Made by a program: the position numbers and the translations under genes
The notes under the pieces: model-generated
Database searches by the model: none
Told to the model about the DNA's origin: nothing
Seen by the model: only the letters and a program-made list of their open reading frames with translations
IMG/VR virus record: IMGVR_UViG_2657245081_000006
Reading direction: 5' to 3' (one strand)
DNA: 18,498 bases
From: a virus
Taxonomy: Duplodnaviria; Heunggongvirae; Uroviricota; Caudoviricetes
Shown: in pieces, positions 1 through 18,498 of the stretch
How positions within the stretch are numbered: position 1 is the first letter of the stretch
Layout of the letters: each line of letters begins with the position of its first letter

Positions 1-1299
1 CTAAAGACGCATCCCCTTCCCTTTGCGATGTAGCATCAAAGAAACCAGAAACGCCACCACGGCCATCAAGGTCACATACCAGAAGAAGGCTGTTTCCATT
101 CCTATTGATTTCAGCGACAACGCTACGTACTCCGCCGAACCACCAAATATAGCATTAGCGACCGCATATGACAGACCAACGCCTAATGCGCGAACCTGTG
201 CCGGGAACATCTCAGCCTTCAGTATTCCACTGATTGATGTATAAAAACTCACTATCAGCAGGGCACACATCACCAGACCAAAAGCGGCATAAGGCGAGGA
301 AACGTTTTGCAATGCTGAGAGAATAGGAACGGTAAAAATGGCTGCCAGCGAACCGAAACATAACATTGAGGTACGGCGACCAATCTTATCCGACAGCGCG
401 CCAATGAGTGGTTGAATAAGCATGAATACAAACAATGCGGCAGTCATAATGCCACTCGCCACGTTGGCATGCATTCCCGCAGTATTTACCAGATACTTCT
501 GCATATAAGTAGTGAAGGTATAGAAACAAAGGGAGCCCGCAGCGGTAAAACCGAGAACCATGATGAATGCACGGCGATTGCGCCATAATCCTTTCAGAGA
601 TCCAGCTTCTTTTAAAGCGCGCGTTTCTTGTTGCGAAGTTTCATCTAACTGACGACGTAACCACAACGCCACAACAGCTAACACAGCTCCTAACGCGAAA
701 GGAATACGCCATCCCCACTCTCTGAGTGCAGCGTCTTCCATGGTGTGTTGTAAAACCACGACAACCAGTAGGGCTAGCAGTTGTCCGCCGATCAACGTCA
801 CATACTGAAATGATGCGTAAAAACCTTTGCGCCCTTCAACGGCAACTTCACTCATATAGGTGGCGCTGGTGCCATATTCTCCGCCAACGGATAATCCCTG
901 AAATAAACGAGCGAGAAGCAATAATGCCGGAGCCCACGTACCTATAGTTTCATAACCTGGGAGGCAGGCGATAACCAGCGATCCGAAACACATCATACAC
1001 ACCGATAACAGCATCGATTTTTTGCGACCATGTTTATCGGCTATGCGGCCAAATAGCCAACCGCCTATTGGGCGCATCAGGAATCCCGCAGCAAAAACAC
1101 CTGCTGTTTGTAGTAGTTGAGTCGTCGTGTTCCCGGAAGGGAAGAAAATGTGGGCGAAGTAGAGTGAACAGAACGAGTAGACATAGAAATCGAACCACTC
1201 GACCAGATTACCTGAAGAGGCCCCCACAATCGCCCAAATGCGGCGACGAGTATCACTACTTGTCAGTTTGCTGTCTGCCGTTACAGTACTTTCAGCCAT
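1..1299 (-). CDS. kgtP: alpha-ketoglutarate:H+ symporter, MFS transporter (432 aa)
   Basis: ORF 1..1401 translated: from the internal Met the sequence [43 protein letters not shown]... through ...HRKGKGMRL matches my recollection of E. coli KgtP. ATG is at 1297-1299 (plus 'cat'), stop TAG at 1-3. The 34 upstream in-frame codons of the track ORF are taken as non-coding. Confidence 0.9.
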
Positions 1300-1540
1300 G
1301 CCATTATGTCTCCTGCCGTAATCCGATGCTTTTGTTGGTCGCTTTTGTTTATTTCTTTTGGTAAAGAAAATGTTATACATTTGTTGCGTATCATTATGCA
1401 ACCTTAACCATGAATTTAGTTAGCAGGAAAATGGTTATTGAGGAGCTTAAGGATAAATTTCTGGTAAGGAGGACACGTATGGAAGTAGGCAAGTTGGGGA
1501 AACCGCATCCGTTGCTGAATCTGGCATATGTGGGAGTATA

Positions 1541-1570
1541 AGACGCGCAGCGTCGCATCAGGCATTTTTT
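1541..1570. repeat. REP-like palindromic unit (gacgc-gca-gcgtc hairpin followed by T-run)
   Basis: Plus strand agacgcgcagcgtcgcatcaggcattttttt; reverse complement resembles the canonical E. coli REP core GCCTGATGCGACGC...; it lies in the kgtP/rrn intergenic region. Confidence 0.45.
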
Positions 1571-1580
1571 TCACCAACGC

Positions 1581-1611
1581 AAAAAGGCCATCCTGACGGA
1601 TGGCCTTTCGC
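1581..1611 (-). terminator. rrn operon intrinsic terminator (T1-like) downstream of the 5S gene
   Basis: Minus-strand reading aaaggccatccgtcaggatggccttttt: 7-bp GC-rich stem (ggccatc/gatggcc), 5-nt loop, then a T-run; immediately 3' of the 5S rRNA end. Confidence 0.65.
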
Positions 1612-1619
1612 TTGATTTG

Positions 1620-1674
1620 ATGCCTGGCAGTTCCCTACTCTCGCATGGGGAGACCCCACACTACCATCGGCGCT
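1620..1674 (-). rRNA. 5S ribosomal RNA, 3'-terminal 55 nt only (truncated by the N gap)
   Basis: Reverse complement of 1620-1674 reads CGCCGATGGTAGTGTGGGGTCTCCCCATGCGAGAGTAGGGAACTGCCAGGCAT, which is the 3' end of E. coli 5S rRNA. In E. coli K-12 kgtP is adjacent to rrfG, so this is probably the rrfG homolog. Confidence 0.85.
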
Positions 1675-1684
1675 NNNNNNNNNN
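1675..1684. other. assembly gap (run of 10 N)
   Basis: Literal nnnnnnnnnn in the sequence; it interrupts the 5S rRNA gene where the rest of the rrn operon would be expected. Confidence 1.
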
Positions 1685-1735
1685 TGCGGGTGCTGTGTAA
1701 TGGAAATAAAAAGGCCACCTGACGTGGACACCAGA

Positions 1736-2788
1736 TTATTTCCCCACCAGCTCGTTTATCTCTTTCACTGTCTGGTTAAACCGCTCTGACTCAAGCTCAA
1801 CACCTAAGGCCCGACGCCCCAGCGCCATTGCTGCTTTTATTGTGGAACCGGATCCCATAAAAAAATCAGCAACCAGATCACCAGGTCGACTACTGGCATT
1901 GATTATTTGCCTGAGCATATCCGCCGGTTTCTCACACGGATGTTTACCCGGGTAGAACTGAACGGGTTTATGCATCCAGACATCGGTATAAGGCACGGAG
2001 ACTGATACGGAGAAATAGCGCCGGAGAGATTTAAACTCATCCAGCAATTCAGAATATTTGCGATTCAGTGAATCATAAGATGCCACCAGCTGGTGGTGTG
2101 GTTGTTCCAGTTGTTGTTCCTGAAACTTCTCTGCCGCTATACGGGAAAACAGTGCCTGTAACTTCCGATAGTCAGCCTCATTCGGCAACTGCCACTGACT
2201 GGCACCAAACCAGTGGGAAACCATATTTTTCTTACCTGTGGCTTCGGCAATTTGTTTTGCCGTTATACCCAGTTCGGCACGAGCATCCCTGAAATACGAT
2301 ATCAGCGGTGCCATTATGTGCTGTTTGAGTTCCCTTTCTTTTGCCGCATAGCCGTCACTTTTGCCGCGATATGGCCCCTGGTAATGTTCAGCAAACAGAA
2401 CGCGCTCTGTGGCAGGAAAATATGCGCGCAGACTTTCTTTATTACACCCATTCCAACGTCCGGACGGCTTCGCCCAGATGATATGGTTAAGCACGTTGAA
2501 ACGTTCACGCATCATGATCTCAATATCAGATGCCAGGCGATGCCCACAGAACAGGTAAAGGCTTCCGGCAGGTTTTAACACCCGCCAGAACTGGGCCAGA
2601 CAGTGGTCCAGCCACTTAAGGTAATCTTCGTCCCCTTTCCACTGATTGTCCCAGCCGTTGGGTTTCACCTTGAAGTACGGCGGATCGGTAACAATCAGGT
2701 CAATGGAATCATCAGGCAGGGACTGAATAAAATGCAGGCAATCAGCGTTGATTAAATCAGCACTGTTTATTTTTACAGTATTTTTCAT
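1736..2788 (-). CDS. DNA methyltransferase, N6/N4 family (beta-class, DPPY motif IV near N-terminus, FxGxG motif I near C-terminus), 350 aa
   Basis: Translation contains IDLIVTDPPYF and DFFMGSGST; typical orphan phage-type adenine/cytosine-N MTase architecture. No clear SD before the ATG. Confidence 0.8.
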   Translation of the reverse strand: MKNTVKINSADLINADCLHFIQSLPDDSIDLIVTDPPYFKVKPNGWDNQWKGDEDYLKWLDHCLAQFWRVLKPAGSLYLFCGHRLASDIEIMMRERFNVLNHIIWAKPSGRWNGCNKESLRAYFPATERVLFAEHYQGPYRGKSDGYAAKERELKQHIMAPLISYFRDARAELGITAKQIAEATGKKNMVSHWFGASQWQLPNEADYRKLQALFSRIAAEKFQEQQLEQPHHQLVASYDSLNRKYSELLDEFKSLRRYFSVSVSVPYTDVWMHKPVQFYPGKHPCEKPADMLRQIINASSRPGDLVADFFMGSGSTIKAAMALGRRALGVELESERFNQTVKEINELVGK

Positions 2789-2938
2789 GGATCAGTAAGC
2801 GTAACTCTGGTAGGCTCACTCTGCTTTTGCGCTAAAGCAGTGGGCCGTGGTTCGCTTGTGACCAGTAAGCATGAGCGAATGGCTGGCAGGTGCTACCAAC
2901 ACCCACCAGCCGCCCATTTTCACAGCAGGAAACCGCCA

Positions 2939-3166
2939 TTACTGGCAGCGTCTGAATTTATTCCCGTACCCGCCGTTATCCTTCGCCAGACCCGCCAGAA
3001 CTAACTGAGTCAGTATTAACTGGCACCGGGCTTCGCTTACTCCGGTAGTTCTCGTCATCATGCGTGGCGTTACCCACTTGTCAGCAGGTAAGAAATGAAG
3101 GACTGCGGCGGCGGTTTCTGTCATATCTTGCTGTTTTAGCATGTCTTTTTCCCTTCTGGTTAACAT
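2939..3166 (-). CDS. small winged-helix-like protein (PapI/FaeA-like by eye), 75 aa; better SD before internal Met at 3142 (67 aa)
   Basis: Motif VLHFLPADKWVTPRMMTRTTGVSEARCQLILTQLVLAGLA looks like a winged helix-turn-helix; AAGGGA precedes the ATG at 3142. Family assignment is by eye only. Confidence 0.5.
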   Translation of the reverse strand: MLTRREKDMLKQQDMTETAAAVLHFLPADKWVTPRMMTRTTGVSEARCQLILTQLVLAGLAKDNGGYGNKFRRCQ

Positions 3167-3263
3167 GACATACCAATAACTCTTGTCTAAAAATCCAGCA
3201 AGATAAAAAGTCAGTATTCACGACCACCAGCGTGTTTACTGTACTGCACCAAGTTTACAGGTA

Positions 3264-3290
3264 CAAAAAACCCGCTCAGTGGCGGGTTTA
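3264..3290. terminator. bidirectional intrinsic terminator
   Basis: aaaaaacccgc-tcagtg-gcgggttt: 5-6 bp GC stem flanked by an A-run on one side and a T-run on the other; the minus-strand reading gives gcgggtttttt. Confidence 0.6.
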
Positions 3291-3418
3291 AGTTGTGTGG
3301 CGAAGTAACCACTCTTAACACACTAATAGCATTTTTGTTATAACACAAGTAGCTCATTCAGTATTTTTAGAATCTTGACTTTCTTAAGCACGGCGAACTC
3401 TGAATACCAAACATAAAA

Positions 3419-4036
3419 TCAATTATCTTCCAGGCCGGATGCTATCAACGAAAGCCTCTCAAAAAACGCTGTAGCAGCCTTGTCCAAAGTTGAATAAGTA
3501 CTGTATTCTCCGTGTTCGGGACCAACCACTACCCATGGTCGTCTTTTTGGGATTCGGGACTTCTCAGAAATCACTGTTCCAGATATACCAATATCAATTG
3601 TTACACCTGTTATTATTTTCTCTTCATCTCTTTCCCTGAACTCAATTGCCATAAATGCCGTTTTTTTTCGTTTCCCGTTTTTAAAAAAATCAAATAAAGC
3701 AAAGCGATGCTCATTAAAATCAACACCCCATCGTCCTTCAGGATAAAGGGCATGAAAGTTGTCATTTACGCTCTGCATCGTCTCATAAGCTTTAACTTCT
3801 AAATCTCCATAGTGCATAGATACCGCGCAGGAGTCACTGGGTAACTGTATTTTCCCAAGATTGAAAACCTTTACTGCTCCAGAACTATGGCATCTTGCCC
3901 GCAATTTATCCCCATTTATACTAATCGGAGAAATATTCCTTAATGTTCCGGGCTGGCTCCCTCCTAAGTAAACGACTGTTAAAGATTGCTTATTTTCAAT
4001 TGCATCAACTAATACATGCTCTACATTTTTATCCAT
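3419..4036 (-). CDS. hypothetical protein, 205 aa, AT-rich cargo gene immediately downstream of Q (no family recognised)
   Basis: ORF 3419..4063; start moved to ATG at 4034-4036 because GGGAGG lies 5 nt upstream (MDKNVEHV...). Sampled lines are about 37 percent GC against about 60 percent in neighbouring prophage genes. Confidence 0.7.
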   Translation of the reverse strand: MDKNVEHVLVDAIENKQSLTVVYLGGSQPGTLRNISPISINGDKLRARCHSSGAVKVFNLGKIQLPSDSCAVSMHYGDLEVKAYETMQSVNDNFHALYPEGRWGVDFNEHRFALFDFFKNGKRKKTAFMAIEFRERDEEKIITGVTIDIGISGTVISEKSRIPKRRPWVVVGPEHGEYSTYSTLDKAATAFFERLSLIASGLEDN

Positions 4037-4037
4037 A

Positions 4038-4074
4038 ATAACCTCCCGATGAACAGGTATCATCAGGAGGTTAT
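4038..4074 (-). promoter_or_regulatory. 15-bp stem / 7-nt loop hairpin sequestering the Shine-Dalgarno of the 205-aa gene
   Basis: Plus strand ataacctcccgatga-acaggta-tcatcaggaggttat. In the minus-sense mRNA the arms pair over 15 bp with one G-U; the SD GGGAGG lies in the 3' arm and the stem ends 1 nt before the AUG. Confidence 0.55.
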
Positions 4075-4111
4075 AATAAAATATGATTATTTACTTTGAT
4101 TGAATTTATTA

Positions 4112-4483
4112 CTATATGTAACAATCAATTTCTAAAGATACCCCCAACATTGCCAGACAACCGTCAATAAACCCTTCAGCTTTCTGCAGTCTGATAACAA
4201 CCTGATTAAGTGATATCCCCAGTTTTACCCCCAACGCCCGTAATGTAACCCCATACACATAATACATTTCCAGTAATTCGTATTGATACGGTTCCTTTTT
4301 CTTAAGAACTGTCATTGCAGAGCTAATGATCAGGCCATCGTCATCGCTACATTGCGGGCGGGATTTTACTTTCGAAGGAATTAATCCCTTAAAACCTGCA
4401 GCAACAGATGACCATTCCACATCCTCGTGATTATTTGCCACCCATGCCCCCCAACGTTCAAGAACCATTTGAATATCACGCAT
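4112..4483 (-). CDS. late-gene antiterminator Q, QuuD/phage-82 type (Phage_antitermQ family), 123 aa
   Basis: MRDIQMVLERWGAWVANNHEDVEWSSVAAGFKGLI... closely matches my recollection of DLP12 QuuD (YbcQ). Start chosen at ATG 4481-4483 with GGAGA 6 nt upstream. Confidence 0.8.
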   Translation of the reverse strand: MRDIQMVLERWGAWVANNHEDVEWSSVAAGFKGLIPSKVKSRPQCSDDDGLIISSAMTVLKKKEPYQYELLEMYYVYGVTLRALGVKLGISLNQVVIRLQKAEGFIDGCLAMLGVSLEIDCYI

Positions 4484-4500
4484 CAACTTTCTCCACAAAA

Positions 4501-5496
4501 TCAGGCCAGCACGCCTATTGCCAGCGCACGATCGATAAAACGAAATATCAGCTCCAGCTGGGAGCCATACTTCTCTTCAAATGCCACGGTATCCGCATGC
4601 AGCTCGTCGTGATGCTTTCTGCACAAAGGCAACACAAAGAGGTCATGCGCTTTTGTACCCATTCCACCCTGACCGTGGCCTATCAGGTGGTGGGGATCAT
4701 CAGCAGGCTTTCCACAACATGCACACGGCTGTGTCTTAACCCAGCGCGTGTACTTTTCATTAACCCAGCGGCGGCGTTTTGGGCGTAACATAAAAGACTC
4801 CGGCGACTCCGGATCCACTTTCAGCGCCAGCACCTTTTTCGCTTTATCCTGGATGATGCTGGTGGCAGGAACCGAAGGCACAAGGTCACTCTCCCGGGTG
4901 ACAGACGGCACAACAGGTTTCGGTAATCTCAGCGCCTTACGGGCTGCGCTTTCAGGTAAGGCATCCGCCAGGTCATTACGAATCAGCCACCAGCACAGTT
5001 CCGGCATTGTCACGGCATGGTTATCATCAAAACCGAGATCCCGACGGACTACAGACAACACCCAGCGGGCACAGTTATCCGTTGCCATTGATTCCAGCCG
5101 TTCCGTGAACTGATCGCGCAGCTGGTTATCGCAGTGCCAGCACAGACGGATTGCGCCCGGAGCGTGTCGCATTGTGGTCATGTTCTCGCTGTGCCAGTCG
5201 GAATGAGGCCACTGGCAGCCTTTTTCACGAAGTAACCAGCTTTCAAGACATTCCACGCCACCAGCACGACGGATCACTGCCTCATTGCGGAACACGGCCC
5301 GAACGGCAGGATCATCCGCCAGCGGTTGTGATACCGCCGGAACGGCACCACTGGCGAAAGATGAATAACGTTCCGGCTCAGGCTCCAGCAGGACACGCCC
5401 CTGCATAAACAGGGGCATCAGCTCTGAACCTGGCCTGAACAATACGATCCCCATACGCGGGGCAATTTCAGGGGTCAGTAGTGCTCTCACGGTCAC
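4501..5496 (-). CDS. DUF968-family phage protein (YdfU-like) with C-terminal Cys/His-rich HNH-like motif, 331 aa
   Basis: C-terminal CACCGKPADDPHHLIGHGQGG...LCRKHHDELH; position directly upstream of Q as in Qin/DLP12-type prophages. Annotated start is GTG at 5494-5496, 1 nt after the KilA-N stop. Confidence 0.7.
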   Translation of the reverse strand: MTVRALLTPEIAPRMGIVLFRPGSELMPLFMQGRVLLEPEPERYSSFASGAVPAVSQPLADDPAVRAVFRNEAVIRRAGGVECLESWLLREKGCQWPHSDWHSENMTTMRHAPGAIRLCWHCDNQLRDQFTERLESMATDNCARWVLSVVRRDLGFDDNHAVTMPELCWWLIRNDLADALPESAARKALRLPKPVVPSVTRESDLVPSVPATSIIQDKAKKVLALKVDPESPESFMLRPKRRRWVNEKYTRWVKTQPCACCGKPADDPHHLIGHGQGGMGTKAHDLFVLPLCRKHHDELHADTVAFEEKYGSQLELIFRFIDRALAIGVLA

Positions 5497-5497
5497 C

Positions 5498-6307
5498 TCA
5501 ATGAACGGTATCGAGCAGCTTTAACAGCTCAGGGAATCGGGATTCGAAGAAATGCGGCTGCGTCTCACGCGGATTTGCGGGACTGGTGATGTTCTTGCCG
5601 AACATGCAGCCTTTCGCCGTCAGCGACCAGAATTTTTTGATGTTGTTAATCCCGGTACGGCTGTATCGTTCGCGCTGCTCGACGATCCCCAGCTTCACCA
5701 TCTGGTGATATGCCTGATTAGCCGTCAGGCGGATACCATACTGCTTCAGCAGTGCACTCAGCGACAGCGTCGGGCGGCTTGAGCCATCAGGCGCGTCAGC
5801 AGGTGCATCAATGGCATAGCGCGGTGCCAGATTCGGTAAGCCAACAGCCTCCTGGAGTTTCTGACAGGCACCAAGCACTGAAGAGTTAGACAGATTTAAC
5901 TCCCGGCGCATAAAGTCCAGCAGGATCACGCCAGCCTGCATCTTGTCAGCAGCCTGTCCGGATAACTTTTCCGGCGCGCTGGTTACCATATCGAAAGTAC
6001 GGATCACCTTCAGATGGAATGACGGGCTGATCCACATTGCATAGGCATACACCAGTTCCTTACAGACATACGTTCCCCGTTCATTTCCCCCATGAATCAC
6101 ACTCACCGGGTCAACACCCAAATTCTGGGTGTTGGTTAATTCATGAACAAGCTCAACAGTTTGTTGGCTGGAAAGAAACTTTCCTGGCTCCTTGGTTCTG
6201 GCATTTGCACCAGATGCTACTGCTGCGCGATGCAGATCGTTCAGGCTGTAACGCCCATAAGCATCACGACGAACTTCAATACCATCAATGACCATCAGAT
6301 TATTCAT
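5498..6307 (-). CDS. KilA-N domain protein / putative antirepressor, 269 aa
   Basis: N-terminal ...YSLNDLHRAA...KPGKFL...GTYVCKELVYAYAMWISPSFHLKVIRTFD is the KilA-N signature; AGGAGA 6 nt upstream of the ATG at 6307. Confidence 0.8.
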   Translation of the reverse strand: MNNLMVIDGIEVRRDAYGRYSLNDLHRAAVASGANARTKEPGKFLSSQQTVELVHELTNTQNLGVDPVSVIHGGNERGTYVCKELVYAYAMWISPSFHLKVIRTFDMVTSAPEKLSGQAADKMQAGVILLDFMRRELNLSNSSVLGACQKLQEAVGLPNLAPRYAIDAPADAPDGSSRPTLSLSALLKQYGIRLTANQAYHQMVKLGIVEQRERYSRTGINNIKKFWSLTAKGCMFGKNITSPANPRETQPHFFESRFPELLKLLDTVH

Positions 6308-6326
6308 ACTTCGTTTCTCCTCTTAA

Positions 6327-6716
6327 TCAGGCAGCTGCACCCGCCGTTTTCTCGTACTTACTGATAGTGATCTCGACCTTCCCTTCCGGGATAACCGGTC
6401 CCCACTCCACCAGCATTCTTTTCACCTGACTGTCGTCTTCCCACACCCCCGCGTGGGTCAGGGCGTCAAACAGCGCCTTGTTATAGTTGTCCAGATCGCG
6501 GATCCTGTTATCCGGAGGAAACAACACGATCTCCACTGAAGCAGGTGCCGACGTTGGTTTCGGCAGACGACGTAACTGCTCAACTATTGCTGCACACGCC
6601 GCGCTCTGGAATTTGCGCCCCGCCGCGCTTATCAGGCTCTTACCTGCAAACGCCACTTTGTTGGGGTGTCGCCAGTACGTGTTCACGCTGGGCGGAAAAG
6701 GCAGTATTAGCTTCAT
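6327..6716 (-). CDS. rusA: Holliday-junction resolvase RusA, 129 aa
   Basis: MKLILPFPPSVNTYWRH...RDLDNYNKALFDALTHAGVWEDDSQV matches the RusA pattern (PxxPxxNxYxR, DLDN, D-D); ATGA overlap with the upstream gene. Confidence 0.85.
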   Translation of the reverse strand: MKLILPFPPSVNTYWRHPNKVAFAGKSLISAAGRKFQSAACAAIVEQLRRLPKPTSAPASVEIVLFPPDNRIRDLDNYNKALFDALTHAGVWEDDSQVKRMLVEWGPVIPEGKVEITISKYEKTAGAAA

Positions 6717-7039
6717 ACTTTCAGGCCCCTCTCATGTAACCAGTGGGCTGCACGCAACCTGGCGTTCTCCTCACCGGCAAGCAGTGCGCGGATGATACCG
6801 ACCGCCTCGCTGTCGTCGTCCTTCACCGCGGTATGAAGCGTGATGCCCCGGGCCACGCCACGCTTTATCGTGATGACGCCTTTTTTCTCCAGTGCGCGAA
6901 GATGCTCCACCGCTGCATTCACTGAACGGTATCCCAGCATGGTTGCCACCTCCTGATTGGTTGGCGGGAAGCCACGTTCTTTCTGATAAGAAATCAGCAT
7001 ATCCAGCACCTGCTGCTGGCATTGAGTTAACGTCGTCAT
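6713..7039 (-). CDS. LexA N-terminal DNA-binding-domain-like protein (no peptidase domain), 108 aa
   Basis: LTQCQQQVLDMLISYQKERGFPPTNQEVATMLGYRSVNAAVEHLRALEKKGVI resembles the LexA winged-helix DBD; ATGA overlaps at both ends. Confidence 0.6.
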   Translation of the reverse strand: MTTLTQCQQQVLDMLISYQKERGFPPTNQEVATMLGYRSVNAAVEHLRALEKKGVITIKRGVARGITLHTAVKDDDSEAVGIIRALLAGEENARLRAAHWLHERGLKV

Positions 7040-7689
7040 GCCGCCATCTCCCTGACCAGTTTTTCTGCCTGCTGGCGAACCTGCGCCAGAAAGGCCTCAC
7101 CACATGCCTCAAGTTCATCGCGCCCGATGTAGCTGATTGCCGGTCCCTTCCAGGTCTTGTCGAAAACAGCAATAGCACCAGCGAAGAAAGCGCCTGTCGG
7201 CACCTGCTTCTCATCCTTCGGGATAAACCAGGCAGGCAGTTCAAAACCAATACGCCCGCGAATAAAAGCAATATGATCTGCATCTTCCGGCCACCACACT
7301 TCGCTGGTGGCAGCTTTGATCAGGAAAACATAGCGCCCGCCTTTATCACGCATGGCACTGGCATGCTTCATGATGTAACGCATGCCGGTGATGTATTGCC
7401 CCTCATGCTGACTGGCGCGGCTGTATGGGGGATTACCAAAGGCAGCACCTTTAAGCTCCGCAAGGCGTTCTGACCAGTCATGCGCCAGCGCGTTGTCTTC
7501 CGCCGTGTAATACGCAGCACATTTGGCGTTATCACCGTCAGTGAACAGATCCAGAACAAACGGGCCAAACAGGGTGTTAATTCCCCAGAAAATGTTGTCC
7601 GGCGTGCGCCACTGATCGCCCACTTCCTTCAGTTCATGGGCTGGTTTGTTCCGCAGTTCCGCCAGCGCCTGGCAATATTTATTACTCAT
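7036..7689 (-). CDS. phage N6-adenine DNA methyltransferase (Dam family, NPPY), 217 aa
   Basis: DQWRTPDNIF...LDLFTDGDNAKC...AFGNPPYSR; start taken at ATG 7687-7689 overlapping the upstream stop (TAATG). Track ORF 7036..7722 has 11 extra N-terminal codons. Confidence 0.85.
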   Translation of the reverse strand: MSNKYCQALAELRNKPAHELKEVGDQWRTPDNIFWGINTLFGPFVLDLFTDGDNAKCAAYYTAEDNALAHDWSERLAELKGAAFGNPPYSRASQHEGQYITGMRYIMKHASAMRDKGGRYVFLIKAATSEVWWPEDADHIAFIRGRIGFELPAWFIPKDEKQVPTGAFFAGAIAVFDKTWKGPAISYIGRDELEACGEAFLAQVRQQAEKLVREMAA

Positions 7690-8183
7690 TAAGCCCCCAC
7701 GTAATTCCCTGAGAGATACCACTCTTCACCTGATGCAGCCCGCTTACTGCTTTTCCGTAAACACCGTTCACGACGCGCCAGAAAATTGTTTCGTTCTGGC
7801 TGGGAGTGGCTTTCACGGAATGCCGCCATCCACACCGTTGCAGCACGACGGTATAAGCCCCTCGACTCCAGTTCTTCAGCCTGGCGGGTCAGGCACAAAA
7901 TCACCCGGGGGTCGTTAGTGCCGACATAGAACTTGCGCACAGGTCTGGTTTCACGAACTGGTTGTGGTTCCGGCTCCTGCGCTCTCTCAGTCAGGCGCGA
8001 GAAATGTCTGCGTGTATCTCCTTCACAACGGTGAGCCACACGCCCACTCTGACGTAACTTGCTTGCTGACTGCAGAACGCGCTGCCGTGAGTAACCTGCA
8101 AAAGCATCCGCAATGTCTCCGGAAGTACAGCCCGGATGGGCTTCAATGAATTTCTGAACTTCATTCAAAATACTCATGCTCAC
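7689..8183 (-). CDS. PerC-like transcriptional regulator (N-terminal wHTH-like region plus LYRRAATVWMAAF motif), about 162-164 aa
   Basis: C-terminal ...ESRGLYRRAATVWMAAF resembles the PerC family. First codon is GTG at 8181-8183 (overlapping the O-like stop); alternative ATG at 8177. Confidence 0.55.
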   Translation of the reverse strand: MSMSILNEVQKFIEAHPGCTSGDIADAFAGYSRQRVLQSASKLRQSGRVAHRCEGDTRRHFSRLTERAQEPEPQPVRETRPVRKFYVGTNDPRVILCLTRQAEELESRGLYRRAATVWMAAFRESHSQPERNNFLARRERCLRKSSKRAASGEEWYLSGNYVGA

Positions 8184-9172
8184 CCCCTGAATCCTGCCGG
8201 GATCTGGCTGTAGTCCACGTTGTCGTAACTGGATTTGAAATATGGGTCTTCGCGTTTTTCTGTGTATGTGCTGACGGACGGCGATAAGCGCAGGGAAAGC
8301 TCATCCCATTTTTCCCGCAGCTTCGACGGGCTGAGCACGTTACGGCACCAGAACGGATCGCGGCTGACGCGGCTGTACATCTCGCAGATTTGTTTGTGAG
8401 TACGACCATCCTGCACACACATCAGGCGAATTTCGTTTGCCCAGGCTGTCCAGTTCGGTTCTTTGGGACGAACCACCTCGCCGTCACATTCGGCGGCCTG
8501 CTCGTACAGGGCGATGATTTTTTTCCAGAGCCACTGTGCGCAGGTCAAATCATCCTGCGTTCCCCACTGGCGCTTTTTAGGGCTGAATACAACCGCATCA
8601 GGATGGCGAGTTAAAAACTCCTGTTCAGCCGTTTGCGTGTCCGGTTGCGAAGCGTCCGGACGAGAAGAGGTTTTATTCTCTGTAGTAATCTCTGTTGTAT
8701 TCTCTGTAAGATCATTGGGCCATTTTGACCCGATGACAGCGTGTCGTTTTGAACCAATGGATCGTGTCATTTTGCGCCCATCCATCAGGTCACTTTGACC
8801 CGATGGAGAAGTGCATTTTGACCTGATGGATTCGTTCACTTTGACCTCTTCTAAAAGCTCACTTTCATAGTTGATCGTGTAGAAGTTGGTCATGTCACGC
8901 TTCGATTTATTGAGTTGCTCGCGACGCAAAACCCCAAGTGATTTCAGGCTTGCAAATGTGCGTTTCAGAGTGGACTCTGACCAGAACGGAAACTGCTCCA
9001 GCCACTGTTCTGTCGTGTTATAAACCCAGCGAATTCCGCCATGCTCAGTGCCTGAATTCGTTTCATTCAGCCAGTAATGAAGCTGCTGCAACACAATTGC
9101 CTCATTCAGACCAATACGGCATGCAAGATCACGATTTATCACAATGGGCTGGGATGTCATTAACAGGCTCAT
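8180..9172 (-). CDS. replication initiator / replisome organizer (lambda O-like; ori iterons inside the gene), 330 aa
   Basis: N-terminal HTH-like region, repetitive S/T-rich linker encoded by the iterons, C-terminal W/C-rich helical domain; position after cII; ATGA overlaps on both sides. Confidence 0.75.
   Translation of the reverse strand: MSLLMTSQPIVINRDLACRIGLNEAIVLQQLHYWLNETNSGTEHGGIRWVYNTTEQWLEQFPFWSESTLKRTFASLKSLGVLRREQLNKSKRDMTNFYTINYESELLEEVKVNESIRSKCTSPSGQSDLMDGRKMTRSIGSKRHAVIGSKWPNDLTENTTEITTENKTSSRPDASQPDTQTAEQEFLTRHPDAVVFSPKKRQWGTQDDLTCAQWLWKKIIALYEQAAECDGEVVRPKEPNWTAWANEIRLMCVQDGRTHKQICEMYSRVSRDPFWCRNVLSPSKLREKWDELSLRLSPSVSTYTEKREDPYFKSSYDNVDYSQIPAGFRG
8721..8851. repeat. replication-origin iterons: about 6 copies of a CAYTTTGACCYGATGG-like unit at 23-24 bp spacing
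   Basis: Copies begin at 8721 (cattttgacccgatga), 8745 (degenerate), 8768 (degenerate), 8791 (cactttgacccgatgga), 8814 (cattttgacctgatgga), 8837 (cactttgacctc). Confidence 0.75.
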
Positions 9173-9393
9173 GCCGCACCTCCGAGATGCTTCATGTTTT
9201 TTCCGGAGCGAAAGGCTATAAGCGGCATACTGACGCGGTAATTACGGCCCAGCGGTTCACAAATCACCTTCTGACATTCACGGTCAACCAGGCTAACACG
9301 TAGAACATGCCCTGCAGGCGTGGTGTACCACTGACCGGGGCGAGGACAACGGAAAGTCTGATTGGTAAATCGTTTGAAAATATTCCGGATCAT
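9169..9393 (-). CDS. hypothetical small protein, 74 aa, translationally coupled between the Rha-domain gene and the O-like gene
   Basis: ATGA overlaps at both ends (9390-9393 and 9169-9172); no family recognised. Confidence 0.5.
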   Translation of the reverse strand: MIRNIFKRFTNQTFRCPRPGQWYTTPAGHVLRVSLVDRECQKVICEPLGRNYRVSMPLIAFRSGKNMKHLGGAA

Positions 9394-10538
9394 TTGCGCC
9401 CCCTTACCTCTGAAGAGTTCAGCGACGAATGAATAAGACGGGCAAGAAATGCCGCATCGTTAATTCGGTCATACAGACTTACAGCCAGAGGTGATTCAGC
9501 TTTTTCCAGCATGGGATAAAGCTGCTGCAACCAGACCTGATGAATTGATGAAATGTAGGAATAGAGAACGCTGGCGTTATGTGCAACGTCGCTCGGTACA
9601 GCGGGCTTTGAAAGCTGTTTCTCCATCTGGTTAAAGGCATTGATGTATGCCTCTTTGAACTGGGCAGCACGTTTACCCGTGAAACCCATAGCAAGAAACG
9701 CAAAGCCGTCGCGGGTTATTTGATAGCAAGGTAGTTTGCGGCCTGTGCAATCGGTGTAATCACTCACCGAAAAATTGCGGGCAGTGAATGATGCGGAACA
9801 TTCAAGCGTGCGGATCTTTTTCAGTACATCGTCATGACGTTTGGAGAAGAAGTTGGCAACAGCCAGGGATGAAGTAACAGCCTGACCATCAACGATGGCA
9901 ATTTCAGGTTGAGTGAGGGTTGGGATCGTAGCCATGATGGCAGTCTCCGATAACAGTGAATTACCTTCACCACCGGAAACGCCAATTTCGCTGGTGGTGA
10001 ACTGAACGGGGTTGGCGTAACCGGCGTTATCGGAAACCGGCGCACCTTTCGGTGCCCCCGTCCAGCCCACCATAATTTGGGTGTGCACAGACGCAGACGA
10101 TAAAAAAGACGCTGGCGCGTCATATATCGCCGATAACATTTCCAGGACGCCAATCCCGACACCCGCTTTATAAGGTGCCTGAACAGTGTAACGTCCCGGA
10201 ATGGCAGAATCAATGTGCTGGTGGTCCTTCACACTCAACAAAATCACGCCTGAATTTCCACAAAGGACTAAAGCACTCATGCGGGTAGTCTTTGCGAAGA
10301 TAGATAACGCGCTGTGTTTCTGGCTCCCAACGAATAACATGGACATAAAGCCCTCTTCCGTCACGAAACCAGCGGTTAAGTTCCTGCACAACTCGCCCCC
10401 CACAGTCAGGTAAAGTTCTCTGTGGTTACTTACAGCCAGGTGATTTGGTAATCTGCATTCATGCCGTAACAACAGGTGTTCAGCGACGCTGACCACCAGC
10501 TGTTGCGACAAACGGTTATTTGCCGTTAAACTGTTCAT
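9390..10538 (-). CDS. protein with C-terminal Rha (phage regulatory protein Rha) domain and an unrecognised about 200-aa N-terminal region, 382 aa; alternative start at 9935 would give a 181-aa Rha-only protein
   Basis: Residues about 211-308, IVDGQAVTSSLAVANFFSKRHDDVLKKI...YQITRDGFAFLAMGFTGKRAAQFKEAYINAFNQME, are the Rha signature. ATG 10536-10538 overlaps the cII-like stop (ATGA). Confidence 0.6.
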   Translation of the reverse strand: MNSLTANNRLSQQLVVSVAEHLLLRHECRLPNHLAVSNHRELYLTVGGELCRNLTAGFVTEEGFMSMLFVGSQKHSALSIFAKTTRMSALVLCGNSGVILLSVKDHQHIDSAIPGRYTVQAPYKAGVGIGVLEMLSAIYDAPASFLSSASVHTQIMVGWTGAPKGAPVSDNAGYANPVQFTTSEIGVSGGEGNSLLSETAIMATIPTLTQPEIAIVDGQAVTSSLAVANFFSKRHDDVLKKIRTLECSASFTARNFSVSDYTDCTGRKLPCYQITRDGFAFLAMGFTGKRAAQFKEAYINAFNQMEKQLSKPAVPSDVAHNASVLYSYISSIHQVWLQQLYPMLEKAESPLAVSLYDRINDAAFLARLIHSSLNSSEVRGRK

Positions 10539-11098
10539 GCGTTAGTTTCTCCACAGACACAAAACGCCACGACGCCCGGAGCTGCACACTCGCGGGCGTC
10601 ACTCTTTTCTGGAGCGCAAAAGATTTTGTAGACCAGTGCTGCATGCTCCTGGAGCTTCGAAATTGACAGATACAACTCATCATTAATTGCTGTCTGCTCG
10701 TGTGGCTCCACTACCCCATCTTCGATTGCCGAACGAATCTGCTTTGAGTAACTCCCGATCTGTTCGATGACTTCCAGCAGGCGCTGGTTTATATCGGCGT
10801 TCTCTACTTCCTCAAGTTCAGGAAGCGATACAAACACCCCACCAGCAGACTGTGCGACAGCATCCGCAATGTAGTGAGTGCCAGCCGCGCGCTGTAAAAT
10901 CATTGCCCATCCCAGCGGGAAAATCTGATCGCCATCTGCACGAAGGCGGTTGAATAAAGCGTTCTCTGTTACATCCAGCCACTCAGCAGCTTCAGCGTAA
11001 CCTCCCGGCAACGCCGCGATAGTTTTTCTGACAGCTTTCACGTACCACTCAGGCTGTTTTTCTACTTTCCAGTGATGCTTACCCACGGTTAGCCTCAT
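10535..11098 (-). CDS. CII-like regulator (YdaT / CP76-type CII family), 187 aa
   Basis: Second gene of the rightward operon directly after cro; size and helical C-terminal part resemble the YdaT-type CII analogs of Rac-like prophages. Confidence 0.6.
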   Translation of the reverse strand: MRLTVGKHHWKVEKQPEWYVKAVRKTIAALPGGYAEAAEWLDVTENALFNRLRADGDQIFPLGWAMILQRAAGTHYIADAVAQSAGGVFVSLPELEEVENADINQRLLEVIEQIGSYSKQIRSAIEDGVVEPHEQTAINDELYLSISKLQEHAALVYKIFCAPEKSDARECAAPGVVAFCVCGETNA

Positions 11099-11129
11099 CG
11101 TTCTGTGGTTAAAAATTGAAGGTGTTCTG

Positions 11130-11330
11130 TTAATCTTTCGGATAGATATCCGGTCTTAAGTCAGATTTCGTAATTGCACCTGACGTGCATTGCTCAAGTT
11201 TTTTAGCCAGCACAAAACTGGCTTTTTTATAACCATTGAAAACCAGCCGTAAGTAGCCTGGTGTTGAGCCAACTTTTCCGGCCAACTCGCCCTGCTGTTC
11301 TTTGGTTAAAGAGTCCCAATACGCTTTCAT
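11130..11330 (-). CDS. cro: Cro-like repressor (YdaS-type HTH), 66 aa
   Basis: MKAYWDSLTKEQQGELAGKVGSTPGYLRLVFNGYKKASFVLAKKLEQCTSGAITKSDLRPDIYPKD; GGAGG 10 nt upstream of the ATG at 11328-11330; divergent from cI. The 167-aa track ORF is an unsupported upstream extension. Confidence 0.75.
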   Translation of the reverse strand: MKAYWDSLTKEQQGELAGKVGSTPGYLRLVFNGYKKASFVLAKKLEQCTSGAITKSDLRPDIYPKD

Positions 11331-11420
11331 ACAATATGTACCTCCGATATACATATTACATGATTGAGATGAACCTTCAAGATACTTGTACCCTATCGGT
11401 ACAAAGGTTTTAATTTCGTT
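11331..11420. promoter_or_regulatory. OR region: divergent PR (toward cro) and PRM (toward cI) with palindromic operator candidates
   Basis: Palindromes ATGTA-N9-TACAT (11336-11354) and TTGTACC-N5-GGTACAA (11386-11404). PR on minus: -35 TTGAAG (11375-11380), 16-nt spacer, -10 TAATAT (11353-11358). PRM on plus: -35 TTGTAC (11386-11391), 17 nt, -10 TTTAAT (11409-11414), giving a near-leaderless cI mRNA. Confidence 0.55.
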
Positions 11421-12095
11421 ATGAAAACAGTCCATGACATCCGGCGGTCTAACGCCAGAAAACTGAGAGATGGTGTTGGCGGGAATTCTTCCTTTGCCAC
11501 CATGATTGATCGCGAGCCAACCCAGACCAGCAGGTTTATGGGAGATGGTGCTACTAAAAATATCGGTGACAGCATGGCACGGCACATCGAAAAATGTTTC
11601 GACCTGCCTGTCGGATGGCTTGATCAAGAACACCAGACAACAAACATCACAAAAAAACCTGATGTTTCAATTACTAACAAACAAATAACGTTAGTCCCTG
11701 TCATATCATGGGTACAGGCCGGAGCATGGAAAGAAGTTGGCTATTCTGAGGTTGATTTGAGCACAGCAGAAACTTATCCCTGCCCTGTACCCTGTGGCGA
11801 AATGACTTATATCTTGCGGGTGATTGGTGATTCAATGATTGATGAGTACCGCCCGGGAGACATGATTTTTGTTGATCCTGAAGTCCCTGCCTGCCACGGT
11901 GACGACGTTATTGCATTGATGCACGATACAGGCGAAACCACCTTCAAGCGGTTGATAGAAGATGGAACACAGCGTTACCTCAAAGCATTAAACCCAAACT
12001 GGCCTGAACCTTACATTAAGATCAACGGTAATTGCTCTATAATTGGTACAGTGATTTTCTCAGGAAAACCAAGAAGATACAAAATAAAGGCCTAA
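11421..12095 (+). CDS. cI: CI-like prophage repressor, HTH plus S24 (LexA-like) autopeptidase domain, 224 aa
   Basis: C-terminal VPVISWVQAGAW...RVIGDSM...PGDMIFVD...GDDVIALMHDTGETTFKRL is the S24 peptidase signature; N-terminal HTH; no SD, consistent with a leaderless PRM transcript. Confidence 0.9.
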   Translation: MKTVHDIRRSNARKLRDGVGGNSSFATMIDREPTQTSRFMGDGATKNIGDSMARHIEKCFDLPVGWLDQEHQTTNITKKPDVSITNKQITLVPVISWVQAGAWKEVGYSEVDLSTAETYPCPVPCGEMTYILRVIGDSMIDEYRPGDMIFVDPEVPACHGDDVIALMHDTGETTFKRLIEDGTQRYLKALNPNWPEPYIKINGNCSIIGTVIFSGKPRRYKIKA

Positions 12096-12106
12096 TCAAT
12101 ATTTAT

Positions 12107-12130
12107 AACCTGCTTCGGCAGGTTTTTTTA
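12107..12130 (+). terminator. intrinsic terminator downstream of cI
   Basis: aacctgc-ttcg-gcaggtt followed by ttttttt. Confidence 0.65.
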
Positions 12131-12133
12131 TAC

Positions 12134-12166
12134 TTGACAATGTACCCTTGAGATACATAATGTATC
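12134..12166 (+). promoter_or_regulatory. PL-like promoter with overlapping operator (OL)
   Basis: -35 TTGACA (12134-12139), 16-17 nt spacer, -10 CATAAT/ATAATG (12156-12162); operator ATGTA-N9-TACAT at 12140-12158 and a perfect 15-bp palindrome GATACATAATGTATC at 12152-12166. Confidence 0.6.
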
Positions 12167-12598
12167 TAAAAGAAACATAACACAGGCAAGATTAAACTAA
12201 ATTTGGTTGTAACACGGCGTATGGCACATGCGTCGTTAGCGGTCTGGGGACGTTAAAGGGGACAATCCACTCCTTGCTCGAGCAAACAAACCAGGTAGCC
12301 GGAATGTGCAAGTCAATGATGATGCTGATAAGACGCCTAACCAGCGTGGCGATTCGGTTTGACGCCTGGGAAGAGACCAGGGTGCAACGATGAGGGCATT
12401 TATGGAACCGCGACAAAGTGTGGTGCCGTAACTGGCTAAGTGCTCTCAGCGTTGTGGTGAATGCGCAGGCTGATGCGCGAAAGACATTGCAGCTATTGCG
12501 GAAAAGAGCTGTTCGGCGGGGCAATTAAACGCCCGTGAGAGTCTGAAATAACCGCAAGCCGGAGATCAGCACCGGTCACCACAACAGCCACTGCTTTG

Positions 12599-12646
12599 GC
12601 GGTACCAGTTTGTACACTTGCTTCCGGCTGGTACCGCTCTTTTTAC
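12599..12646 (+). terminator. terminator-like hairpin in the PL leader (10-bp stem gcggtaccag/ctggtaccgc, 19-nt loop, then TCTTTTT)
   Basis: Perfect 10-bp inverted repeat at 12599-12608 / 12628-12637 followed by a T-run at 12640-12644; the loop is long for a canonical terminator. Confidence 0.45.
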
Positions 12647-12733
12647 AAAACAGAGAAGAGCATCACCGGACGACGGGCTCATAACCCAATCCATCCGGGC
12701 GGCTGCCACCGCAGGTGTTCTTCTCTGTTTTGT
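12645..12733 (+). repeat. 15-bp perfect inverted repeat (acaaaacagagaaga / tcttctctgttttgt) enclosing 59 nt
   Basis: 12645-12659 is the exact reverse complement of 12719-12733; it lies in the untranslated leader just upstream of the first early-left gene. Confidence 0.7.
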
Positions 12734-12778
12734 GGAGAAACTAACCGACCTTGCAGGGTCGATATGATGAGGAGCAGC

Positions 12779-13144
12779 AAAATGGCTAGCGAACGCAGTA
12801 CTGATGTGCAGGCATTTATCGGGGAGCTGGACGGCGGCGTATTTGAAACCAAAATCGGCGCAGTTCTCAGTGAAGTCGCTTCCGGTGTGATGAACACGAA
12901 AACCAAAGGTAAGGTCTCGCTCAACCTGGAAATCGAACCATTTGATGAGAACCGTGTGAAAATCAAACACAAACTCTCATATGTTCGCCCGACTAACCGC
13001 GGGAAAATTTCCGAAGAAGACACCACCGAAACACCGATGTATGTCAATCGCGGTGGTCGCCTGACTATTCTGCAGGAAGACCAGGGACAATTACTGACTC
13101 TTGCCGGTGAACCTGACGGAAAACTACGCGCAGCAGGTCATTAA
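12779..13144 (+). CDS. YfdP-like prophage protein, 121 aa
   Basis: AGGAG 7 nt upstream of the ATG at 12779; followed by YfdQ- and YfdR-like genes as in the CPS-53 (KpLE1) yfdPQRST cluster. The 182-aa track ORF is an upstream extension through the structured leader. Confidence 0.65.
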   Translation, partial: KMASERSTDVQAFIGELDGGVFETKIGAVLSEVASGVMNTKTKGKVSLNLEIEPFDENRVKIKHKLSYVRPTNRGKISEEDTTETPMYVNRGGRLTILQEDQGQLLTLAGEPDGKLRAAGH

Positions 13145-13209
13145 TATCGTTCTTAATTAACTGATTATTTATCTCATCACTGAATATCTTTATATAGTGA
13201 GGACTGATT

Positions 13210-14034
13210 ATGTCTCATAACTTAGACGCAACCGCAATTAATCAAATCCATGCCCTTATTTCTGCTCAGGGTGTTAATGAAATCATCAGTAAGATTGGTG
13301 CCGATGCTGTGGCATTGCCTGAGAATTTCCGCATTCATGATCTGGAAAAATTTAATTTAAATCGTTTCCGTTTCCGTGGTGCGCTTTCCACTGCCAGCAT
13401 CGATGACTTTACCCGTTATTCTAAAGATCTTGCAGATGAAGGCACCCGCTGCTTTATCGATGCCGATAATATGCGTGCCGTCAGTGTGCTTAACCTGGGT
13501 ACTATTGATGAGCCAGGTCACGCAGATAACACTGCCACTCTCAAACTGAAAAAGACAGCACCGTTCTCTGCTCTGTTGTCTGTTAATGGCGAGCGTAACT
13601 CCCAGAAGTCACTGGCAGAATGGATTGAAGACTGGGCCGACTACCTTGTGGGCTTTGATGCTAATGGTGACACCATTCAGGCAACCAAAGCGGCTGCGGC
13701 GATCCGTAAAATCACAATTGAAGCGAACCAGACCGCTGATTTTGAAGATAATGACTTCAGCGGCAAACGCTCCCTGATGGAGTCTGTCGAAGCGAAGACC
13801 AAAGACATTATGCCAGTGGCATTTGAATTTAAATGCGTTCCGTTTGAAGGCCTGAAAGAACGTCCATTTAAATTACGCCTCAGCATTATCACTGGCGATC
13901 GTCCTGTACTGGTTCTGCGCATTATTCAGCTGGAAGCGGTGCAGGAAGAAATGGCTAACGAATTTCGTGATCTGCTTGTTGAGAAATTCAAAGACAGCAA
14001 AGTAGAAACCTTTATTGGTACTTTCACCGCCTGA
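13210..14034 (+). CDS. DUF2303-family protein (YfdQ-like), 274 aa
   Basis: Length identical to K-12 YfdQ and same gene neighbourhood; GAGGA SD upstream. Confidence 0.75.
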
Positions 14035-14161
14035 TTTCATTACTGCAAATGCCCCTGCGGGGGCATTTATGGAAACGTAATTAACTCAATAATCACCGAA
14101 TGGTGAGGGCTTCCTTTTACCAGAATTCAGCGCGGTGCAGTGCATATACGTGGAGAACAAA

Positions 14162-14698
14162 ATGTCATTTATTAAAACTTTTTCCGGGAAGCATTTTTAT
14201 TATGACAAGATAAATAAAGACGACATCGTTATTAACGATATCGCGGTTTCCCTTTCAAATATCTGTCGCTTTGCAGGACATCTTTCACACTTCTACAGCG
14301 TCGCCCAACATGCGGTGCTTTGCAGCCAGCTGGTACCGCAGGAATTTGCTTTTGAAGCGTTAATGCATGATGCAACAGAAGCATATTGTCAGGACATCCC
14401 CGCACCACTGAAACGCCTTCTTCCTGACTATAAACGGATGGAAGAAAAAATAGACGCCGTAATCCGTGAGAAATACGGGTTACCTCCTGTTATGAGCACG
14501 CCAGTGAAATATGCCGATCTCATTATGCTGGCAACCGAACGCCGCGATCTCGGGCTTGATGATGGTTCTTTCTGGCCTGTACTGGAAGGTATCCCGGCGA
14601 CAGAGATGTTCAAAGTTATTCCACTGTCACCAGGCCATGCCTACGGGATGTTTATGGAACGTTTTAACGAGTTATCGGGGTTACGCAAATGCGCATGA
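14162..14698 (+). CDS. HD-domain phosphohydrolase (YfdR-like 5'-deoxynucleotidase), 178 aa
   Basis: HD motif region ...FAGHLSHFYSVAQHAVL...LMHDATEAYCQDIP...; start at ATG 14162 with GGAGA SD gives 178 aa, the size of K-12 YfdR. Confidence 0.8.
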   Translation: MSFIKTFSGKHFYYDKINKDDIVINDIAVSLSNICRFAGHLSHFYSVAQHAVLCSQLVPQEFAFEALMHDATEAYCQDIPAPLKRLLPDYKRMEEKIDAVIREKYGLPPVMSTPVKYADLIMLATERRDLGLDDGSFWPVLEGIPATEMFKVIPLSPGHAYGMFMERFNELSGLRKCA

Positions 14699-15276
14699 AT
14701 GTTTTCGAAATGGAAGGGTTTCTTCGCGGGAAATGTGTACCGCGAGATCTGAAAGTGAACGAAACAAACGCTGAGTACCTGGTGCGTAAATTTGCTGAAG
14801 CTGAGGCCAAGTGCGCGGCGCTGGCTGAACGTATCGAAGAGTTACAGACAAAACCTACGCCAGATTCGTTTGGCATCATCGGTGAAAACATTCGAACACA
14901 GGATAATCGAATAACGTCAGACCCTATGTTTTGTGTGTATCAAAAGCGCGAAATTGTTGTTGATGCTGATTATGACTATGACCGGATTGTCTGGGTTGAT
15001 GAAGATAGCAATGAAGCCAATAAACTCCAAAGTCGTCGTCTCGAACTACTTCATGAAAACTTTCGGGAACCACCAGAAAAATGGCGGCGCGTTGCTGTGA
15101 AAGATATTGATGAATTCGTTACCTGCTGTTTCACCGAACAGGGTTGTAAAGACTACCTGGCAGCCAATGGTCACAATCTTCGCTTGCCATTTATATATGT
15201 AAAAAGCGGTTTCAGGAACGCTGAATATATCGGCATAAGAAACTGGCTTGCTGGCATTCGCATCAAAGGAGAGTGA
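14689..15276 (+). CDS. hypothetical early-left protein with N-terminal coiled-coil-like segment (Ead/Ea22-like by eye), about 193-195 aa
   Basis: Starts at ATG 14689 or 14695 (ATGA overlap with the HD-gene stop); AEAEAKCAALAERIEELQ looks like a coiled coil. Family call is weak. Confidence 0.55.
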   Translation: MRMNVFEMEGFLRGKCVPRDLKVNETNAEYLVRKFAEAEAKCAALAERIEELQTKPTPDSFGIIGENIRTQDNRITSDPMFCVYQKREIVVDADYDYDRIVWVDEDSNEANKLQSRRLELLHENFREPPEKWRRVAVKDIDEFVTCCFTEQGCKDYLAANGHNLRLPFIYVKSGFRNAEYIGIRNWLAGIRIKGE

Positions 15277-15277
15277 G

Positions 15278-15469
15278 ATGATCGGACAAATATCAATTGT
15301 TCGACCGGGAGCATGTGACGATCGCGAGATACGAATGATTATTCGTCTGGCAATAGGGAAAACAATAACTGCTCTCATTACTCCTGAAAATCTCGCATTA
15401 GCGTTAACAGGAAAGTCAGACCTGCCAGTAGAGCTAAAGCTGCGAAATATTGAGATTAAAGTGAAATAG
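15278..15469 (+). CDS. hypothetical small protein, 63 aa
   Basis: AGGAG 8 nt upstream of ATG 15278; tightly packed between flanking genes (1-2 nt gaps). Confidence 0.55.
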   Translation: MIGQISIVRPGACDDREIRMIIRLAIGKTITALITPENLALALTGKSDLPVELKLRNIEIKVK

Positions 15470-15471
15470 TT

Positions 15472-16359
15472 ATGAATACTCTTACCAAAGAATGGTTACA
15501 GAACACGATTACCGGAATTGAGTCGATAATAGACGATAAATCGTTTGTATGTAGTGAAATAGCATTCGAAATAGGTGTGGTTAACAACATACTTACCGCA
15601 TTTAAAATTGCACTGGCATCGCTGGAAGCAGATCCAGTTGCTTATATTTTCAAACATCCGGCCGGGAAATTATTCTGGGCTTTAACTGATGAAAGCAATA
15701 AAGAGCAAGCTGACGTTATTCCTGTTTATGCTGCCGCGCCTGCGTCGGTTGTGCCGGATAATGCATCAGAGCCTCTTGCTTATGCTTACAAAGAGCTTAC
15801 GCCTGAGATTATGCGCAACCATTTAGCTGTATTCGAGCGATATGGAATAGCCCCAAACGATAGCTCTACCACAATTCAGGCACTGCGAATCGCGCTGGAT
15901 GGCATAGAGCGGAGCGGCGCCATGCTTCATGGTGCCGAACCTGTAAGCCAAACTTACAAGTTGCCTCCCCTGTCATCCAACGAAGTAAACGACGCGGCAT
16001 GGAAATTACGCAACATGCTTACTGAACACGGTCCTCTTAATGGGCGTCAGTTCAACAATCTGAAAGGTTGCTTCTATGAGGCATTAAAGGTCGCAATGCG
16101 CAACTATCCGGTAACTCCGGATAGTTGGATAAGCTGTAGTGATCGAATGCCAGAAATGGGAGAGCGACAATGCTATGCGTTAGCGGCTGACTTTAAAAAC
16201 AACTACCCGCCACACATCCCCAACACTCAGGTCGGCGTATATGGCGACTGGTTTAATGATGGCGATCCCACTTGGGTTGACGGTGATGGCGAAGACCTGT
16301 ATCTCAAAGAGGTAACCCACTGGATTCCGCTACCAGAACCGCCGCAGGAGGTGAAGTGA
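15472..16359 (+). CDS. DUF551-like phage protein, 295 aa
   Basis: C-terminal WISCSDRMPEMGERQCYA...THWIPLPEPP resembles the DUF551 motif common in lambdoid early-left regions. Confidence 0.65.
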   Translation: MNTLTKEWLQNTITGIESIIDDKSFVCSEIAFEIGVVNNILTAFKIALASLEADPVAYIFKHPAGKLFWALTDESNKEQADVIPVYAAAPASVVPDNASEPLAYAYKELTPEIMRNHLAVFERYGIAPNDSSTTIQALRIALDGIERSGAMLHGAEPVSQTYKLPPLSSNEVNDAAWKLRNMLTEHGPLNGRQFNNLKGCFYEALKVAMRNYPVTPDSWISCSDRMPEMGERQCYALAADFKNNYPPHIPNTQVGVYGDWFNDGDPTWVDGDGEDLYLKEVTHWIPLPEPPQEVK

Positions 16360-16931
16360 TGAACAACTTAATGATCGACCTTGAGACGATGGGGAAAAAT
16401 AAGGATGCACCGATCGTTTCCATTGGCGCGGTGTTCTTCACTCCAGAAACCGGAGACATCGGACAAGAATTCTATACGGTTGTTAGCCTGGAAAGTGCTA
16501 TGGGGCAAGGAGCTACACCTGACGGCGATACCATCCTGTGGTGGTTGAAACAAAGCCCTGAAGCACGAGCTGCAATCTGTATTGATGATACTTTGTCGAT
16601 CAGCGATGCTCTCTCAGAACTAAATCATTTCATTAACCGGCACGCAGACAATACGAAATATTTAAAAGTCTGGGGTAACGGAGCCACCTTCGACAACGTA
16701 ATTTTACGTGGAGCTTATGAGCGAGCAGGACAAATCTGTCCGTGGGCATACTGGAATGACCACGATGTACGCACGATCGTTACGCTTGGGCGTTCCATCG
16801 GATTCGACCCCAAAATGGACATGCCTTTCGATGGCGAACGGCACAACGCCATGGCTGATGCCCGTCATCAGGCAAAATATGTTTCCGCTATCTGGCAGAA
16901 ATTAATTCCTGCCACCAGCACAGAATTATGA
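16359..16931 (+). CDS. DEDDh 3'-5' exonuclease (RNase T/DnaQ-like phage exonuclease), 190 aa
   Basis: MIDLETMGK...APIVSIGAV (Exo I), WGNGATFDNVIL (Exo II), HNAMADARHQA (Exo III with His); AGGAGG SD; TGATG overlap with the upstream stop. Confidence 0.8.
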   Translation: MNNLMIDLETMGKNKDAPIVSIGAVFFTPETGDIGQEFYTVVSLESAMGQGATPDGDTILWWLKQSPEARAAICIDDTLSISDALSELNHFINRHADNTKYLKVWGNGATFDNVILRGAYERAGQICPWAYWNDHDVRTIVTLGRSIGFDPKMDMPFDGERHNAMADARHQAKYVSAIWQKLIPATSTEL

Positions 16932-16967
16932 TTTTCCCGGGTGCAGCCGGTTTTGATGGAGAAAATT

Positions 16968-17249
16968 ATGAACACCTTGTTTTTACTGATGGCTGAATTC
17001 AATACCCCTAACATTGAACTCTCAGCAGTTAGCCAAAAGTACTTTGGCATGAGTCCAGCCACGGCAGAAGCAAAAGCAAACGCTTGTAAGTTGCCCGTTC
17101 CAACATATCGCATCGGCACATCACAAAAAGCAAAACGTTGCATCAATATTCAGGATCTTGCGGAATACATAGACAAAAGACGAGAAGAAGGACGTATCGA
17201 GTGGGAACAGGTCAGAACAAGCAAACAGAAGGGCAAAGAACATCACTAA
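16968..17249 (+). CDS. PrtN-family protein (pyocin-activator-like; excisionase-type regulator in prophages), 93 aa
   Basis: MNTLFLLMAEF...KLPVPTYRIGTSQKAKRCINIQDLAEYIDKRREEG matches the PrtN-type pattern; GGAG 7 nt upstream of the ATG at 16968. Confidence 0.6.
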   Translation: MNTLFLLMAEFNTPNIELSAVSQKYFGMSPATAEAKANACKLPVPTYRIGTSQKAKRCINIQDLAEYIDKRREEGRIEWEQVRTSKQKGKEHH

Positions 17250-17251
17250 AT

Positions 17252-17279
17252 AAAAAACCCGCCTAAAGGCGGGTTTTCA
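17252..17279. terminator. bidirectional intrinsic terminator between the convergent early-left operon and the right-end cargo operon
   Basis: aaaaaacccgcc-taaa-ggcgggtttt; the minus-strand reading has the longer T-run. Confidence 0.65.
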
Positions 17280-17296
17280 AAAAGCACCAGCTATGA

Positions 17297-17470
17297 TCAT
17301 GCTGCTTTGCGACGACGAAGCTTACCCTGCTGCTCTTTACCAGAGACAGTAGCGTGAGTGAACGCATTAGGAGCAGCCTTCATCAGAACTTCAACAGCAG
17401 CACCCATACCTGCGAATGCTTTCATTGTGTCGAACTTAACCTGTGGCTTGGTTGCTTTTTGATCTTCCAT
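17297..17470 (-). CDS. hypothetical small protein, 57 aa (below the 60-aa cutoff of the ORF track)
   Basis: ATG at 17468-17470 preceded by AGGAG at 7-nt spacing; translation MEDQKATKPQVKFDTMKAFAGMGAAVEVLMKAAPNAFTHATVSGKEQQGKLRRRKAA; TGA stop; terminator follows. Confidence 0.5.
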   Translation of the reverse strand: MEDQKATKPQVKFDTMKAFAGMGAAVEVLMKAAPNAFTHATVSGKEQQGKLRRRKAA

Positions 17471-17509
17471 AGAAAACTCCTGAAGTTATACCGAAACAAT
17501 TCCTGTTGT

Positions 17510-17929
17510 TTACTCATCATCAATAGATGATACGCAATATTTATTTTTAAATTTAAGGTTCTTTGGCGTAACTTCATCAGAGATATCAAAACCGTCCAGA
17601 ATTCTATTGAATGTAGCTTCTGGCATATCATCATGAACAGAAATCTCACCCGATCGCTGCTTTCTAACCATGTTATCCACTCGCCAAATTATAGCTTCAG
17701 CGTAAACAACATAACTTGGATGCTTGATAAAGCGATGATCACCAGAATTCAAGACGCAAGACGGATCGTGGGGGACACCATCCTTGATACTAGAAATATT
17801 AACAACTAAAACACAATAACAATCGTTAACGGGGTAATAAACAGGATCATTACAAATCACATGAAGATGATTGCATGGCCCAGTTGGGGCAAGCACAGTT
17901 CCTTTCCTGTATGGCTGATAATCCGTCAT
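17510..17929 (-). CDS. hypothetical protein, candidate toxin partner of the Panacea-domain gene, 139 aa
   Basis: ATGA start/stop overlap with the upstream Panacea gene (17926-17929); AT-rich; CYCVLVVNISSIK and WRVDNMVRK segments loosely resemble MazF/PemK-like strands by eye only. Confidence 0.55.
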   Translation of the reverse strand: MTDYQPYRKGTVLAPTGPCNHLHVICNDPVYYPVNDCYCVLVVNISSIKDGVPHDPSCVLNSGDHRFIKHPSYVVYAEAIIWRVDNMVRKQRSGEISVHDDMPEATFNRILDGFDISDEVTPKNLKFKNKYCVSSIDDE

Positions 17930-18498
17930 GATAATTGCAAAGAAAATTCCTTAAGTTTCTGAGATTCTTCCATTTTGCCAATTATGCGATTAGCCTCATC
18001 CTCGCTTTTACCCTCACTGATCAGCATTTCTTTCAGGTCTATAGGCTTACGAGAATTGCCAGGATCGTGCCACTCTGGACAAACGCTTTCTAGATGCGTC
18101 ATATTTGCGAGATCAAATCGGTTCATATGCCCATACCGAGAATAGATTTCATCTAAAATCCGGATATCTGCACGACTCAATTCATCAAAGACCTCGTCTG
18201 CATCCATTTCCCTCGGATCTGAACGCAACGATACATTATGCCCGTTCGTCTCTATCAAGTTGTACCAGTAGTCACCAATGCCTTCAGCCTTACCGCGAAT
18301 CAAGTTCAGCGTATTCGACATGACTGGTCCAAATTTCATAGAGTAAAGGCTATCTTCGCCGATCATCCTGCCATGCTTCAAAATCGACTGGCGGTTAGAC
18401 AGATAGAGCAACTTCATCAATTTCAGATATGCCATGCGCCCACCTCGCTTAAGAAGTAGGTATGCAGCCATTTGAGCTACTTTTTCTTCGCAAAACAT
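17926..18498 (-). CDS. Panacea-domain (DUF4065, SocA/PanA-like) protein, 190 aa; start codon is the last 3 nt of the window
   Basis: N-terminal ...MAYLKLMKLLYLSNRQSI...SMKFGPVMSN matches the Panacea core (LKLxKLLY ... GPV); AT-rich. Confidence 0.7.
   Translation of the reverse strand: MFCEEKVAQMAAYLLLKRGGRMAYLKLMKLLYLSNRQSILKHGRMIGEDSLYSMKFGPVMSNTLNLIRGKAEGIGDYWYNLIETNGHNVSLRSDPREMDADEVFDELSRADIRILDEIYSRYGHMNRFDLANMTHLESVCPEWHDPGNSRKPIDLKEMLISEGKSEDEANRIIGKMEESQKLKEFSLQLS

Follow-up and report, generated by a model that had tools for sequence, protein, structure and literature searches.

The window analysed here is the whole 18,498-nt stretch of phage DNA, and its region 1736-3348 contains a gene for a predicted winged-helix protein and a gene for an orphan adenine DNA methyltransferase, downstream of an antiterminator gene. 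The features are listed in the direction of transcription.

4112..4483, minus strand: late-gene antiterminator Q of the PF06530 family, distantly related to phage 21 Q (Pfam 5e-48 for 4112-4498)
3419..4036, minus strand: WYL-like gene, an accessory gene ("moron") between Q and the late promoter region (phrog_8498, 3e-126)
3320..3348, minus strand: candidate late promoter pR', TTGTGT (3348-3343), 17-nt spacer, TAGTGT (3325-3320), found by eye
3264..3319, minus strand: short late leader (GTTAAGAGTGGTTACTTCGCCACACAACTTA), then intrinsic terminator AAACCCGCCACTGAGCGGGTTTTTT (3290-3264), read as tR'
3143..3263, minus strand: conserved untranslated leader of the small gene (sequence conservation)
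2939..3142, minus strand: small winged-helix protein, 67 aa, phrog_331 (homologue alignment, AlphaFold, family matches)
2932..2949, minus strand: hairpin P0, GCTGCCA-GTAA-TGGCGGT, with the TAA stop of the small gene in its loop and a U-rich tract after it (alignment)
2783..2929, minus strand: structured leader RNA of the methylase gene, ~147 nt (covariance model, 163.7 bits)
1736..2788, minus strand: orphan beta-class N6-adenine DNA methyltransferase, M.EcoGII family, 350 aa (Pfam, M.EcoGII alignment, solved-structure relatives)
1717..1736, minus strand: terminator-like hairpin just past the methylase stop (annotated terminator in SfV and Ayreon)
1675..1684, no strand: N gap at a scaffold join (from the letters)

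The two genes and the late operon

The 350-aa open reading frame at 1736-2788 was identified as an N6/N4 methylase in an earlier, sequence-only reading of this DNA, and our analysis agrees: the protein matches Pfam N6_N4_Mtase (2e-42, residues 29-341), with DPPY at residues 34-37 and FMGSGST at residues 310-316, near the C-terminus. The motif order, from an N-terminal DPPY through a central target-recognition domain to a C-terminal FxGxG, is that of the beta class, and the closest solved relatives are beta-class enzymes, RsrI, CcrM, and MboIIA among them. Over its full length, the protein is identical to M.EcoGII at 281 of 349 positions (~81%, 2 gaps), the M.EcoGII sequence having been machine-read from the supplement of PMC11551740 with a few residues possibly wrong. 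Homologues of M.EcoGI and M.EcoGII are silent in lysogens, and the M.EcoGII family is toxic under constitutive expression (PMC5778455, PMC6602927). On the natural regulation of M.EcoGII, the published account goes no further than "not expressed in the lysogen" (PMC5778455), and neither a late-operon position nor an upstream winged-helix gene nor a structured leader appears in the descriptions of M.EcoGII in PMC5778455, PMC7544214, and PMC11551740. Judged by its homologues, this is an orphan methylase that is widespread and behaves in a known way; it would most likely methylate progeny phage DNA against host restriction and would be harmful to the host if made otherwise. The prophage also encodes a second, different adenine methylase, of the Dam family (PF05869, 7036-7722), as the sequence-only reading had stated.

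The start of the small gene had been placed at 3166 (75 aa); it is probably at 3142 (67 aa), because all homologues start MLKQQDMTE and the RefSeq annotation is 204 nt long. A perfect 10-bp inverted repeat (3205-3196 with 3133-3124) brackets this start. The description of the product as winged-helix-like stands: AlphaFold (pLDDT 87) predicts helices at residues 4-17, 26-33, and 37-49 and strands at residues 53-55 and 63-65, a winged helix with three helices and a beta-hairpin wing. Its best structural matches are winged helices (TM up to 0.85, with E of only ~4e-3), its homologues are named TrmB-family, and one of them (P0049) scores above the Pfam DprA_WH cut-off. Two stretches hardly vary among the homologues: the N-terminus MLKQQDMTE and the recognition helix RCQLILTQL, the latter suggesting a conserved nucleic-acid target. 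A Z-DNA-binding (Z-alpha) role was considered and rejected: the best TM scores are with Z-alpha domains, but the resemblance is that of any minimal winged helix, and what we take to be the Z-alpha contact residues (an Asn and a Tyr in helix 3, and a Pro-Pro-x-Trp wing) are missing by eye.

The protein encoded upstream at 4112-4498 matches Q21 (PDB 6p18/6jnx, 2.6e-10) and is annotated as Q in the RefSeq entry of a complete genome (L001). The WYL-like gene that follows scores below the Pfam WYL cut-off, and its slot is variable, with opposite-strand genes there in other phages. Segment 3338-3425 is whole in only 52 genomes, and among the matches listed either the WYL-like gene or an unnamed open reading frame lies there. 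A strong hairpin covers the ribosome-binding site of the WYL-like gene.

A late promoter directly after Q was rejected, as this part of the window has only AT-rich weak hexamers. By its position, TTGTGT-17-TAGTGT is a plausible pR', weak by consensus and abutting the conserved transcribed leader; the consensus promoter scan left it unscored, and no pause element was identified in the window. Equivalent hexamers occur at the same position in another locus (TTTACA-16-TATGCT in L005), with a less clean fit in L028, and in Xenorhabdus and Photorhabdus loci they lie beside the Q genes. Across loci with PF06530-type Q, TTTAC(A/G)-16-TAT(G/T)(C/G)T is followed by a common short leader and then by the terminator.

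The terminator at 3290-3264 had been called bidirectional. A hairpin with a T-run is present and points in the late direction, but bidirectionality is unconvincing, since the minus strand has GGGTTTTTTGT and the plus strand only GGGTTTAAGTTG. Phages SfV and Ayreon have a lambda-family Q gene (PF03589), then TTGCAT-17-TAAGAT with CAACGATGGG, the pause element of lambda pR', and ~50 nt later the same terminator; because of this spacing from a lambda-like late promoter, we read the terminator as a Q-antiterminated tR'. It forms the left edge of a conserved mosaic module, and homology to many phages stops exactly there; in Ayreon it is duplicated around an inserted accessory gene.

The sequence-only reading had also made the two genes a separate cassette behind this terminator. 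That does not fit a terminator that is tR' in SfV and Ayreon, the silence of M.EcoGI/II homologues in lysogens, or the promoter scan, in which the stretch from the terminator to the small gene was empty; the single promoter-like site within the small gene, at 3084-3057, is not above chance expectation. In L001, the gene order is Q, WYL-like gene, terminator, small gene, methylase, holin, lysozyme, Rz, terminase, portal, capsid, and tail, and SfV, Ayreon, cdtI, mEp460, and PhiR40_1 have the same layout. A complete genome with 99.7% identity carries holin essD, lysozyme rrrD, and Rz after the methylase, and in complete genomes the holin gene begins ~70 nt beyond the post-methylase hairpin. The DNA left of the N gap in the window, an MFS-like open reading frame and a 5S rRNA fragment, is unlike the DNA past the methylase in complete genomes. 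By this comparison of gene order, the two genes are the head of a lambda-like prophage late operon and not an autonomous cassette. No endonuclease gene lies near the methylase in the complete genomes and phages, where the winged-helix and holin genes flank it; the sequence-only reading had seen no endonuclease partner before the gap, and by the complete genomes the gap conceals holin, lysozyme, and Rz.

In this reading, late transcription would start from a promoter specific to Q and would end at the 3290-3264 terminator when Q is absent. Polymerase modified by Q would pass tR', the P0 hairpin over the stop codon of the small gene, and the third hairpin past the methylase, and continue into the lysis genes, with region 1736-3348 as the operon start and the winged-helix protein and methylase as the first two late gene products. 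P0 varies in sequence while its hairpin is kept, and by inspection of the alignment it is a clear terminator in three loci (L021, L030, and L012); it appears to be a second, terminator-like barrier.

The leader of the methylase gene

The spacer between the two genes, together with the first bases of the methylase gene, encodes an RNA with the following elements, all on the minus strand.

2916-2912 with 2845-2841: helix P1
2911-2881: helix P2
2879-2874 with 2856-2851: helix P3, with loop GGUCA at 2863-2859
2840-2821: helix P4
2801-2797 and 2794-2790: start-proximal strand, CGCUU and UGAUC, followed by the AUG at 2788-2786

Across 67 distinct sequences, paired cells make up 96.5%, with compensatory changes at 19 of 27 pairs and 42 extra pair types, compared with 21.9 in shuffles (0/500) and with slid controls that are 26-45% paired; 42 independent diverged leaders that were outside model building are 90.7% paired, with 17 of 27 pairs compensatory, and counts from the alignments fitted to the model (A5 and A6) are biased toward the structure. 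The fold has a z-score of -3.4. An alternative fold is 93.5% paired, and the helix that it forms with the start region also carries compensatory changes. Its helix P1' joins AAUGGGC with ...CAU in ~70 sequences and GGUGGGC with ACCCAC in 21. In the window, the predicted energies of the two folds are -56.9 and -55.4, a gap of ~1.5 kcal/mol. Nearly all sequences are predicted to form a duplex between the loop and the start region, although it only modestly beats shuffles (median z -1.85). The partner of the loop depends on the lineage: in Enterobacteriaceae and Morganellaceae it is UGAUC, which lies before the AUG, and the diverged form uses AUGACC itself. The methylase AUG lacks an upstream Shine-Dalgarno sequence. 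A further helix, P6 (AGUGAGC with GCUUACU), was rejected as mostly broken where variable.

Two other readings of the spacer were rejected. A small peptide from the 150-nt spacer (a 35-codon open reading frame over the stop of the small gene, or an MGGWWVL open reading frame) fails because 1-nt indels shift the frame among homologues, and conservation through a role of the DNA itself, for example as a recombination joint, fails because compensatory changes maintain the helices even among sequences with only about half of their bases in common. Even if the gating proposed below is wrong, the comparative evidence makes the leader a well-supported new structured RNA family.

The leader also appears to be uncatalogued. 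Rfam 15 gave no match to the sense strand of 2783-2929 at E up to 10 and two chance-level matches to the opposite strand, and the diverged leader in locus L333 matched nothing in Rfam. No earlier description was found in the literature searched, coverage of which was incomplete; PMC10111431 has no bearing on it. The one Rfam family that aligned nearby, STnc130, did so on the opposite strand at 3161-3297 and reached 31.6 bits, well short of its gathering score (55); the terminator accounts for most of those bits.

A search model trained on methylase leaders alone found a diverged form of the leader before Mom-family, ParB-domain, and C5-methylase genes. Every RNA-based match with enough flanking sequence precedes a DNA-modification gene, or the ParB_N gene of such modules; the downstream genes encode M.EcoGII-like methylases, C5 methylases, Mom-family proteins, and ParB_N proteins. 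Among the 53 diverged-form leaders that could be classified, approximately 40 lie ahead of a Mom-family gene, or of a ParB_N gene and then a Mom-like open reading frame. Conservation of the leader ends ~15 nt into the open reading frames of these four unrelated gene families. In a pattern scan of metagenomes, nearly all matches were random; 2 of 80 model-screened loci were true, both in the standard arrangement.

Proposed control of methylase synthesis

Taken as a whole, a late-operon start with a toxic methylase behind a two-state RNA gate is probably the best explanation of the locus, and a default-off translational gate on toxic DNA-modification genes is how the two modelled folds are best read. 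In the off state, which is the predicted minimum-energy fold and would form first during transcription, the 5' AUGGGC would pair with a nearby GCUCAU (2876-2871); GGUCAC-AAGCG, left free, would then pair with CGCUU...UGAUC right before the AUG, which lacks a Shine-Dalgarno sequence. In the presumed on state, AUGGGC would instead pair with the distal GCCCA and close a three-way junction of P1, P2, and P3; P3 would take up AAGCG, and the start region would be freed. If a trigger exists, it may be a phage or host factor, with the winged-helix protein as one candidate. The locus would then be a layered lock, with up to three hairpins to be read through by Q, no Shine-Dalgarno sequence, and an RNA able to bury the start.

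Because the same RNA travels with Mom, ParB-domain, and C5-methylase genes, it may be a portable control module for anti-restriction DNA modification. The broader reading, for which we would put the chances at somewhat under even, is that the leader is an uncatalogued, widespread, two-state class that gates toxic DNA-modifying enzymes of several families in answer to a phage or host signal. It would cover, in temperate phages from Enterobacterales and their relatives, M.EcoGII-type, C5, ParB-domain methylase or ParB-plus-Mom, and Mom genes that stand at the head of a late or lysis operon.

The winged-helix protein could also be a translational activator like Com of phage Mu, binding the leader RNA and shifting it to the open fold. 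The layout is that of Mu, with a small gene upstream, an occluded start, and a toxic modification gene downstream; the leader family is also found ahead of true Mom homologues, and the invariance of the recognition helix would suit such a role. However, leader and small gene also occur apart. The small gene precedes the methylase at 56 of 76 loci, but in Xenorhabdus and Photorhabdus it accompanies a reduced leader; at least 14 loci have a methylase-type leader and no small gene, and the gene is missing from all 53 classifiable diverged-form loci, including the Mom-linked ones. Moreover, the small protein is predicted to be a winged helix, whereas Com is a zinc-finger protein, and the leader model found nothing in the Mu com-mom region (34800-36717), even with filters off. 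We therefore regard a Com-like activator as unlikely.

Less probable still is an autonomous cassette in which the winged-helix protein binds the repeats or the GATC and controls methylase transcription in the manner of a controller protein. The frequent pairing of the two genes, the likely nucleic-acid target of the recognition helix, and the hairpins on both sides of the gene pair are in its favor. The two direct repeats reported in the sequence-only reading exist, at 2790-2802 and 2860-2872 (11 of 13 bases identical) rather than at 2789-2803 and 2861-2875, and the degenerate pattern, which was drawn from these two copies, has 2 exact matches in the window compared with 0.06 expected. The GATC at 2790-2793, before the ATG, is where that reading had put it and is invariant in 43 of 43 aligned methylase-type leaders. 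Of the repeats, however, only the ATG-proximal one is generally kept (≤2 mismatches in 36 of 46 homologous loci); the distal one is kept in 13 of the 46, with ≤1 mismatch in only 2. Diverged-form leaders have no GATC, and AUGACC takes over its pairing role. The loss of the distal copy and the separate occurrence of leader and small gene argue against the proposal that the repeats are the binding site of the regulator, and what conservation there is can be better explained by the covarying RNA structure, because both copies fall within it. The absence of an endonuclease, the match of the upstream hairpin to tR' in SfV and Ayreon, the chance-level promoters downstream of it, and a winged helix in place of the Xre-type helix-turn-helix of controller proteins also count against a cassette. 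A widespread orphan methylase of known behaviour next to repeats that are not conserved is largely the outcome that the sequence-only reading had itself named as contrary to its proposal.

The same low probability applies to a functional RNA from the opposite strand, or from both strands, such as a structured antisense RNA over the start that silences the gene in the lysogen. Antisense control of toxic prophage genes is common, and the non-standard cells in the model pairs, read in the methylase sense, comprise 154 A.C and 56 G.U; the A.C cells, clustered at a few P2 and P3 positions, would be G.U on the opposite strand. The inner part of P2 and P4 show the reverse pattern, with G.U in the sense orientation, and the U-tract of the far-end hairpin is on the sense strand. 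No plus-strand promoter-like site was found at 2700-2800, and because conservation stops ~15 nt into the four unrelated families of open reading frames, there is no room for a conserved antisense promoter. On balance, and with a mixed strand signal, the leader is probably transcribed in the methylase sense.

A metabolite riboswitch (for S-adenosylmethionine or S-adenosylhomocysteine, for example) that couples methylase synthesis to its cofactor is the least probable reading. In its favor are the invariant nucleotides of the three-way junction, two folds that both covary and exclude each other, and downstream genes that are mostly for S-adenosylmethionine-dependent methylases. It is very doubtful nonetheless, as no Rfam riboswitch class matched, most classifiable diverged-form leaders are Mom-linked (directly or via ParB_N) and Mom enzymes are, to our knowledge, not S-adenosylmethionine methyltransferases, and the late-operon position favors developmental over metabolic control.

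Comparison with known systems

M.EcoGII and M.EcoGI, from E. coli O104:H4 prophages, resemble the methylase studied here in length class (349 aa, compared with 350 aa), in motif order, and in being prophage-borne without an endonuclease partner. M.EcoGII is widely used as a research enzyme for non-specific adenine methylation; by its sequence, the methylase here probably belongs with this non-specific enzyme.

As in lambda late control, a co-oriented Q gene lies upstream, followed by a short terminated leader and late genes that run into the lysis cassette. In contrast to lambda, Q belongs to PF06530 and is distant from Q21, an accessory gene parts Q from the promoter, and the leader RNA would be ~50 nt long, given the candidate promoter, compared with 194 nt in lambda. 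The prophage small RNAs AgvB, AsxR, and StxS come from the same neighbourhood, the site of accessory genes beyond pR', and are likewise short terminated transcripts downstream of pR', and the late-leader transcript here contains CACACAAC, near the GcvB target consensus CACAACA. However, neither AgvB nor AsxR of Rfam has a match here, no supplement probe from the AgvB/AsxR paper matches the leader, and the published sequences are unrelated to the late leader.

Type II restriction-modification controller (C) proteins are similarly encoded by a small gene of DNA-binding type beside a methylase gene, whereas the locus here has no endonuclease, a predicted winged helix, and no conserved operator repeats. 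The Mu com-mom operon shares with it a toxic DNA-modification gene that is expressed late, a start region within RNA structure, and a small gene upstream, and Mom homologues in other phages carry the leader family of the methylase described here. The two systems have no match in sequence or structure, and the RNA here is a four-helix, two-state element, in contrast to the single stem-loop of Mu. A portable module of this kind would be a functional analogue of Mu com-mom, unrelated in sequence and apparently far more widespread.

Leader RNA between the two genes

Both the small winged-helix gene and the methylase belong to known families, as ordinary members, and their position is of a familiar kind; the point of interest at this locus is the leader RNA between them, not the genes. 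The ~150-nt intergenic stretch is more conserved than either flanking gene, and this holds across genera with methylase identities of only 57-82%; a coding role was ruled out because homologues differ by one-base insertions and deletions. Four helices are supported in the leader:

P1: UGGGC paired with GCCCA
P2: long hairpin
P3: UUCGCU paired with AGCGAA
P4: hairpin

In a hand-made alignment, 94.8% of cells were paired (slid controls: 25-45%), and both-sided changes occurred in 11 pairs and 49 cells, compared with 4.6 and 10.4 in shuffles. Alignments A4 to A6 were fitted to a covariance model; across 67 distinct sequences, 96.5% of cells were paired and 19 of 27 pairs were compensatory, with 42 extra pair types against 21.9 expected (none of 500 shuffles was as high). 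These structures were derived from the same sequences on which they were tested; the diverged set described below is independent of model building. An Rfam search with the leader returned no match at E up to 10. The leader is a structured element with good support; to the extent that we checked, it is uncatalogued, and it is tied specifically to phage DNA-modification genes.

Modification genes downstream of the leader

We scanned viral contigs for the leader pattern without using the downstream gene, and two groups were recovered. The first contains 49 leaders like that of the window; wherever there was enough downstream DNA, an M.EcoGII-like gene came next. One member, contig L112, is a deletion remnant; its 3'-truncated leader (2135-2270) is joined to methylase residues 288-348, indicating that an internal deletion took the start region and most of the gene. 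The second group, a diverged form, comprises 62 contigs; the model, built solely from the first type, matches 60 of these leaders full-length at 32-57 bits. Among its 42 distinct sequences, 90.7% of cells are paired and 17 of 27 pairs are compensatory (slid controls: 26-50%).

Genes following the diverged leader (53 classifiable loci)
32 loci: ParB_N-domain protein, in most cases with a Mom-like ORF after it; in two, fused to an N6/N4 methylase
13 loci: Mom family
5 loci: C5-cytosine methylase
3 loci: M.EcoGII-like methylase

Examples of diverged leaders in viral contigs, between them preceding a C5-cytosine methylase, Mom-family genes, ParB_N-domain genes, and a ParB_N-methylase fusion
L090, 3298-3442
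L333, 7544-7688 (before Mom)
L328, 3036-3181
L375, 6209-6349

These unrelated genes share the first codons ATGACCA..., so the RNA module appears to take in the start codon. In L090 and L333, the two diverged-form loci with downstream ORFs listed, lysis genes come after the modification gene. L333 has a tRNA gene fragment (7450-7495) ~50 nt ahead of its leader, and the leader-Mom-lysis block therefore appears to stand at a prophage end beside the integration site.

In the window, the methylase product (350 aa) carries DPPY near the N-terminus and FMGSGST near the C-terminus, is matched by Pfam N6_N4_Mtase across its full length, and has beta-class enzymes as its closest solved-structure relatives. 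It is identical to M.EcoGII at 281 of 349 residues, based on a reference sequence machine-read from the supplement of PMC11551740. M.EcoGII is prophage-borne and methylates adenine in any sequence context; it is silent in the lysogen, and its constitutive expression is harmful (PMC5778455). In other pathogenic E. coli, homologues are predicted to lack sequence specificity, and growing cells showed no methylation that could be assigned to them (PMC6602927).

Alternative folds and functional strand

In most sequences, the predicted minimum-energy fold differs from the four-helix fold. The alternative pairs AUGGGC with nearby GCUCAU (helix P1') and GGUCAC-AAGCG with CGCUU...UGAUC, ending one or two bases ahead of the AUG. 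It is 93.5% paired, with compensatory changes of its own; P1' covaries as AAUGGGC with ...CAU in ~70 sequences and as GGUGGGC with ACCCAC in 21. In the window, the two folds differ by ~1.5 kcal/mol. No Shine-Dalgarno sequence was found ahead of the methylase AUG. Nearly all sequences are predicted to form a duplex between the P3 loop/3' strand and the start region, with a partner that varies by lineage:

Enterobacteriaceae: AAGCG:CGCUU and GGUCA:UGAUC
Morganellaceae: GGA:UCC and GAUCA:UGAUC
Diverged form: GGUCAU:AUGACC, the start codon itself

These predictions support a mechanism in which the leader would act as a default-off translation gate.

Across the model pairs in sense orientation, there are 154 A.C cells versus 56 G.U cells. 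The A.C cells, which would be G.U on the opposite strand, are concentrated at the second pairs of P2 and P3 and, in the diverged form, mid-P3; inner P2 and P4 show the reverse pattern. Context favors the sense strand: the hairpin with the U-tract is on the 5' side and the AUG at the 3' end, the loop can pair with the start region, conservation ends ~15 nt into four unrelated ORF families, and a promoter scan at 2700-2800 found no plus-strand promoter-like site. An antisense or two-strand role is the less likely reading. As for what might open a default-off gate, the small winged-helix protein is a poor candidate for a general trigger, as its gene is missing from many leader loci, including all diverged-form loci examined. 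A riboswitch sensing a metabolite or cofactor is very improbable, given the association with Mom.

Gene order and late transcription

The window DNA is E. coli, and everything right of the N gap is lambda-like prophage read on the minus strand.

1-1401, minus strand: MFS-like ORF, left of the gap
Adjoining the gap and ending at the Ns: 5S rRNA fragment
1675-1684: ten Ns, a scaffold gap joining the left part (1-1684) to the prophage
1736-1717, minus strand: hairpin downstream of the methylase
2949-2932, minus strand: hairpin after the small gene, with the TAA stop codon in its loop and a U-rich tract following
3419-4036, minus strand: WYL-like gene (phrog_8498; Pfam WYL under its cut-off)

In complete genomes, the left part does not adjoin the methylase. 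A complete genome 99.7% identical across 1685-3420 has the order Dam-type methylase, LexA-like, RusA, KilA-N, DUF968, Q antiterminator, WYL-like, small hypothetical gene, DNA methylase, holin essD, lysozyme rrrD, and Rz, then terminase, portal, capsid, and tail. The gap therefore conceals a lysis cassette and no nuclease; the sequence-only reading had seen no restriction endonuclease partner before the gap, and the second, Dam-family methylase it noted is present at 7036-7722. The module matches 1,669 of 5,426 complete E. coli genomes and occurs in phages SfV, Ayreon, mEp460, cdtI, and PhiR40_1 and in Stx2c phages.

The hairpin AAACCCGCCACTGAGCGGGTTTTTT (3290-3264, minus strand) is a good intrinsic terminator, as had been proposed, but its plus-strand tail is poor, and the proposed bidirectional function is not convincing. 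Homology to many phages ends exactly at this hairpin. In SfV and Ayreon, whose Q belongs to the lambda family (PF03589), TTGCAT, a 17-nt spacer, TAAGAT, and then CAACGATGGG lie ~50 nt ahead of the same terminator; Ayreon has two terminator copies flanking an inserted pair of small genes. With Q of the window's family, Xenorhabdus, Photorhabdus, and, less cleanly, Salmonella have TTTAC(A/G)-16-TAT(G/T)(C/G)T and G(T/A)TAAGAGTG... after the Q stop, followed by the terminator, a conserved leader, and the small gene. PhiR40_1 has the same layout after an inserted opposite-strand gene. At the equivalent place in the window, minus-strand TTGTGT-17-TAGTGT, abutting GTTAAGAGTGG, is a weak site that we infer to be the late promoter. 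Segment 3338-3425 is complete in only 52 genomes and adjoins the WYL-like gene wherever that ORF is named. Between terminator and methylase, a promoter scan found a single consensus-level site, at or below chance expectation. We conclude that the two genes are most probably the first late genes under Q antitermination, not the separate cassette once suggested. The hairpins at 2949-2932 and 1736-1717 would add insulation without Q.

Both direct repeats are present (2790-2802 and 2860-2872). The proximal copy is kept in 36 of 46 homologous loci and the distal copy in 13, closely in only 2, so the pair is not a conserved feature. The cassette-and-operator model is mostly wrong.

The small protein is winged-helix-like, as first proposed: AlphaFold with 21 homologues predicted three helices and a two-strand wing (pLDDT 87), and its top structural hits are winged helices of the minimal type (TM up to 0.85, E only ~4e-3). 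It belongs to phrog_331; some homologues are labeled TrmB-family, and one exceeds the DprA winged-helix cut-off. Because homologues all begin MLKQQDMTE and the RefSeq annotation is 204 nt, the start is most likely 3142 (67 aa). An HMM search placed the gene immediately ahead of the methylase in 56 of 76 loci, which range from Escherichia to Proteus and Xenorhabdus. A perfect 10-bp inverted repeat (3196-3205/3124-3133; UAUCUUGCUG/CAGCAAGAUA on RNA) flanks its ribosome-binding site and start, and may account for DNA-level conservation of the first codons (MLKQQDM); in other loci, changes are few and those seen are compatible with pairing. Nearly all loci keep the 2932-2949 hairpin, with differing sequences, and in some (L021 and L030) it is clearly a terminator; in principle, translating the small gene could modulate it.

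Elsewhere, the slot between Q and the late promoter region is hypervariable; the WYL-like gene fills it in the window, whereas in cdtI, PhiR40_1, and vB_EcoS-569R4 it is taken by unrelated genes on the opposite strand, with a hairpin directly after Q. In the window, a strong 13-bp hairpin, AACCTCCTGATGA...TTCATCGGGAGGTT (4040-4072, minus strand), lies ~40 nt past the Q stop codon and encloses the WYL-like gene's ribosome-binding site GGGAGG. At 17252-17275 (minus strand), the prophage has another terminator whose core, AACCCGCCTTTAGGCGGGTTTTTT, is similar to that of the 3290-3264 terminator. On the plus strand, 3161-3297 is a weak full-length Rfam match to the Salmonella sRNA STnc130 (31.6 bits; gathering score 55). 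The match runs antisense to the leader of the small gene and ends at the 3290-3264 terminator, with promoter-like ATGACA-18-AAAAAT at 3165-3194; it could be a convergent antisense sRNA like those reported from prophage accessory-gene sites, or chance.

One diverged-locus Mom gene has 69% DNA identity to Mu mom; the com-mom region of Mu itself does not match the leader model. The segment from candidate promoter to terminator (3291-3319, minus strand) contains CCACACAAC, which resembles CACAACA, the GcvB target consensus that the prophage anti-sRNA AgvB uses; the segment matches neither the Rfam AgvB/AsxR models nor their published sequences. The sequence that follows TAAGAT in SfV and Ayreon is identical to the lambda pR' pause element.

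Follow-up and report, generated by a model that had tools for sequence, protein, structure and literature searches.

The window, a stretch of 18,498 nt, very probably holds the early half of an ordinary lambdoid prophage of E. coli inserted in dusA, with the apparently missing genes hidden by a break in the assembly on one side and by the cutting of the window on the other. The prophage type (mEp460/cdtI/SfV-type lambdoid, dusA 5' end) is already known. The gene content given in the original prediction proved to be real, namely cI, Cro and CII, an O-like initiator, Q, a cargo gene, a terminator, a methyltransferase (MTase) and the N10 gap, and at the other end a PrtN-type Xis, a terminator and cargo. 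Its statement that no genes for lysis, morphogenesis or integration are visible also held, as Pfam and PHROG profile searches of the window returned no ORF for a holin, endolysin, terminase, capsid, tail or integrase; neither a tRNA nor an att-like dusA fragment was found within the window. Two explanations had been offered, an artefact of fragmented assembly and a defective prophage. The former was supported by the N10 join of a 5S rRNA contig to a contig that ends at a repeat, while the latter gained no positive support.

The immunity region shows the divergent cI (S24) and cro genes together with CII at 10535-12095, as in lambdoid phages. The cI-like S24 repressor (11421-12095, plus strand, PF00717) has, by reading of its translation, a QAG/AW cleavage-site-like motif, a GDSM serine and an FKRL lysine. 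On the minus strand follow a Cro-like gene (11130-11330, PF15943), a CII-like gene (10535-11086, PF06892) and a Rha/Ash antirepressor ORF (9390-10538, PF09669 and PF10554), inside which Rfam places a C4 antisense RNA (9990-10077, RF01695, 82.8 bits) and isrK (10102-10178, RF01394, 61.5 bits). The second lambdoid feature, a replication initiator and nin-region genes followed by Q, is present as well. The O-like initiator (8180-9172, minus strand, PHROG 391, E 1e-101) is succeeded by a nin-like region (4501-8183, minus strand), in which Pfam identified PerC/YfdN (7689-8183), a Dam-type MTase (7036-7689), a protein consisting of a LexA DNA-binding domain only (6713-7039), RusA (6327-6716), KilA-N (5498-6307) and DUF968/HNH (4501-5490), all on the minus strand. 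The lengths of these genes are identical to those in relatives, and to those in phage mEp460 where the module is common. On the plus strand, an early-left operon (12782-16931; Pfam, PHROG and sibling gene calls) encodes YfdP, YfdQ/DUF2303, the HD phosphohydrolase YfdR, ORFs of 193 and 63 aa, DUF551 and a 3'-5' exonuclease.

Phage mEp460 (NC_019716, 44.5 kb), whose close kin are phage cdtI, SfV and PhiR40_1, is 97.4% identical to the window over 67% of the window's phage part. Both have the same gene order: xis(PrtN), exo, DUF551, YfdR, YfdQ, YfdP, cI, cro, cII, Rha, O, PerC, Dam, LexA DNA-binding domain, RusA, KilA-N, DUF968, Q, the 67-aa ORF and MTase. In mEp460, holin, lysozyme, Rz and cos come after the MTase, and int, attP, a cargo slot and xis are arranged in that order. 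The differences are that mEp460 carries another immunity allele, another cargo after Q, a Q of the PF03589 type with 250 aa (the window has the 123-aa PF06530 Q), a 177-aa gene at the att-proximal position that the PanA/MazF-fold pair occupies in the window, and a lambda-S-type holin instead of an essD-type one. Homologues of yfdN, yfdP, yfdQ and yfdR also occur in CPS-53 (KpLE1) of E. coli K-12; the yfd names are used in RefSeq annotation too. CPS-53 is a genuinely decayed cryptic prophage remnant at argW, whereas the prophage in the window shows no visible decay and its locus is dusA. A phage satellite or a non-phage island, which would carry regulatory genes only by design and hijack a helper phage, might also lack visible structural genes and possess Q, an antirepressor and cargo, as is seen here. 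However, each module of the entire 16.8 kb shows 96-99% identity to the early regions of full-size phages (mEp460, cdtI, SfV and Stx2c phages), and in these phages the MTase directly precedes the lysis and packaging genes, so that this explanation is extremely improbable.

The late side of the phage sequence begins with the Q antiterminator (4112-4483, minus strand, PF06530, E 5e-48). It is followed on the same strand by a cargo ORF of 205 aa (3419-4036) with a low GC content of 39.6% and, in its N-terminal part, a weak resemblance to WYL (PF13280, E 0.0096, short of the Pfam cutoff; PHROG 8498, E 3e-126); the same gene sits between Q and MTase in the full-length relatives L001, L004 and L082. 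Downstream of both lies an intrinsic terminator (3265-3289, minus strand; fold of -13.7 kcal/mol, z -4.2, then a U run), which is probably a tR'-like site that would be read through by Q-modified polymerase. The phage sequence of the window (1685-18498) includes the first two ORFs past this tR'-like terminator, which lead to the holin in relatives. The first is a conserved 67-aa phage ORF (2939-3142, minus strand, PHROG 331), found upstream of the MTase in all relatives compared, and the second is an N6/N4 DNA methyltransferase (1736-2788, minus strand; PF01555, E 2e-42; PADLOC MTase_II, E 2e-152) with no restriction enzyme alongside. The original prediction spoke of an MTase cassette, but the 67-aa ORF and the MTase do not stand apart as one: in the uninterrupted relatives the 67-aa ORF, MTase and holin are co-directional downstream of Q and the holin comes directly after the MTase. 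In about 18 uninterrupted contigs, and in phage mEp460 too, the MTase leads on to holin, lysozyme, Rz, terminase, portal, capsid and tail genes.

The point at which this continuation is lost in the window was located to the base. A short spacer 3' of the MTase stop codon (1685-1735, minus strand) was delimited by sequence comparison, and in relatives the holin start codon lies 17 nt beyond it. Base 1685 lies precisely at the boundary of an exact repeat of 1096 nt within the genome, identity beginning at the base that matches window position 1684, so that the stop of the phage contig and the edge of the repeat coincide to the base. The repeat contains the holin, the lysozyme and most of Rz, and a second lambdoid prophage in the same assembly (L058) has a lysis cassette that matches these 1096 nt at 100% identity. 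Of 5426 complete E. coli genomes, 5164 carry this type of holin-lysozyme-Rz cassette; the median is 2 copies and the highest number 13. The lysis, head, tail and integrase genes and the attachment site are absent from the window as a result of a short-read contig that ends at the repeat edge, together with the cutting of the window. Eight sibling draft assemblies share a 100%-identical prophage stretch of 11.1 kb. Six siblings extend at least 58-66 nt into the holin ORF past the MTase, and one of these six, L021, extends for 1096 nt and so covers the whole of a 71-aa holin, a 165-aa lysozyme and 123 aa or more of Rz, although past the first ~60 nt it could follow the other copy, the lysis cassette being an exact repeat.

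What lies on the other side of the gap belongs to the chromosome. The N10 run (1675-1684), the sole run of Ns within the window, is a scaffold gap that joins two contigs arbitrarily, and phage DNA starts at 1685. The left contig carries kgtP, the gene for the alpha-ketoglutarate permease (1-1299, minus strand; Pfam MFS/Sugar_tr), a chromosomal gene from an unrelated contig outside the prophage. It stops within the multicopy rRNA repeat, 55 nt into the 5S rRNA gene beside kgtP, of which the 3' 55 nt are present (1620-1674, minus strand; found by reading the sequence, with 'rrf: 5S ribosomal RNA' annotated under the match). The kgtP-rrf region is 100% identical to the same region in many complete E. 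coli genomes, and genome matches to window positions 1-1674 fall at a median of 8 places per genome. The kgtP and truncated 5S rRNA contig adjoins the MTase because the submitter concatenated contigs with N10 spacers. Contig L023 (GCA_001413415.1, JRRM01000063.1) is 100% identical to the window over positions 1-12788, gap included, and so is its probable source; in the eight siblings a different chromosomal locus stands past the N10 gap each time (tktA/speA, kdsA/prfA, secE/nusG, nupC/mntH, aroE, csgG and others). In the deposited record kgtP-rrf and the MTase do stand side by side, as would be the case if a rearrangement had brought them together and deleted the late genes. But there are Ns between them, the left side ends in the middle of 5S rRNA and the right side at the repeat edge, at this point the clonal siblings have seven other neighbours, which exclude one another, and none of the best 25 complete-genome matches listed joins kgtP to the prophage, all of them beginning at query position 1685. 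We give almost no credence to a real junction.

A truly defective prophage, in which the morphogenesis genes and perhaps int are deleted and regulation, lysis and cargo are kept, possibly for the benefit of the host, is in our view unlikely. No head, tail or int gene of the clone was recovered in look-ups with int and TerL variants: two TerL variants used as queries for a terminase, capsid or tail contig of the strain or its siblings, and two int variants used for their int-dusA junction, matched other strains only. A natural deletion derivative, L048, exists in the same family: it lacks head and tail genes but carries int, DinI, fibre remnants, HNH, lysis genes, MTase and Q. The genes of the cargo (PanA, the protein with the MazF fold and the WYL-like protein) are intact. 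Against this, the window contains no IS elements, transposase matches, frameshifts, pseudogenes or truncations; all its ORFs have the lengths seen in relatives and most have those of mEp460 where the module is common. The end of the contig exactly at the boundary of an exact repeat fully explains the break, and siblings run on into an intact holin and lysozyme, within the exact repeat common to the second prophage. Full late regions are found in approximately 18 of 18 unbroken relatives bearing the MTase and in 19 of 20 relatives bearing int. By analogy with these relatives, the prophage is probably complete beyond the 1.1-kb lysis repeat.

At its right end the window is cut at a gene boundary, which is not an end of sequence: the window starts exactly at the stop codon of kgtP, and its last base coincides with the start codon of the last cargo gene. 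The early-left operon is followed by a PrtN-family protein, a putative excisionase (Xis; 16968-17249, plus strand; PF11112, E 4e-23; PHROG 1300 'excisionase', E 8e-40), whose mEp460 counterpart is annotated as excisionase. A bidirectional intrinsic terminator (17253-17278; -16.2 and -17.3 kcal/mol, z about -4.9) separates xis from convergent cargo, three minus-strand ORFs that run to the last base of the window. In siblings, whose prophage sequence is 100% identical to the window, a 104-nt native dusA 5' fragment (attR) lies 255-358 nt past the window end with no gap there, followed by yjbM and zur. Such a fragment was seen at 19 of 22 related right ends, and attR here is the displaced native 5' end of dusA.

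The order Xis, terminator and cargo, with no int, does not point to decay. The family normally has this order, as int is located at the opposite end of the prophage, next to dusA. In the mEp460-type family, phage genomes run from tail fibres through DinI, int, attP and the cargo slot to xis, and lysogens carry int ~44 kb from the xis end, beside dusA. We found dusA, int and DinI adjacent in 20 of 20 contigs looked up and also in MARGA_3, with the tyrosine integrase divergent to the restored dusA; the MARGA_3 prophage measures 44.56 kb from attL to attR. Of the lysis or structural genes and int with att whose presence just beyond the gap or the window end would, according to the original prediction, speak against it, siblings have lysis genes past the gap and att past the window end. 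It is not int that follows the window end, and int never adjoins xis in the mEp460-type family.

The order found agrees with the architecture published for dusA-associated integrase (DAI) elements (Farrugia et al. 2015, PMC4482086), a class defined mainly in Acinetobacter and Pseudomonas islands. As in DAI elements, insertion is in the 5' end of dusA, which receives a substitute 5' end from the element, while its own displaced 5' end stands at the far junction (in siblings) and int is beside dusA (in relatives); unlike them, the element here is a lambdoid phage, and its int would be placed as in relatives. By the pattern of the mEp460-type family, the cI repressor, an S24 autopeptidase, would keep the prophage silent, and SOS-triggered cleavage of cI would start leftward transcription, running from yfdP by way of exo to xis, and also rightward transcription of cro, cII, rha and O through Q. 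Q would then allow readthrough of the terminator into the 67-aa ORF, MTase, holin, lysozyme, Rz, terminase, head and tail genes, and Xis with the dusA-proximal Int would recombine attL and attR.

The cargo between xis and attR differs among otherwise similar prophages, with at least three alternative gene sets in this slot. In the window it consists of a conserved 57-aa phage ORF (17297-17470, minus strand, PHROG 2741; also in mEp460 and strain 219), a 139-aa putative toxin with a MazF/PemK-like predicted fold (17510-17929, minus strand; AF2 pLDDT 92.6, Foldseek), and a putative antitoxin with a Panacea (DUF4065) domain (PanA; 17926-18498, minus strand; PF13274, E 2e-19, above the Pfam cutoff), the last gene before attR. 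PanA is upstream and overlaps the 139-aa ORF by 4 nt (17926-17929). The 139-aa protein had no match in Pfam, and the 50 Foldseek matches listed in the PDB are MazF, MazF-family toxins or mRNA interferases, with E values from 1e-3, TM scores of 0.54-0.66 (normalised by target length) and 9-18% identity. Its family comprises 62 sequence clusters from Enterobacterales, Vibrio and Shewanella, in which a His, a Cys and an Asp do not vary. Partners resembling mRNA interferases have been described for PanA (Kurata et al. 2022, PMC8832971), and, as in the PanAT systems (PMC8832971), a phage-borne Panacea-domain gene lies directly upstream of, and overlaps, a gene for a small protein; the difference is that the 139-aa partner has no Pfam family and is tied to MazF by its predicted fold alone. 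The two genes may form a putative toxin-antitoxin pair. We suggest tentatively that the xis-attR slot may be a hot spot for small toxin-antitoxin or defence modules and that in this clone it perhaps holds an undescribed family of MazF-fold toxins neutralised by PanA; that the prophage is a domesticated remnant retained for this cargo seems less likely still. If the hot-spot reading is true, the PanA/MazF-fold pair could help to keep the prophage stable or to shut out other phages.

The DNA of the window is that of E. coli. It begins with kgtP on the minus strand (1–1299, KgtP by Pfam) and a 5S rRNA gene cut down to its final 55 nt (1620–1674), recognised from the sequence and RefSeq annotation; the Rfam scan of the window left the 5S rRNA unmatched because only these 55 nt remain. 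The sole N run of the window follows (1675–1684), and phage sequence extends from 1685 to the window end. On the minus strand, read from right to left, this part encodes CII-like and Cro-like proteins, a Rha/Ash antirepressor, a 74-aa ORF, an O-like replication initiator, PerC/YfdN, Dam, a LexA-DNA-binding-domain protein, RusA, KilA-N, DUF968/HNH and then Q (4112–4483), followed by a low-GC WYL-like cargo gene of 205 aa (3419–4036), a strong minus-strand terminator to its left (3265–3289), a 67-aa ORF and an N6/N4 methyltransferase (MTase, 1736–2788). The S24 repressor lies on the plus strand (11421–12095), and beyond it come YfdP, YfdQ, YfdR, two small ORFs, DUF551, a 3'-5' exonuclease and a PrtN-family excisionase-like gene (xis, 16968–17249), all on the same strand. 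A bidirectional terminator (17253–17278) separates xis from three convergent cargo ORFs that reach the last base of the window. The earlier gene calls were borne out by Pfam, PHROG and PADLOC scans, and the observation that no lysis, morphogenesis or integrase genes are visible is correct for the window, where ORF calling and the same scans found no lysis, packaging, head, tail or integrase genes. No tRNA that could serve as an att site turned up in a tRNA scan of the window; the att site lies in dusA, outside it.

Some details of this layout may be recorded here. Two DNA methyltransferases have no adjoining restriction enzyme, the N6/N4 type (1736–2788) directly upstream of the holin position and the Dam type (7036–7689) within the nin region. 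A 108-aa protein (6713–7039, minus), conserved in the family, consists of the LexA DNA-binding domain alone and lacks the S24 peptidase part; it could be an uncleavable binder of SOS boxes. Q and the WYL-like gene (3419–4483) have 42% and 40% GC, compared with 48% for the phage part; the WYL-like gene (PHROG 8498, putative cargo) stands between Q and a tR'-like terminator and hence upstream of that terminator. Within the first third of the 382-aa Rha/Ash ORF, at 9990–10178 (minus), Rfam matched C4 antisense RNA (82.8 bits) as well as isrK (61.5 bits). This suggests that an antisense RNA controls the antirepressor in the manner of P1 immI; the actual protein may be shorter than the long ORF called here. 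Two further long mechanical ORFs, 11130–11633 and 12596–13144, are over-calls, the sibling gene calls being Cro-like, 66 aa (11130–11330), and YfdP, 120 aa (12782–13144). A hairpin just past the MTase stop (1717–1736) was rejected as insignificant (z -0.7).

To the left of the phage part, the neighbourhood is arbitrary. Sibling loci were retrieved by exact-protein look-up with the MTase, and one of them, L023 (GCA_001413415.1, JRRM01000063.1), was 100% identical to window positions 1–12788, the N10 gap and kgtP included, so that it is the probable origin of the window sequence. In sibling drafts of the same accession series (JRRS, JRSD, JRSG, JRSB, JRRN, JRRZ, JRRJ) the prophage stretch was 100% identical to 1685–12788, and beyond the MTase each had an N10 gap and then a differing locus (tktA/speA, kdsA/prfA, secE/nusG, nupC/mntH, aroE, csgG and others). 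These records are therefore contigs chained by N10 spacers, adjacency across the gap is meaningless, and a real kgtP–prophage junction was rejected. The left contig ends inside the 5S rRNA, a classic assembly break point.

The phage part matched mEp460, cdtI, SfV, PhiR40_1 and Stx2c phages module by module at 96–98% identity, as well as many prophages of complete E. coli genomes. Past Q, mEp460 carries two small ORFs, MTase, holin, lysozyme, Rz and the genome end, with the terminase at the start of the record. The full-length prophages of MARGA_3 and strain 219 continue from the MTase into essD, rrrD, Rz, DUF1441, TerL and portal, and MARGA_3 additionally shows capsid and lambda-like tail genes; with 44.56 kb between attL and attR, its prophage equals the mEp460 genome in size. 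The same continuation was found at L015, L018, L069, L071, L073, L074 and L075–L084, among which L082 combines the Q and WYL-like cargo of the window with a full late region. The comparison with intact relatives thus found lysis and packaging genes after the MTase in about 18 of 18 uninterrupted cases.

Siblings also show lysis genes at this place. Six of them run past the point where the phage contig of the window stops. Five have 58–66 nt extra, reading ATGAAATCCATGGATAAG..., which is the start of the holin gene, and the sixth, L021, has 1096 nt, in which the holin (71 aa) is intact and is followed by a lysozyme of 165 aa and by 123 aa or more of Rz. A second lambdoid prophage, with the order cI, cro, O, P, NinE, RusA, Q, porin gene, holin, lysozyme, Rz, carries a lysis cassette with 100% identity to these 1096 nt. 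It is present at L058, in the source assembly, and also in eight other siblings, and the identity starts exactly one base past the contig end of the window. Given this exact repeat, the L021 contig may follow the other copy after its first ~60 nt. The contig broke there because short reads cannot bridge an exact repeat of 1.1 kb. The lysozyme variant occurs on 17 contigs, the 10 listed all belonging to the JRRM/sibling accession series; this type of cassette is found in 5164 of 5426 complete E. coli genomes (median 2 copies, maximum 13). At L058 (JRRM01000063.1, 117313–137810) the second prophage also carries Nu1 (see also L062 and L061). The source genome thus has at least this one lambdoid prophage besides that of the window; a third lysis cassette type is present in a sibling.

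The right end was followed by look-ups with the last cargo gene and the DUF551 gene, which listed the siblings JRSD and JRRS and counted 13 further similar places. In both siblings the sequence runs without a gap from the cargo genes into a fragment of the native dusA 5' end (104 nt), 255–358 nt past the position of the window end; yjbM, zur and yjbJ follow in both, and dinF and lexA also in JRSD. The fragment was found in 19 of 22 related right ends. In MARGA_3 it is 83% identical over 104–107 nt to the intact dusA 5' end at the opposite end of the prophage, which is the phage-supplied substitute; the tyrosine integrase lies 88 bp from this intact dusA and divergent to it, and the arrangement dusA–int–DinI recurred in 20 of 20 further contigs. 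The order in mEp460 is DinI, int, attP-homology (24486–24592), cargo slot, 57-aa ORF and xis, and with integration at attP, int therefore comes to lie at one prophage end and xis at the other, as published for dusA-associated integrases (PMC4482086). An end with Xis, terminator and cargo and no int, which had been taken as a possible sign of decay, is real as a layout and is the expected right end of an intact family member.

The original prediction had left a choice between a defective or cryptic prophage and an artefact of fragmented assembly. Deletion derivatives do exist in the family: L048 (GCA_949281465.1, CASDMI010000063.1) has dusA, int, DinI, invertase, fibre remnants, HNH, lysis genes, MTase and Q, and genuinely lacks terminase, head and tail genes. 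In addition, exact-protein look-ups with the int variants P0121 and P0135 and the TerL variants P0229 (mEp460 TerL) and P0275 gave other strains alone, and because the integrase and morphogenesis contigs of the source clone were not retrieved in this way, the full completeness of its prophage is inferred. Against a defect, no ORF in the 16.8-kb phage part differs in length from its counterpart in relatives, or in mEp460 where the module is common to both, no transposase or other sign of decay is visible there, and the S24 repressor retains, as read from the translation, a QAG/AW cleavage-site-like motif and Ser/Lys dyad motifs. We consider it very unlikely that the prophage is genuinely defective. 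The absences are real in the window; they arose where the contig broke off at an exact repeat, where contigs were concatenated with N10 and where the window was cut, and through the int–attP–xis geometry normal for the family. The element is an ordinary member of a known phage family. A satellite or PICI was rejected as well, since the phage part matches, module by module, the early regions of full-size phages.

With module content, terminators, repeat boundary, dusA junction in the siblings and family gene order observed directly, the working of the prophage can be sketched from lambdoid biology. The SOS response would lead to autocleavage of the S24 repressor, whose loss would allow early transcription both ways, and Q-dependent read-through of the terminator at 3265–3289 would reach the 67-aa ORF, MTase and holin. 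Excision would use Xis made from the leftward operon and Int, which would have a promoter of its own next to dusA.

Of the last two cargo genes (17510–18498, minus), which overlap by 4 nt, one encodes a Panacea-domain protein (PF13274) and the other a 139-aa protein with no Pfam family. The AlphaFold (AF2) model of the latter, from a 53-sequence alignment, was confident (pLDDT 92.6), and in Foldseek against the PDB the 50 matches listed were all MazF/MazF-family toxins or mRNA interferases (E from 1e-3; TM 0.54–0.66 on target, 0.46–0.54 on query). Searching PDB sequences with the three cargo proteins brought no significant match, and PADLOC found no defence-system match in the cargo except a weak WYL match. 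The small family of the 139-aa protein comprises 62 clusters, from Enterobacterales, Vibrio and Shewanella; H21, H23, C26, D55, C58 and H65 are invariant. Judged by the model, the pair fits a putative PanA antitoxin with a putative toxin partner, like the PanA/PanT pairs that Kurata et al. (PMC8832971) described. Between xis and attR, the slot (17297–18498) differs among otherwise similar dusA prophages (L037–L043, L004, L003 24740–25643), with three gene sets seen (57 aa, 139 aa and PanA of 190 aa; 182 aa and PanA of 157 aa; 57 aa and 177 aa), and looks like an att-proximal hot spot for accessory genes.

The finding itself brings no new biology, and its only mildly interesting by-product is the uncharacterised, predicted PanA and MazF-fold cargo pair. 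Its chief value is as a caution: drafts concatenated with N10 make intact prophages seem truncated and also create false neighbours, here kgtP and 5S rRNA beside a phage methyltransferase. Since attP separates int from xis in lambdoid phages that integrate in dusA, a prophage end that has xis and lacks int should not count as decayed.

Follow-up and report, generated by a model that had tools for sequence, protein, structure and literature searches.

The question raised by this locus is what kind of gene occupies the AT-rich interval directly downstream of the antiterminator gene Q in an 18,498-nt stretch of tailed-phage prophage DNA, referred to here in its entirety as the window, and how that gene is expressed. 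The original prediction placed a single 205-aa ORF there as foreign, late-expressed cargo. The ORF was located as predicted (Table 1) and is annotated in RefSeq at a length of 618 nt; its product is WP_000360285.1, which is named either 'WYL domain-containing protein' or 'hypothetical protein', the newer RefSeq records already using the name taken from the WYL domain. The start was assigned to the ATG at 4036, which has the Shine-Dalgarno (SD) sequence GGGAGG 5 nt upstream, while an alternative in-frame ATG at 4063, which would give 214 aa, has no SD sequence and, in the second of two E. coli alleles, no longer lies in frame. The unannotated PHROGs family phrog_8498 matches the whole protein (E=3e-126), and 100%-identical copies exist in complete E. 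coli genomes. The cargo is a real, conserved gene for a 205-aa protein, and it begins 75 nt after the stop codon of a true Q (PF06530), in the direct downstream position that had been proposed. It is also AT-rich as stated, less extremely than had been estimated: the GC content is 39.6% instead of 37%, and that of the neighbours is 42-56% (Q 42%, methyltransferase 48%, small ORF 50%, DUF968 gene 56%) instead of about 60%.

Table 1. Coordinates of the features of the cargo locus, in window numbering.
Feature	Position	Strand	Description
Scaffold gap, 10 N	1675..1684		Left-hand sequence not contiguous with the prophage
Late-region DNA methyltransferase, phage backbone	1736..2788	minus	PF01555 E=2e-42; PADLOC MTase_II E=2e-152
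Small backbone ORF, phrog_331	2939..3166	minus	75 aa; RefSeq annotates 67 aa; first gene past tR'
Late terminator tR' (AAACCCGCCACTGAGCGGGTTTTTT)	3265..3289	minus	Hairpin and T-run; 24 nt identical in Ayreon and L008
Candidate pR' and Q-binding element	3320..3348	minus	TTGTGT (3348-3343), 17 nt, TAGTGT (3325-3320)
Mosaic AT-rich exchange block, 37.8% GC	3320..4325	minus	C-terminal half of Q, cargo and ~100 nt downstream
Cargo ORF, 205 aa	3419..4036	minus	ORF list and sequence; phrog_8498 match end to end
C-terminal α/β domain, aa 87-199	3440..3778	minus	Helix, three strands, disordered insert aa 134-166, two strands, helix
N-terminal WYL domain, aa 1-66	3839..4036	minus	One helix and five-strand Sm/SH3-like barrel
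14-bp hairpin (TAACCTCCTGATGA / TCATCGGGAGGTTA, 7-nt loop)	4039..4073	minus	Sequesters the cargo SD sequence (predicted fold)
Antiterminator Q	4112..4483	minus	PF06530 E=5e-48; 82/DLP12-like N-terminal half, distinct C-terminal half

The gene order in complete genomes is Q, cargo, small ORF, methyltransferase, (tRNAs/stx), holin and lysozyme, with either lysis genes or tRNAs following the methyltransferase. The slot between Q and the lysis genes that had been proposed agrees with this order, but the lysis genes are absent from the window, which is interrupted by the scaffold gap. To the left of the gap, the segment at 1620-1674 was taken to be the 3' fragment of a 5S rRNA, judging from its resemblance to the E. 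coli 5S sequence; an Rfam search of this truncated piece gave no match. The ORF at 1-1401 is presumably kgtP, as recognised from its protein sequence. A prophage end at kgtP was rejected, the join there being the 10-N gap. The small ORF after tR' was likewise rejected as a partner of the cargo and assigned to the phage backbone, because it is found in prophages with and without the cargo.

The protein had been considered unassignable to any family. This stands for the protein as a whole: phrog_8498 was the only whole-protein match in Pfam, NCBIfam, PADLOC and PHROGs, a direct sequence search of the PDB gave no match, and a literature search returned no paper on the accession, its family, or any HTH-less mobile WYL protein. 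It does not stand for the N-terminal third, which is a divergent member of the WYL-domain family. This segment has the five-strand Sm/SH3-like β-barrel fold of the WYL domain (PF13280), and the ligand-contact residues of the β2 strand and the β2-β3 loop are conserved in the motif Y23-x-G-G-S27-x-P-G-x-x-R33. The Pfam WYL score is 16.3 bits (E=0.0096), below the gathering threshold of 21.8; the PADLOC WYL models gave E=1e-3 for the cargo protein and 8.5e-7 for a homologue (P0059), and a profile of the family matched DriD in the PDB at E=1.6e-4. Residues Y23, S27 and R33 align with DriD Y168, S172 and R178 and are conserved in 99%, 94% and 100% of the family, respectively, and K56 and F58 are putative counterparts of DriD R204 and W206, as judged from motif order only. 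By analogy with the ssDNA-sensing WYL regulators, the cargo WYL domain probably senses single-stranded DNA.

The remainder of the protein is a basic α/β domain of ~115 aa, whose fold could be assigned to no known type, tied to the WYL domain via a variable disordered linker; the two-domain arrangement of the predicted structure is uncertain (pTM 0.53). Comparison of its fold matched no enzyme fold, family conservation revealed no catalytic-type residues, and no WCX or dimerisation domain was found in this C-terminal part. No Pfam HTH family was detected in the protein, in which only one helix (aa 3-15) precedes the barrel. The WYL domain is shared with DriD, CapW, BrxR and PafBC, but those HTH-WYL-WCX regulators are ~290-330 aa long, and the cargo family (~195-205 aa) has neither their N-terminal (w)HTH nor their WCX/dimerisation domain. 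The classic W-Y-L triplet is replaced in the family, the contact residue R176 of DriD has no conserved counterpart, and the homologues have varying neighbours where those regulators have an adjacent regulated operon. With no HTH, no WCX and no adjacent operon, the cargo therefore cannot be a DNA-binding transcription factor of known type. It resembles WYL1 (RspWYL1, the Cas13d accessory), another WYL protein that is no classical HTH repressor and that binds single-stranded nucleic acid and modulates another activity.

Among 5,426 complete E. coli genomes, the cargo was found in 74 (1.4%), as two alleles that both lie directly after Q, one of them in an O113:H21 Stx2a prophage (L017) between Q and stx2. 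The cargo allele at an identity of at least 99% is present in 52 of the 5,426 genomes, and the C-terminal half of Q (4112-4325) also occurs in exactly 52. The ORF is intact in both alleles, between which dS is 0.81 for the cargo and 0.80 for Q; the dN/dS of the cargo is 0.23, with the strongest constraint in the ligand-site domain. As judged from these substitution values, purifying selection on the cargo is confirmed, and the near-identical dS shows that it co-diverged with Q in the E. coli lambdoid prophages. A decaying or functionless hitchhiker, kept only through a lock between Q and its target site, would be in line with the low GC, the mosaic boundaries and the rarity of the gene. This reading is already disfavoured and scarcely credible in view of the dN/dS and its distribution, the intact ORFs, a conserved 5' UTR structure and the 954 clusters of homologues with an invariant motif.

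The AT-rich block is larger than the cargo ORF and takes in the C-terminal half of Q. Against prophages that share the N-terminal half of Q but carry other cargo, homology is interrupted from 4325 to 3320; against other Q types, the interruption spans 4489 to 3288. The Q-proximal slot holds unrelated genes (phrog_3152, phrog_4748) in other prophages, which bears out the description of the locus as foreign-looking, variable, single-gene cargo. The strict linkage would arise because the cargo is trapped between the DNA-binding half of Q and the cognate promoter site of Q. Alternatively, the cargo could always be next to Q because it modulates Q action, as a phage-intrinsic early-to-late regulator with an Sm-like WYL barrel that would recognise the short leader RNA of pR', or the ssDNA of the paused late-promoter complex. 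The linkage and co-divergence in both alleles would fit such a regulator, and there is precedent for pR' leader RNAs that function as Hfq-bound sRNAs (PMC7547250). This alternative is very improbable: entrapment is the simpler account of the linkage, sister prophages with functional late regions carry unrelated genes in the same slot, and outside E. coli the homologues have no association with Q, being found in integron cassettes, CI- or integrase-adjacent sites and terminase-portal slots.

The cargo had further been described as bounded by a bidirectional terminator. This element is in fact the prophage's own late terminator, tR', the hairpin of which lies 130 nt past the cargo stop codon and is also visible in the RNA fold. 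It is common to many prophages without the cargo and carries a terminator annotation in phage Ayreon; the consensus scan missed it, probably because the stem runs into the T-run. In Ayreon and in locus L008, Q is directly followed by TTGCAT-17-TAAGAT and an AACGAT pause element, and then by the identical 24-nt tR'. In the window, the sequence after Q shows neither a pause nor a QBE signature.

The late promoter pR' was sought by comparison of the alleles and of related loci. Between alleles, the Q-cargo spacer differs by an 11-nt indel and has no promoter at a conserved position. The sole non-coding block that is invariant, TTGTGTTATAACAAAA (3348-3333), follows the cargo, lies beside a 36-nt indel and falls inside the candidate pR', whose position is that of a strong promoter in locus L007 (TTTACA-16-TATGCT) that immediately precedes the shared leader GTTAAGAGTGG. 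Because Q is followed by a terminator in L007, where the cargo is encoded on the opposite strand, pR' must lie downstream of that slot. This comparison suggests that pR' is probably downstream of the cargo in the window as well, which would put the cargo upstream of pR'. The candidate scores only 3.6-5.1 bits (PWM), and the score of the entire 3290-3420 interval is exceeded by 98% of shuffles; the placement, first made from the conserved block, was kept at reduced confidence as a comparative inference after this poor score. It is short of proven because the stretch from the cargo to tR' is unusually poor in consensus promoters. A promoter of the cargo's own was rejected, since consensus and PWM scans gave only non-conserved, AT-rich matches at chance level, and transcription from the best of these (ATGATA-17-TATTAT, 4063-4035) would start inside the cargo ORF. 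An Rfam scan of the cargo region gave nothing at threshold.

Translation appears to be restrained by the hairpin upstream of the start codon, whose minimum free energy is -26 kcal/mol (z=-5.25; 0 of 200 shuffles equally stable). The structure is kept in the second allele at -19.3 and -21.6 kcal/mol, and the alleles differ by three stem substitutions, two of them with pairing preserved (C-G to U·G; U·G to U-A) and one with a pair lost. An anti-SD-like CCUCC is predicted to pair with the GGAGG of the SD sequence, by which cargo translation would be held low. The conserved hairpin argues against high cargo output.

These results bear on the expression model that accompanied the original prediction, an stx-like late-operon moron with very strong transcription from pR' following Q antitermination, and on its variant, in which pR' would lie upstream of the cargo, placing it in a constitutive pR'-tR' leader expressed in lysogens too. 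Like stx1/stx2 and the 141-aa phrog_4748 gene of Ayreon, the cargo sits in the variable region between Q and the lysis genes, and in the Stx2a prophage between Q and stx2; the promoter poverty of the cargo-tR' stretch would suit the variant, long leaders exist (the pR'-tR' distance in Sp5 is 258 nt, with a constitutive pR'; PMC7547250), and other cargo does follow tR' in Ayreon and L008. The position within the region differs, however. A late moron of the stx type lies downstream of pR' and tR', as stx2 does in L017, far past the small ORF, methyltransferase and tRNAs, and the cargo of Ayreon and L008 follows a Q-proximal pR'-tR' unit, whereas here tR' is downstream of the cargo ORF. Being before tR' and probably before pR', the cargo is therefore by position no Q-dependent late gene. 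The spacer indel, the invariant block after the cargo and the L007 arrangement also stand against the model, as do the SD hairpin and the lack of a pause or QBE signature after Q, given that Q normally engages 16-25 nt past the start site (PMC4914094). Both forms of the model are considered improbable. The cargo would instead be the last of the delayed-early genes, reached by read-through transcription from Q.

The family to which the cargo belongs is large and uncharacterised: its proteins are ~195 aa long, form 954 clusters at 50% identity with an invariant motif, and have no Pfam, NCBIfam or PADLOC model. About 10 homologue contexts were examined, comprising prophage accessory slots, attC-bounded integron cassettes, and toxin-antitoxin (TA) or defence islets, and in each the homologue is lone cargo. 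Core chromosomal contexts, which had been named as counting against the original prediction, were absent from this set. Integron sites were recognised by the attC consensus RYYYAAC...GTTRRRY. One homologue (P0029) recurs with identical leader and attC in three arrays (L010, L011, L012), which contain canonical GCCTAAC...GTTAGGC sites and differ in their flanking cassettes, and a copy in L004 has attC-like flanks; as lone ORFs between attC sites in several arrays, these homologues, as distinct from the E. coli copy, have the organisation of integron cassettes.

No partner gene is conserved across the ~10 contexts, each of which has different neighbours. The downstream ORFs in L004, L013 and L014 were rejected as partners, being unrelated to one another, and a toxin-antitoxin pair was rejected in that no adjacent gene is conserved. 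Rare members of the family carry, as fusions, transmembrane helices or an additional module, 'domain X'; the search for fusion partners gave zinc ribbons and transmembrane helices only. 'Domain X' is real, but was rejected as a general partner, being restricted to a minority subclade and absent from the window. Some of the integron arrays are TA-rich, and other homologues lie in a GmrSD/PemK island, in a ParE islet, beside a gene whose CI-repressor match is below threshold, in phage PY3 between the integrase and the repressor, and in a terminase-portal accessory cluster with Ntox16. The compact, autonomous, promoter-poor organisation, in cassette arrays or beside repressor or integrase genes, is like that of single-gene integron cassettes and prophage exclusion genes (λ rexAB position, P2-type hotspots). 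Beyond the WYL domain, however, the cargo has no sequence or fold relation to PADLOC models, and PADLOC-DB v2 defence profiles gave only weak matches to generic WYL accessory models.

The same contexts weigh on a counter-defence function, in which the cargo protein would be made with Q as rolling-circle replication and packaging yield ssDNA and, as a decoy or mask, would silence ssDNA-triggered host alarms (derepression of CBASS through CapW and of BREX through BrxR; RecA/SOS). Host WYL repressors are documented as sensors of ssDNA and restricted infection (PMC11662680; PMC13622015); the cargo keeps the ligand-site motif of such regulators without their HTH and WCX output domains, and in E. 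coli it is part of the lytic (pR/Q) transcription unit rather than of a lysogeny module. This function is nevertheless unlikely. A sponge ought to be abundant, yet translation is throttled by the SD hairpin; chromosomal integron cassettes, TA islets and CI- or integrase-adjacent sites suit cargo that protects the host or element better; and homologues are present in just 2 of 50,697 sequenced phage genomes.

The cargo is a stand-alone, HTH-less WYL protein of a mobile single-gene family, wedged between Q and tR' in E. coli. In the explanation that we prefer as a whole, and regard as evenly balanced between right and wrong, it would be a non-catalytic, nucleic-acid-binding phage-host conflict factor that is expressed with Q under throttled translation. 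The WYL pocket would bind short single-stranded nucleic acid, with ssDNA the likeliest ligand on the precedent of DriD, CapW and PafBC. The basic C-terminal domain would probably help binding, and the protein would work stoichiometrically, by binding, blocking or recruiting, and not as an enzyme. The conflict role is the least certain step. The gene is mobile lone cargo with no core contexts and no characterised whole-protein family, and a conflict role is therefore still a reasonable hypothesis; exclusion or abortive-type defence of the carrying element is tentatively put forward as the likeliest single role, though rather less likely than not.

Points in support of a conflict factor are the absence of catalysis, autonomy and mobility, conflict-type neighbourhoods, the rare fused variants, linkage to Q, the translational throttle and the site relative to tR'. 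Points against the explanation are that a non-catalytic 205-aa protein has no obvious defence effector; that expression with Q, and not in the lysogen, suits a pro-phage role equally well; that the WYL match is below the Pfam threshold and weak in PADLOC, with R176 and W-Y-L lost; and that the candidate pR' scores poorly as a promoter and the two-domain layout is uncertain.

To our knowledge, nearly all present understanding of WYL domains concerns the sensor half of HTH-WYL-WCX factors, which turn DNA-damage and anti-phage operons on and off. Here, ~950 clusters (50% identity) keep the sensor pocket, lose both known output domains and move as self-sufficient single-gene cargo, so a WYL domain must be capable of a biological effect without transcription control of the known type. 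It is possible, if somewhat doubtful, that the family is a new class of single-protein immune or counter-immune modules, in which a WYL sensor of single-stranded nucleic acid would be combined with a small, novel C-terminal output domain, with output passed in some lineages to a fused or adjacent 'domain X' or membrane anchor; such modules would spread as integron cassettes and, in E. coli, be lodged in a recombination-proof site between Q and its cognate promoter, including upstream of stx2 in an Stx2a prophage. With its 205 aa, predicted point mutants and natural E. coli lysogens, the cargo is a small and tractable case for WYL sensing in vivo and for non-catalytic sensor action. Its site is an example of an accessory gene locked genetically to a phage regulator, between an antiterminator and its DNA target, and its translational throttle is conserved. 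Because one allele occupies the interval from Q to stx2 in the O113:H21 Stx2a prophage, toxin output could be influenced by any effect of the cargo on induction or on late transcription.

No whole-protein assignment was obtained for the 205-aa cargo protein (WP_000360285.1) in Pfam, NCBIfam, PADLOC or PHROGs. The Pfam WYL match fell below threshold (16.3 vs 21.8 bits), NCBIfam gave no match, PADLOC returned weak generic WYL models only, and the end-to-end PHROGs match was to the unannotated phrog_8498. An AlphaFold2 model built with 71 homologues (mean pLDDT 82) comprised two domains with a disordered linker between them. For the N-terminal domain (aa 1-66), WYL identity is genuine, and the original remark that the protein could not be assigned to any family by eye was not supported on this point, given a profile match to the regulator DriD and a shared ligand-loop motif. 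A family profile searched against PDB sequences found the DriD WYL domain at E=1.6e-4, and the motif Y-x-G-G-S-x-P-G-x-x-R-E-x-x-P was common to the family and DriD. In the alignment, family residues Y23, S27 and R33 fall on DriD Tyr168, Ser172 and Arg178, which are phosphate contacts in the DriD-ssDNA crystal structures (PMC9186387). Among 201 family members with a median identity to the query of 32%, conservation peaked at the WYL motif together with A47, K56 and F58, at 94-100%.

The C-domain (aa 87-199), modelled alone (pLDDT 78, pTM 0.70), was laid out as a helix, three strands, a disordered insert, two strands and a helix. In structure searches with this domain, a kind of check proposed at the outset, no WCX match was found, BrxR, CapW, DriD and PafBC being absent among its best 60 structure matches, and the viral structure library yielded nothing at E<0.02. 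Its conserved residues were structural or basic (G/W102-103, K119, G121, K125, R166 and P167), and across the 201 members no set of acidic, His, Ser or Cys residues was conserved. Because neither a catalytic-type residue set nor an enzyme fold was found in the C-domain, the protein is regarded as non-catalytic. No HTH was found by Pfam or in the AlphaFold2 model. In the HTH-WYL-WCX regulators, the sensor half is the part to which the protein can be likened. Two of that family's defining features, HTH and WCX, are absent and the gene is not beside a regulated operon; the protein should therefore not be classed with them. In the literature searched, the accession was not mentioned and no mobile WYL protein lacking an HTH was described.

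An exhaustive profile search retrieved 954 clusters (50% identity) at E<=1e-3, 608 at E<=1e-10 and 191 at E<=1e-30. Nearly all family members were stand-alone proteins of ~190-205 aa, and those with names came mainly from marine and environmental Gammaproteobacteria. The proposal of a foreign, single-gene cargo was supported by the neighbourhood survey, in which all of the ~10 independent contexts inspected were mobile or accessory DNA, none was a core chromosomal context, and no neighbouring gene was common to any two. These contexts included a same-strand small-gene array rich in ParE/Phd, HicAB and BrnTA pairs (L004) and three other arrays (L010, L011 and L012), of which L010 starts next to a fragment of an integrase. 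Among the prophage copies, one (L006) was flanked by large terminase and Rha, and one (L018) belonged to a terminase-portal accessory cluster that also encodes an Ntox16 toxin. A third (L014) lay directly 3' of a gene for 138 aa that occupies the repressor position, is divergent from cro and has a CI-repressor match below threshold (20.9 vs 22 bits). Other copies adjoined an integrase (L019) or occupied a GmrSD/NYN/PemK island (L020) or, with housekeeping genes on either side, a ParE islet (L021). In Pseudoalteromonas phage PY3, whose genes are arranged much as in P2, the copy lay between integrase and repressor. Canonical attC sites (GCCTAAC...GTTAGGC) were present in the L010, L011 and L012 arrays, in which a Dokdonella-type gene carried an identical 5' leader and attC amid differing flanking cassettes; the L004 copy had attC-like sites on its flanks. 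A family gene moving as a single integron cassette must work alone, which argues against BrxR/CapW-like control of an adjacent operon. The L006 prophage, from Spongiibacter, also encoded an early-region protein with a Tad6 domain.

Two minority variants may hint at outputs of the family. Fusions to predicted transmembrane helices arose independently, N-terminally in P0203, P0219 and P0220 and, behind three zinc ribbons, C-terminally in P0167; in P0203 and P0219 a charged helical stretch follows the N-terminal helices. The sequences of these rare long members suggest membrane tethering in some lineages. The second variant involves a module of ~150 aa, here termed domain X, which was fused to the family protein in PY3_2 and P0145, was a separate adjacent gene in L013 (Pseudoalteromonas luteoviolacea; 54% identity, E=8e-61), and also occurred within the upstream neighbour in L021. 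Domain X had 166 matches in the search, is uncharacterised, contained no domain recognised by Pfam and was absent from the window. The fused or adjacent arrangement marks a two-part subclade.

All phage genes in the cargo part of the window were on the minus strand (see table). The cargo ATG was preceded by GGGAGG at a spacing of 5 nt, and the RefSeq annotation covered the same 618 nt. An upstream in-frame ATG, which would give 214 aa, had no Shine-Dalgarno sequence and was out of frame in allele 2, the second E. coli version of the gene; a reading frame opened there would be short and stop just beyond the main start. The GC contrast first described as 37 vs 60% was real and smaller, the cargo having 39.6% and its neighbours 42-56% (Q 42%, next small ORF 50%, methyltransferase 48%, DUF968 56%), with 48% for the entire phage part. 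No lysis genes were found within the window, in which the prophage sequence ended at a 10-N scaffold gap; in complete genomes the gene order was Q, cargo, small ORF, methyltransferase, (tRNAs or an AraC-like gene), holin and lysozyme. Sequence left of the gap is not contiguous with the prophage and was interpreted as a piece of 5S rRNA followed by kgtP. The 10-N run abutted 55 nt read as a 5S rRNA 3' end, and Rfam gave no score for this truncated fragment. Since the run abuts this 5S-like piece, the adjacency of prophage and kgtP was attributed to scaffolding across an rRNA repeat, and the junction was ruled out as an integration site.

Coordinates of features in the window and in the comparison loci
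Feature	Sequence	Coordinates	Strand	Details
Apparent 5S rRNA 3' end with 10-N run	window	1620-1684	-	
10-N scaffold gap	window	1675-1684		
STnc130 sRNA match	window	3161-3297	+	Rfam, below threshold: 31.6 vs gathering 55 bits, E=0.013
tR' hairpin, 24 nt	window	3265-3288		downstream of cargo
TTGTGTTATAACAAAA block	window	3348-3333		
Exchange block	window	4325 to 3320		mid-Q to ~100 nt beyond cargo ORF
Cargo ORF, 205 aa	window	ATG 4036 to stop 3419	-	starts 75 nt past Q stop codon
5' UTR hairpin	window	4073-4039		predicted, 14 bp
Near-consensus promoter	window	4050-4077	+	TGAACA-16-TATAAT, 10/12
Upstream in-frame ATG (214 aa)	window	ATG 4063		
Q antiterminator	window	4112-4483/4498	-	PF06530, E=5e-48
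LexA-domain gene, 108 aa	window	6713-7039	-	PF01726, E=3e-19
Ash/Rha-domain ORF	window	9390-10538		
C4 antisense RNA and IsrK sRNA	window	9990-10178	-	Rfam, 82.8 and 61.5 bits
SocA/Panacea-domain gene (190 aa) and downstream 139-aa ORF	window	17510-18498	-	PF13274, E=2e-19 (190-aa protein)
Tad6-domain protein	L006	2306-2869		PF25188
tR' hairpin copies	L009	2980-3018; 3654-3697		direct orientation
Domain X	L013	768-1223		
Domain X	L022	2606-3115		
Domain X	L021	3945-4535		

The cargo gene was found in 74 of 5,426 complete E. coli genomes and was always chromosomal. The window allele accounted for 52 copies (at least 99% identity) and allele 2 for 22 (~78% DNA and ~72% protein identity). The C-terminal half of the window's Q variant occurred in exactly 52 genomes, and allele 2 lay directly after a Q gene in both examples inspected (L016, L017). 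In O113:H21 strain FWSEC0010 the order was Q, cargo, small ORF, methyltransferase, tRNAs, stx2A and stx2B. Between alleles, dS was 0.81 for the cargo and 0.80 for Q, and cargo dN/dS was 0.23 (WYL 0.13, C-domain 0.23, linker ~1.3); from these values, Q and cargo diverged together under purifying selection. The mosaic breakpoints of the exchanged block come from comparison with prophages that share the N-terminal half of Q and carry a different cargo. In those relatives the slot held an unrelated gene of 148 aa (phrog_3152), oriented on the opposite strand, and in prophages with another Q type a 141-aa gene (phrog_4748), so that the slot after Q is, as anticipated, a genuine variable-cargo site. 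A Q-specific regulatory role for the protein is unlikely, as family members beyond E. coli were not linked to Q. The strict linkage would be explained more simply if the cargo sits between the DNA-binding half of Q and its cognate site, since a working phage cannot afford to split the two.

In phage Ayreon (L009) and in L008, Q was followed by a clear late-promoter unit consisting of TTGCAT-17-TAAGAT, an AACGAT hexamer, which we take to be the λ pause element, and the hairpin AACCCGCCACTGAGCGGGTTTTTTT, an annotated terminator in Ayreon; the 141-aa cargo came next and then a second copy of the hairpin. Such paired tR' hairpins suggest that recombination at the terminator is how cargo enters or is swapped. 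In the window the identical 24 nt lay downstream of the cargo, which is thus not in an stx-like position after tR', and the very high late expression originally expected was established under neither model of pR', the Q-dependent late promoter. Probably pR' lies downstream of the cargo, which would then be the last delayed-early gene, reached by read-through from Q. The TTGTGTTATAACAAAA sequence was the only non-coding block invariant between alleles and adjoined a 36-nt indel; a TA-T-T hexamer lay 17 nt after its TTGTGT, with the shared leader GTTAAGAGTGG directly behind. The conserved block sits between the candidate −35 and −10 hexamers, as Q-binding elements do (PMC4914094), which counts for a downstream pR'. 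At the equivalent position of L007, TTTACA-16-TATGCT (10.6 bits) scored highest among promoters anywhere in the interval; there a terminator directly follows Q and the cargo is on the opposite strand, so that pR' must lie downstream of the slot. Against a downstream pR', the window's candidate hexamers scored only 3.6-5.1 bits, and in σ70 promoter score the 130 nt between cargo and tR' ranked lower than 98% of shuffles. A pR' upstream of the cargo, which would place it within the constitutive pR'-tR' leader, is doubtful; no positionally conserved promoter was found between alleles in the Q-cargo spacer, which contains an 11-nt indel. The STnc130-like match, to an enterobacterial sRNA, overlapped tR' and the small-ORF start on the opposite strand.

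In the predicted hairpin of the cargo 5' UTR, an anti-Shine-Dalgarno-like AACCUCC pairs with GGAGGUU, which holds the Shine-Dalgarno sequence. Its minimum free energy was -26 kcal/mol (z=-5.25), none of 200 shuffles being as stable, and both allele-2 sequences kept it (-19.3 and -21.6 kcal/mol). Of three stem substitutions between alleles, two kept pairing and one broke an internal pair; by our own count from the alignment the arms were 25/28 identical, vs ~66% just upstream. As modelled, the hairpin should keep translation low, and a candidate second role, as a weak terminator after Q, might be added. The near-consensus plus-strand promoter inside it pointed antisense into the Q 3' end, resembled λ paQ and, by our own reading, was weaker in allele 2.

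Three further elements of the prophage were recorded. The C4/IsrK pair, the latter an Hfq-binding sRNA, lay within the 5' part of the Ash/Rha-domain ORF and looks like a P1/Gifsy-like antisense-controlled antirepressor module in a lambdoid prophage. The SocA/Panacea antitoxin-domain gene overlapped by 4 nt a downstream 139-aa ORF without a Pfam match, and the two are likely a PanA-type toxin-antitoxin pair at the early-left prophage end. In the nin-like region, between Dam methylase and RusA, the 108-aa protein consisted of a LexA DNA-binding domain alone, without an S24 peptidase domain, and could be a phage-encoded non-cleavable LexA mimic.

The predicted ligand of the cargo protein is a short stretch of single-stranded nucleic acid, with ssDNA the likeliest, and the protein would act stoichiometrically. 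The family's neighbourhoods (arrays of TA genes, a restriction/TA island, sites adjoining CI or integrase, and integron cassettes) resemble those of defence cargo, and tight translational control is typical of proteins harmful in excess; on these grounds exclusion or abortive-type defence was tentatively ranked first among possible roles. The main rival, counter-defence, in which ssDNA would be masked from host WYL repressors or RecA, fits a sensor domain lacking its outputs and made with Q as heavy replication begins, and is rather unlikely. The cargo protein is best described as a new WYL architecture from a large uncharacterised family, and is a worthwhile experimental target.

Follow-up and report, generated by a model that had tools for sequence, protein, structure and literature searches.

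Known systems with sequestered ribosome-binding sites

Several genes are known whose Shine-Dalgarno (SD) sequence is buried in an mRNA hairpin. Work by McPheeters and colleagues in 1986 and by Gott and colleagues in 1988 is said to have described silencing of this kind in early transcripts of the T4 genes e (lysozyme), soc and I-TevI. In these genes, the longer early RNA buries both the SD and the AUG in a hairpin, and only RNA starting inside the hairpin is translated; the same arrangement is a candidate at the locus described here. In T4, an internal late or middle promoter has been mapped, whereas here only a conserved TAnnnT hexamer is found at the foot of the stem. The present locus also differs in belonging to a lambdoid prophage, where the expected "on" state would be lysogeny and not late infection.

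The fold-back inhibition of IS10 and IS50 shields the transposase gene from read-through transcripts that originate outside the element. The tnpA gene of IS200 likewise has an SD-sequestering stem-loop (PMC4513863). The likeness to the present locus is that an upstream complement of the ribosome-binding site protects a mobile or accessory gene from read-through expression; however, the IS hairpins control transposase genes and are experimentally verified, whereas the one reported here is predicted, and the gene behind it encodes a WYL-domain protein and lies within a regulatory gap of a phage. RNA thermometers such as ROSE and fourU also pair the SD within a 5′ hairpin, but they are weak and imperfect stems that melt at 37–42°C, and the 15-bp stem described below is predicted to remain closed above 60°C.

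The genomic position of the hairpin invites comparison with the late promoters of lambdoid phages, for which a Q-PR′-tR′ cassette concept has been put forward (bioRxiv 10.1101/651190). In phage 21, the Q21 cassette lies in the 91 nt after the Q stop codon and comprises a −35 element, two 8-bp QBE subsites, a −10 element, the start site, the SDPE and a terminator ending at +50 (annotation of OL657228). The present locus shares with phage 21 and the Stx phages an antiterminator of the same Q21 family and the same downstream promoter and leader module, in which a TAnnnT hexamer precedes G(T/A)TAAGAGTGG and a U-run hairpin. The promoter of phage 21 and Sp5 comes immediately after the Q stop codon or overlaps it, whereas here a 0.7-kb sense gene with a locked SD is interposed.

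Organization of the locus and the WYL-domain gene

The window, by which we mean the whole 18,498-nt stretch of DNA that was analyzed, is an Escherichia coli lambdoid prophage remnant adjoining kgtP. A cI-like repressor is encoded on the plus strand, and the early genes follow one another on the minus strand in the order CII-like, Rha/Ash, PerC, Dam, LexA-like, RusA, KilA-N and DUF968. These are followed by Q, the hairpin, a 205-aa ORF, a small phrog_331 gene and a DNA methyltransferase gene; the coordinates of the features under study are collected in Table 1. The prophage ends directly after the DNA methyltransferase gene, against kgtP (window 1401–1736). Intact relatives continue at this point with the lysis genes essD-rrrD-Rz and the terminase genes, and the lysis and structural genes are therefore absent on that side of the remnant.

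Table 1. Features of the Q to PR′ region of the window (positions in the window; all on the minus strand)
Feature	Position	Details	Basis
Q21-family antiterminator Q	4112–4498 (−)	Likely start ATG 4483	Pfam PF06530, E value 5e-48; PDB Q21 chains 6p18/6jnx, E value 2.6e-10
TATTAT, a -10-like hexamer (5′ stem foot)	4073–4078 (−)	Candidate internal promoter with start inside the 5′ arm	Reads TATAAT in v1 and TACAGT in the second allele
Predicted SD-locking hairpin	4038–4074 (−)	5′ arm 4074–4060, loop 4059–4053, 3′ arm 4052–4038	Fold and both alleles
Anti-SD mimic ACCUCCU in the 5′ arm	4065–4071 (−)		Sequence; pairs with GGGAGGU in the fold
Shine-Dalgarno GGGAGG	4042–4047 (−)	5 nt before ATG	Sequence; P(unpaired) 0.0003–0.004
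Cargo gene, 205-aa stand-alone WYL-domain protein (phrog_8498)	3419–4036 (−)		
Predicted cognate late promoter PR′	3320–3348 (−)	-35 TTGTGT 3348–3343; -10 TAGTGT 3325–3320; predicted start a3313	
First terminator-like hairpin of the PR′ leader	3265–3286 (−)	CCCGC...GCGGG + U6	Positive terminator score

The 205-aa protein has the WYL (Sm-like beta-barrel) fold and belongs to a stand-alone WYL family of about 490 cluster representatives. The N-terminal wHTH DNA-binding domain of BrxR/CapW/DriD-type WYL regulators was not found in it, nor was any toxin domain, and PADLOC gave only weak WYL accessory matches (E value, 1e-3). No close relative of the gene was present in the phages collection, and a literature search returned no report of either the WYL gene or the SD-lock hairpin. 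The gene had been predicted to be an accessory (cargo) gene, and this is supported; the further proposal that it encodes a toxic or abortive-infection effector is not, as neither a toxin nor a defence signature was found.

The start codon was assigned to ATG 4036 because this agrees with the RefSeq annotation of an identical locus (L002, CDS 5295–5912), because one allele (L032) has GTG at the same codon and because the second allele does not keep the upstream in-frame ATG 4063 in frame. For the same reason, and as this codon has no SD, a uORF or N-terminal extension beginning at ATG 4063 was considered and rejected.

Hairpin over the Shine-Dalgarno sequence

In the minus-strand RNA, nucleotides 4074–4038 read AUAACCUCCUGAUGA-UACCUGU-UCAUCGGGAGGUUAU and fold around a 7-nt loop into an uninterrupted stem of 15 pairs, of which only U4065-G4047 is a wobble. 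Between the stem and the AUG at 4036–4034 stands a lone unpaired nucleotide, U4037, and the SD lies wholly within the 3′ arm. The geometry given in the original prediction, a 37-nt element with a 15-bp stem ending 1 nt before the AUG and with GGGAGG (4047–4042) enclosed in its 3′ arm, was thus exact. The heptamer ACCUCCU is also the sequence at the 3′ (anti-SD) end of 16S rRNA. Its occurrence in the 5′ arm makes the lock a literal mimic of the anti-SD.

The minimum free energy (MFE) of the hairpin was −22.9 kcal/mol as calculated by ViennaRNA, and the MFE structure accounted for 65% of the ensemble. Dinucleotide shuffles of the same sequence averaged −7.2 ± 2.2 kcal/mol and none of 200 was as stable (z = −7.25). 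The hairpin is also the highest-ranking short-range inverted repeat of the 18.5-kb window. It was retained in 100-nt contexts and, when 171 nt were folded, in both the MFE and the centroid structure. When the region from −60 to +40 was folded, the mean probability of being unpaired over positions −16 to −4 of the cargo gene was 0.004, compared to 0.08–0.74 for the same measure at 17 other gene starts in the window. These values uphold the earlier view that the SD is held in an unusually strong structure. Temperature, which had been listed among the possible unlocking cues, found no support, because the predicted P(unpaired) of the SD was 0.0002–0.0005 over 25–45°C and did not exceed 0.001 across 25–60°C. 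An Rfam scan of positions 3200–4200 gave nothing at gathering score, with chance-level matches only (E values, 0.07–0.9).

Conservation of the hairpin

The hairpin was found in two alleles only, which are 79% identical over the C-terminal part of Q, the hairpin and the gene start; no further allele carrying it was found. The second allele differs from the first at 79% nucleotide identity and 70–72% amino acid identity. Its hairpin has a predicted energy of −17.7 kcal/mol, with an SD accessibility of 0.001–0.09 depending on the context folded, and its stem shows three changes that keep pairing (A-U to G-U, C-G to U-G and U-G to U-A) and one break (A-G). All nine intact sequence variants fold, at −13.8 to −24.3 kcal/mol. 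The commonest variant of the first allele replaces a G-C pair with G-U, variant v1 extends the stem to 18 bp by pairing into the AUG, and a rare first-allele variant, G4042A (n = 3), breaks one pair and also weakens the SD. Across the variants, four of six stem changes keep pairing (as G-U or A-U) and two variants break one pair each.

The number of distinct hairpin sequences was only four, and no two-sided compensatory change was seen among them (four one-sided wobble-keeping and two broken cells); in the shuffling control for covariation, all 500 shuffles reached the observed values. Three observations lend weaker support to selection on the hairpin. The 5′ arm differs between alleles at two of its 15 nt, compared to an estimated 37% of the adjacent spacer, a figure read from the allele alignment (P = 0.045), and this spacer also contains an 11-nt indel. 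No function besides pairing is known for the 5′ arm. The non-Watson-Crick pairs, the two breaks excepted, are G-U on the mRNA strand, which argues for a role as sense RNA and against a DNA operator.

Distant homologues of the gene in other bacteria, together with an enterobacterial homologue of 44% identity, occur in other contexts and have a free SD (0.54–0.61). The lock is therefore a property of this phage context rather than of the gene family. In one further locus (L157; IMG/VR 2563366940_000006, about 11752–12560), an IS1 element is inserted exactly in the hairpin loop and separates the arms; the predicted SD accessibility there rises to 0.24, making this locus a natural unlocked variant.

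Position of the late promoter

The late promoter PR′ was placed by comparison of about 100 related loci and by means of a published dRNA-seq start site of phage Sp5. A module downstream of the cargo gene, GTTAAGAGTGGTTACTTCGCCACACAACTTAAACCCGCCACTGAGCGGGTTTTTTG (3319–3264), is common to phage PhiR40_1, the second allele and more than 120 IMG/VR contigs with different Q alleles. Just 5′ of this module lies an allele-specific element of about 30 nt, consisting of a dyad, A5 or T4, 6–8 nt and TAnnnT. The dyads are of the types GCGGTCCGC, GCGTACGC, TTTACGTACGTAAA, TTTACAATCGTAAA and TTGTGTTATAACAA, the last of which is the one borne by PR′ of the window. In the 99 loci with a recognizable Q gene, the type of the dyad tracks the type of the Q helix-turn-helix without exception, and the match holds at any distance between the Q stop codon and the module, from 38 to 3011 nt. 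This perfect co-variation suggests that the dyad is probably a Q-binding element. In four cargo-free loci, the element directly follows Q, and the distance between stop codon and module is 38 nt.

The Stx2a phage Sp5 (Sakai) has the same layout overlapping its Q stop codon: TTTACGATCGTAAA ... TATCAT GATAAGAGTGG.... The PR′ start and the 3′ end of StxS were mapped 258 nt apart in Sp5 by dRNA-seq and Term-seq (Sy et al., 2020; PMC7547250). After applying an offset of +142 between genome versions, the published StxS 3′ end fell exactly on the terminator GCCAGCC...GGCTGGCUUUUUU, and the same offset placed the PR′ start at the seventh base of GATAAGA, 7 nt after TATCAT. Taken together, the shared module, the allele-specific dyad, the cargo-free loci and the Sp5 start indicate that the element is PR′ with a Q-specific site. 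In sequence terms, PR′ of this prophage family can be recognized by a Q-type dyad, an A/T run and TAnnnT immediately before the leader that the loci have in common (G(T/A)TAAGAGTGG...hairpin-U6), and these features can serve to locate late promoters in many prophages of E. coli, those of Stx phages among them. The first hairpin of the leader may be a terminator or a pause site; in Sp5, the PR′ RNA StxS continues beyond this hairpin to +258.

PR′ thus lies downstream of the cargo gene, which, together with its hairpin, is flanked by Q on one side and by the cognate promoter of Q on the other. This position had been overlooked in the original prediction, and it changes the set of transcripts that carry the hairpin.

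The gap between Q and PR′ as a cargo slot

In the loci compared (L015–L134), the interval from Q to PR′ spans 0 to about 3 kb and is a hotspot for cargo. The 49 distinct sequences downstream of Q comprised one without cargo, 42 with antisense ORFs only, one Dcm-like methylase and five WYL variants. Antisense-only cargo thus occupies 42 of the 48 distinct cargo-bearing gaps, and includes the nmpC-like porin of the QuuD type. The Dcm-like methylase, with which its gap starts, is in sense orientation and has an unlocked SD. The WYL gene is the only cargo that stands directly after Q in sense, and its SD is locked. It accompanies this Q allele in 74 of the 75 complete E. coli genomes that have the allele.

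Proposed translational lock

The hairpin is probably a cis-acting translational lock on read-through early transcripts. With both arms present in the mRNA, ACCUCCU of the 5′ arm would pair with GGGAGGU of the WYL gene and block 30S initiation. Unaided 30S binding should be very inefficient according to the folding model, in line with the earlier proposal that translation is off by default. Because the gene lies in sense between Q and PR′, the transcripts that cross it would be read-through of the early (cro-to-Q) operon. On such putative read-through RNA, the WYL gene would be transcribed yet remain essentially untranslated, and the lock would thereby insulate an accessory gene from the lytic transcription programme. 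Almost all other cargo in the slot would obtain the same insulation from its antisense orientation.

Translation would need an RNA that lacks the 5′ arm. One candidate route to release is transcription that begins within the 5′ arm, past the conserved TAnnnT hexamer of the stem foot, much as in T4 e and soc or in IS10 fold-back inhibition; cleavage of the stem by an endonuclease and low-level breathing of the stem are two other candidates. When RNAs with 5′ ends 6–12 nt inside the arm (26–32 nt upstream of the AUG) were folded, the predicted P(unpaired) of the SD was 0.27–0.69. A promoter search between the Q stop codon and the stem and inside the hairpin, by consensus scan and position weight matrix (PWM), found none above chance, although the PWM is not able to exclude one. 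The stem-foot hexamer scored 2.4–6.5, compared to a median shuffle maximum of 7.1, on a home-made matrix that gives even proven PR′ promoters only 5.6–9.8 and hence scores them at chance level. Translational coupling, which had also been suggested as a means of unfolding, is unlikely to link the gene to Q, because the stem starts 38 nt after the Q stop codon, or 33 nt after it in the second allele, and ATG 4063 in the 5′ arm has neither an SD nor a conserved frame.

The mechanism itself is a textbook one, and a strong, context-specific SD lock on a gene between Q and PR′ is a new example of it rather than a new mechanism. If the lock works, it shows that a temperate phage can carry a sense accessory gene within its regulatory backbone without expressing it in lytic growth, and it points to strong selection on the dosage or the timing of the 205-aa WYL protein. 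A more far-reaching and unlikely reading is that the gap is a recombination-protected slot, given that a phage whose Q is parted from its site is not viable, and that the hairpin lets a sense passenger live there by a two-transcript switch of the T4 e type in which the lytic read-through RNA is silenced and an arm-internal start is used in lysogens. In a bolder variant, the WYL protein, being Sm-like and nucleic acid-binding, would be part of the Q/late-switch circuitry instead of a passenger.

Alternative explanations

Other functions of the hairpin were weighed against the translational lock. It is unlikely that the hairpin serves mainly as an intrinsic terminator or insulator that ends the Q transcript, with SD occlusion as a by-product, although several features resemble one. 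The stem contains an 11-bp GC-rich core followed by UUAUUAU, which could halt unmodified RNA polymerase before the cargo gene and PR′; A and U alone make up the first 7 nt of the tail, and the foot, AUAA/UUAU, is similar to an A tract paired with a U tract. The hairpin lies at +38 to +74 after the Q stop codon, where other gap types have terminators, so it may have a partial role in termination. Most other gaps have a GC-rich hairpin 2–70 nt past the Q stop codon, most of those with antisense cargo begin with a hairpin or terminator just after it, and clear sense-strand terminators follow Q in L019, L057 and PhiR40_1. In most other gaps, however, the hairpin serves the antisense cargo gene. 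Moreover, the full 15-bp stem is followed by UAUGGAUA, which is not a U tract, and the 11-bp core by UUAUUAUG. On a hand score of the d'Aubenton-Carafa 1990 type, the hairpin obtained −7 to −33 in all stem registers of both alleles, whereas of six reference hairpins given the same score, four (those of the phage 21 terminator, Sp5 tR′, the PR′ leader and L019) reached +15 to +26. An automated terminator scan missed both the leader terminator and the SD hairpin (3263–3290 and 4038–4074), because it lets stems grow across A-U pairs into the U tract and then fails its own criterion for the tail. An identity with tR′, the Q-dependent late terminator, which would make the cargo the first late gene, was favored at first because of position, as the cassette of phage 21 ends 91 nt past the Q stop codon and the hairpin here about 75–80 nt past it. 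This identity was dropped, and is now considered extremely improbable, on the evidence of the downstream PR′ module, the Q-type dyad and the Sp5 start. The Q-type-specific promoter that tracks the Q helix-turn-helix in the 99 loci lies about 690 nt further downstream (3348–3320) and matches the mapped Sp5 start site, and the 38-nt stretch from the Q stop codon to the stem yielded no promoter, QBE-like repeat or pause element. With PR′ downstream of the cargo gene, the hairpin is not a Q-dependent terminator.

An RNA processing or stability element, either an RNase III-type target whose cleavage activates translation or a 3′ stabilizer of the Q mRNA, is quite improbable as the main function. 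A long duplex at an operon junction (15 bp, and 18 bp in v1) would suit it, the lambda N leader offers a parallel, and processing was one of the ways of unfolding named in the original prediction. Typical E. coli RNase III substrates, on the other hand, have about 20 bp, more than the 15 bp found here, and internal-loop features are absent. It is very improbable that the 37-bp palindrome acts as DNA and not as RNA, whether as the operator of a dimeric regulator, an option that had been raised for this near-perfect dyad, or as an antisense promoter into Q. The plus strand at 4050–4077 does contain TGAACA-16-TATAAT (10 of 12 consensus positions), the highest-ranking sigma-70-like match over the 1.9 kb covered by the scan, and it points antisense into Q in the manner of lambda paQ; this match nevertheless decays in v1 and in the second allele (CTGAAC-17-TACTGT, score 4.9). 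The departures from symmetry in the variants are mostly G-U on the mRNA strand; they disrupt the dyad as DNA and would be A-C on the other strand. The neighboring protein lacks a DNA-binding HTH.

Other features of the prophage

Two Rfam families matched the minus strand of the window at gathering score, namely isrK (10102–10178) and C4 antisense RNA (9990–10077). This region (9990–10178) corresponds to a P1/Gifsy-1-like c4/isrK-ant module in the early operon. As the matches lie inside the long Rha/Ash ORF (9390–10538), the real start of this ORF is probably further downstream. At the far end of the prophage (window 17510–18498, minus strand), a 139-aa ORF had no family match. Upstream of it, an ORF with a SocA/Panacea antitoxin domain (17926–18498, minus strand) runs off the end of the window, and these two ORFs may form a toxin-antitoxin pair.

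What the first reader, a model, noticed from the sequence alone, without database searches (positions are those of the whole stretch)
8721..8851. Origin iterons embedded in the O-like gene with strict 23-bp periodicity
Six CAYTTTGACCYGATGG-like units begin at 8721, 8745, 8768, 8791, 8814 and 8837, about two helical turns apart, inside the coding sequence of the initiator, exactly as in the lambda O gene/ori arrangement. This pins the prophage ori and identifies the 330-aa protein as the iteron-binding initiator. The central two copies are degenerate, which may mark a decaying origin in a defective prophage.
Basis: seen in the sequence. Interest (0 to 1): 0.4.

Follow-up and report, generated by a model that had tools for sequence, protein, structure and literature searches.

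The report
Phage replication origin inside initiator gene
The repeats are real and are almost certainly the replication origin of a lambda-like prophage, sitting inside the gene of the protein that binds them; this is a familiar arrangement, but a second set of 12-base repeats beside them is conserved across very distant bacteria.

Summary
Six repeat units start at 8721, 8745, 8768, 8791, 8814 and 8837, spaced 24, 23, 23, 23 and 23 bp. They lie inside a 330-aa gene on the minus strand (8180-9172).

The unit is better described as a 13-bp imperfect dyad, GGTCAAAATGACC on the coding strand.

Three lines of evidence show selection on the DNA rather than on the protein:
- The 23-bp period puts successive copies in different reading frames.
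- Third-codon-position identity to phage HannyBb is 85% in the iterons, against 42-50% in the two folded domains.
- The encoded peptide is predicted to be disordered.

In relatives from many phyla, 64 of 80 genes show a 22-24 bp period at the same place. The outer dyad bases change symmetrically between lineages. Base 3 covaries with residue 67 of the predicted recognition helix (Ser with T, Asp with G, Lys/Arg with A).

Directly downstream lie three 12-mers, ACAGAGAnTAC (8673-8707). This is the least stable stretch of the gene, and the motif is kept from E. coli to Lactobacillus.

The C-terminal domain is homologous to lambda O. The N-terminal domain is not: it is a different winged helix. 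No P-like gene follows.

The "decaying origin" idea is not supported, because phage mEp460_4F5 carries an identical origin. No replication or binding assay was done.

The parts
8180..9172 (-). Initiator gene, 330 aa (PHROG 391 'replication initiation O-like'); it contains the origin.
   Evidence: ORF list and translation. phrog_391 E 1e-101 over the full length. No Pfam or NCBIfam family matches.
8858..9172 (-). N-terminal winged-helix DNA-binding domain (residues 1-105). The predicted recognition helix is residues 66-79.
   Evidence: AlphaFold2 pLDDT about 80-94 for residues 11-80 and 77-78 for 81-110, with the order H-H-beta-beta-H-H-beta-beta. The top Foldseek PDB hits are the RepA_N-type plasmid initiator N-terminal domains 4pql, 4pt7 and 5kbj, though only at E 0.009-0.016. 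Residue 67 covaries with iteron base 3.
8648..8842 (-). Region coding for the disordered interdomain linker (residues 111-175). It carries most of the iteron array and all three 12-mers.
   Evidence: pLDDT below 50 for residues 111-175. Third-codon-position identity to HannyBb is 85% in the iterons and 94% in the 12-mers, against 50% and 42% in the N- and C-terminal domains.
8834..8846 (-). Iteron 1 (first in the coding direction): GGTCAAAGTGAAC.
8811..8823 (-). Iteron 2: GGTCAAAATGCAC.
8788..8800 (-). Iteron 3: GGTCAAAGTGACC. Its flanks extend the dyad (CCATCrGGTCA...TGACCyGATGG).
   Evidence: (inverted repeat I1)
8765..8777 (-). Iteron 4, weak: GCGCAAAATGACA (10 of 13 positions match the family core).
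   Evidence: The same position holds a good copy in HannyBb.
8742..8754 (-). Iteron 5, weak: GTTCAAAACGACA (10 of 13). It is kept in this form in the diverged clade.
8718..8730 (-). Iteron 6, next to the 12-mers: GGTCAAAATGGCC. It is invariant in all close relatives and survives in the 93-bp deletion variant.
8673..8707 (-). Three tandem 12-mers ACAGAGAnTAC (+ strand TATTCTCTGTAG and variants). This is the presumed DNA unwinding element, and it encodes the peptide TENTTEITTEN.
   Evidence: Repeats found (4 hits in the window against 0.65 expected; the 3 in this array are adjacent). GC is 33-37%. It is the least stable 40-bp stretch of the gene: dG -44.6 against a mean of -55.6 (SD 3.7). It is conserved across phyla with frozen synonymous codons.
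8294..8635 (-). C-terminal domain homologous to the C-terminal domain of lambda O (residues 180-293).
   Evidence: hhalign against lambda O: probability 95.9%, E 6e-9, 41% identity over 101 columns. This half of the gene is 97% identical in phages SfII and SfIV, which have a different N-terminal domain.

Best explanation
This is a lambda-type replication origin embedded in the linker-coding part of its own initiator gene.

Proposed mechanism (inferred, not assayed):
1. Dimers of the N-terminal winged-helix domain bind the six 13-bp dyad iterons (GGTCAAAATGACC type). The iterons are spaced 23 bp apart, about two helical turns.
2. Together the bound dimers form an O-some-like nucleoprotein complex.
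3. That complex stresses and opens the adjacent array of three 12-mers (ACAGAGAnTAC, 8673-8707), which is the least stable DNA in the gene.
4. The lambda-O-type C-terminal domain then brings in the host helicase machinery. The phage encodes no P-like loader, so this probably happens directly or through host DnaC.

What the comparisons show directly:
- The repeats are real and non-random.
- Selection acts on the DNA rather than on the peptide.
- The arrangement is deeply conserved.
- The iteron half-sites change symmetrically between lineages.
- One residue of the predicted recognition helix covaries with one iteron base.

What is inferred by analogy with lambda O and RepA_N initiators: the binding itself, the unwinding, helicase recruitment and origin firing.
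For: 1. The repeats are beyond chance and clustered.

2. The constraint is on the DNA:
- The units fall in reading frames 2, 1, 0, 2, 1, 1.
- The encoded residues 111-175 are predicted disordered.
- Third-codon identity to HannyBb is 84.8% in the iterons and 93.8% in the 12-mers, against 49.5% and 42.1% in the two folded domains.

3. Family-wide architecture:
- In 80 loci from GTDB genomes the best self-similarity lag in this region is 23 in 49 and 22-24 in 64.
- This includes Pantoea, Pseudomonas, Comamonas, Acinetobacter, Photobacterium, Hydrogenimonas, Clostridiales, Limosilactobacillus and Staphylococcus.
- It is also seen in phages 96 and mv4, a Bacteroides phage and a Vibrio phage.

4. 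Dyad covariation: the cores are GGT..ACC, GGA..TCC, GGG..CCC, GTG..CAC and GAT..ATC around an almost invariant CAAnnTG centre. Positions 3/11 are complementary in 47 of 57 genes and positions 1/13 in 50 of 57.

5. Protein-DNA covariation: residue 67, at the start of helix 66-79, has the highest mutual information with iteron base 3 of 96 residues scanned (1.12 bits; the next best is 0.75). The pairings are Ser-T 24, Asp-G 12 and Lys/Arg-A 5.

6. Module swapping: SfII has the same C-terminal half (97% identity) but a different N-terminal domain, and carries different 15-bp repeats at the same place. SfV has yet another N-terminal domain and another repeat set.

7. The 12-mer array:
- It is the least stable stretch of the gene.
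- Spacing is 12 bp in 112 of 119 intervals, and the array starts 15-18 bp after the centre of the last iteron in 38 of 57 genes.
- Glu is coded by GAG in 93 of 95 cases inside the array, against 278 of 587 outside. Thr is coded by ACC in 0 of 194 cases inside, against 194 of 516 outside.
- Where copies are 11 bp apart they are read in different frames.

8. Lambda comparison: same gene offset, same order of iterons then A+T-rich region, and a homologous C-terminal domain.

9. [quoted passage not shown]
Against: - There is no experimental evidence for binding, unwinding or autonomous replication of this sequence, or of any member of this N-terminal domain family, in the literature I could search.
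- The fold match to RepA_N initiators is weak (E 0.009-0.016).
- No Pfam model covers the N-terminal domain.
- The covariation statistics ignore phylogeny, so related sequences inflate them.
- No helicase loader is encoded nearby, so the recruitment step is conjecture.
- The 12-mer region is only moderately A+T-rich (33-37% GC).
- What reads the 12-mers is unknown.
Confidence: 0.85

Rival explanations
1. The repeats are initiator-binding sites, but their main role is autoregulation, copy control, handcuffing or exclusion of related phages. Strand opening would take place elsewhere.
For: Iterons in plasmids also act in copy control and handcuffing (established knowledge; papers listed). Cloned lambda origin fragments cause exclusion phenotypes (PMC3349717). 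Some copies are weak and their number varies (2 to 6).
Against: The array is always directly followed, at a constrained distance of 15-18 bp, by the least stable and most conserved DNA of the gene. This is the layout of a firing origin in lambda. No other iteron-like cluster exists in the window.
Confidence: 0.07
2. The origin is a decayed, non-functional remnant in a defective prophage.
For: Two of the six copies match the core at only 10 of 13 positions. Only one complete E. coli genome covers 80% or more of the window. A truncated variant that lost four iterons exists in a Qin-like cryptic prophage.
Against: The origin is identical in the complete phage genome mEp460_4F5. The diverged phages HannyBb and PhiR42_1 keep six units with their own weak copies. 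Synonymous sites show strong purifying selection. The gene is intact. In Stx phages weakly bound extra iterons are still required (PMC7466680). The apparent prophage end lies at an N-gap.
Confidence: 0.06
3. The periodicity reflects a repeated peptide in the linker, under protein-level selection, with no role for the DNA.
For: The linker shows recurring peptides (SIRSK, SIGSK, VIGSK; TENTTEITTE), and TExTTE is invariant in the protein alignment.
Against: A 23-bp period cannot keep one reading frame. Third-codon positions are more conserved here than in the folded domains. Synonymous codons in the 12-mers are frozen, and 11-bp-spaced copies are read in different frames. The peptide is predicted disordered.
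Confidence: 0.02

Closest known systems
Phage lambda ori inside gene O (O protein, four iterons plus an A+T-rich tract)
   Same: The origin lies in the middle of the initiator gene, in the part coding for the interdomain linker. It consists of direct repeats with internal dyad symmetry 20-24 bp apart, followed in the direction of transcription by an easily melted stretch. The C-terminal domains are homologous. The gene sits in the cro-cII-O early rightward operon.
   Different: The N-terminal DNA-binding domain does not match Pfam Phage_rep_O, whereas lambda O matches it at E 5.7e-36. There are six iterons with a 13-bp core instead of four of 18 bp. The melting region is a regular array of three 12-mers. 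No P gene follows.
Six-iteron origins of Stx phages 933W and P27 (PMC7466680)
   Same: Six iterons in the O gene. The copies furthest from the A+T-rich tract bind weakly but are still needed. The number of copies differs between related phages.
   Different: Those phages have true lambda-type O and P proteins and lambda-type iteron sequences. Here the DNA-binding domain and iteron sequence are unrelated to lambda's.
RepA_N plasmid initiators (pSK41, pTZ2162; PDB 4pql, 4pt7, 5kbj) and the PLE RepA
   Same: These are the best structural matches of the N-terminal domain. RepA_N iterons are described as semi-palindromic direct repeats whose inverted halves converge on a poly-A tract (PMC7145576), which is exactly the GGTCA-AAA-TGACC form seen here. 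The C-terminal domains are exchangeable and host-specific. From my own knowledge, the RepA_N origin also lies within the rep gene.
   Different: There is no sequence match to Pfam RepA_N or DnaD_N, and the Foldseek E-values are weak. Here the C-terminal domain is of the lambda O type.
Bacterial oriC unwinding elements (13-mers, DnaA-trios) and Rep-bound DUE repeats of iteron plasmids
   Same: A short tandem array of three units of about one helical turn sits directly beside the initiator-binding sites.
   Different: The sequence is different and only moderately A+T-rich. Recognition of the 12-mers by any protein has not been shown.

Membership tests
Lambda-type in-gene origin (ori-lambda architecture) | The origin lies within the initiator gene, between the parts coding for the DNA-binding and C-terminal domains. 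| tested here: met
   Iterons are at codons 107-151 and 12-mers at codons 155-166. The folded N-terminal domain ends near residue 105, and the lambda-O-like domain covers residues 180-293. Lambda iterons are at gene offsets 348-432.
Lambda-type in-gene origin (ori-lambda architecture) | Several direct repeats, each with internal dyad symmetry, about two helical turns apart. | tested here: met
   Six units are spaced 24, 23, 23, 23, 23 bp. The core GGTCAAAATGACC matches its own reverse complement at 10 of 13 positions.
Lambda-type in-gene origin (ori-lambda architecture) | An easily melted A+T-rich stretch directly downstream of the iterons in the direction of transcription. | tested here: met
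   The stretch 8671-8710 is the least stable 40-bp stretch of the gene and less stable than 98.7% of all 40-bp stretches in the 18.5-kb window. GC is 33-37%.
Lambda-type in-gene origin (ori-lambda architecture) | The initiator binds the iterons, and the element supports autonomous replication. | not testable with these tools
   Only indirect support is available: residue 67 covaries with base 3, the half-sites change symmetrically, and the N-terminal domain and repeats are exchanged together as a unit.
Lambda O protein family | N-terminal domain matches Pfam PF04492 (Phage_rep_O). | tested here: not met
   No hit even at E up to 1, whereas lambda O scores E 5.7e-36. hhalign aligns only the C-terminal part.
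Lambda O protein family | C-terminal domain (the P-interacting domain in lambda) is homologous to that of lambda O. | tested here: met
   hhalign probability 95.9%, E 6e-9, 41% identity, query residues 180-293 against lambda O residues 168-269.
Lambda O protein family | A partner P-type helicase loader is encoded immediately downstream. | tested here: not met
   The downstream genes are a PerC-like regulator, Dam, a LexA-DNA-binding-domain protein and RusA. None of the window ORFs scanned gave a P, DnaC or DnaB hit. The order is the same in SfII, SfV and mEp460_4F5.
RepA_N / DnaD-N-like winged-helix initiators | Sequence match to Pfam RepA_N (PF06970) or DnaD_N (PF21984). | tested here: not met
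   No hit for the window protein or for four distant relatives. By contrast the SfII and SfV N-terminal domains hit HTH_36 and, weakly, DnaD_N.
RepA_N / DnaD-N-like winged-helix initiators | Fold of the N-terminal domain. | tested here: inconclusive
   The top three Foldseek entries are RepA_N initiator N-terminal domains (4pql, 4pt7, 5kbj). However E is 0.009-0.016, TM is 0.53-0.58 on the target, and many generic winged-helix regulators score close behind.
RepA_N / DnaD-N-like winged-helix initiators | [quoted passage not shown] | tested here: met
   The form GGTCA-AAA-TGACC is seen in the window and across the family. The definition is taken from PMC7145576.
PHROG 391 (replication initiation O-like) | Full-length profile match. 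| tested here: met
   E 1e-101, residues 1-330 against profile positions 1-298 of 298.

The most novel reading that the evidence does not exclude
The ACAGAGAnTAC 12-mer array would be a sequence-specific origin-opening element shared by one very large family of phage initiators across Proteobacteria, Firmicutes and, in variant form, Bacteroidota. The conserved part of the winged-helix initiator would read it, probably as single-stranded DNA, much as DnaA reads DnaA-trios. Combined with the simple recognition code at residue 67 (Ser with T, Asp with G, Lys/Arg with A), this would give a predictive rule set for locating, and re-targeting, the origins of thousands of temperate phages from sequence alone.
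Probability: 0.3. Interest if true: 0.65.

Novelty: new member of a known kind. Interest (0 to 1): 0.42.

Why it matters
- It locates the replication origin of a common group of E. coli and Shigella temperate phages and prophages, including the mEp460_4F5 and HannyBb types. Their initiator has no Pfam model and is annotated inconsistently ('primosomal protein I', 'O-like', 'hypothetical').
- It shows that the lambda rule, where the DNA-binding domain and its iterons travel together inside the gene, extends to a different winged-helix domain found in phages of several phyla.
- It yields two testable items: a one-residue, one-base specificity rule, and a deeply conserved 12-mer array whose reader is unknown.
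- It is a clear example of DNA signals placed in the coding sequence of a disordered protein linker. This matters for codon-based analyses and for synthetic recoding of phage genomes.

Tried and rejected
- Pfam and NCBIfam scans of the initiator gave nothing.
- A sequence search of the PDB with a family profile gave only a meaningless hit at E 0.44.
- A full-text search for the 12-mer strings found only unrelated primers.
- Searches for literature on in-gene origins of this family, on mEp460 and on PF09524 found no description of this origin.
- My first codon test defined the 12-mer region by the DNA string CAGAGA and was therefore circular. I repeated it with the region defined only by the peptide pattern.
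- I first read the MFS-transporter gene at 1-1401 as the prophage boundary, which would mean the prophage is truncated right after Q. I withdrew this on finding the 10-N gap at 1675-1684.
- The short core TCAYTTTGACC with 2 mismatches is not by itself enriched in the window (15 hits against 11 expected). The dyad pattern with 2 mismatches is not enriched either (5 against 2.8). The significance comes from the longer unit and from the clustering and phasing.
- A vague likeness between the purine-rich A+T tract of lambda (ACAAAAGA repeats, one CAGAGAAT) and the 12-mers was noted but is too weak to count as evidence.

Full report
**1. The observation**

| Start | Sequence |
|---|---|
| 8721 | CATTTTGACCCGATGA |
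| 8745 | CGTTTTGAACCAATGG |
| 8768 | CATTTTGCGCCCATCC |
| 8791 | CACTTTGACCCGATGG |
| 8814 | CATTTTGACCTGATGG |
| 8837 | CACTTTGACCTCTTCT |

- Spacing is 24, 23, 23, 23, 23 bp.
- Tandem Repeats Finder reports a period of 23, and the repeat finder puts five copies in register.
All hits fall within 110 bp.
- The units lie in the 330-aa ORF 8180-9172 on the minus strand, at codons 107-151.

**2. A better description of the unit**

- On the coding strand each unit has a 13-bp imperfect dyad, GGTCAAAATGACC. The six cores are at 8834-8846, 8811-8823, 8788-8800, 8765-8777, 8742-8754 and 8718-8730.
- The weak copies are those at 8765-8777 and 8742-8754, each matching 10 of 13 positions.
- Directly downstream in the coding direction are three tandem 12-mers, ACAGAGAnTAC, at 8673-8707.
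- This is the GC minimum of the gene and its least stable 40-bp stretch: dG -44.6 against a mean of -55.6 with SD 3.7.

**3. The gene**

- The protein matches PHROG 391 'replication initiation O-like' over its full length (E 1e-101). It matches no Pfam or NCBIfam model.
- AlphaFold2 with a 22-sequence alignment gives a confident winged-helix domain for residues 11-105 and a disordered stretch for residues 111-175. That disordered stretch is encoded by most of the iteron array and all three 12-mers.
- The best PDB fold matches are the N-terminal domains of the RepA_N-type staphylococcal plasmid initiators (4pql, 4pt7, 5kbj), but only weakly (E 0.009-0.016).
- The C-terminal part (residues 180-293) is homologous to the C-terminal domain of lambda O: hhalign probability 95.9%, E 6e-9, 41% identity.
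- The N-terminal domain is not lambda-like. Lambda O matches Pfam Phage_rep_O at E 5.7e-36 and this protein does not match it at all.
- The gene sits in a lambdoid early operon: an S24 repressor gene divergent from cro-like and cII-like genes, then a Rha/Ash gene, a 74-aa ORF and the initiator.
- Downstream come a PerC-like regulator, Dam, a LexA-DNA-binding-domain protein, RusA, KilA-N, DUF968 and Q. There is no P, DnaC or DnaB homologue.

**4. Selection acts on the DNA, not on the peptide**

- A 23-bp period puts the copies in frames 2, 1, 0, 2, 1, 1.
- Identity to phage HannyBb (78% nucleotide identity overall) by region:

| Region | Third-codon-position identity |
|---|---|
| N-terminal domain | 49.5% |
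| C-terminal domain | 42.1% |
| Iterons | 84.8% |
| 12-mers | 93.8% |

- In an alignment of five close relatives, iteron 6 and the three 12-mers that follow are base-for-base invariant.

**5. Evidence from relatives**

- The N-terminal domain has more than 2,400 relatives in the protein database.
- A scan of GTDB genomes returned 80 loci, from Enterobacterales to Pseudomonas, Comamonas, Acinetobacter, Photobacterium, Hydrogenimonas, Bacillota and others.
- In the region just after the winged-helix domain, the best self-similarity lag among 31 lags tried is 23 in 49 loci, 22-24 in 64, and 12 in six.
- The units always have the form xxxCAAnnTGx'x'x'. The outer triplets change symmetrically between lineages:
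  - GGT..ACC in Enterobacterales
  - GGA..TCC in some Pantoea
  - GGG..CCC or GTG..CAC in Pseudomonas, Comamonas and Acinetobacter
  - GAT..ATC in Limosilactobacillus
- Positions 3 and 11 are complementary in 47 of 57 genes.
- The architecture is also present in more distant phages with about 31-51% identity in the domain: Staphylococcus phage 96, Lactobacillus phage mv4, a Bacteroides phage and a Vibrio phage.

**6. A protein-DNA specificity signal**

- Of 96 residues scanned, residue 67 has the highest mutual information with iteron base 3: 1.12 bits, with the next best at 0.75. No permutation out of 10,000 reached this value.
- Residue 67 is the second residue of predicted helix 66-79, the second helix of the helix-turn-helix.
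- The pairings are Ser with T (24), Asp with G (12) and Lys or Arg with A (5).
- The Asp-G pairing recurs in gamma-, beta- and epsilon-proteobacterial hosts. The test does not correct for phylogeny.
- The N-terminal domain and its repeats are also exchanged together. SfII shares the C-terminal half at 97% identity but has another N-terminal domain and different 15-bp repeats at the same place. SfV has a third N-terminal domain, a third repeat set and its own 3 x 12-bp array.
- Together these points make it very likely that this protein's N-terminal domain binds these iterons as a dimer.

**7. The 12-mer array**

- 57 of 86 genes have two to five copies of CAGA[GT][AG] at 11-13 bp spacing. Three copies is the commonest number, and spacing is 12 bp in 112 of 119 intervals.
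- The array starts 15-18 bp after the centre of the last iteron in 38 of the 57 genes.
- The motif stays the same while the iteron flanks change.
- With the region defined purely by the peptide pattern TExx-TExx, Glu is coded by GAG in 93 of 95 cases, against 278 of 587 elsewhere in the same genes. Thr is never coded by ACC (0 of 194), against 194 of 516 elsewhere.
- In seven loci some copies are 11 bp apart and are therefore read in different frames; in L064 all three frames are used.
- So this too is a DNA element. I found no description of it by sequence in the searchable literature. What reads it remains unexplained.

**8. Comparison with lambda**

- The lambda record annotates four iterons at gene offsets 348-432, spaced 20, 24 and 23 bp, followed by the A+T-rich tract. 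Here the iterons are at offsets 320-452 and are followed by the 12-mers.
- Work on lambda and Stx phages (PMC7466680) reports that:
  - Stx phages have six iterons, of which the distal two bind weakly yet are required;
  - two iterons next to the A+T-rich tract suffice in vitro;
  - O protein binds single-stranded A+T-rich DNA.
- RepA_N initiators bind semi-palindromic direct repeats converging on a poly-A tract (PMC7145576), which is the form found here.
- The element therefore works like ori-lambda. It uses a RepA_N/DnaD-like rather than a lambda-O-like DNA-binding domain, joined to a lambda-O-type C-terminal domain.
- The same N-terminal domain is joined to PF09524 in mv4 and to a DnaB_2 domain in Staphylococcus phage 96. 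PF09524 has been related to the lambda O C-terminus by HHpred (PMC5509034).

**9. The 'decaying origin' idea**

- The origin in the window is identical to that of the complete phage genome mEp460_4F5.
- The weak copy at 8742-8754 is almost unchanged in the diverged clade. In that clade the copy equivalent to 8765-8777 is good and the first copy is weak.
- Copy number does vary. A Qin-like prophage has lost exactly 93 bp (24 + 3 x 23, in frame), keeping the first and last iterons and the 12-mers.
- Whether the prophage in the window is defective cannot be decided. The apparent junction with a host MFS-transporter gene is a run of 10 N at 1675-1684, and matches in complete E. coli genomes begin at 1685.

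**10. Verdict**

- The origin and initiator interpretation is well supported by comparative evidence, but no replication or binding assay has been done.
- The lambda analogy holds for the layout and the C-terminal domain, not for the DNA-binding domain.
- The decay idea is not supported.
- As an instance this is an ordinary kind of element. The family-wide 23-bp phasing, the residue-base covariation and the conserved 12-mer array are the parts worth following up.

Noticed in passing
window 1675-1684: There is a run of 10 N, which is a scaffold gap. It lies between an MFS-transporter gene (1-1401) and the prophage part. Matches in complete E. coli genomes start at 1685, so the two sides may not be truly adjacent.
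   Followed up: partly
window 6327-8183: No helicase loader or helicase gene follows the initiator. Instead there is a winged-helix plus PerC-like regulator (7689-8183), Dam (7036-7722), a LexA DNA-binding domain without the protease domain (6713-7039) and RusA (6327-6716). Phages SfII, SfV and mEp460_4F5 have the same order.
   Followed up: partly
L092 3270-3460 (E. coli Qin-like prophage, next to DicB and YdaT-like genes): A natural variant of the same origin has an exact 93-bp in-frame deletion (24 + 3 x 23) that removes four iterons. The breakpoints lie in the repeated GAATCCATC. The last iteron and all three 12-mers are kept.
   Followed up: yes
L004 3400-3560 (SfV orf39) and L003 3499-3646 (SfII gene 41): Other N-terminal domain types joined to related C-termini carry their own repeat sets at the same gene position. 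SfV has about 24-bp repeats plus 3 x 12-bp TGACTGGTTCT. SfII has 15-bp GATTTTGACGGGTCA repeats.
   Followed up: partly
window 9390-10538: A 382-aa ORF combines an Ash domain and a Rha domain. It sits between the cII-like gene (10535-11098) and a 74-aa ORF of unknown function (9169-9393, phrog_1153) just upstream of the initiator.
   Followed up: no
L088, L089 and the Pantoea loci L028-L049: The same winged-helix domain, iterons and 12-mer module is joined to at least three different C-terminal domains: the lambda-O type, PF09524 (Phg_2220_C) and PF07261 (DnaB_2).
   Followed up: partly
window 11130-11633 and 11421-12095: The longest cro-side ORF (167 aa, GTG start, with a weak YdaS-like helix-turn-helix at its C-terminus) overlaps the start of the divergent S24 repressor gene by about 200 bp. 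The real start is probably internal, which would leave an operator region near 11330-11420.
   Followed up: no
window 6276-6297: There is a short tandem repeat, TCAATACCA x 2.3, at the start of the KilA-N gene, beside RusA.
   Followed up: no

Follow-up and report, generated by a model that had tools for sequence, protein, structure and literature searches.

The c4 antisense RNA of phage P1 is cut from the transcript of its own target and pairs, through its segments a' and b', with the boxes a2 and b2, covering the site where ribosomes bind to the first ORF downstream; further copies of the boxes, a1 and b1, lie upstream. Immunity specificity depends on the sequence of the boxes, the cargo gene is of the antirepressor type, and the Rfam C4 family was built on P1 c4. 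The arrangement c4 antisense RNA - icd - ant in the immI regions of P1 and P7 is said to have been worked out by Citron & Schuster in 1990 and Biere et al. in 1992, and in P4, according to Ghisotti, Deho and co-workers, the system reportedly acts by ending the transcription of an untranslated leader prematurely. The c4 and c4-a1b1 motifs have been formally defined (PMC2864571). In Gifsy-1 of Salmonella, regulation involving IsrK, orf45 and AnrP has been reported (Hershko-Shalev et al. 2016, PMC4825925): the promoter PisrK was demonstrated experimentally, orf45 is translated and needed for translation of anrP, its nucleotide sequence is conserved while its amino-acid sequence is not, IsrK resembles P4 seqA, and STnc1160 resembles CI.

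A locus of the same kind lies hidden in what looks like a single long gene in the window analysed here, an 18,498-nt stretch of DNA from a virus of the class Caudoviricetes. An earlier note on this DNA had described a 382-codon ORF at 9390-10538, its start overlapping the stop of a cII-like gene, with a Rha domain at its C-terminus and some 200 unrecognised residues before it, and had offered two explanations: a fusion of Rha to a novel N-terminal module, or an upstream gene that lost its stop and ran into a Rha gene originally starting at an internal ATG, 9935. Most of the description holds. The ORF list of the window contains the frame, ATG to stop, on the minus strand; the preceding 187-aa gene is of the cII-like/YmfL type (Table 1) and its TGA overlaps the long-ORF ATG as ATGA (10538-10535), with GGAG 10 nt upstream of ATG 10538; Pfam Phage_pRha matches residues 222-307 (1.7e-30) and TIGR02681 residues 213-311; and ATG 9935 is codon 202, preceded by GGAG at 9948-9945. 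The first 200 residues, by contrast with what had been claimed, are far from unrecognised. Pfam Phage_ASH (PF10554) matches residues 117-212 (3.6e-17, 63.2 bits vs a cut-off of 26), PHROG 821 spans residues 61-382, PHROGs 995 and 3960 begin at residues 103-106, two full-length Rfam RNA genes lie within codons 121-184, and codons 50-110 overlie a complete DUF4222 ORF of another frame. The 382-codon ORF is very probably a composite reading frame, made up of a spacer, the out-of-frame DUF4222 gene, an isrK/C4 cassette and a 181-aa Rha gene, and the stretch 10213-9936 is an RNA regulatory cassette of the P1 c4, P4 CI and Gifsy-1 isrK-orf45-anrP kind. An open frame is by itself no evidence of a protein. 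More than 3,000 complete E. coli genomes, along with many phages, carry the locus, cdtI and mEp460 being examples of the prophage type, and RefSeq holds three different gene models for it (382, 321 and 296 aa).

Table 1. Features of the locus in the window, listed along the minus strand.
Feature	Position	Strand	Details
ymfL / cII-like gene, 187 aa	10535..11098	-	Phage_CP76 (Pfam) 5.3e-15; YmfL (NCBIfam) 7.4e-50; phrog_101
ymfL-DUF4222 spacer, 149 nt	10390..10538	-	long-ORF codons 1-49; without coding signature
Complete DUF4222 gene, 59 aa	10210..10389	-	+2 frame relative to the long ORF, under codons 50-110
RNA regulatory cassette	9936..10213	-	promoter-like site, isrK-like sRNA and C4-type antisense RNA
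Promoter-like site	10185..10213	-	TTGATT (10213-10208), 17 nt, TACACT (10190-10185)
isrK-like sRNA	10102..10178	-	Rfam RF01394, 61.5 bits (gathering 50), model 1-77 of 77
C4-type antisense RNA	9990..10077	-	Rfam RF01695, 82.8 bits (gathering 45), model 1-87 of 87
orf45-like leader ORF, 46 codons	9936..10073	-	ATG 10073 = codon 156, in the C4 5' stem
Downstream C4 targets	9945..9986	-	b2 9986-9979; a2 GTTATCGGA 9954-9946
Rha-family regulator gene, 181 aa	9390..9935	-	Rha domain residues 21-106, Phage_pRha 4.9e-31
Downstream gene, 74 aa	9169..9393	-	phrog_1153 1.3e-45; weakly DUF4222-like

The isrK-like sRNA carries the boxes b1 (10154-10147) and a1 (10137-10130), ends in an intrinsic terminator detected by a terminator scan (GACGC-GCCA-GCGTC followed by T6, 10121-10102), whose stems co-vary among the window, H1 and cdtI, and is the equivalent of P4 seqA and P1 a1b1. 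The c4-a1b1 model (Rfam RF03163), whose gathering score is reached or nearly reached by P4, Gifsy-1 and some relatives, stays below threshold here (20.4 bits vs 46.7, at 10191-10139), the a1 and b1 boxes being present nonetheless. The C4-type RNA folds into a long closing stem with two hairpins, and among 106 unique cassettes its 27 pairs are 99.9% canonical, with compensatory double changes at 16 of the 27. Its loop a' (10034-10026) forms nine contiguous Watson-Crick pairs with a2 and 8 bp with a1, and its single-stranded segment b' (10018-10012) forms 7 bp with b1 and 7 bp with b2. Box a2 overlaps the Rha Shine-Dalgarno GGAG, 9 nt before ATG 9935, and does so likewise in all aligned variants. 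There are 16 types of a' and 8 of b', every one complementary to its own targets, and mean a'-a2 pairing is 8.6 bp for cognate combinations vs 3.5 for non-cognate ones. One other C4 specificity type (locus L016) reads CCGTATGC. Of 16 distant loci tested, 15 have the isrK + C4 pair immediately before Rha, among them those of Citrobacter, Edwardsiella, Serratia, Pantoea, Erwinia, Salinivibrio, Endozoicomonas and Marinomonas.

Seven nucleotides separate the promoter-like site from the isrK 5' end. In Gifsy-1, TTGACA-17-TATATT occupies the corresponding position, and relatives have TTGACT-17-TATATT. The site in the window is weak, with 8 of 12 consensus matches, and for that reason was missed by a sigma-70 scan of 9100-11500, which returned no promoter at its threshold; a cassette promoter is proposed here from homology only. 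In the long frame the site reads as the conserved 'peptide' HIDSAIPGRYT. GTG 10232, where homologues in other contexts begin, was considered as a true start and rejected, the point being that of the putative promoter and the module boundary.

By analogy with P1 and P4, the C4 RNA would be cut out of read-through transcripts and would pair with a2 and b2, blocking ribosome entry at Rha, and the block may also hold down the 74-aa and replication genes through polarity or termination. If Gifsy-1 is a guide, the short isrK RNA would carry decoy copies of the targets and, with leader translation from ATG 10073, would refold the RNA or relieve the block. The variable a and b boxes would give each prophage its own specificity, amounting to a second, RNA-based layer of immunity. 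The direction of this putative regulation, with C4 repressing and isrK relieving, is borrowed from P1, P4 and Gifsy-1.

Nowhere in residues 1-201 does the long frame evolve as a protein. Variable sites fall at codon positions 1, 2 and 3 in the ratio 70/69/73 across 10212-9936, vs 56/46/133 and 24/20/58 downstream of 9935, and 23/26/27 in the spacer behind ymfL. Within the DUF4222 overlap the counts are 12/9/33 in the DUF4222 frame vs 9/33/12 in the long frame, so that changes land on position 2 of the latter, and dN/dS is 0.03-0.12 vs 1.1-10; the frame under selection here is that of DUF4222, not the long one. The DUF4222 ORF is complete with signals (GTG start 10389, GGGGGG Shine-Dalgarno 10401-10396, TGA 10212-10210), matches Pfam PF13973 at 9.5e-14 (51.1 bits vs a cut-off of 27) and phrog_1343 over positions 1-59 of 59 (1.1e-36), and has been annotated by PGAP in strain GB089. 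Almost no variation is seen in the first ~39 nt of the spacer (10538-10500), and 10510-10462 folds into a strong, lineage-specific hairpin (-25.9 kcal/mol, z -4.4); RNAalifold found no convincing consensus structure in the spacer, single-lineage hairpins being strong in the window and Citrobacter and not in Salmonella or K-12. AlphaFold gave pLDDT below 50 (about 25) over residues 1-212, 58-79 over the Rha domain and a mean of 40, which was counted as weak support only, the input being a shallow alignment with identity of at least 87%. A codon-usage log-likelihood test by frame, trained on four genes of the window, was uninformative; it failed to tell Rha and the RNA stretch apart, and the long frame scored slightly positive everywhere because it is stop-free. 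A fusion with a novel N-terminal protein module is therefore not supported: its would-be module shows no amino-acid-level selection or coding periodicity, consists instead of an other-frame gene, a promoter-like site, an intrinsic terminator and two structured RNAs, and is separated from Rha by stops in some homologues. Non-coding periodicity and homologues with such stops are the two observations that the earlier note had named as refuting.

The second explanation of the earlier note survives in part. The Rha gene proper starts at ATG 9935: its Shine-Dalgarno-ATG block (GAGGCTGCCATCATGGCTAC) is conserved from E. coli to Edwardsiella, Serratia and Pantoea, codon periodicity sets in at 9935, and in five intact relatives the frame is closed by a stop 6-8 codons before this ATG. 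The part that falls away is the upstream protein gene that lost its stop, the sequence upstream being the RNA cassette, the out-of-frame DUF4222 gene and the spacer, all stop-free in the Rha frame. Read from ATG 9935, Rha (TIGR02681, 103 bits vs a cut-off of 45.95) fits the Phage_pRha (PF09669) pattern of a domain near the N-terminus of a ~180-250-aa protein, and is an ordinary regulator, antirepressor-like by its family name. A sequence search of the 181-aa protein against solved structures gave nothing below E = 0.6, and when experimental work on an antirepressor role of Rha was sought in the literature, only annotation-level mentions turned up. The Rha TGA overlaps the ATG of the next gene as ATGA (9393-9390). 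This 74-aa gene, whose family phrog_1153 gives cross-hits with phrog_1343, has 4-nt overlaps with Rha and with the replication gene at 8180-9172, and is predicted to be translationally coupled to both.

Rha may possibly be made additionally as a 227-aa leader fusion from ATG 10073. That this fusion is the main Rha product, the separate, coupled orf45 of Gifsy-1 having turned here into an N-terminal extension and control acting at the leader start, is a tentative reading that we consider rather doubtful, although it has several points in its favour. The leader ATG is conserved within the C4 5' stem, the leader lacks a stop in the window and is fused in frame to Rha here and in 93 of 105 cassettes (other arrangements occur in the remainder), and between leader and Rha the Rha frame has no stop in 77 cassettes, vs 31 and 9 for the other frames. 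In addition, the homologous AUG begins Gifsy-1 orf45, where it is used and required for translation of the cargo (PMC4825925). Against this, no Shine-Dalgarno precedes ATG 10073 (ACCCAAATTATG), the conserved Shine-Dalgarno-ATG block and the a2 target are at 9935, and the leader is without codon periodicity. Moreover, the fusion is dispensable, because the leader ends 18-24 nt before the cargo ATG in five intact cassettes and is out of frame in three.

The frame does stay open more than it should. Since loci picked by protein similarity are a biased sample for counting stops, they were replaced by 90 intact cassettes from loci chosen solely by the Rha Shine-Dalgarno/ATG motif. In 82 of these the Rha frame is stop-free upstream of 9935, vs 19 and 0 for the other frames; from promoter to leader it is stop-free in 74, vs 44 and 2. 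Only eight of the 90 have in-frame stops upstream of the Rha start, among them the five mentioned above. Cassette indels preserve the frame, which is also open from the ymfL ATGA across the spacer and DUF4222 in E. coli, Salmonella and Citrobacter types, and all other gene junctions in the operon are ATGA overlaps. The chance of an open frame over the first 110 codons is estimated at about 0.06 x 0.07 (~0.004), making the ORF longer than simple chance would have it; the corresponding figure for the open e14 ymfM frame of K-12 is about 0.003. Given the persistent stop-free frame, the frame-keeping indels and the ATGA junctions, some ribosome traffic may therefore pass through part or all of the long frame.

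It is tempting to suggest that the frame is kept free of stops on purpose, as a by-pass by which, once the early promoter fires, ribosomes leaving ymfL restart at the overlapping ATG and run on into Rha, an idea that we hold to be improbable. Translation would then cross the spacer hairpin, DUF4222 in the other frame, the isrK terminator and C4, the terminator and antisense targets would be melted, and transcripts of the early operon would escape the RNA immunity that would silence transcripts from the putative cassette promoter. For K-12 it would follow that ymfM is either the stump of a by-pass frame or a young overprinted gene, and the filamentation ascribed to 'ymfM' could belong to the unannotated, strongly conserved DUF4222 protein inside it.

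Translation of the entire 382-aa frame from ATG 10538, by ribosomes that have just finished ymfL, into a fusion of a YmfM-like part, 'Ash' and Rha, which is the genuine-fusion alternative of the earlier note, is very improbable. The ymfL ATGA overlap with its GGAG, the open frame in several host types and, with different cargo, in SfV, and the low chance values for the first 110 codons and for e14 ymfM all speak for it, as do filamentation from pBAD-ymfM (bioRxiv 10.1101/2020.11.19.390815) and the presence of the 382-aa protein in many databases. Weighing against it are the lack of amino-acid constraint anywhere in residues 1-201, the DUF4222 frame selected beneath codons 50-110, a path through an intrinsic terminator and a promoter-like site, stops in eight of 90 cassettes, pLDDT of about 25 over residues 1-212, and the absence of the long frame in more distant relatives with the same DUF4222-cassette order (L089). 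The likeness to YmfM (phrog_1170, 112 aa, the 'cell division inhibitor' of K-12) is likewise that of the overlap with DUF4222, residues 47-98 matching profile positions 57-108 only (1.8e-10) and not the whole protein; the N-terminal halves of YmfM and the long ORF have only MNSLT in common.

What Phage_ASH matches at residues 117-212 is the RNA cassette in conceptual translation. Profile positions correspond to isrK, its terminator, C4 and the targets, the stretch is not evolving as protein-coding, with variation that tracks RNA pairing, and in P4 the model matches an obsolete 'cI protein' ORF exactly at the CI RNA (Rfam C4). Phage_ASH and PHROGs 821, 995 and 3960 appear to be, wholly or largely, translations of isrK/C4 cassettes. 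Ash has been handled as a Bro-network domain (PMC10111431). A two-domain 'Ash + Rha' protein of ~280-321 aa, starting at GTG 10232, ATG 10280 or ATG 10340, is accordingly scarcely credible: the Pfam and PHROG matches, the start of other-context homologues just before 'IDSAIPGRY', the 82 stop-free cassettes, the 321- and 296-aa RefSeq models and the Bro-network status of Ash would fit it, but the 'IDSAIPGRY' block corresponds to the putative -35/-10 region, at a module boundary, RNA pairing rather than coding periodicity explains the variation, the P4 match is an RNA gene, the frames are broken in Gifsy-1 and eight of 90 relatives, and Marinomonas has the cassette with a protein-level match to the Rha part only.

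Taken as a whole, this locus holds no new protein module; an antisense-RNA switch of a familiar type precedes an ordinary Rha gene, and annotation as one long protein goes too far. The locus is labelled a 382-, 321- or 296-aa 'Rha family protein', the two RNA genes are never annotated and the DUF4222 gene is often missing. Since Phage_ASH appears to be, wholly or in large part, a translated RNA cassette, comparative work on antirepressor networks that relies on 'Ash + Rha' or 'Ash' architectures is treating an RNA element as if it were a protein domain. Many lambdoid prophages of the e14, SfV, cdtI and Stx types appear to carry a P1/P4-style RNA immunity layer, in many specificity types, before their replication genes. 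Finally, the ymfM/DUF4222 observation in K-12 could shift what gets credit for the SfiC division block.

Among the described systems, Gifsy-1 isrK-orf45-anrP shares with the window the order and spacing of promoter (putative in the window), 77-nt IsrK with terminator, and C4-like STnc1160 overlapping the leader; the leader starts at the same ATGGTGGG and is followed by a2, GGAG and the cargo ATG, and both the isrK and C4 models score above gathering in the two loci. In contrast to Rha, the Gifsy-1 cargo is the ORF6N-domain protein AnrP, with no BLASTP similarity between them; the orf45 stop overlaps the cargo start out of frame (AUGA), whereas the leader here is fused in frame; and the isrK part, orf45 and cargo of Gifsy-1 lie in three different frames. 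The Gifsy-1 cassette also sits beside antQ in the late region, whereas that of the window lies in the early right operon, between the cII-like and DUF4222 genes and the replication gene. With P1/P7 immI the locus shares the two-box antisense layout, targets before the first downstream ORF and an antirepressor-type cargo; unlike immI, it has no separate icd-like ORF, the target covers the Rha Shine-Dalgarno directly, the cargo is Rha rather than P1 Ant, and the element is a lambdoid e14/SfV-like prophage with a LexA-type cI. In the P4 arrangement seqA - CI RNA - seqC, isrK and c4-a1b1 match seqA and C4 matches CI, the cassette is upstream of replication genes as it is here, and Phage_ASH, named after the P4 region, matches there too. 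The downstream target of the window, unlike that of P4, overlaps a Shine-Dalgarno, which suggests that control here is translational first. The e14 element of K-12 (ymfL-ymfM-oweE) has the same ymfK/ymfT/ymfL immunity genes, an ATGA-started frame after ymfL and the same DUF4222 ORF in a +1/+2 relation, but carries neither the isrK/C4 cassette nor Rha, and its ymfM frame closes 10 nt short of the next gene and does not run on. In SfV, the same cassette precedes a 76-aa cargo that is not Rha.

The locus is a C4/isrK antisense switch with a Rha gene as its cargo (the gene directly downstream), inserted into an e14-like early operon with a DUF4222 gene before it and the replication gene behind it, and it displays features that define the C4 and isrK RNA families, Phage_pRha and DUF4222. 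The window comes from a lambdoid E. coli prophage of the e14/SfV/cdtI type, of which it forms the immunity and early-right region; its DNA recurs at 90-99% identity in complete E. coli genomes (3,047 records) and in phages (81 records, among them cdtI, mEp460, SfV, ST64B and several Stx phages). The earlier note was right about the coordinates of the 382-codon frame, its ATGA overlap with the cII-like gene (ymfL), the place of the Rha signature, which Pfam puts at residues 222-307 and TIGR02681 at 213-311, and the GGAG-preceded internal ATG at 9935. The novel N-terminal protein module that it envisaged as one alternative is not real: the residues in question are an RNA cassette, an out-of-frame DUF4222 gene and a spacer without amino-acid constraint. 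Four-nucleotide ATGA start/stop overlaps occur at 10538 (ymfL and the long frame), 9393 (Rha and the 74-aa gene), 9172 (74-aa gene and replication gene) and 8183 (replication gene and PerC-like gene), a chain which suggests tight translational coupling along the early operon.

Features of the operon and of the RNA cassette in the window
Feature	Coordinates	Strand	Match or position
LexA-type repressor gene	11421-12095	plus	Peptidase_S24
cII-like ymfL gene	10535-11098	minus	
382-codon ORF	9390-10538	minus	
isrK	10178-10102	minus (coding)	Rfam, full length, 61.5 bits (gathering 50)
C4 antisense RNA	10077-9990	minus (coding)	Rfam, full length, 82.8 bits (gathering 45)
74-aa gene	9169-9393	minus	phrog_1153
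Replication-type gene	8180-9172	minus	
PerC-like gene		minus	after replication-type gene

In 52 close variants, the sites that vary from 10212 to 9936 are distributed 70/69/73 across codon positions 1/2/3 in the long frame, and downstream of 9935 the counts are 56/46/133 in the Rha domain and 24/20/58 in the C-terminal part. By this count the stretch 10212-9936 has no coding periodicity in the long frame, and the protein-coding signal begins at 9935. The start block, GAGGCTGCCATCATGGCTAC, is conserved into Edwardsiella, Serratia, Pantoea and beyond, and the 181-aa product from this ATG has the canonical architecture, with the Rha domain at residues 21-106. In an AlphaFold run on a shallow alignment, pLDDT was about 25 over residues 1-212 and 58-79 over the Rha domain; these values fit the RNA-cassette model, as weak evidence. 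An antirepressor-like or regulatory role is attached to Rha by family name only; a literature search found no direct experiments on it, and a sequence search of solved structures found no related structure.

Beneath codons 50-110 of the long ORF lies a 59-codon ORF (10389-10210) with a GTG start and a GGGGGG Shine-Dalgarno sequence, which encodes a full-length DUF4222 protein (Pfam 9.5e-14; phrog_1343 positions 1-59/59, 1.1e-36). A comparison of the window type with those of Salmonella, Citrobacter and K-12 e14 gave, for the overlap, 12/9/33 variable sites at codon positions 1/2/3 of the DUF4222 frame, which puts most of them at position 2 of the long frame; Nei-Gojobori dN/dS was 0.03-0.12 in the DUF4222 frame versus 1.1-10 in the long frame. 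The sole similarity between the long ORF and the YmfM family (phrog_1170), at residues 47-98, is exactly the DUF4222 overlap. Codons 1-49 (10538-10390) show periodicity in no frame (variable sites 23/26/27). In this spacer between ymfL and DUF4222, the E. coli, Salmonella and Citrobacter types hardly vary over the first ~39 nt behind the ATG; next comes a variable patch, which in the window forms a strong hairpin (10510-10462, -25.9 kcal/mol, z -4.4) with no U-run. The patch also folds strongly in Citrobacter, while Salmonella and K-12 lack a strong hairpin. Weak reciprocal similarity (PHROG cross-hits 0.008 and 0.033) connects the DUF4222 gene with the 74-aa gene that follows Rha, so the small genes on either side of the cassette and Rha may be diverged duplicates; e14 lacks the cassette and has one copy only.

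Codons 103-201 of the long ORF are the RNA cassette. A promoter-like site, TTGATT-17-TACACT, lies 7 nt upstream of the isrK 5' end, and the isrK match ends 3' in a hairpin followed by T6 that a terminator scan also reports. Translated in the long frame, the promoter-like block reads as a conserved ‘HIDSAIPGRYT’ peptide; this was considered as an N-terminus and rejected, and homologues in other genomic contexts seem to “start” just before it because the block is the boundary of a mobile module. Motifs of the c4 type have been described (PMC2864571), and the Rfam c4-a1b1 model matches the window weakly, below its score threshold. The C4 fold is extremely well supported: across 106 unique cassettes its 27 base pairs are 99.9% canonical, with compensatory double changes in 16. 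Its hairpin loop a', TCCGATAAC (10034-10026), is complementary both to GTTATCGG in isrK (10137-10130) and to the downstream box a2, GTTATCGGA (9954-9946), which overlaps the GGAG (9948-9945) of ATG 9935. Likewise, the single-stranded b' segment ACGCCAA (10018-10012) has two TTGGCGT complements, one in the isrK loop (10153-10147), the other in the downstream box b2 (at 9985-9979). Relatives possess 16 differing C4 loop sequences and 8 differing b' sequences, each fitting its own targets, and the mean a'-a2 helix is 8.6 bp for cognate versus 3.5 bp for non-cognate pairs. This three-way co-variation, the hallmark of c4 immunity in P1/P7, explains why the cassette is hypervariable between otherwise near-identical prophages.

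The frame upstream of the Rha ATG is dispensable. In a sample of 90 unique cassettes picked by the Rha Shine-Dalgarno/ATG motif alone, and hence unbiased for the upstream frame, eight have every RNA feature intact yet carry in-frame stops. Five of these eight have the stop 6-8 codons ahead of the Rha ATG, and in the others it falls within the -35 region, within isrK or between the RNAs; such separating stops in homologues were what the earlier note had proposed to look for. Furthermore, of 16 distant loci tested, 15 have isrK and C4 immediately ahead of Rha, and in Marinomonas the cassette is present while the protein-level match is limited to the Rha part. Against this stands the openness of the frame. 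The Rha frame is stop-free upstream of 9935 in 82 of the 90 cassettes (other frames, 19 and 0), over the leader part in 77 (31 and 9) and, less strikingly, over the promoter-isrK part in 74 (44 and 2). E. coli, Salmonella and Citrobacter have versions that are open from the ymfL ATGA onward, as does SfV, and the comparable ymfM frame in K-12 e14 is open too; the estimated chance probabilities are ~0.004 for the first 110 codons of the long frame and ~0.003 for ymfM. An open leader part is to be expected, since leader translation is functional in Gifsy-1; because the leader is fused in frame to the cargo in 93 of 105 cassettes, a 227-aa product started at ATG 10073 is a live possibility. No amino-acid constraint being visible, the stop-free frame points at most to selection that keeps it passable to ribosomes, and not to selection on a protein domain; that it by-passes the RNA control is speculative.

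By analogy with P1 c4-icd-ant, P4 seqA-CI-seqC and Gifsy-1, C4 would be processed out of read-through transcripts and pair with a2 and b2, thereby blocking translation of Rha and, via polarity or termination, keeping down the genes behind it. The short isrK RNA would present decoy copies of the boxes and, together with translation of the 46-codon leader, whose ATG (10073) lies inside the C4 5' stem, could relieve the block. The box sequences would confer type-specific RNA immunity on top of the protein repressor.

The locus is of value for correcting a widespread over-annotation and a questionable protein family. The first 200 residues, which had been called unrecognised, are in fact matched by databases, though not as what they are: Pfam Phage_ASH covers residues 117-212, PHROGs of ‘transcriptional regulators’ span residues 61-382 or begin at residues 103-106, and thousands of database proteins share the 382-aa ‘Ash + Rha’ form. 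RefSeq/PGAP offers three differing gene models (L001 1791-2805, L002 1791-2939, L274 523-1522, L003 1723-2871), namely a 382-aa CDS in one genome and phage cdtI, a 321-aa CDS with a truncated ‘DUF4222 pseudogene’ in a second genome and, for the third, a CDS of 296 aa that overlaps an intact DUF4222 CDS, and isrK or C4 annotation is absent from all three. Some prophages have tandem cassette-Rha modules with differing C4 loops, as in L076 (cargo ATGs 1923 and 2789), where the second module starts after the first nine codons of the 74-aa gene, and in L169 (1684 and 2996, reverse strand); the 598-aa P0001 and 592-aa P0064 “proteins” probably read through two modules.

A further side observation concerns K-12 ymfM (‘cell division inhibitor’, 112 aa; L004 3323-3681; window equivalent 10210-10538), which overlaps an unannotated 59-aa DUF4222 ORF (L004 3502-3681; AAGGAG and a TTG start; Pfam 8.6e-19). 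Selection in the overlap acts on the DUF4222 frame, not on that of ymfM; no Pfam family covers YmfM, and the conservation of its PHROG is confined to the overlap. Since the published filamentation-causing clones also contain the DUF4222 ORF, either whole or lacking about 6 codons, and had been made without frame controls, the phenotype might belong to DUF4222, although the ymfM frame is open beyond chance expectation.

Phage P4, the namesake of the ‘Ash’ family, still has an obsolete 137-aa ‘cI gene product’ CDS in its record (L152 8168-8584). Phage_ASH matches this CDS at 4.3e-16 where Rfam places the C4-type CI RNA (8420-8507), and the isrK and c4-a1b1 models match P4 seqA. The window's leader alone matches Phage_ASH at 3.4e-11, and the match in the window does not evolve as a protein. 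From the P4 match, the leader match and the upstream-frame evidence, we conclude that Phage_ASH, at least in the window and P4, is most probably the conceptual translation of an RNA cassette. One of the models for the window is the isrK-orf45-anrP regulation of Gifsy-1, whose isrK promoter, TTGACA-17-TATATT at the matching position, has been shown experimentally (PMC4825925). There, the isrK part, leader and cargo occupy three different frames, the leader stop overlaps the cargo start, which is not the case in the window, and the cargo AnrP (ORF6N domain) is unrelated to Rha. In SfV, the long frame recurs as orf37 (278 aa; L275 531-1367), again running across the spacer, the DUF4222 gene and the isrK/C4 cassette, but the cargo behind the conserved MATVPAL start is a 76-aa ORF that lacks a Rha domain, which makes the cassette modular as to its cargo.

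Follow-up and report, generated by a model that had tools for sequence, protein, structure and literature searches.

The immunity region of the DNA analyzed here (a stretch of 18,498 nucleotides, hereafter the window) is very probably a lambdoid prophage genetic switch of the e14/SfV type, with five predicted 17-bp operators that share the consensus (a)TGTACC-N5-GGTACA(t). It is effectively the same element as that of E. coli K-12 e14 and of Shigella phage SfV; the system is already known, and it is an ordinary lambda-style prophage switch. The lambda-like immunity region proposed in the original prediction was borne out, with the order cro <- PR/OR/PRM -> cI - terminator - PL/OL. The repressor and cro genes (cI, 11421-12095, plus strand; cro, 11330-11130, minus strand) are divergent and share a short intergenic control region of 90 bp. 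Several related predicted operators lie over PR and PRM, and a second set is located at PL. The features of the region are the following:

11130-11330, minus strand: cro-like gene, 66 aa, YdaS/HTH type, 65 of 66 residues identical to K-12 e14 YmfT (CroE)
11337-11353: predicted operator OR1, TGTACC-TCCGA-TATACA, exact core match, weight-matrix rank 2
11353-11380, minus strand: inferred promoter PR, -35 TTGAAG (reverse complement of 11375-11380), 16-nt spacer, -10 TAATAT (reverse complement of 11353-11358)
11370-11386: predicted operator OR2, TGAACC-TTCAA-GATACT, degenerate, two-mismatch match, weight-matrix rank 6 of 18,448
11386-11421, plus strand: promoter PRM, -35 TTGTAC (11386-11391), 17-nt spacer, -10 TTTAAT (11409-11414), start 11421
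11387-11403: predicted operator OR3, TGTACC-CTATC-GGTACA, perfect palindrome
11421-12095, plus strand: cI-type repressor gene, 224 aa, N-terminal helix-turn-helix (HTH) and C-terminal S24 self-cleaving domain
12107-12131, plus strand: cI intrinsic terminator, AACCTGC-TTCG-GCAGGTT followed by a T-run
12134-12161, plus strand: promoter PL, -35 TTGACA (12134-12139), 16-nt spacer, -10 CATAAT (12156-12161), 11 of 12 consensus positions
12141-12157: predicted operator OL1, TGTACC-CTTGA-GATACA, exact core match, weight-matrix rank 1, occupying the PL spacer
12152-12166: 15-bp palindrome GATACATAATGTATC, where the right half of OL1 meets the left half of OL2, across the PL -10
12161-12177: predicted operator OL2, TGTATC-TAAAA-GAAACA, weaker, two-mismatch match, weight-matrix rank 4, over the PL start
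12598-12644, plus strand: leader hairpin and T-run, predicted intrinsic terminator in the PL leader, arms 12599-12608 and 12628-12637

Regulators and relationship to e14 and SfV

Both regulators and the control DNA are near-identical to the e14 and SfV references. CI shares 223 of its 224 residues with e14 YmfK (CohE) and is 100% identical to SfV CI. In the GenBank record of SfV, precisely the 69 bp corresponding to 11336-11404 are annotated as a putative operator region. OR, terminator and PL/OL are identically positioned in e14, SfV and the window, and a base-for-base alignment of OR and OL with K-12 shows only a few substitutions: the right half of OR1 is TATACA in the window and in SfV but TGTACA in K-12, the left half of OL2 is TGTATC in the window but TGTACC in K-12, and the N5 spacers differ. 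Beyond approximately 12195, the PL leader is a mosaic module that differs from e14. The region is present in 1324 of 5426 complete E. coli genomes.

The repressor combines an HTH domain, whose recognition helix is REPTQTSR, with an S24 domain that includes an Ala-Gly cleavage site and a Ser/Lys dyad, as expected for a lambdoid switch. The Pfam match is to PF00717 (E = 1.5e-26); no Pfam HTH family was matched by the N-terminal domain. Sequence matches in the PDB are to the C-terminal domain of lambda CI and to the N-terminal domain of SPC32H Rep. The AlphaFold model (mean pLDDT 78) has the lambda repressor 3bdn as its best fold match, and its C-terminal domain superimposes on 1f39 with a TM score of 0.81. 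The motifs VQAGAW, GDSM and TFKR are present, and residues Ala100, Ser138 and Lys176 are near-invariant; Gly101 follows Ala100 inside the VQAGAW motif of the window protein. For Cro, matches to PF15943 and HTH_3 are weak, both under the Pfam cut-offs. Our literature search yielded no data from binding, footprinting or reporter experiments on YmfK or YmfT.

A single operator register

The four palindromes that had originally been noted are present in the sequence: ATGTACCTCCGATATACAT (11336-11354) and TTGTACCCTATCGGTACAA (11386-11404) at OR, ATGTACCCTTGAGATACAT (12140-12158) and GATACATAATGTATC (12152-12166) at PL. That OR and PL have a single half-site in common, hence probably one binding specificity, was also borne out. 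The same prediction distinguished two operator classes with N9 and N5 spacers, perhaps corresponding to CI and Cro, together with a separate 15-bp site and long-range repressor contacts at the leader hairpin DNA. Depending on the arm length chosen, the palindromes can indeed be written in more than one way, but every site falls in one 17-bp register: ATGTA-N9-TACAT and TTGTACC-N5-GGTACAA are both forms of TGTACC-N5-GGTACA, and distinct CI-type and Cro-type sites therefore have no basis in the sequence. OR2 and OL2 had been overlooked.

The core TGTA-N9-TACA occurs four times in the 18.5-kb window, against 0.19 copies expected, and none of 200 shuffled sequences reached four; OR and PL hold three of these copies. 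When up to two mismatches to TGTACCNNNNNGRTACA are allowed, 11 matches are found in the window against 1.58 expected, and the search adds 11370-11386 and 12161-12177. A weight matrix was then derived from the homologous loci alone, leaving the window out, with the exact TGTA-N9-TACA sites as seed. Among the 18,448 positions of the window, the four best scores correspond to 12141, 11337, 11387 and 12161, and position 11370 is the sixth; as the matrix was seeded on the exact core, these ranks are independent evidence only as regards the CC/GG positions and the flanking bases. Neither the two-mismatch search nor the matrix yields a fourth consensus-like site between OR1 and OR2 (11354-11369). Stray core matches at 15942-15958 and 14830-14846 lie within coding regions and have low or marginal scores; we took them as chance, since one match is within chance expectation.

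Conservation of the predicted operators

A protein search with the 88-aa N-terminal domain as the query returned fragments only and was repeated with full-length CI. The comparison set comprised 17 prophages of other genera, with CI proteins 73-88% identical to that of the window. Within about 5.6 kb, exact core sites occur in these prophages only at OR1, OR3 and OL1 (and at OL2 in two loci), and the distance between OR1 and OR3 is 50 bp in every one of them. Half-sites are invariant and N5 spacers vary freely.

Several more distant loci that keep the recognition helix as R-E/A-P-T-Q-x-S-R retain OR1, OR2 and OR3, with CI identities of 60% (Providencia), 51% (Salinicola), 43% (Morganella) and 42% (Salinivibrio). 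The layout of the three sites is likewise retained in Pseudomonas phage CF60a, where the N-terminal domain alone is shared (58%). OL1 keeps its place in the PL spacer in Providencia, Morganella and a metagenome homologue of 42% identity, the latter lacking a clear OR3. No such sites were found in relatives with an NSSYLSQV helix, or in those sharing the C-terminal domain alone (PY3, Lodos). Operator specificity thus goes with the DNA-binding domain of CI, the sites co-varying with its recognition helix. Cro homologues accompany the operator sites in all related loci checked.

Promoters and sites at OR

The start of PR would lie near 11345-11348. The position of this promoter and its TTGNNG / TAATAT-or-CATAAT pattern are kept in an alignment of 18 sequences; it was missed by the promoter scan as it matches the consensus at only 8 of 12 positions. 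An extended -10 was considered and is not claimed for PR, as TG directly adjoins TAATAT and is not one base upstream. OR1 touches the PR -10, with which the 11336-11354 palindrome had been said to overlap, and covers the inferred start together with the Shine-Dalgarno sequence of cro (GGAGG, reverse complement of 11341-11345). Both TGTACCTCC and TACA of OR1 are invariant in the 18 sequences, and OR1 is also found in distant homologues. OR2 is located over the PR -35, with its center at -43 from the PRM start, and adjoins OR3 with no gap. Shine-Dalgarno, -35 and -10 elements overlap OR1, OR2 and OL1 and in part confound the conservation seen at these sites.

The site at 11386-11404 does lie over the -35 of PRM, as had been predicted: OR3 spans the -35 and the spacer of this promoter (-34 to -18). 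Its half-sites are invariant or nearly so in the 18 sequences, and its N5 spacer changes in almost every genus. Five leaderless mRNAs were mapped by dRNA-seq, that of ymfK in K-12 e14 among them (PMC4681348), and this experimental result fixes the placement of PRM; the OR sequence of K-12 is near-identical to that of the window. The PRM start is the A of the cI ATG (11421), and the cI mRNA is leaderless. Transcription of a leaderless cI mRNA from the maintenance promoter is a trait of lambda, although not a universal one. In 16 of 18 homologues, 6 nt separate the PRM -10 from the cI ATG; the alignment shows no Shine-Dalgarno sequence before the cI start.

The terminator scan marks 11386-11404 as terminator-like, which would fit a reading of the palindromes as RNA or DNA hairpins, e.g., bidirectional terminators, instead of protein sites. 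We rejected this call for OR3, as the arms are strictly invariant and do not covary, and it is the loop that varies; no compensatory changes of the operator arms were seen among the homologues. Taking also into account that the imperfect sites OR1, OR2, OL1 and OL2 would make poor hairpins, and that the sites follow the recognition helix of the repressor, we give this reading almost no credence.

PL and its predicted operators

The cI terminator is annotated as such in SfV and in phage Ayreon and is found in most homologues. It is followed by PL, which is annotated as a promoter in Ayreon and whose start is predicted near 12168. TTGACA and TACATAATGTA are invariant in the 18-sequence alignment. 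OL1 half-sites are kept in these sequences (the right half being GGTACA or GATACA) with a variable spacer. OL1 and OL2 are 20 bp apart from center to center and together make up an inverted repeat of 79%. In 16 of 18 sequences, the OL2 left half reads TGTACC; the OL2 right half can be recognized (4 or more of 6 positions) in about 12 of the 18, the others having lost it. Since the right half is lost in about one third of the homologues, and the left half is absent from the Morganella and Providencia loci, OL2 may be dispensable or lineage-specific.

The 15-bp palindrome GRTACATAATGTAYC had been presented as an element of its own. It consists of the OL1 right half, TAA and the OL2 left half (in the homologues, GGTACATAATGTACC), and we consider it most probably an OL1/OL2 junction and not an independent element. 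A genuine separate site with inverted half-site polarity, recognized by another factor (Cro alone or a host protein), would account for the invariance of TACATAATGTA in 18 of 18 homologues and for the persistence of the OL2 left half even where the right half is lost. Nevertheless, the invariant core is the PL -10 (CATAAT), and OR has no GGTACA-N3-TGTACC, the junction being there a gapless GGTACT-TGTACC. As Morganella and Providencia moreover retain OL1 and the -10 without the second arm, such a separate site is very unlikely.

A further question is whether OR is bipartite, i.e., whether OR1, OR3 and OL1 are the true operators and 11370-11386 and 12161-12177 are kept as promoter elements only (the -35 of PR with its spacer, and the discriminator and start of PL, respectively). 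OR2 and OL2 have two mismatches each, the score of OR2 is just 5.5 bits and the conserved CAAG within it is the PR -35; OL2 shows poor conservation in its right half. On the other hand, TGAACC of OR2 is invariant in the 18 sequences despite its position in the PR spacer, where promoter constraint is small, and distant homologues (Providencia, Morganella, Salinicola and Pseudomonas phage CF60a) show the consensus TGTACC at that place. OL2, in turn, is fourth among the 18,448 positions scored and has the conserved left half described above. We regard a bipartite OR as unlikely, and five predicted operators are retained in what follows.

The leader hairpin

Operator-like words had also been reported in the hairpin of the PL leader, with the suggestion that the repressor might contact them. 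The words are there (GGTACC at 12601 and 12630, TGTACA at 12611), but their numbers are not above chance: the window contains three copies of GGTACC and two of TGTACA, where any given hexamer would be expected about 4.5 times. No operator-like 17-mer, conserved or otherwise, was found in the hairpin, where the best weight-matrix score is -15 bits. The hairpin stem covaries between genera, unlike the invariant operator arms: five of nine pairs change in a compensatory manner, GGTACC being replaced by GGCGTC/GACGCC, GGCATC/GATGCC or GTTATC/GATAAC. The loop sequence TTGTACA is not conserved. An identical hairpin is found in mEp460, beside a different repressor and immunity region without TGTA-N9-TACA sites, and the GGTACC stem is missing from most prophages that carry the repressor of the window type. 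An Rfam search of 11000-13300 (E <= 1) returned a chance miRNA match only, and the leader elements are not members of any curated RNA family. The hairpin is best read as an intrinsic terminator unrelated to the operators, and the scheme of two operator classes, a separate 15-bp site and repressor contacts in the leader is already contradicted by the comparative data; we consider it highly improbable.

Comparison with known switches and proposed mechanism

Conceptually, the region is one more lambda-style switch. It shares with lambda the gene order and logic, 17-bp operators, a leaderless cI mRNA transcribed from PRM, a tripartite OR (sites at the PR core, at the PR -35 and about -42/-43 of PRM, and at PRM) and a second operator set at PL, downstream of cI. 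The HTH N-terminal and S24 C-terminal domains of CI are also common to both, lambda CI being the best structural match. In contrast, the operator sequence is unrelated to that of lambda, and just two OL sites are evident in the window. Lambda operators are spaced 24 and 23 bp from center to center; by the same measure, the OR sites of the window are 33 and 17 bp apart, OR2 and OR3 abutting, and the OL sites 20 bp. The Cro protein is of the all-helical YdaS/HTH type, differing from the lambda Cro fold, the distance between OL and OR is about 0.8 kb instead of 2.3 kb, and neither an N gene nor a nut site was identified in the window.

HTH repressors, conserved outer half-site bases and a variable central spacer are shared with the 434 and P22 c2 systems, and 434 CI aligns with the window CI at 32% identity over residues 11-212. 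Their operators have another length and sequence: the 434 operator is 14 bp long and of the ACAA type, and that of P22 is 18 bp long. Rep of Salmonella phage SPC32H (PDB 5D50) is reportedly a tetramer freed by an antirepressor. Its C-terminal domain and induction mechanism are unlike those of the window CI.

In the mechanism that we propose, a dimer of the LexA-like CI (YmfK/CohE) would set one REPTQTSR recognition helix on each TGTACC half-site. With OR1, OR2, OL1 and OL2 occupied, PR and PL would be shut in the lysogen, while CI at OR2 (-43), placed like lambda CI at OR2 (-42), would stimulate a weak PRM, from which the leaderless cI mRNA would be produced. OR3 would mediate negative autoregulation and is probably the first target of Cro (YmfT/CroE). 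Repression would be lifted by RecA-stimulated self-cleavage of CI at Ala-Gly. The sites themselves are established, as are their enrichment, how deeply they are conserved and how they co-vary with the recognition helix, along with the domain architecture of CI and the leaderless ymfK transcript; we infer the assignment of proteins to sites, the binding order, cooperativity and PRM activation.

The OR geometry is kept from Enterobacteriaceae to Halomonadaceae and a Pseudomonas phage. The 33 bp between OR1 and OR2 correspond to about three helical turns, which would set both sites on the same face, and the 17 bp between OR2 and OR3 place these on approximately opposite faces. Simultaneous occupancy of OR2 and OR3, and pairwise cooperativity as in lambda, are hypothetical. 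From the abutting OR2 and OR3 sites and the three-turn distance between OR1 and OR2, a switch wired unlike that of lambda can be envisaged, in which occupancy of OR2 and OR3 would be sterically exclusive or cooperativity would act between OR1 and OR2 over three turns. We put this forward tentatively, as a rather unlikely possibility. If true, the switch would have a built-in either/or between activation and repression of PRM; we know of no studied lambdoid switch with such a choice.

The analysis corrects the grammar of the sites and separates the operators from an unrelated, RNA-level leader element. The resulting operator map (consensus, five predicted sites and promoters) is a direct basis for the design of experiments with YmfK and YmfT. 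The immunity type concerned is common: it occurs in roughly one in four complete E. coli genomes, and K-12 e14, the phages SfV and SfIV, and cdt-I and Stx2c phages have it as well. It governs SOS-inducible genes, such as that of the division inhibitor ymfM, as well as the induction of toxin prophages.

Organization of the immunity region

Reading of nucleotides 10500-13200 together with the ORF list shows that the gene order is that of lambda mirrored (cro <- PR/OR/PRM -> cI - t - PL/OL ->), with 90 bp between the divergent cro-like and repressor (cI) genes. The genes, promoters and predicted operators are as follows.

9390-10538 and 10535-11098, minus strand: CP76-type cII-like gene and large Ash+Rha-domain (antirepressor-like) gene, in the PR operon, left of cro
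11330-11130, minus strand: cro-like gene, 66 aa (sequence reading and ORF list)
11337-11353, 11370-11386 and 11387-11403: OR1, OR2 and OR3
11380-11353, minus strand: inferred PR, TTGAAG-16-TAATAT (sequence reading)
11386-11391 and 11409-11414, plus strand: PRM, -35 TTGTAC (inside OR3) and -10 TTTAAT, 17-nt spacer
11421-12095, plus strand: cI, 224 aa (sequence reading and ORF list)
12107-12124 plus T-run: intrinsic terminator after cI (terminator scan)
12134-12161, plus strand: PL, TTGACA-16-CATAAT, near-consensus sigma-70 (promoter scan)
12141-12157 and 12161-12177: OL1 and OL2
12599-12637, followed by TCTTTTT: leader hairpin, intrinsic terminator
Up to the next gene at 12782: PL leader, about 610 nt, without a convincing ORF

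The small Cro-like protein gives weak YdaS/HTH_3 matches in Pfam. The C-terminal domain of CI matches Peptidase_S24 (E = 1.5e-26), and no Pfam family was matched by its N-terminal domain. PDB sequence searches with CI retrieved the lambda CI C-terminal domain and UmuD/LexA and, for residues 1-76, the Rep protein of Salmonella phage SPC32H. In an AlphaFold model of CI (34-sequence alignment, mean pLDDT 78), the N-terminal domain is predicted to be helical (helices 4-19, 22-28, 33-40 and 50-59) and the C-terminal domain beta-rich; the best fold match of the model is full-length lambda repressor, the C-terminal domain matching 1f39 with a TM of 0.81. As Ala100, Ser138 and Lys176 are near-invariant in the alignment (Gly101 follows Ala100 in VQAGAW of the window) and the fold is lambda-like, RecA-stimulated self-cleavage is the expected induction route. 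A second, antirepressor-based route in addition to self-cleavage is conceivable. Among solved proteins, the one closest to the N-terminal domain of CI is SPC32H Rep, which is reportedly under antirepressor control. The phage cdtI counterpart of the Ash+Rha-domain gene is annotated 'putative antirepressor'.

A single operator grammar at OR and PL

Upon re-reading the sequence, all the palindromes of the original prediction were found at their coordinates; they are real and strongly non-random. Both OR palindromes and the first PL palindrome have in common the core TGTA-N9-TACA, which occurs four times in the window against 0.19 expected (0 of 200 shuffles reach four), three of these matches being at 11337, 11387 and 12141. 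The two spacer classes that had been proposed, ATGTA-N9-TACAT and TTGTACC-N5-GGTACAA, are one 17-bp site, TGTACC-N5-GGTACA, read in the same register with different arm lengths. When up to two mismatches are allowed, this site yields 11 matches in the window (1.58 expected) and brings in TGAACC-TTCAA-GATACT at 11370-11386, abutting the 11387 site without a gap, and TGTATC-TAAAA-GAAACA at 12161-12177, 20 bp centre to centre from the 12141 site. With OL2 recognised at 12161-12177, the 15-bp perfect palindrome GATACATAATGTATC (12152-12166), previously taken as an element of its own, becomes the OL1/OL2 half-site junction: it is composed of the OL1 right half, TAA and the OL2 left half, and spans the PL -10.

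With a weight matrix built from other-genus loci only, OL1, OR1, OR3 and OL2 score highest among 18,448 window positions, and OR2 takes sixth place; as the matrix was seeded on exact TGTA-N9-TACA sites, it is independent evidence for the CC/GG positions and flanks only. A/T flanks are mildly preferred in this homologue-derived matrix. The predicted map comprises three OR and two OL sites, with the consensus (a)TGTACC-N5-GGTACA(t).

The symmetry of OR1 reaches past the 17-mer (11327-11363, TCATACAATATGTA / TACATATTACATGA, 14-nt arms, 86% complementary) and takes in the cro start codon at one end and the PR -10 at the opposite end. Two isolated operator-like 17-mers in coding regions, TGTAAGCCAAACTTACA at 15942-15958 (exact core without CC/GG) and a two-mismatch site at 14830-14846 (6.4 bits), are probably due to chance.

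Operators and promoters

The position of PRM is fixed by the published leaderless ymfK transcription start: the K-12 e14 ymfK mRNA is one of only five leaderless E. coli mRNAs mapped by differential RNA-seq (PMC4681348), and the control region of K-12 e14 is nearly identical to that of the window. The predicted PRM +1 is the A of the cI ATG; the -10-to-ATG gap is 6 nt in 16 of 18 homologues, and a Shine-Dalgarno sequence is absent. The poor PRM -35 (3/6) fits an activator-dependent maintenance promoter. The inferred PR has 8 of 12 consensus positions, below the promoter-scan threshold; its position and pattern are conserved in the alignment.

As originally predicted, the palindromes overlap the PR -10 and the PRM -35: OR1 lies over the inferred PR start and touches its -10, and the PRM -35 is inside OR3, which covers -34 to -18 of PRM. 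OR2 lies over the inferred PR -35, its centre falling at -43 of PRM; lambda OR2 is at -42. At PL, OL1 fills the promoter spacer and OL2 lies over the start.

Conservation of the sites and the recognition helix

The sites were compared with those of 16 prophages outside Escherichia (genera include Klebsiella, Leclercia, Atlantibacter, Pantoea, Rahnella and Edwardsiella) and one metagenome-assembled enterobacterial genome, one genome per species being scanned; the repressors of these loci are 73-88% identical to CI. The core sites are conserved among these prophages with a related repressor. In all 17 loci exact cores occur, within about 5.6 kb, only at the OR1, OR3 and OL1 positions (in two loci at OL2 too), and OR1 and OR3 are 50 bp apart. 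Invariant alignment columns are TGTACCTCC...TACA, TGAACC..AAG and CTTGTACC.....G.TAC at OR, and TTGACA.TGTACC.....G.TACATAATGTA at PL/OL, while the N5 spacers of OR3 and OL1 vary in almost every genus. The one departure from textbook switches lies in the spacing, which is conserved: OR2 abuts OR3, and OR1-OR2 is 33 bp; speculatively, this could reflect different cooperativity rules.

As judged from sequence comparison, operator specificity tracks the recognition helix. Within the repressor family (protein search and alignment), the helix R-E/A-P-T-Q-x-S-R persists to an overall identity of about 42%. At all three OR positions, homologues from Providencia, Salinicola, Morganella and Salinivibrio retain (T)GTACC-N5-GGTAC(A), and OL1 inside a TTGAC-type PL spacer is kept in Providencia, Morganella and a 42%-identical metagenome homologue, the latter being without a clear OR3. 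The repressor of Pseudomonas phage vB_Pae_CF60a has the N-terminal domain alone in common (58% identity), its C-terminal part being different, and its OR layout is that of the window, with OR1 embedding the Shine-Dalgarno of the divergent gene and OR2 and OR3 abutting. No such palindromes were found at the loci of relatives with an NSSYLSQV helix (P0101, P0102), nor in phages PY3 and Lodos, which have the C-terminal domain alone in common. Distant loci carry the consensus TGTACC as the left half of OR2, an argument for reading the invariant TGAACC of the enterobacterial loci as a tuned operator half-site and not as promoter sequence alone. In CF60a (regions 1412-1503 and 2292-2410 were read), a different palindrome, CTGTATATACA, is present in two copies downstream of the repressor gene.

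That one repressor specificity serves OR and PL, as had been suggested, is borne out by the half-site common to both and by the sites following the recognition helix. Cro homologues are co-inherited with the sites, and CI and Cro sites are therefore inseparable by sequence; in lambda, 434 and P22, the CI-type repressor and Cro bind the same operators.

The PL leader is a separate module

Long-range repressor contacts had been proposed within the leader hairpin, a reading that we reject. Compensatory changes affect five of nine stem pairs among 11 loci, GGTACC/GGTACC being swapped for GGCGTC/GACGCC, GGCATC/GATGCC or GTTATC/GATAAC, and the loop, TTGTACA included, is unconserved. The hairpin contains no operator-like 17-mer (best weight-matrix score, -15 bits), and GGTACC occurs twice in it because it is a palindromic word within a self-complementary stem. 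Phage mEp460 carries the identical hairpin, yet its repressor, Cro and operators (TTGCGC-type palindromes) are different, and no TGTA-N9-TACA site is present in it. Between about 12195 and 12800, the leader shares 99% identity with that of mEp460; as homology starts just past OL2 and the immunity genes differ, the leader is a separate mosaic module with a recombination joint just downstream of OL2. In e14 and most other-genus homologues of CI, a different proximal leader begins ACAGGCAGGACGCCCACG.

The leader terminator is followed immediately by a conserved and strongly structured RNA element (12639-12762). Its long outer stem, ACAAAACAGAGAAGAGCATC / GGTGTTCTTCTCTGTTTTGT, surrounds two inner hairpins, of which the second carries an insert of variable length. 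Compensatory changes occur in 11 of 41 predicted pairs (11 loci, several genera), and no Rfam family matched the element. It may be related to the non-coding-RNA, transcription-termination immunity reported for SfV (Roberts et al. 2007, J Gen Virol 88:3187). The leader segment AAAAGAGCTGT (12502-12512) is 91% complementary to the terminator 3' arm and T-run ACCGCTCTTTT (12633-12643), a putative pairing that could act as an anti-terminator.

Relation to the e14/SfV switch

The region matches phage cdtI at 99% identity, a set of Stx2c phages at 98.7% and SfV at 96.8%; with respect to the K-12 cryptic prophage e14, CI is identical to YmfK (CohE) at 223 of 224 residues and Cro to YmfT (CroE) at 65 of 66. 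Of 5426 complete E. coli genomes, 1324 carry the immunity region, annotated ymfK/ymfT, at 95% identity or more, and some of them contain two or three copies. In the SfV GenBank record, exactly 69 bp matching 11336-11404 are labelled 'putative operator region' and the post-cI terminator is annotated too; the PL promoter is an annotated feature of the phage Ayreon record. From a comparison with SfV, Mehta, Casjens and Krishnaswamy (BMC Microbiol 2004) reportedly identified the binding sites of the e14 repressor and Cro. YmfK appears in the literature under the names 'SOS-sensitive repressor' (PMC8249747) and 'CI-like repressor' (bioRxiv 10.1101/2020.11.19.390815), and a literature search retrieved no biochemical characterisation of its operators. 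The system is an already recognised e14/SfV-type lambdoid switch, to which the present analysis adds a fuller predicted operator and promoter map.

Follow-up and report, generated by a model that had tools for sequence, protein, structure and literature searches.

The window (the whole stretch of phage DNA analysed here, 18,498 nucleotides) carries a cI-like repressor gene that is followed, beyond its intrinsic terminator and a PL-like promoter, by a gene-free leader of ~620 nt and then by the first early-left gene (Table 1). In Ayreon and SfV a cI terminator is annotated at the corresponding position, and Ayreon also has an annotated promoter at the position of our PL-like site. An earlier reading of the letters alone (hereafter the sequence-only reading) had described a well-formed PL/OL at this point; the 11 of 12 consensus matches and the overlapping operator-like palindromes agree with that description, and the site probably serves as PL. 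The cro/cI intergenic region holds a further palindrome, ATGTACCTCCGATATACAT, resembling the operator-like ATGTACCCTTGAGATACAT at PL.

Table 1. Features of the early-left control region and leader, in window coordinates
Feature	Position	Strand	Remarks
cI-like repressor gene	11421-12095
Intrinsic terminator of cI-like gene	12107-12124	+	7-bp stem and T run
PL-like promoter (putative)	12134-12161	+	TTGACA-16-CATAAT; directly after cI terminator
Operator-like 19-bp palindrome	12140-12158		ATGTACCCTTGAGATACAT; overlapped by PL-like promoter
Second operator-like half-palindrome	12160-12178		Also overlapped by PL-like promoter
Module A	12201-12385	+	Conserved structured RNA candidate; 7-sequence alignment
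Module M2 hairpin	12381-12459	+	17-bp closing stem 12381-12397 with 12439-12456; z -2.95
sRNA-17 (module B and H1)	12450-12643	+	Published as 193 nt; primer and probe matches
Module B closing helix	12451-12460/12576-12585	+
Module B hairpins	12463-12478 and 12558-12575	+
H1 intrinsic terminator/putative attenuator	12597-12644	+	UUUGGCGGUACCAG...CUGGUACCGC UCUUUUU; 3' end of sRNA-17
H2 three-way junction	12642-12737	+	19-bp stem P1, hairpin P2, variable hairpin P3
Invariant core	12672-12692	+	GACGGGCUCAUAACCCAAUCC; inside H2
H2 apical hairpin	12675-12687	+	GGGCUCAUAACCC; = E. coli tRNA-fMet anticodon stem-loop (metZ sequence)
Conserved single-stranded motif	12732-12745	+	GUGGAGAAACUAAC
H3 small hairpin	12745-12762 (stem-loop 12746-12761)	+	cgacc-ttgcag-ggtcg; just before ribosome-binding site
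Shine-Dalgarno sequence	12769-12774	+	GAGGAG
yfdP-like first gene	12782-13144	+	ATG at 12782

The leader had been called free of open reading frames, and this holds: the + strand has no ATG ORF of at least 30 aa between 12163 and 12781, the 25-aa peptide MRRLMRERHCSYCGKELFGGAIKRP being encoded at 12461-12538. A listed 182-aa TTG ORF is merely an in-frame upstream extension of the yfdP-like gene, and a minus-strand TTG ORF of 110 aa (12192-12524), which is annotated in mEp460, is broken in the Ayreon variant, whose identity across the whole leader is ~90%. The reported lack of an N-like gene is likewise confirmed, in that the first gene, named YfdP in RefSeq, has no Pfam match and the genes after it encode DUF2303 (YfdQ), a YfbR-like HD protein, a DUF551 protein, an exoribonuclease and PrtN. 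The leader as a whole folds to a minimum free energy of -228 kcal/mol, compared with -198 +/- 4.4 kcal/mol for shuffled sequences (z -6.8), in keeping with its earlier description as highly structured, and the three hairpins named in the sequence-only reading are found at 12599-12637, 12645-12733 and 12746-12761. The leader between PL and the first early-left gene is a string of conserved structured RNAs.

That the region might be a decayed protein-coding gene or non-functional filler is scarcely credible. ORFs are annotated in Ayreon (on both strands) and mEp460 (opposite the leader strand), and 'ymfH' is annotated over the leader homologue in K-12 e14, but variants whose leaders are ~90% identical do not preserve these ORFs between them. 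The non-coding sequence is 71-92% identical, as much as or more than the protein of the adjacent gene (57-76%), base-pair covariation is strong, and an RNA has been detected experimentally (PMC7719688). The degraded gene that the sequence-only reading had allowed for is rejected on the grounds of this covariation, of G.U pairs that suit the + strand alone and of the lack of any conserved reading frame.

Modular build of the leader

The leader is a mosaic, its RNA modules being exchangeable independently of one another: these are A, M2, sRNA-17, H2, and H3 with the ribosome-binding site. Breakpoints at ~12192/12195, 12448, 12569 and 12597 recur in many prophages. SfV-type leaders keep H1-H2 and are devoid of modules A, M2 and B. 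The position next to cI had been remarked upon as a defence hotspot; it is indeed a mosaic insertion site, but in this window it carries RNAs and not proteins. The modular leader, the tRNA-fMet anticodon-arm identity described below and the relationship to the leaders of Qin dicBF and P1 ban go beyond the earlier description of this DNA.

For module A, a consensus fold of 34 pairs was obtained from the alignment, six of them with compensatory changes. The module is common to P1, phiV10, TL-2011b and prophages of Kosakonia and Phytobacter, and in P1 it lies between trnI and ban. M2 belongs to a family of hairpins with CACAAC...GUUGUG closing stems and is matched weakly (11.3 bits) by our covariance model of H2 (R1). 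A 44-nt core (12437-12484) that begins with the 3' strand of M2 is ~90% conserved in many unrelated phages. An Infernal scan of the leader against Rfam, as had been proposed, returned no match at the gathering score or at E<=10. Resemblances to ops/RfaH (GGCGGTAG), integron attC and CRISPR repeats were set aside as poor matches.

sRNA-17 and the H1 terminator

sRNA-17 is a 193-nt RNA of a mEp460-type prophage that has been mapped by RACE and northern blotting in E. coli K1 RS218 (PMC7719688). The full-length primers and the antisense northern probe of that study match the window exactly, at 12450-12482 (+), 12612-12643 (-) and 12512-12561 (-), and by these sequence matches we identify 12450-12643 as sRNA-17, the RNA itself having been detected in RS218. 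A processed regulatory sRNA, one of the options raised for this region, is supported by this identity, and the 'terminator-like hairpin' is its RACE-mapped 3' end (PMC7719688). The published account treats sRNA-17 as a free-standing, ArcA-regulated, trans-acting and virulence-linked sRNA (PMC7719688), without its placement in a PL leader, a terminator/attenuator role, its DicF-like build or modules A, M2 and H2. The fragment used there as the 'sRNA-17 promoter' is module A (12201-12385), in which a scan for sigma-70-like sites found none.

The qRT-PCR amplicon for sRNA-17 spans 12201-12596 (PMC7719688), so that an RNA longer than sRNA-17 exists, and because the 5' end at 12450 falls at the base of both closing helices, those of M2 and B, sRNA-17 is probably made by processing. 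It was detected in a lysogen, in which cI should keep PL silent, and this counts against a precursor started at PL. The closing helix of module B is supported by JL22, in which a G-C pair is exchanged for A-U (GUUGUGAUGA/UCAUCACAAC), and the B core is also present in the late leader of HK620. PasD-type prophage sRNAs lie in the late region, including the HK620 late-leader area that holds this core, and Pas sRNAs were discarded as an explanation since, as late-region RNAs, they are irrelevant to an early leader (bioRxiv 10.64898/2026.05.13.724894).

H1 has a perfect 10-bp stem (12599-12608/12628-12637) followed by TCTTTTT and folds better than shuffled sequences (z -3.6). The hairpin and its U tract occur in all 21 sequences compared (the window and 20 loci), with stems that differ in sequence and stay complementary, and a U tract stands directly upstream of H2 in 139 of 143 distinct H2 contexts. 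The comparison across homologues that had been suggested as a check finds both H1 and H2 conserved, with compensatory changes across genera.

In the wild-type RS218 lysogen yfdP has ~0-0.5 reads, compared with 47 after deletion of 12476-12596, and the sRNA-17 deletion raises both yfdP and yfdR (PMC7719688). The near-absence of yfdP reads in this lysogen suggests that H1 attenuates early-left transcription. sRNA-17 can then be reinterpreted as the promoter-proximal part of the phage early leader, and its reported 'regulation' of yfdP would probably be a cis effect. The 95-fold increase of yfdP in the sRNA-17 deletion might be an artefact of the cassette.

A leader-peptide attenuator or riboswitch, whereby the RNA would switch between an antiterminator (12502-12512 with 12633-12643) and H1 according to whether the 25-aa ORF is translated or a ligand bound, is very improbable. 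The 11-mers AAAAGAGCTGT and ACCGCTCTTTT are complementary, HK620 and Magnus share the first six codons (MRRLMR), and yfdP expression does respond to the above deletion. However, the ATG has no spaced Shine-Dalgarno sequence, SfV-type leaders possess H1 without the 25-aa ORF, and homologues diverge and frameshift past codon 8, so that it is the nucleotides and not the peptide that are conserved. Furthermore, loss of the putative antiterminator arm increased rather than decreased downstream expression, and no Rfam riboswitch was matched. Of the riboswitch-like attenuator that the sequence-only reading had listed, the attenuation appears to stand and the riboswitch finds no Rfam counterpart.

H2 and the anticodon arm of the initiator tRNA

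H2 is built on an inverted repeat (12645-12669/12709-12733) whose outer 15 bp are perfect, and its stem P1 begins in the last U of the H1 terminator tail. In an alignment of 42 sequences (A1), 95.4% of cells are paired, compared with 35-54% for slid partners; compensatory change is seen at 13 pairs, and the observed score was reached by none of 500 shuffles. The minimum-energy fold agrees with a three-way junction (z -7.5 versus shuffles), and its G.U pairs are compatible with the + strand only. The window copy, itself among the sequences from which model R1 was built, reaches 102.5 bits with it; with filters off R1 finds H2 once in the window and once in the complete mEp460 genome, and a second, PR-side copy was sought in both without success.

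The H1-H2-H3 block is present in 51% of complete E. coli genomes, at up to five copies each, and in many enterobacterial genera. None of the E. coli genomes that carry it annotates it as an RNA; in several records spurious ORFs cover the block or related sequences (ymfH in K-12 e14, plp and upl in P1), and our literature search found neither an Rfam family nor a paper describing H2. The first genes behind H2 vary, some being yfdP-like and others beginning MxNPFFKN.... H2-family modules stand among the tRNA-Asn, tRNA-Thr and tRNA-Ile genes of the P1 ban operon (44.8 and 33.1 bits), and Qin has a weak match upstream of dicF (18.4 bits). Kinship with AgvB/AsxR through CACAAC-type GcvB-target motifs in the 5' arm of H2 was considered and dropped, there being no Rfam match and no such motif in the window variant. 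Loop-loop kissing between P3 and H3 was dropped as well, CUGCCA facing UGGCAG in some variants with inconsistent co-variation.

The apical hairpin of H2 matches positions 29-41 of tRNA-fMet at 13 of 13 nucleotides, comprising three G-C pairs and the loop CUCAUAA, and the minimum-energy fold of H2 displays it with GGG/CCC closing the 7-nt loop. Since most IMG/VR copies of H2 were retrieved by the motif itself, they are not evidence of its invariance; among 21 H2 loci fetched independently via the YfdP protein, 18 keep the motif, four of these with two G-C pairs only. The 21-nt core recurs in other scaffolds (L124, L137 and L160), and the phage P1 relatives retain GGG/CCC and CAU. Homologues without the mimic also occur, with a different loop in L031 and a simpler hairpin in Providencia, and the JL22 and Magnus modules carry a T-arm-like GGUUCGAAUCC. 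A single tRNA-fMet anticodon arm is found across all Enterobacterales. ARAGORN found no tRNA gene in the window, and the Rfam tRNA family (RF00005) gave no match in the leader at E<=10. A tRNA gene or att remnant was rejected, as H2 has no cloverleaf, copies the wrong part of the tRNA and lies far from int.

Downstream of H2, the single-stranded GUGGAGAAACUAAC persists where the H2 interior differs (Providencia, Limnobaculum); it may resemble the ftsZ ribosome-binding site, a likeness from which we draw no claim. H3 by itself does not fold significantly better than shuffles (z -1.1), yet its loop is conserved as (U/G)(U/G)GCAG and its stems vary while remaining paired (CGACC/GGUCG, GGCGG/CCGCC, GCGCC/GGCGU and GCCC/GGGC). 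H2 and H3 might together be a purely cis-acting mRNA leader, in which cleavage or refolding of the long stem governs how stable the message of the first gene is and how well it is translated, while the tRNA-like loop is either incidental or, on the pattern of thrS, a protein operator; we regard this as rather unlikely. In its favour, the unit of H2, GUGGAGAAACUAAC, H3 and Shine-Dalgarno sequence stays together before differing first genes, the 19-bp stem P1 is of a length that fits an RNase III substrate, and some P3 loops look like an anti-Shine-Dalgarno sequence (CUUCCUAA). H2 also corresponds in position to the RNase III-sensitive hairpin of the lambda N leader, reportedly described by Kameyama in 1991 and Wilson in 2002. 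Nevertheless, the phage P1 relatives bear the same loop inside an array and not adjoining a ribosome-binding site, the 21-nt core in three different scaffolds favours a specific ligand over a generic stem, and a search for an alternative pairing that occludes the Shine-Dalgarno sequence found none. A GTG uORF starting at GUGGAG was rejected since neither its frame nor its stop is conserved, as was pairing of the CUCAU loop with the AUGAG start of some yfdP homologues, which is impossible in the window or with other first genes.

We consider it likely that H2 is a tRNA-derived mimic, with engagement of a factor that reads the initiator anticodon arm as its candidate role. More tentatively, and with the odds against it, H2 may be the founder of an undescribed class of tRNA-gene-derived phage RNAs, in which stem-closed cassettes show an anticodon arm and thereby decoy, or compete for, a host factor. 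Phage tRNAs are a known means of countering tRNA-targeting defences, and the decoy reading, if true, would widen this strategy to non-decoding RNA mimics, produced as early transcription sets in and directed at an initiator-tRNA-cleaving PIN toxin (enteric VapC/MvpT) or at the 30S P site and IF3. The same cassettes, with other inserts, would then fill the 'empty' leaders of P1 ban, Qin dicBF and P22-like late regions. Neither Rfam nor the papers that could be searched offer a precedent for a conserved phage RNA that reproduces the initiator-tRNA anticodon arm exactly, and should H2 prove to serve as a decoy, or to bind the ribosome or a synthetase, it would open a new class of phage-host RNA mimicry.

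Working model, antitermination and known systems

On balance we favour a model in which a non-coding RNA operon lies between a repressor-controlled PL and the first protein gene, with H1 attenuating and H2 acting as a mimic. In outline, the leader would be assembled from separately exchangeable RNA cassettes, and + strand transcription would yield a precursor of A, M2, B and H1. Most transcripts would end at H1 and give rise to sRNA-17, for whose processing RNase III or RNase E are candidates by analogy with DicF, and expression of yfdP and the remaining early-left genes would be held down by the attenuator. Read-through mRNA would have a leader starting with H2, whose mimic may bind a reader of the initiator arm, candidates being the 30S P site with IF3, MetRS, or a VapC-type nuclease specific for the initiator tRNA. 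The long stem of H2 may additionally be a processing site that parts the sRNA from the mRNA.

Alternatively, the leader could hold a cis-acting processive antiterminator, be it a member of the put family or a new kind, by which RNA polymerase reads through H1 and later terminators in place of N. The phage group has no N gene, the leader sits at the putL position, H1 seems efficient in the lysogen, so that early-left expression after induction needs some release, and in one locus (L208) H2 stands directly behind a promoter-like site. We nonetheless judge this improbable. A covariance model built from seven put sequences (R2) scores 95.6 bits on HK022 putL and 48.6 on putR, but at best 10.2 bits (E 0.6) in the window and mEp460, at an unrelated site, and blastn with putL returned 21 phage records, none of this group. 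H2 is single in each genome, with none in the PR operon, and being downstream of H1 cannot act on it; A, M2 and B do precede H1, yet are absent from the SfV-type leaders that keep H1-H2; and a search of 12650-17250 brought up no further intrinsic terminator on the + strand. The HK022 put-like RNA proposed by the sequence-only reading is therefore not borne out. A boxA-like CGCTCTTTTTA was dismissed as the tail of H1, not conserved in homologues, and no boxB-type hairpin is conserved beside it. N-less lambdoid phages (SfV, mEp460, ST64B and LLS types) are common and the control of their early transcription is now testable, a put-type element being ruled out and the evidence pointing to a terminator-based attenuator and RNA modules.

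The put RNA binds the beta' zinc-binding domain of RNA polymerase and suppresses pausing and termination. HK022 is likewise an N-less lambdoid phage with a structured RNA just downstream of PL; however, put is a two-hairpin element of ~70 nt that forms a putL/putR pair and precedes the terminators it suppresses, whereas H2 is a single three-way junction after H1. The lambda nutL-N leader shares with the window the order of cI, PL, long structured leader and first early-left gene, as well as a long hairpin placed after the promoter-proximal signals and ahead of the ribosome-binding site, but the window has no N-like arginine-rich ORF as its first PL gene.

A parallel in layout is Qin dicBF, where, as in the window, an sRNA terminator, a long-stem module and the first protein gene follow one another, and Qin further carries a B-type motif, GUGGUGAAUGCGG, besides its weak H2-family match. 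DicF (RF00039) and sRNA-17 both lie in a repressor-controlled early prophage operon with a long untranslated stretch, and both consist of a single-stranded 5' part and a GGCGG...CCGCC terminator with a U tail (UUUGGCGGUACCAGUUUGUAC here, its 3' end being that of the published RACE, and UUUGGCGGUAUCAGUUUUAC in DicF), although the H1 loop and the 5' seed differ. The mRNA partners of DicF are those of ftsZ, xylR and pykA. The Rfam DicF model, which scores 76.7 bits on K-12 dicF as a positive control, has no match in the leader at E<=10 and none at the gathering score in 20 homologous loci. Faubladier and colleagues are said to have described the processing of DicF by RNase III/RNase E in 1990. 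The Qin counterpart of B has a sub-threshold match to STnc100 (RF02076; 34.4 bits, E 5e-5, gathering score 47), and module B of the window has none, which makes the relationship transitive only.

Compared with a tRNA, H2 has no cloverleaf, D arm or CCA end and is closed instead by a 19-bp stem, whilst presenting all 13 anticodon stem-loop nucleotides on a hairpin with a 7-nt loop. Relatives of H2 are interleaved with real tRNA genes, which likens them to phage tRNA arrays, and, much as the thrS operator mimics the anticodon arm of tRNA-Thr, H2 would mimic that of tRNA-fMet.

Layout of the leader and its surroundings

The window contains a lambdoid immunity region (see table), beyond which a near-consensus promoter, recognised as such from its sequence, would drive transcription towards a yfdP-like gene for which no Pfam match was found. 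Between this putative promoter and 12782 there is no ATG-initiated ORF of at least 30 aa on the + strand, and the leader folds much more stably than shuffled sequence (z -6.8). The features that a sequence-only reading had listed here, i.e. an ORF-free leader with hairpins and an inverted repeat, were all found in place. No N-like ORF was found, as that reading had noted, and N/nut antitermination was rejected, the boxA-like string being the tail of hairpin H1 and not conserved. The closest phages are mEp460 (99% identical from 12195 on), Ayreon, cdtI, 2H10, Stx2c phages and SfV.

Features of the immunity region and leader (window positions)
Feature	Position	Strand	Remarks
cro-like gene	~11130-11330	-	part of lambdoid immunity region
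S24-type cI repressor	11421-12095	+	lambdoid immunity region
Terminator of cI gene	12107-12124	+	directly after cI
Near-consensus promoter (putative)	12134-12161	+	TTGACA-16-CATAAT; overlaps operator-like palindromes
Module A	12201-12385
Module M2	12381-12459
Module B with H1 (sRNA-17)	12450-12643	+
H1	12597-12644		terminator-like hairpin
H2	12642-12737		three-way junction
H3			small hairpin before the RBS
yfdP-like gene	start 12782	+	first + strand gene beyond the promoter
Genes 3' of the yfdP-like gene, in order			yfdQ (DUF2303), YfbR-like HD protein, DUF551, Rv2179c-like exoribonuclease, PrtN

Elsewhere in the window, Rfam C4 antisense RNA (82.8 bits) and isrK (61.5 bits) matches at 9990-10178 (- strand) lie inside a 382-aa ORF (9390-10538), whose Pfam 'Phage_ASH' match (aa 117-212, ~nt 9903-10190), followed by a Rha domain, coincides with them; either this ORF has been given too early a start, or part of the Ash 'domain' is the translation of an RNA locus.

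The H2 junction and its likeness to initiator tRNA

The long inverted repeat forms the outermost helix of the three-way junction H2. In an alignment of 42 distinct sequences, 95.4% of cells are paired (35-54% with slid partners), 13 pairs are changed in both partners, the observed covariation score was reached by none of 500 shuffles, and the G.U pairs are consistent with the + strand only. A covariation check of the leader had been proposed, and in this alignment the paired segments of the repeat are conserved across homologs; this covariation, together with the lack of a conserved frame and the detection of RNA, excludes a degraded gene. A leader peptide also appears unlikely: conservation of the 25-aa ORF is limited to its first codons, no suitably spaced SD precedes it, and the frame shifts in homologs.

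A recent paper speculates that N-less phages of this kind may use a put-like RNA, and an HK022 put-like element had also been among the options read from the sequence. A model built from seven put sequences, which recovers putL and putR in HK022, gave no match in the window or the whole mEp460 genome, and H2 is single and lies 3' of H1, all of which argues against that option. Searches with R1, the covariance model of H2, found one copy per lambdoid genome. An H1-type U tract precedes H2 in 139 of 143 distinct contexts, and the first genes that H2 fronts differ between loci; the H1-H2-H3 block occurs in 2775 of 5426 complete E. coli genomes, in at most five copies each and with RNA annotation in none.

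The most conserved segment of H2 is the apical part of P2, one of its two inner hairpins (GACGGGCUCAUAACCCAAUCC, 12672-12692). The centre of this core, GGGCUCAUAACCC, reproduces positions 29-41 of E. coli initiator tRNA-fMet exactly, the matching part comprising three G-C pairs, which in the anticodon stem are the mark of initiator tRNAs, and the loop CUCAUAA; in the MFE fold this matching part has a 3-bp stem and a 7-nt loop. Because the IMG/VR copies had been retrieved with the tRNA-like motif, its conservation was judged only on protein-fetched loci: G(G)GCUCAU..CC(C) is kept in 18 of the 21 that bear H2 (four of the 18 with only two G-C pairs), the other three having a different loop (one) or a simpler hairpin (two, Providencia). 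The core also occurs on other scaffolds (L124, L137, L160).

Several variant arrangements were observed. In an IMG/VR locus (L208, ~6750-6900, - strand), H2 directly follows a promoter-like TTGCGT-17-TATTTT with ACGCAA/TTGCGT palindromes, without H1, an arrangement which, as read from sequence, shows that H2 can form the extreme 5' end of a putative early transcript. Upstream of yfdP in L006, L014 and L246 (K-12 CPS-53), iteron-like direct repeats such as GATTTTGACGGGTCAGA take the place of H1-H2. An H3-like hairpin, AAATGCCCCTGCGGGGGCATTT, follows yfdQ (14047-14068), and in some prophages (L123, L237) H2 is joined straight to this post-yfdQ hairpin with yfdP and yfdQ deleted; H3-like hairpins may be generic intercistronic elements. 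A decayed H2 copy in K-12 e14 (L245 5103-5198, - strand; 73.5 bits), with the mutated loop UUAAUAA and mismatches in stems P2 and P3, underlies 'putative protein YmfH', and ymfH is probably no genuine protein gene.

H1, sRNA-17 and a proposed mechanism

H1 was present in the window and in 20/20 homologous loci examined, with stems that vary in sequence, keep complementarity and always have a U tract 3'. sRNA-17 is a 193-nt RNA of a mEp460-type prophage in E. coli K1 RS218, with ends determined by 5'/3' RACE and northern blot (PMC7719688). The window contains exact matches to the full-length primers and the antisense probe for this RNA (12450-12482, +; 12612-12643, -; 12512-12561, -), so that sRNA-17 is the + strand RNA 12450-12643, i.e. 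module B plus H1, with its published 3' end at the H1 U tract. The suggestion of a processed sRNA in the leader is thereby supported, the terminator-like hairpin being its 3' end. The 'promoter' fragment of that study is module A, and its qRT-PCR amplicon covers 12201-12596, beyond the 5' limit of sRNA-17; there is therefore a longer RNA, and processing is the probable origin of the 5' end at 12450, which lies in the overlap of the closing helices of M2 (12381-12397/12439-12456) and B (12451-12460/12576-12585). Reads for yfdP were ~0.5 in the lysogen versus 47 after deletion of 12476-12596 (PMC7719688), which fits H1 as an efficient attenuator and the deletion acting in cis; the rise may also be an artefact.

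Among side observations, the loop of a long-loop H1 variant (L008, L018, L023, L027, L030 and others) contains an inner hairpin as well as the conserved string GAAGAUAAUGUUCUG, and many H1 copies have a conserved upstream UGUGUAGUC, a possible seed unlike that of the window. The hairpin GCCGGAGAUCAGCACCGG (12558-12575) shows a non-significant likeness (13.7 bits) to positions 30-47 of the E. coli sRNA RydB, and equivalent small hairpins close B-type modules in many loci.

We propose to read the leader as an early operon of non-coding RNA, in which H1 would both attenuate transcription and make the 3' end of sRNA-17, such that read-through would yield an early-left mRNA beginning with H2 and H3. 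By analogy with RNase III processing of DicF and of the lambda N leader, the long stem of H2 may additionally be a processing site. H2 itself would derive from a tRNA and mimic the initiator anticodon arm. Candidate partners are the 30S P site together with IF3, MetRS, or a nuclease specific for initiator tRNA such as VapC, a specificity reportedly described by Winther and Gerdes in 2011.

Travelling modules and related cassettes

The leader was compared with 31 loci retrieved via the YfdP protein from species-representative genomes, 80 IMG/VR loci and a phage collection. Breakpoints recur at ~12192/12195, 12448, 12569 and 12597; 12597-12781 is the sole part almost always linked to yfdP, and the promoter-to-12597 interval is a variable slot, occupied in SfV by orf33. 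Single pieces travel independently of one another. Module A, for which seven sequences only give a consensus fold with six compensatory pairs, also occurs in P1 (between trnI and ban), phiV10 and others, and 12438-12586 occurs in IME207 and the P1-like phage JL22, adjoining tRNA genes. A 44-nt core (12437-12484) shows ~90% conservation among phages that are unrelated and include both virulent and temperate ones: T1-like, Vi01-like (Magnus) and P22-like phages, HK620, phiEt88 and ES2 (L117, L119, L120, L121). In HK620 its place is the late leader, where qut and tQ flank it. It is often directly 3' of a tRNA or tRNA-like sequence, a candidate cassette boundary.

R1 has several matches on the operon strand of the P1 ban operon, between the dicF-like region and the tRNA-Asn, tRNA-Thr and tRNA-Ile genes: two (44.8 and 33.1 bits) have loops UUCAUAU and GUCAUAU on GGG/CCC stems, and weaker ones have only the closing stem in common with H2. 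In Qin, R1 has a weak match (18.4 bits) upstream of dicF. The family signature is the closing stem 5' CACAACAGGUAAGRGCAYY ... RRUGCYCUUACCGUUGUGRUGAA 3', and the 44-nt core combines the 3' strand of a stem of this kind with a small hairpin. Since the JL22 and Magnus modules carry the T-arm-like GGUUCGAAUCC, and weak tmRNA/tRNA-like matches immediately precede the 44-nt core of Magnus and HK620, the modules look tRNA-derived. In P1 (L116, AF234172; 1051-2080, + strand), H2-family modules lie beneath the minus-strand ORFs plp, which overlaps tRNA-Thr too, and upl; both may be spurious ORFs over an RNA array.

H1 resembles DicF in its 5' arm and loop start, although the Rfam DicF model gives H1 no score (K-12 dicF, 76.7 bits). 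Overall, the Qin dicBF layout is the same as that of the leader: an sRNA terminator comes first, followed by a long-stem module that begins with GUGGUGAAUGCGG and has a sub-threshold STnc100 match, and finally by dicB. sRNA-17 and the DicF-type layout are already known; neither Rfam 15 nor the searched literature yielded a description of H2 and its initiator-tRNA mimicry, of a modular leader or of the cassette family common to P1 and Qin.

What the first reader, a model, noticed from the sequence alone, without database searches (positions are those of the whole stretch)
17297..18498. AT-rich three-gene operon at the right edge: Panacea-domain protein overlapping a 139-aa candidate toxin, then a 57-aa protein
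The 190-aa protein has the Panacea core (LKLMKLLY ... KFGPV). Panacea domains are promiscuous antitoxin domains paired with diverse toxins (PanA/PanT, SocAB). Its stop overlaps the start of a 139-aa ORF by ATGA, the typical toxin-antitoxin coupling, and a 57-aa ORF with a strong SD follows before a terminator. The operon is convergent with the early-left operon, is AT-rich relative to the prophage, and sits where int/att would be expected, which suggests acquired cargo. The 139-aa partner is not a family I can name, so it could be a new PanT toxin type or abortive-infection effector.
Basis: partly seen in the sequence, partly recalled or inferred. Interest (0 to 1): 0.65.

Follow-up and report, generated by a model that had tools for sequence, protein, structure and literature searches.

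The report
Prophage PanA antitoxin with MazF-fold toxin
At the end of an E. coli prophage sits a two-gene toxin-antitoxin pair of an already described kind (a Panacea-domain antitoxin with a MazF-shaped toxin); the 57-aa gene next to it is a separate neighbour, so the finding is real but largely ordinary.

Summary
The 190-aa protein is a Panacea (PF13274) protein, E = 2e-19. Its stop overlaps the 139-aa ORF start by ATGA.

A PanA homologue lies directly upstream in 24 of 26 genome loci; the other two contigs are cut short.

The 57-aa gene is absent from all those loci. In phage mEp460 and O157/O111 prophages it follows a different gene, so it is a backbone neighbour, not a third component.

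The pair occupies a swappable cargo slot between the excisionase-like gene and the dusA attachment site. Sibling prophages carry other modules there, including the validated E. coli membrane-toxin PanAT.

Verdict: new member of a known kind. Toxicity and any anti-phage role are untested here. Interest is low to moderate.

The parts
17926..18498 (-). panA: 190-aa Panacea-domain antitoxin (core about residues 27-137) with a conserved PEWxDPxxSSxPI segment (141-153) and a roughly 37-aa mildly acidic C-terminal tail (154-190)
   Evidence: Pfam PF13274 E = 2.2e-19. RefSeq names it 'Panacea domain-containing protein' WP_000458584.1. 24 homologues lie directly upstream of PanT homologues. Tail pI is 4.7.
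17510..17929 (-). panT: 139-aa MazF/PemK-fold putative toxin, Kurata cluster T6 type. Conserved residues: H21, H23, D28, P29, D55, C58, H65, S72
17926..17929 (-). ATGA stop/start overlap coupling panT translation to panA. There is no usable Shine-Dalgarno for panT
   Evidence: Sequence read. The -4 overlap recurs in about half of the 24 related loci, and -1 in Chimaeribacter.
17297..17470 (-). 57-aa basic protein (pI 10.2, central hydrophobic stretch, phrog_2741, function unknown). It is a phage-backbone neighbour, probably co-transcribed here, and not part of the PanAT module
   Evidence: PHROG hit E = 8e-36. Absent from all non-E. coli PanAT loci. Present without PanAT in mEp460 (gp24), O157 and O111. 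Found only in this E. coli phage group.
17477..17481 (-). AGGAG Shine-Dalgarno of the 57-aa gene, 6 nt before its ATG. The left boundary of the exchangeable cassette lies here, at about 17480-17483
   Evidence: Sequence. Megablast similarity to O157, O111 and mEp460-type prophages ends at query position 540-543 of 16941-17520.
17253..17278 (.). Intrinsic terminator, reported by the scan only on the minus strand: an 11-bp stem with 6 G-C pairs followed by a T-run, ending the panA-panT-57aa unit. Its position right after the convergent PrtN/excisionase-like gene, and the T-rich stretch after the stem on the plus strand seen by eye, suggest it also ends that gene
   Evidence: Terminator scans. 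No terminator-like site was found between panT and the 57-aa gene.

Best explanation
This is a two-gene type II toxin-antitoxin module of the PanAT kind, carried as exchangeable cargo by a dusA-integrating temperate phage of E. coli.

Expression (inferred). panA and panT are transcribed together, and here most likely with the downstream 57-aa gene. The start lies beyond the window's right end: either a weak sigma-70-like site about 125 nt upstream, or read-through from the dusA promoter that integration places upstream. The transcript ends at the terminator at 17253-17278.

Translation (shown by sequence). panT has no Shine-Dalgarno of its own. It is coupled to panA through the ATGA overlap, which keeps antitoxin at or above toxin levels.

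Toxin and neutralisation (inferred). PanT folds like MazF/Kid. By homology with the validated P. moraviensis T6 pair, it arrests growth by blocking protein synthesis, most likely as an endoribonuclease. PanA neutralises it by direct binding. The contact may be through the Panacea core or through the conserved C-terminal tail that all PanAs of this toxin type share.

Biological role (inferred). Either stabilisation of the prophage (addiction) or abortive-infection defence of the lysogen.
For: - PanA identity: Pfam 70.9 bits.
- Link to a validated system: Kurata et al. 2022 (PMC8832971) Dataset S1 lists Pantoea septica LMG 5345 (gap -4) and 'Yersiniaceae bacterium 2016Iso4' (gap -1) in toxin cluster T6, with P. 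moraviensis PanT, annotated EndoA/PemK/MazF by HHpred and marked 'TA'. My loci L008 and L007 come from those same genomes, reproduce those gaps, and encode proteins 55-56% identical to the window protein.
- Further T6 species among the homologues: Proteus, Salinivibrio socompensis and Chimaeribacter.
- Published data on the P. moraviensis pair: toxic, neutralised, co-purifies with PanA, and inhibits 35S-Met incorporation.
- Conserved pairing: a PanA homologue lies directly upstream in 24 of 26 loci, the other two being truncated contigs. The same holds next to a distant representative and in Yersinia, Klebsiella and Pseudomonas phages.
- Purifying selection on both genes. Both genes are at full length in 206 of the 208 E. 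coli genomes that carry the pair.
- Cargo status: low GC. The same slot holds the validated E. coli PanA-PanT membrane pair WP_000287252.1/WP_000019185.1 in 79 genomes, a YafO module in 49, and a 177-aa gene in 358.
Against: - No toxicity, neutralisation or binding was tested for this pair.
- Kurata et al. found several predicted PanTs non-toxic in E. coli, including an E. coli prophage 'mRNase' of another cluster, T1.
- The link to MazF is at fold level only. There was no Pfam PemK hit, no PDB sequence hit with the family profile, and hhalign to E. coli MazF and Kid was insignificant.
- The MazF Arg/Thr catalytic pair was not identified. The protein is acidic (pI 5.6), which is atypical for an RNA-binding MazF.
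- I could not obtain the P. moraviensis toxin sequence, so homology to it rests on the published clustering and on a 40%-identical Pseudomonas sp. KK4 relative.
- No promoter lies inside the window. The outside candidate is no better than chance.
Confidence: 0.7

Rival explanations
1. One reading: a three-component system in which the 57-aa protein is a functional partner of PanA-PanT, for example an accessory factor, a second antitoxin or an effector.
For: - It lies on the same strand, 39 nt downstream of panT.
- It has a strong Shine-Dalgarno.
- No terminator was found before the one at 17253-17278.
- The three genes travel together in about 205 E. coli genomes.
Against: - It is absent from all 24 PanAT loci outside E. 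coli.
- It is present without PanAT, behind an unrelated 177-aa gene, in mEp460, O157 and O111.
- The cassette boundary falls between panT and its Shine-Dalgarno.
- Kurata et al. report that third genes next to PanAT pairs occur only in small subsets of genomes and probably play no general role.
Confidence: 0.08
2. The pair is real, but the 139-aa protein is not a growth-arresting toxin in E. coli. It could be an inert or conditionally active partner, or a protein with a non-toxic function that merely travels with Panacea.
For: - Eight of the predicted PanTs tested by Kurata et al. were not toxic in E. coli, including E. coli MOD1 and Salmonella phage Emek 'mRNases' of cluster T1.
- The canonical MazF catalytic residues are not recognisable.
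Against: - A member of the same cluster (T6) is toxic and is neutralised.
- The tight A-then-T coupling is conserved across alpha-, beta- and gammaproteobacteria.
- Purifying selection is strong and a polar His/Asp/Cys set is conserved.
Confidence: 0.15
3. The toxin uses the MazF/CcdB scaffold for something other than RNA cleavage. It might be a CcdB-like poison of a protein target, or an enzyme built on the conserved His/Asp/Cys residues.
For: - The pI of 5.6 is acidic.
- H21, H23, D28, D55, C58 and H65 are invariant, rather than an Arg/Thr pair.
- There is no sequence-level similarity to MazF or Kid.
Against: - MazF and Kid outrank CcdB in both structure searches.
- The validated T6 member selectively blocks translation rather than replication.
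- His-based, metal-independent RNases are common (my own knowledge).
Confidence: 0.12
4. A SocAB-like type VI system: PanA acts as a proteolytic adaptor that delivers the toxin to ClpXP, rather than as a stoichiometric inhibitor.
For: SocA is the founding Panacea protein. NCBIfam SocA_antitoxin gives a faint hit.
Against: - The SocA equivalog scores 14.4 bits against a cut-off of 190.
- The partner is MazF-fold, not SocB.
- Kurata et al. showed stable PanA-PanT complexes, including for the T6 pair.
Confidence: 0.04

Closest known systems
PanA-PanT of Pseudomonas moraviensis (toxin cluster T6, 'EndoA/PemK/MazF-family RNase'), Kurata et al. 2022, PNAS 119:e2102212119
   Same: - A stand-alone Panacea antitoxin with no N-terminal domain comes first.
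- A toxin of about 130-140 aa follows, overlapping by 1-4 nt.
- Both toxins fall in the same published cluster, via shared members in Pantoea septica, Chimaeribacter, Proteus and Salinivibrio.
- The PanA N-termini are alike: MFCEEKVAQ here, MIFSEQKVAQ there.
   Different: - This copy is carried by an E. coli prophage; the P. moraviensis locus was scored 'NotPhage'.
- This pair has not been tested experimentally.
- I did not align the two toxins directly. The nearest Pseudomonas relative I could retrieve is 40% identical.
E. coli STEC PanA-PanT (WP_000287252.1 / WP_000019185.1, membrane-depolarising toxin), Kurata et al. 2022
   Same: It occupies exactly the same slot, between the PrtN/excisionase-like gene and the dusA attachment site, in sibling prophages. 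It also has the Panacea antitoxin first and the toxin second.
   Different: - The toxin is unrelated: a 182-aa membrane protein.
- The PanAs are only 20% identical, and the STEC PanA (157 aa) lacks the C-terminal tail.
- The 57-aa gene is absent there.
MazEF / Kis-Kid (PemIK) type II toxin-antitoxin systems
   Same: - Bicistronic, antitoxin first, translationally coupled.
- The expected outcome is a translation block.
   Different: - The antitoxin is a Panacea protein, not an AbrB- or MazE-type DNA-binding protein.
- There is no detectable sequence similarity to PF02452.
- The conserved residues are different.
- The toxin has two to three extra C-terminal helices and is acidic.
SocAB (Caulobacter, type VI TA)
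   Same: The antitoxin carries the same Pfam domain, SocA_Panacea.
   Different: The toxin is not SocB, the SocA equivalog model is not met, and the proteolytic-adaptor mechanism is not expected here.

Membership tests
Panacea-domain antitoxin (PanA; Pfam PF13274 / DUF4065) | Match to the SocA_Panacea profile above the gathering score | tested here: met
   70.9 bits against 25.7, E = 2.2e-19, covering profile positions 1-109 of 113.
PanAT type II toxin-antitoxin pair (Kurata et al. 2022 criteria) | Two adjacent co-directional genes no more than 100 nt apart, with the architecture conserved in at least two species and the toxin reciprocally associated with PanA | tested here: met
   The overlap is -4 nt. 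A PanA homologue lies directly upstream of the toxin homologue in 24 of 26 loci from different species, the other two being truncated contigs. The same holds for a distant representative.
PanAT type II toxin-antitoxin pair (Kurata et al. 2022 criteria) | The toxin inhibits growth, the cognate PanA neutralises it, and the two form a complex | not testable with these tools
   This is known only for the P. moraviensis member of the same toxin cluster.
PanT toxin cluster T6 (Kurata Dataset S1) | Sequence homology to listed T6 members | tested here: met
   55-56% identity (tblastn E about 1e-48) to the toxin genes of Pantoea septica LMG 5345 and Chimaeribacter coloradensis 2016-Iso4. Both genomes are listed in T6 with the same gene spacing that I find. 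Homologues also occur in Proteus and Salinivibrio socompensis. A direct comparison with WP_083201923.1 was not possible.
MazF/PemK endoribonuclease family (Pfam PF02452) | Sequence match to the PemK_toxin profile or to MazF/Kid sequences | tested here: not met
   No Pfam hit at E <= 1 apart from a spurious ICMT match. The family profile found nothing among PDB sequences. hhalign probability against E. coli MazF and Kid was below 1%. None of 10 family members has a Pfam hit.
MazF/PemK endoribonuclease family (Pfam PF02452) | MazF/Kid/CcdB three-dimensional fold | tested here: met
   [not shown]
MazF/PemK endoribonuclease family (Pfam PF02452) | Catalytic Arg plus Thr/Ser pair and RNA cleavage activity | tested here: inconclusive
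   No residue-level structural alignment was available. The family conserves H21, H23, D28, D55, C58, H65 and S72 instead. Cleavage activity cannot be tested here.
SocAB type VI toxin-antitoxin | SocA equivalog antitoxin with a SocB toxin partner | tested here: not met
   NCBIfam NF047745 scores 14.4 bits against a cut-off of 190. The partner has the MazF fold.
Catalogued anti-phage defence systems (PADLOC-DB v2) | Match of any of the three proteins to a defence-system model | tested here: not met
   No family at E <= 1 for any of the three proteins.

The most novel reading that the evidence does not exclude
The T6-type PanT may be a mechanistically distinct enzyme on a MazF scaffold. It would use the conserved His/Asp/Cys set (H21, H23, D28, D55, C58, H65) rather than the MazF Arg/Thr chemistry. 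The prophage would deploy the pair as an abortive-infection module: the Panacea domain senses a cue from a superinfecting phage and releases the toxin. The host dusA promoter, captured at integration, would keep the module expressed in the lysogen.
Probability: 0.2. Interest if true: 0.55.

Novelty: new member of a known kind. Interest (0 to 1): 0.3.

Why it matters
The result assigns a family and a testable mechanism to a gene pair present in about 4% of complete E. coli genomes (208 of 5,426). RefSeq currently lists the toxin as 'hypothetical protein' with a mis-called start.

It also shows that the attachment-site end of dusA-integrating prophages is a swap slot for toxin-antitoxin-like cargo. 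The slot holds two unrelated PanAT pairs, a YafO module and an unknown 177-aa gene. This offers a natural set of near-isogenic prophages for asking what Panacea systems do for a lysogen.

It does not reveal a new kind of system.

Tried and rejected
- Profile scans of the 139-aa protein gave no credible hit in Pfam, NCBIfam or PADLOC. PHROGs gave only unannotated families.
- phmmer and profile hmmsearch against PDB sequences gave only chance hits.
MazF membership by sequence is therefore rejected and only the fold is claimed.
- The afdb50 fold library was not available.
I ran no further search on PanA.
- I recovered the P. moraviensis PanT termini from cloning primers (MPGNIL...IRQNNF) and looked for them among 326 retrieved proteins. 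None matched; the nearest is Pseudomonas sp. KK4.
- I searched the paper library for the RefSeq accessions of this pair and found nothing.
- I considered that the window's toxin might be the E. coli MOD1 / phage Emek 'mRNase' that Kurata found non-toxic. That protein is in cluster T1, and tblastn of the window's toxin against the phage collection returned no match to Emek.
- The sigma-70 scan found no promoter for the unit inside the window. The best outside candidate is within chance expectation.

Full report

Yes. The minus strand carries three ORFs at 17926-18498 (190 aa), 17510-17929 (139 aa) and 17297-17470 (57 aa).
- The 190-aa protein matches Pfam SocA_Panacea (PF13274) at 70.9 bits against a 25.7 cut-off, E = 2.2e-19. 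RefSeq names the identical protein 'Panacea domain-containing protein'.
- Its TGA stop overlaps the ATG of the 139-aa ORF as ATGA.
- RefSeq/PGAP starts the second gene at a GTG 11 codons further in (128 aa), which removes the overlap. However, the N-terminus MTxYxPYRKGT is conserved in 35 homologues, so the 139-aa reading is right.
- PanA homologues all start MF/MYxExKxAQ, so the ATG at the last base of the window is the true start. The promoter therefore lies outside the window.
- The 57-aa ORF has AGGAG 6 nt before its ATG.
- An 11-bp G+C-rich hairpin with flanking A and T runs at 17253-17278 ends both this unit and the convergent PrtN-family gene at 16941-17249.
- GC is 0.386 for the 139-aa gene and 0.433 for panA, against 0.481 for the window. 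The 57-aa gene, at 0.483, is not AT-rich.
- dN of 0.07-0.12 with saturated dS against the Kosakonia and Pluralibacter copies shows purifying selection on both genes.

**2. Where is it?**

The right end of the window (17200-18498, the stretch searched) is 99.9% identical to Escherichia phage SKA5 and to prophages in many E. coli chromosomes.
- In a complete genome (L001), panA is the last prophage gene before a 35-codon dusA fragment, followed by yjbM-like, zur and lexA host genes.
- In the phage form (L002), the same spot reads panA, then a dusA-like fragment, then the integrase.
- The two records are identical up to about 200-260 bp beyond panA and then diverge. The lysogen carries the host dusA 5' end (MHGNSEMQ...APMLD). 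The phage carries a diverged surrogate (MHDNHETQ...APMLD).
- So this is a dusA-integrating phage, and the operon sits directly inside the attachment site, on the arm opposite int.
- In both states a dusA-type 5' end points towards panA, about 235 nt upstream. The scan found no terminator between them. Read-through into panA is an inference, not shown.

**3. What is the 139-aa protein?**

Profile libraries give nothing useful.
- Homologues are plentiful. There are 62 clusters with the single sequence. The family profile finds 2,692 representatives at E <= 1e-3 in 1.84 billion proteins. Those listed are nearly all of similar size (mostly about 120-160 aa), and none of the ten scanned has a Pfam domain.
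- An AlphaFold2 model built on 35 homologues is confident, with pLDDT 90.6 and pTM 0.84.
- The Foldseek top 50 PDB hits are all MazF or Kid. In the viral library, PemK-like proteins lead.
- At sequence level there is no link to MazF or Kid.
- Across 24 loci from gamma-, beta- and alphaproteobacteria the conserved residues are H21, H23, D28, P29, D55, C58, H65, S72, Y76 and S117. C26 and H70 are lost in a Pseudomonas member.
- The protein is acidic, pI 5.6.
- Taken together: a MazF-fold protein with its own conserved polar set.

**4. Is it already known?**

Kurata et al. 2022 (PMC8832971) surveyed Panacea neighbourhoods and defined 88 toxin clusters.
- Their cluster T6 is annotated 'EndoA/PemK/MazF-family RNases' by HHpred. 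It contains the validated P. moraviensis pair.
- T6 also lists Proteus vulgaris, Pluralibacter gergoviae, Pantoea septica LMG 5345 (gap -4), 'Yersiniaceae bacterium 2016Iso4' (gap -1), Photorhabdus and Salinivibrio socompensis.
- My genome scan returned loci from those same Pantoea septica and 2016-Iso4 (Chimaeribacter) assemblies. Their toxin genes are 55-56% identical to the window's and show the same -4 and -1 spacings.
- Proteus and Salinivibrio homologues also appear among the hits.
- The window's protein therefore belongs to T6.
- For the P. moraviensis pair the paper shows toxicity, neutralisation, co-purification and selective inhibition of 35S-Met incorporation.
- I could not retrieve that toxin's sequence. 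Its termini, taken from cloning primers, did not match any retrieved protein. The closest Pseudomonas relative is 40% identical to the window's protein.
- The window's toxin is not the E. coli MOD1 / phage Emek 'mRNase' that the paper found non-toxic. That protein is in cluster T1, and tblastn of the window's toxin against the phage collection returned no match to Emek.

**5. Two genes or three?**

- A PanA homologue lies directly upstream of the toxin homologue in 24 of 26 loci. The two exceptions are contigs cut short. About half of the loci keep the ATGA overlap.
- The same arrangement holds for a distant representative and in Yersinia phage YeP1 (next to int), a Klebsiella phage and Pseudomonas phage Sirocco.
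- The 57-aa protein occurs in none of the non-E. coli loci. Among sequenced phages it occurs only in this E. coli group.
- In phage mEp460 and in O157:H7 and O111 prophages it follows a different 177-aa gene.
- Similarity to those prophages stops at about 17480-17483, right at its Shine-Dalgarno.
- It is therefore a backbone neighbour onto which the PanAT cassette abuts. It is probably co-transcribed here but is not part of the module.

**6. The slot**

Counts among 5,426 complete E. coli genomes:

| Feature at the slot | Genomes |
|---|---|
| PrtN/excisionase-like gene present | 741 |
| This PanAT (206 at full length) | 208 |
| Validated E. coli membrane-toxin PanAT of Kurata et al. (WP_000287252.1 / WP_000019185.1) | 79 |
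| 179-aa gene plus YafO-family toxin | 49 |
| 177-aa unknown gene | 358 |

- One variant adds a CoiA-like nuclease gene.
- The two PanAs are only 20% identical, and the membrane-type one lacks the C-terminal tail.
- Whole modules are therefore exchanged here, not just toxins.

**7. Mechanism**

- Shown by sequence: translational coupling of panT to panA, a shared terminator, and the cargo position next to att.
- Inferred from the validated relative and the fold: PanT blocks translation, most likely by cutting RNA, and PanA binds and neutralises it.
- All PanAs paired with this toxin share a conserved PEWxDPxxSSxPI segment and a variable tail of about 37 aa, mildly acidic.
- By analogy with the Phd-C, PAD1 and ZBD 'linear neutralisation' described in the NetFlax study (PMC10440598), the tail is a candidate neutralising element and Panacea a possible sensor. 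This is speculation.
- That study reports no anti-phage activity for a PanAT pair, and PADLOC has no matching model. Defence and prophage addiction therefore both remain open.

**8. Verdict**

This is a new, untested member of a described PanAT toxin cluster, sitting in a cargo hotspot. It is not a new toxin type and not a three-gene system.

Noticed in passing
window 17480-18498 and beyond; loci L029-L035, L040: The slot between the PrtN/excisionase-like gene and the dusA attachment site is a cargo hotspot in sibling prophages. It holds this PanAT (208 genomes), the validated E. coli membrane-toxin PanAT (79), a 179-aa gene plus a YafO toxin (49), or an unknown 177-aa gene, mEp460 gp23 (358). 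One variant adds a CoiA-like nuclease gene.
   Followed up: partly
L001 9300-9700 and L002 9300-9760 (just beyond the window's right end): The attachment site lies in the 5' end of dusA. The lysogen keeps the host's first 35 dusA codons at this junction, and the phage carries a diverged surrogate 5' end next to int. Both read towards panA, about 235 nt upstream, with no predicted terminator between. The host dusA promoter may therefore drive the cargo in lysogens.
   Followed up: partly
window 17510-17929 (-): RefSeq/PGAP annotates the toxin as 128 aa from a GTG at 17896. Homologue alignment supports the ATG at 17929 (139 aa), which restores the ATGA overlap with panA.
   Followed up: yes
window 17297-17470 (-): The 57-aa protein (phrog_2741) is strongly basic (pI 10.2), with a central hydrophobic stretch and a KLRRRKAA tail. 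It is restricted to this E. coli phage group, and its function is unknown.
   Followed up: partly
window 9990-10178 (-): Rfam gathering-level hits to C4 antisense RNA (9990-10077, 82.8 bits) and the isrK Hfq-binding sRNA (10102-10178, 61.5 bits). Both lie inside a mechanical 382-aa ORF (9390-10538, minus strand). This looks like a P1/Gifsy-type antirepressor control region.
   Followed up: no
window 16941-17249 (+): The convergent neighbour is a PrtN-family protein (PF11112, E = 4e-23). In phage mEp460 the equivalent gene is annotated as the excisionase.
   Followed up: partly
L029 4727-5260 (-); mEp460 gp23: The commonest alternative cargo is a 177-aa protein with no Pfam match, more than 99% conserved in 358 E. 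coli genomes including O157:H7 and O111. It is an uncharacterised candidate for a lysogenic-conversion or defence gene.
   Followed up: no
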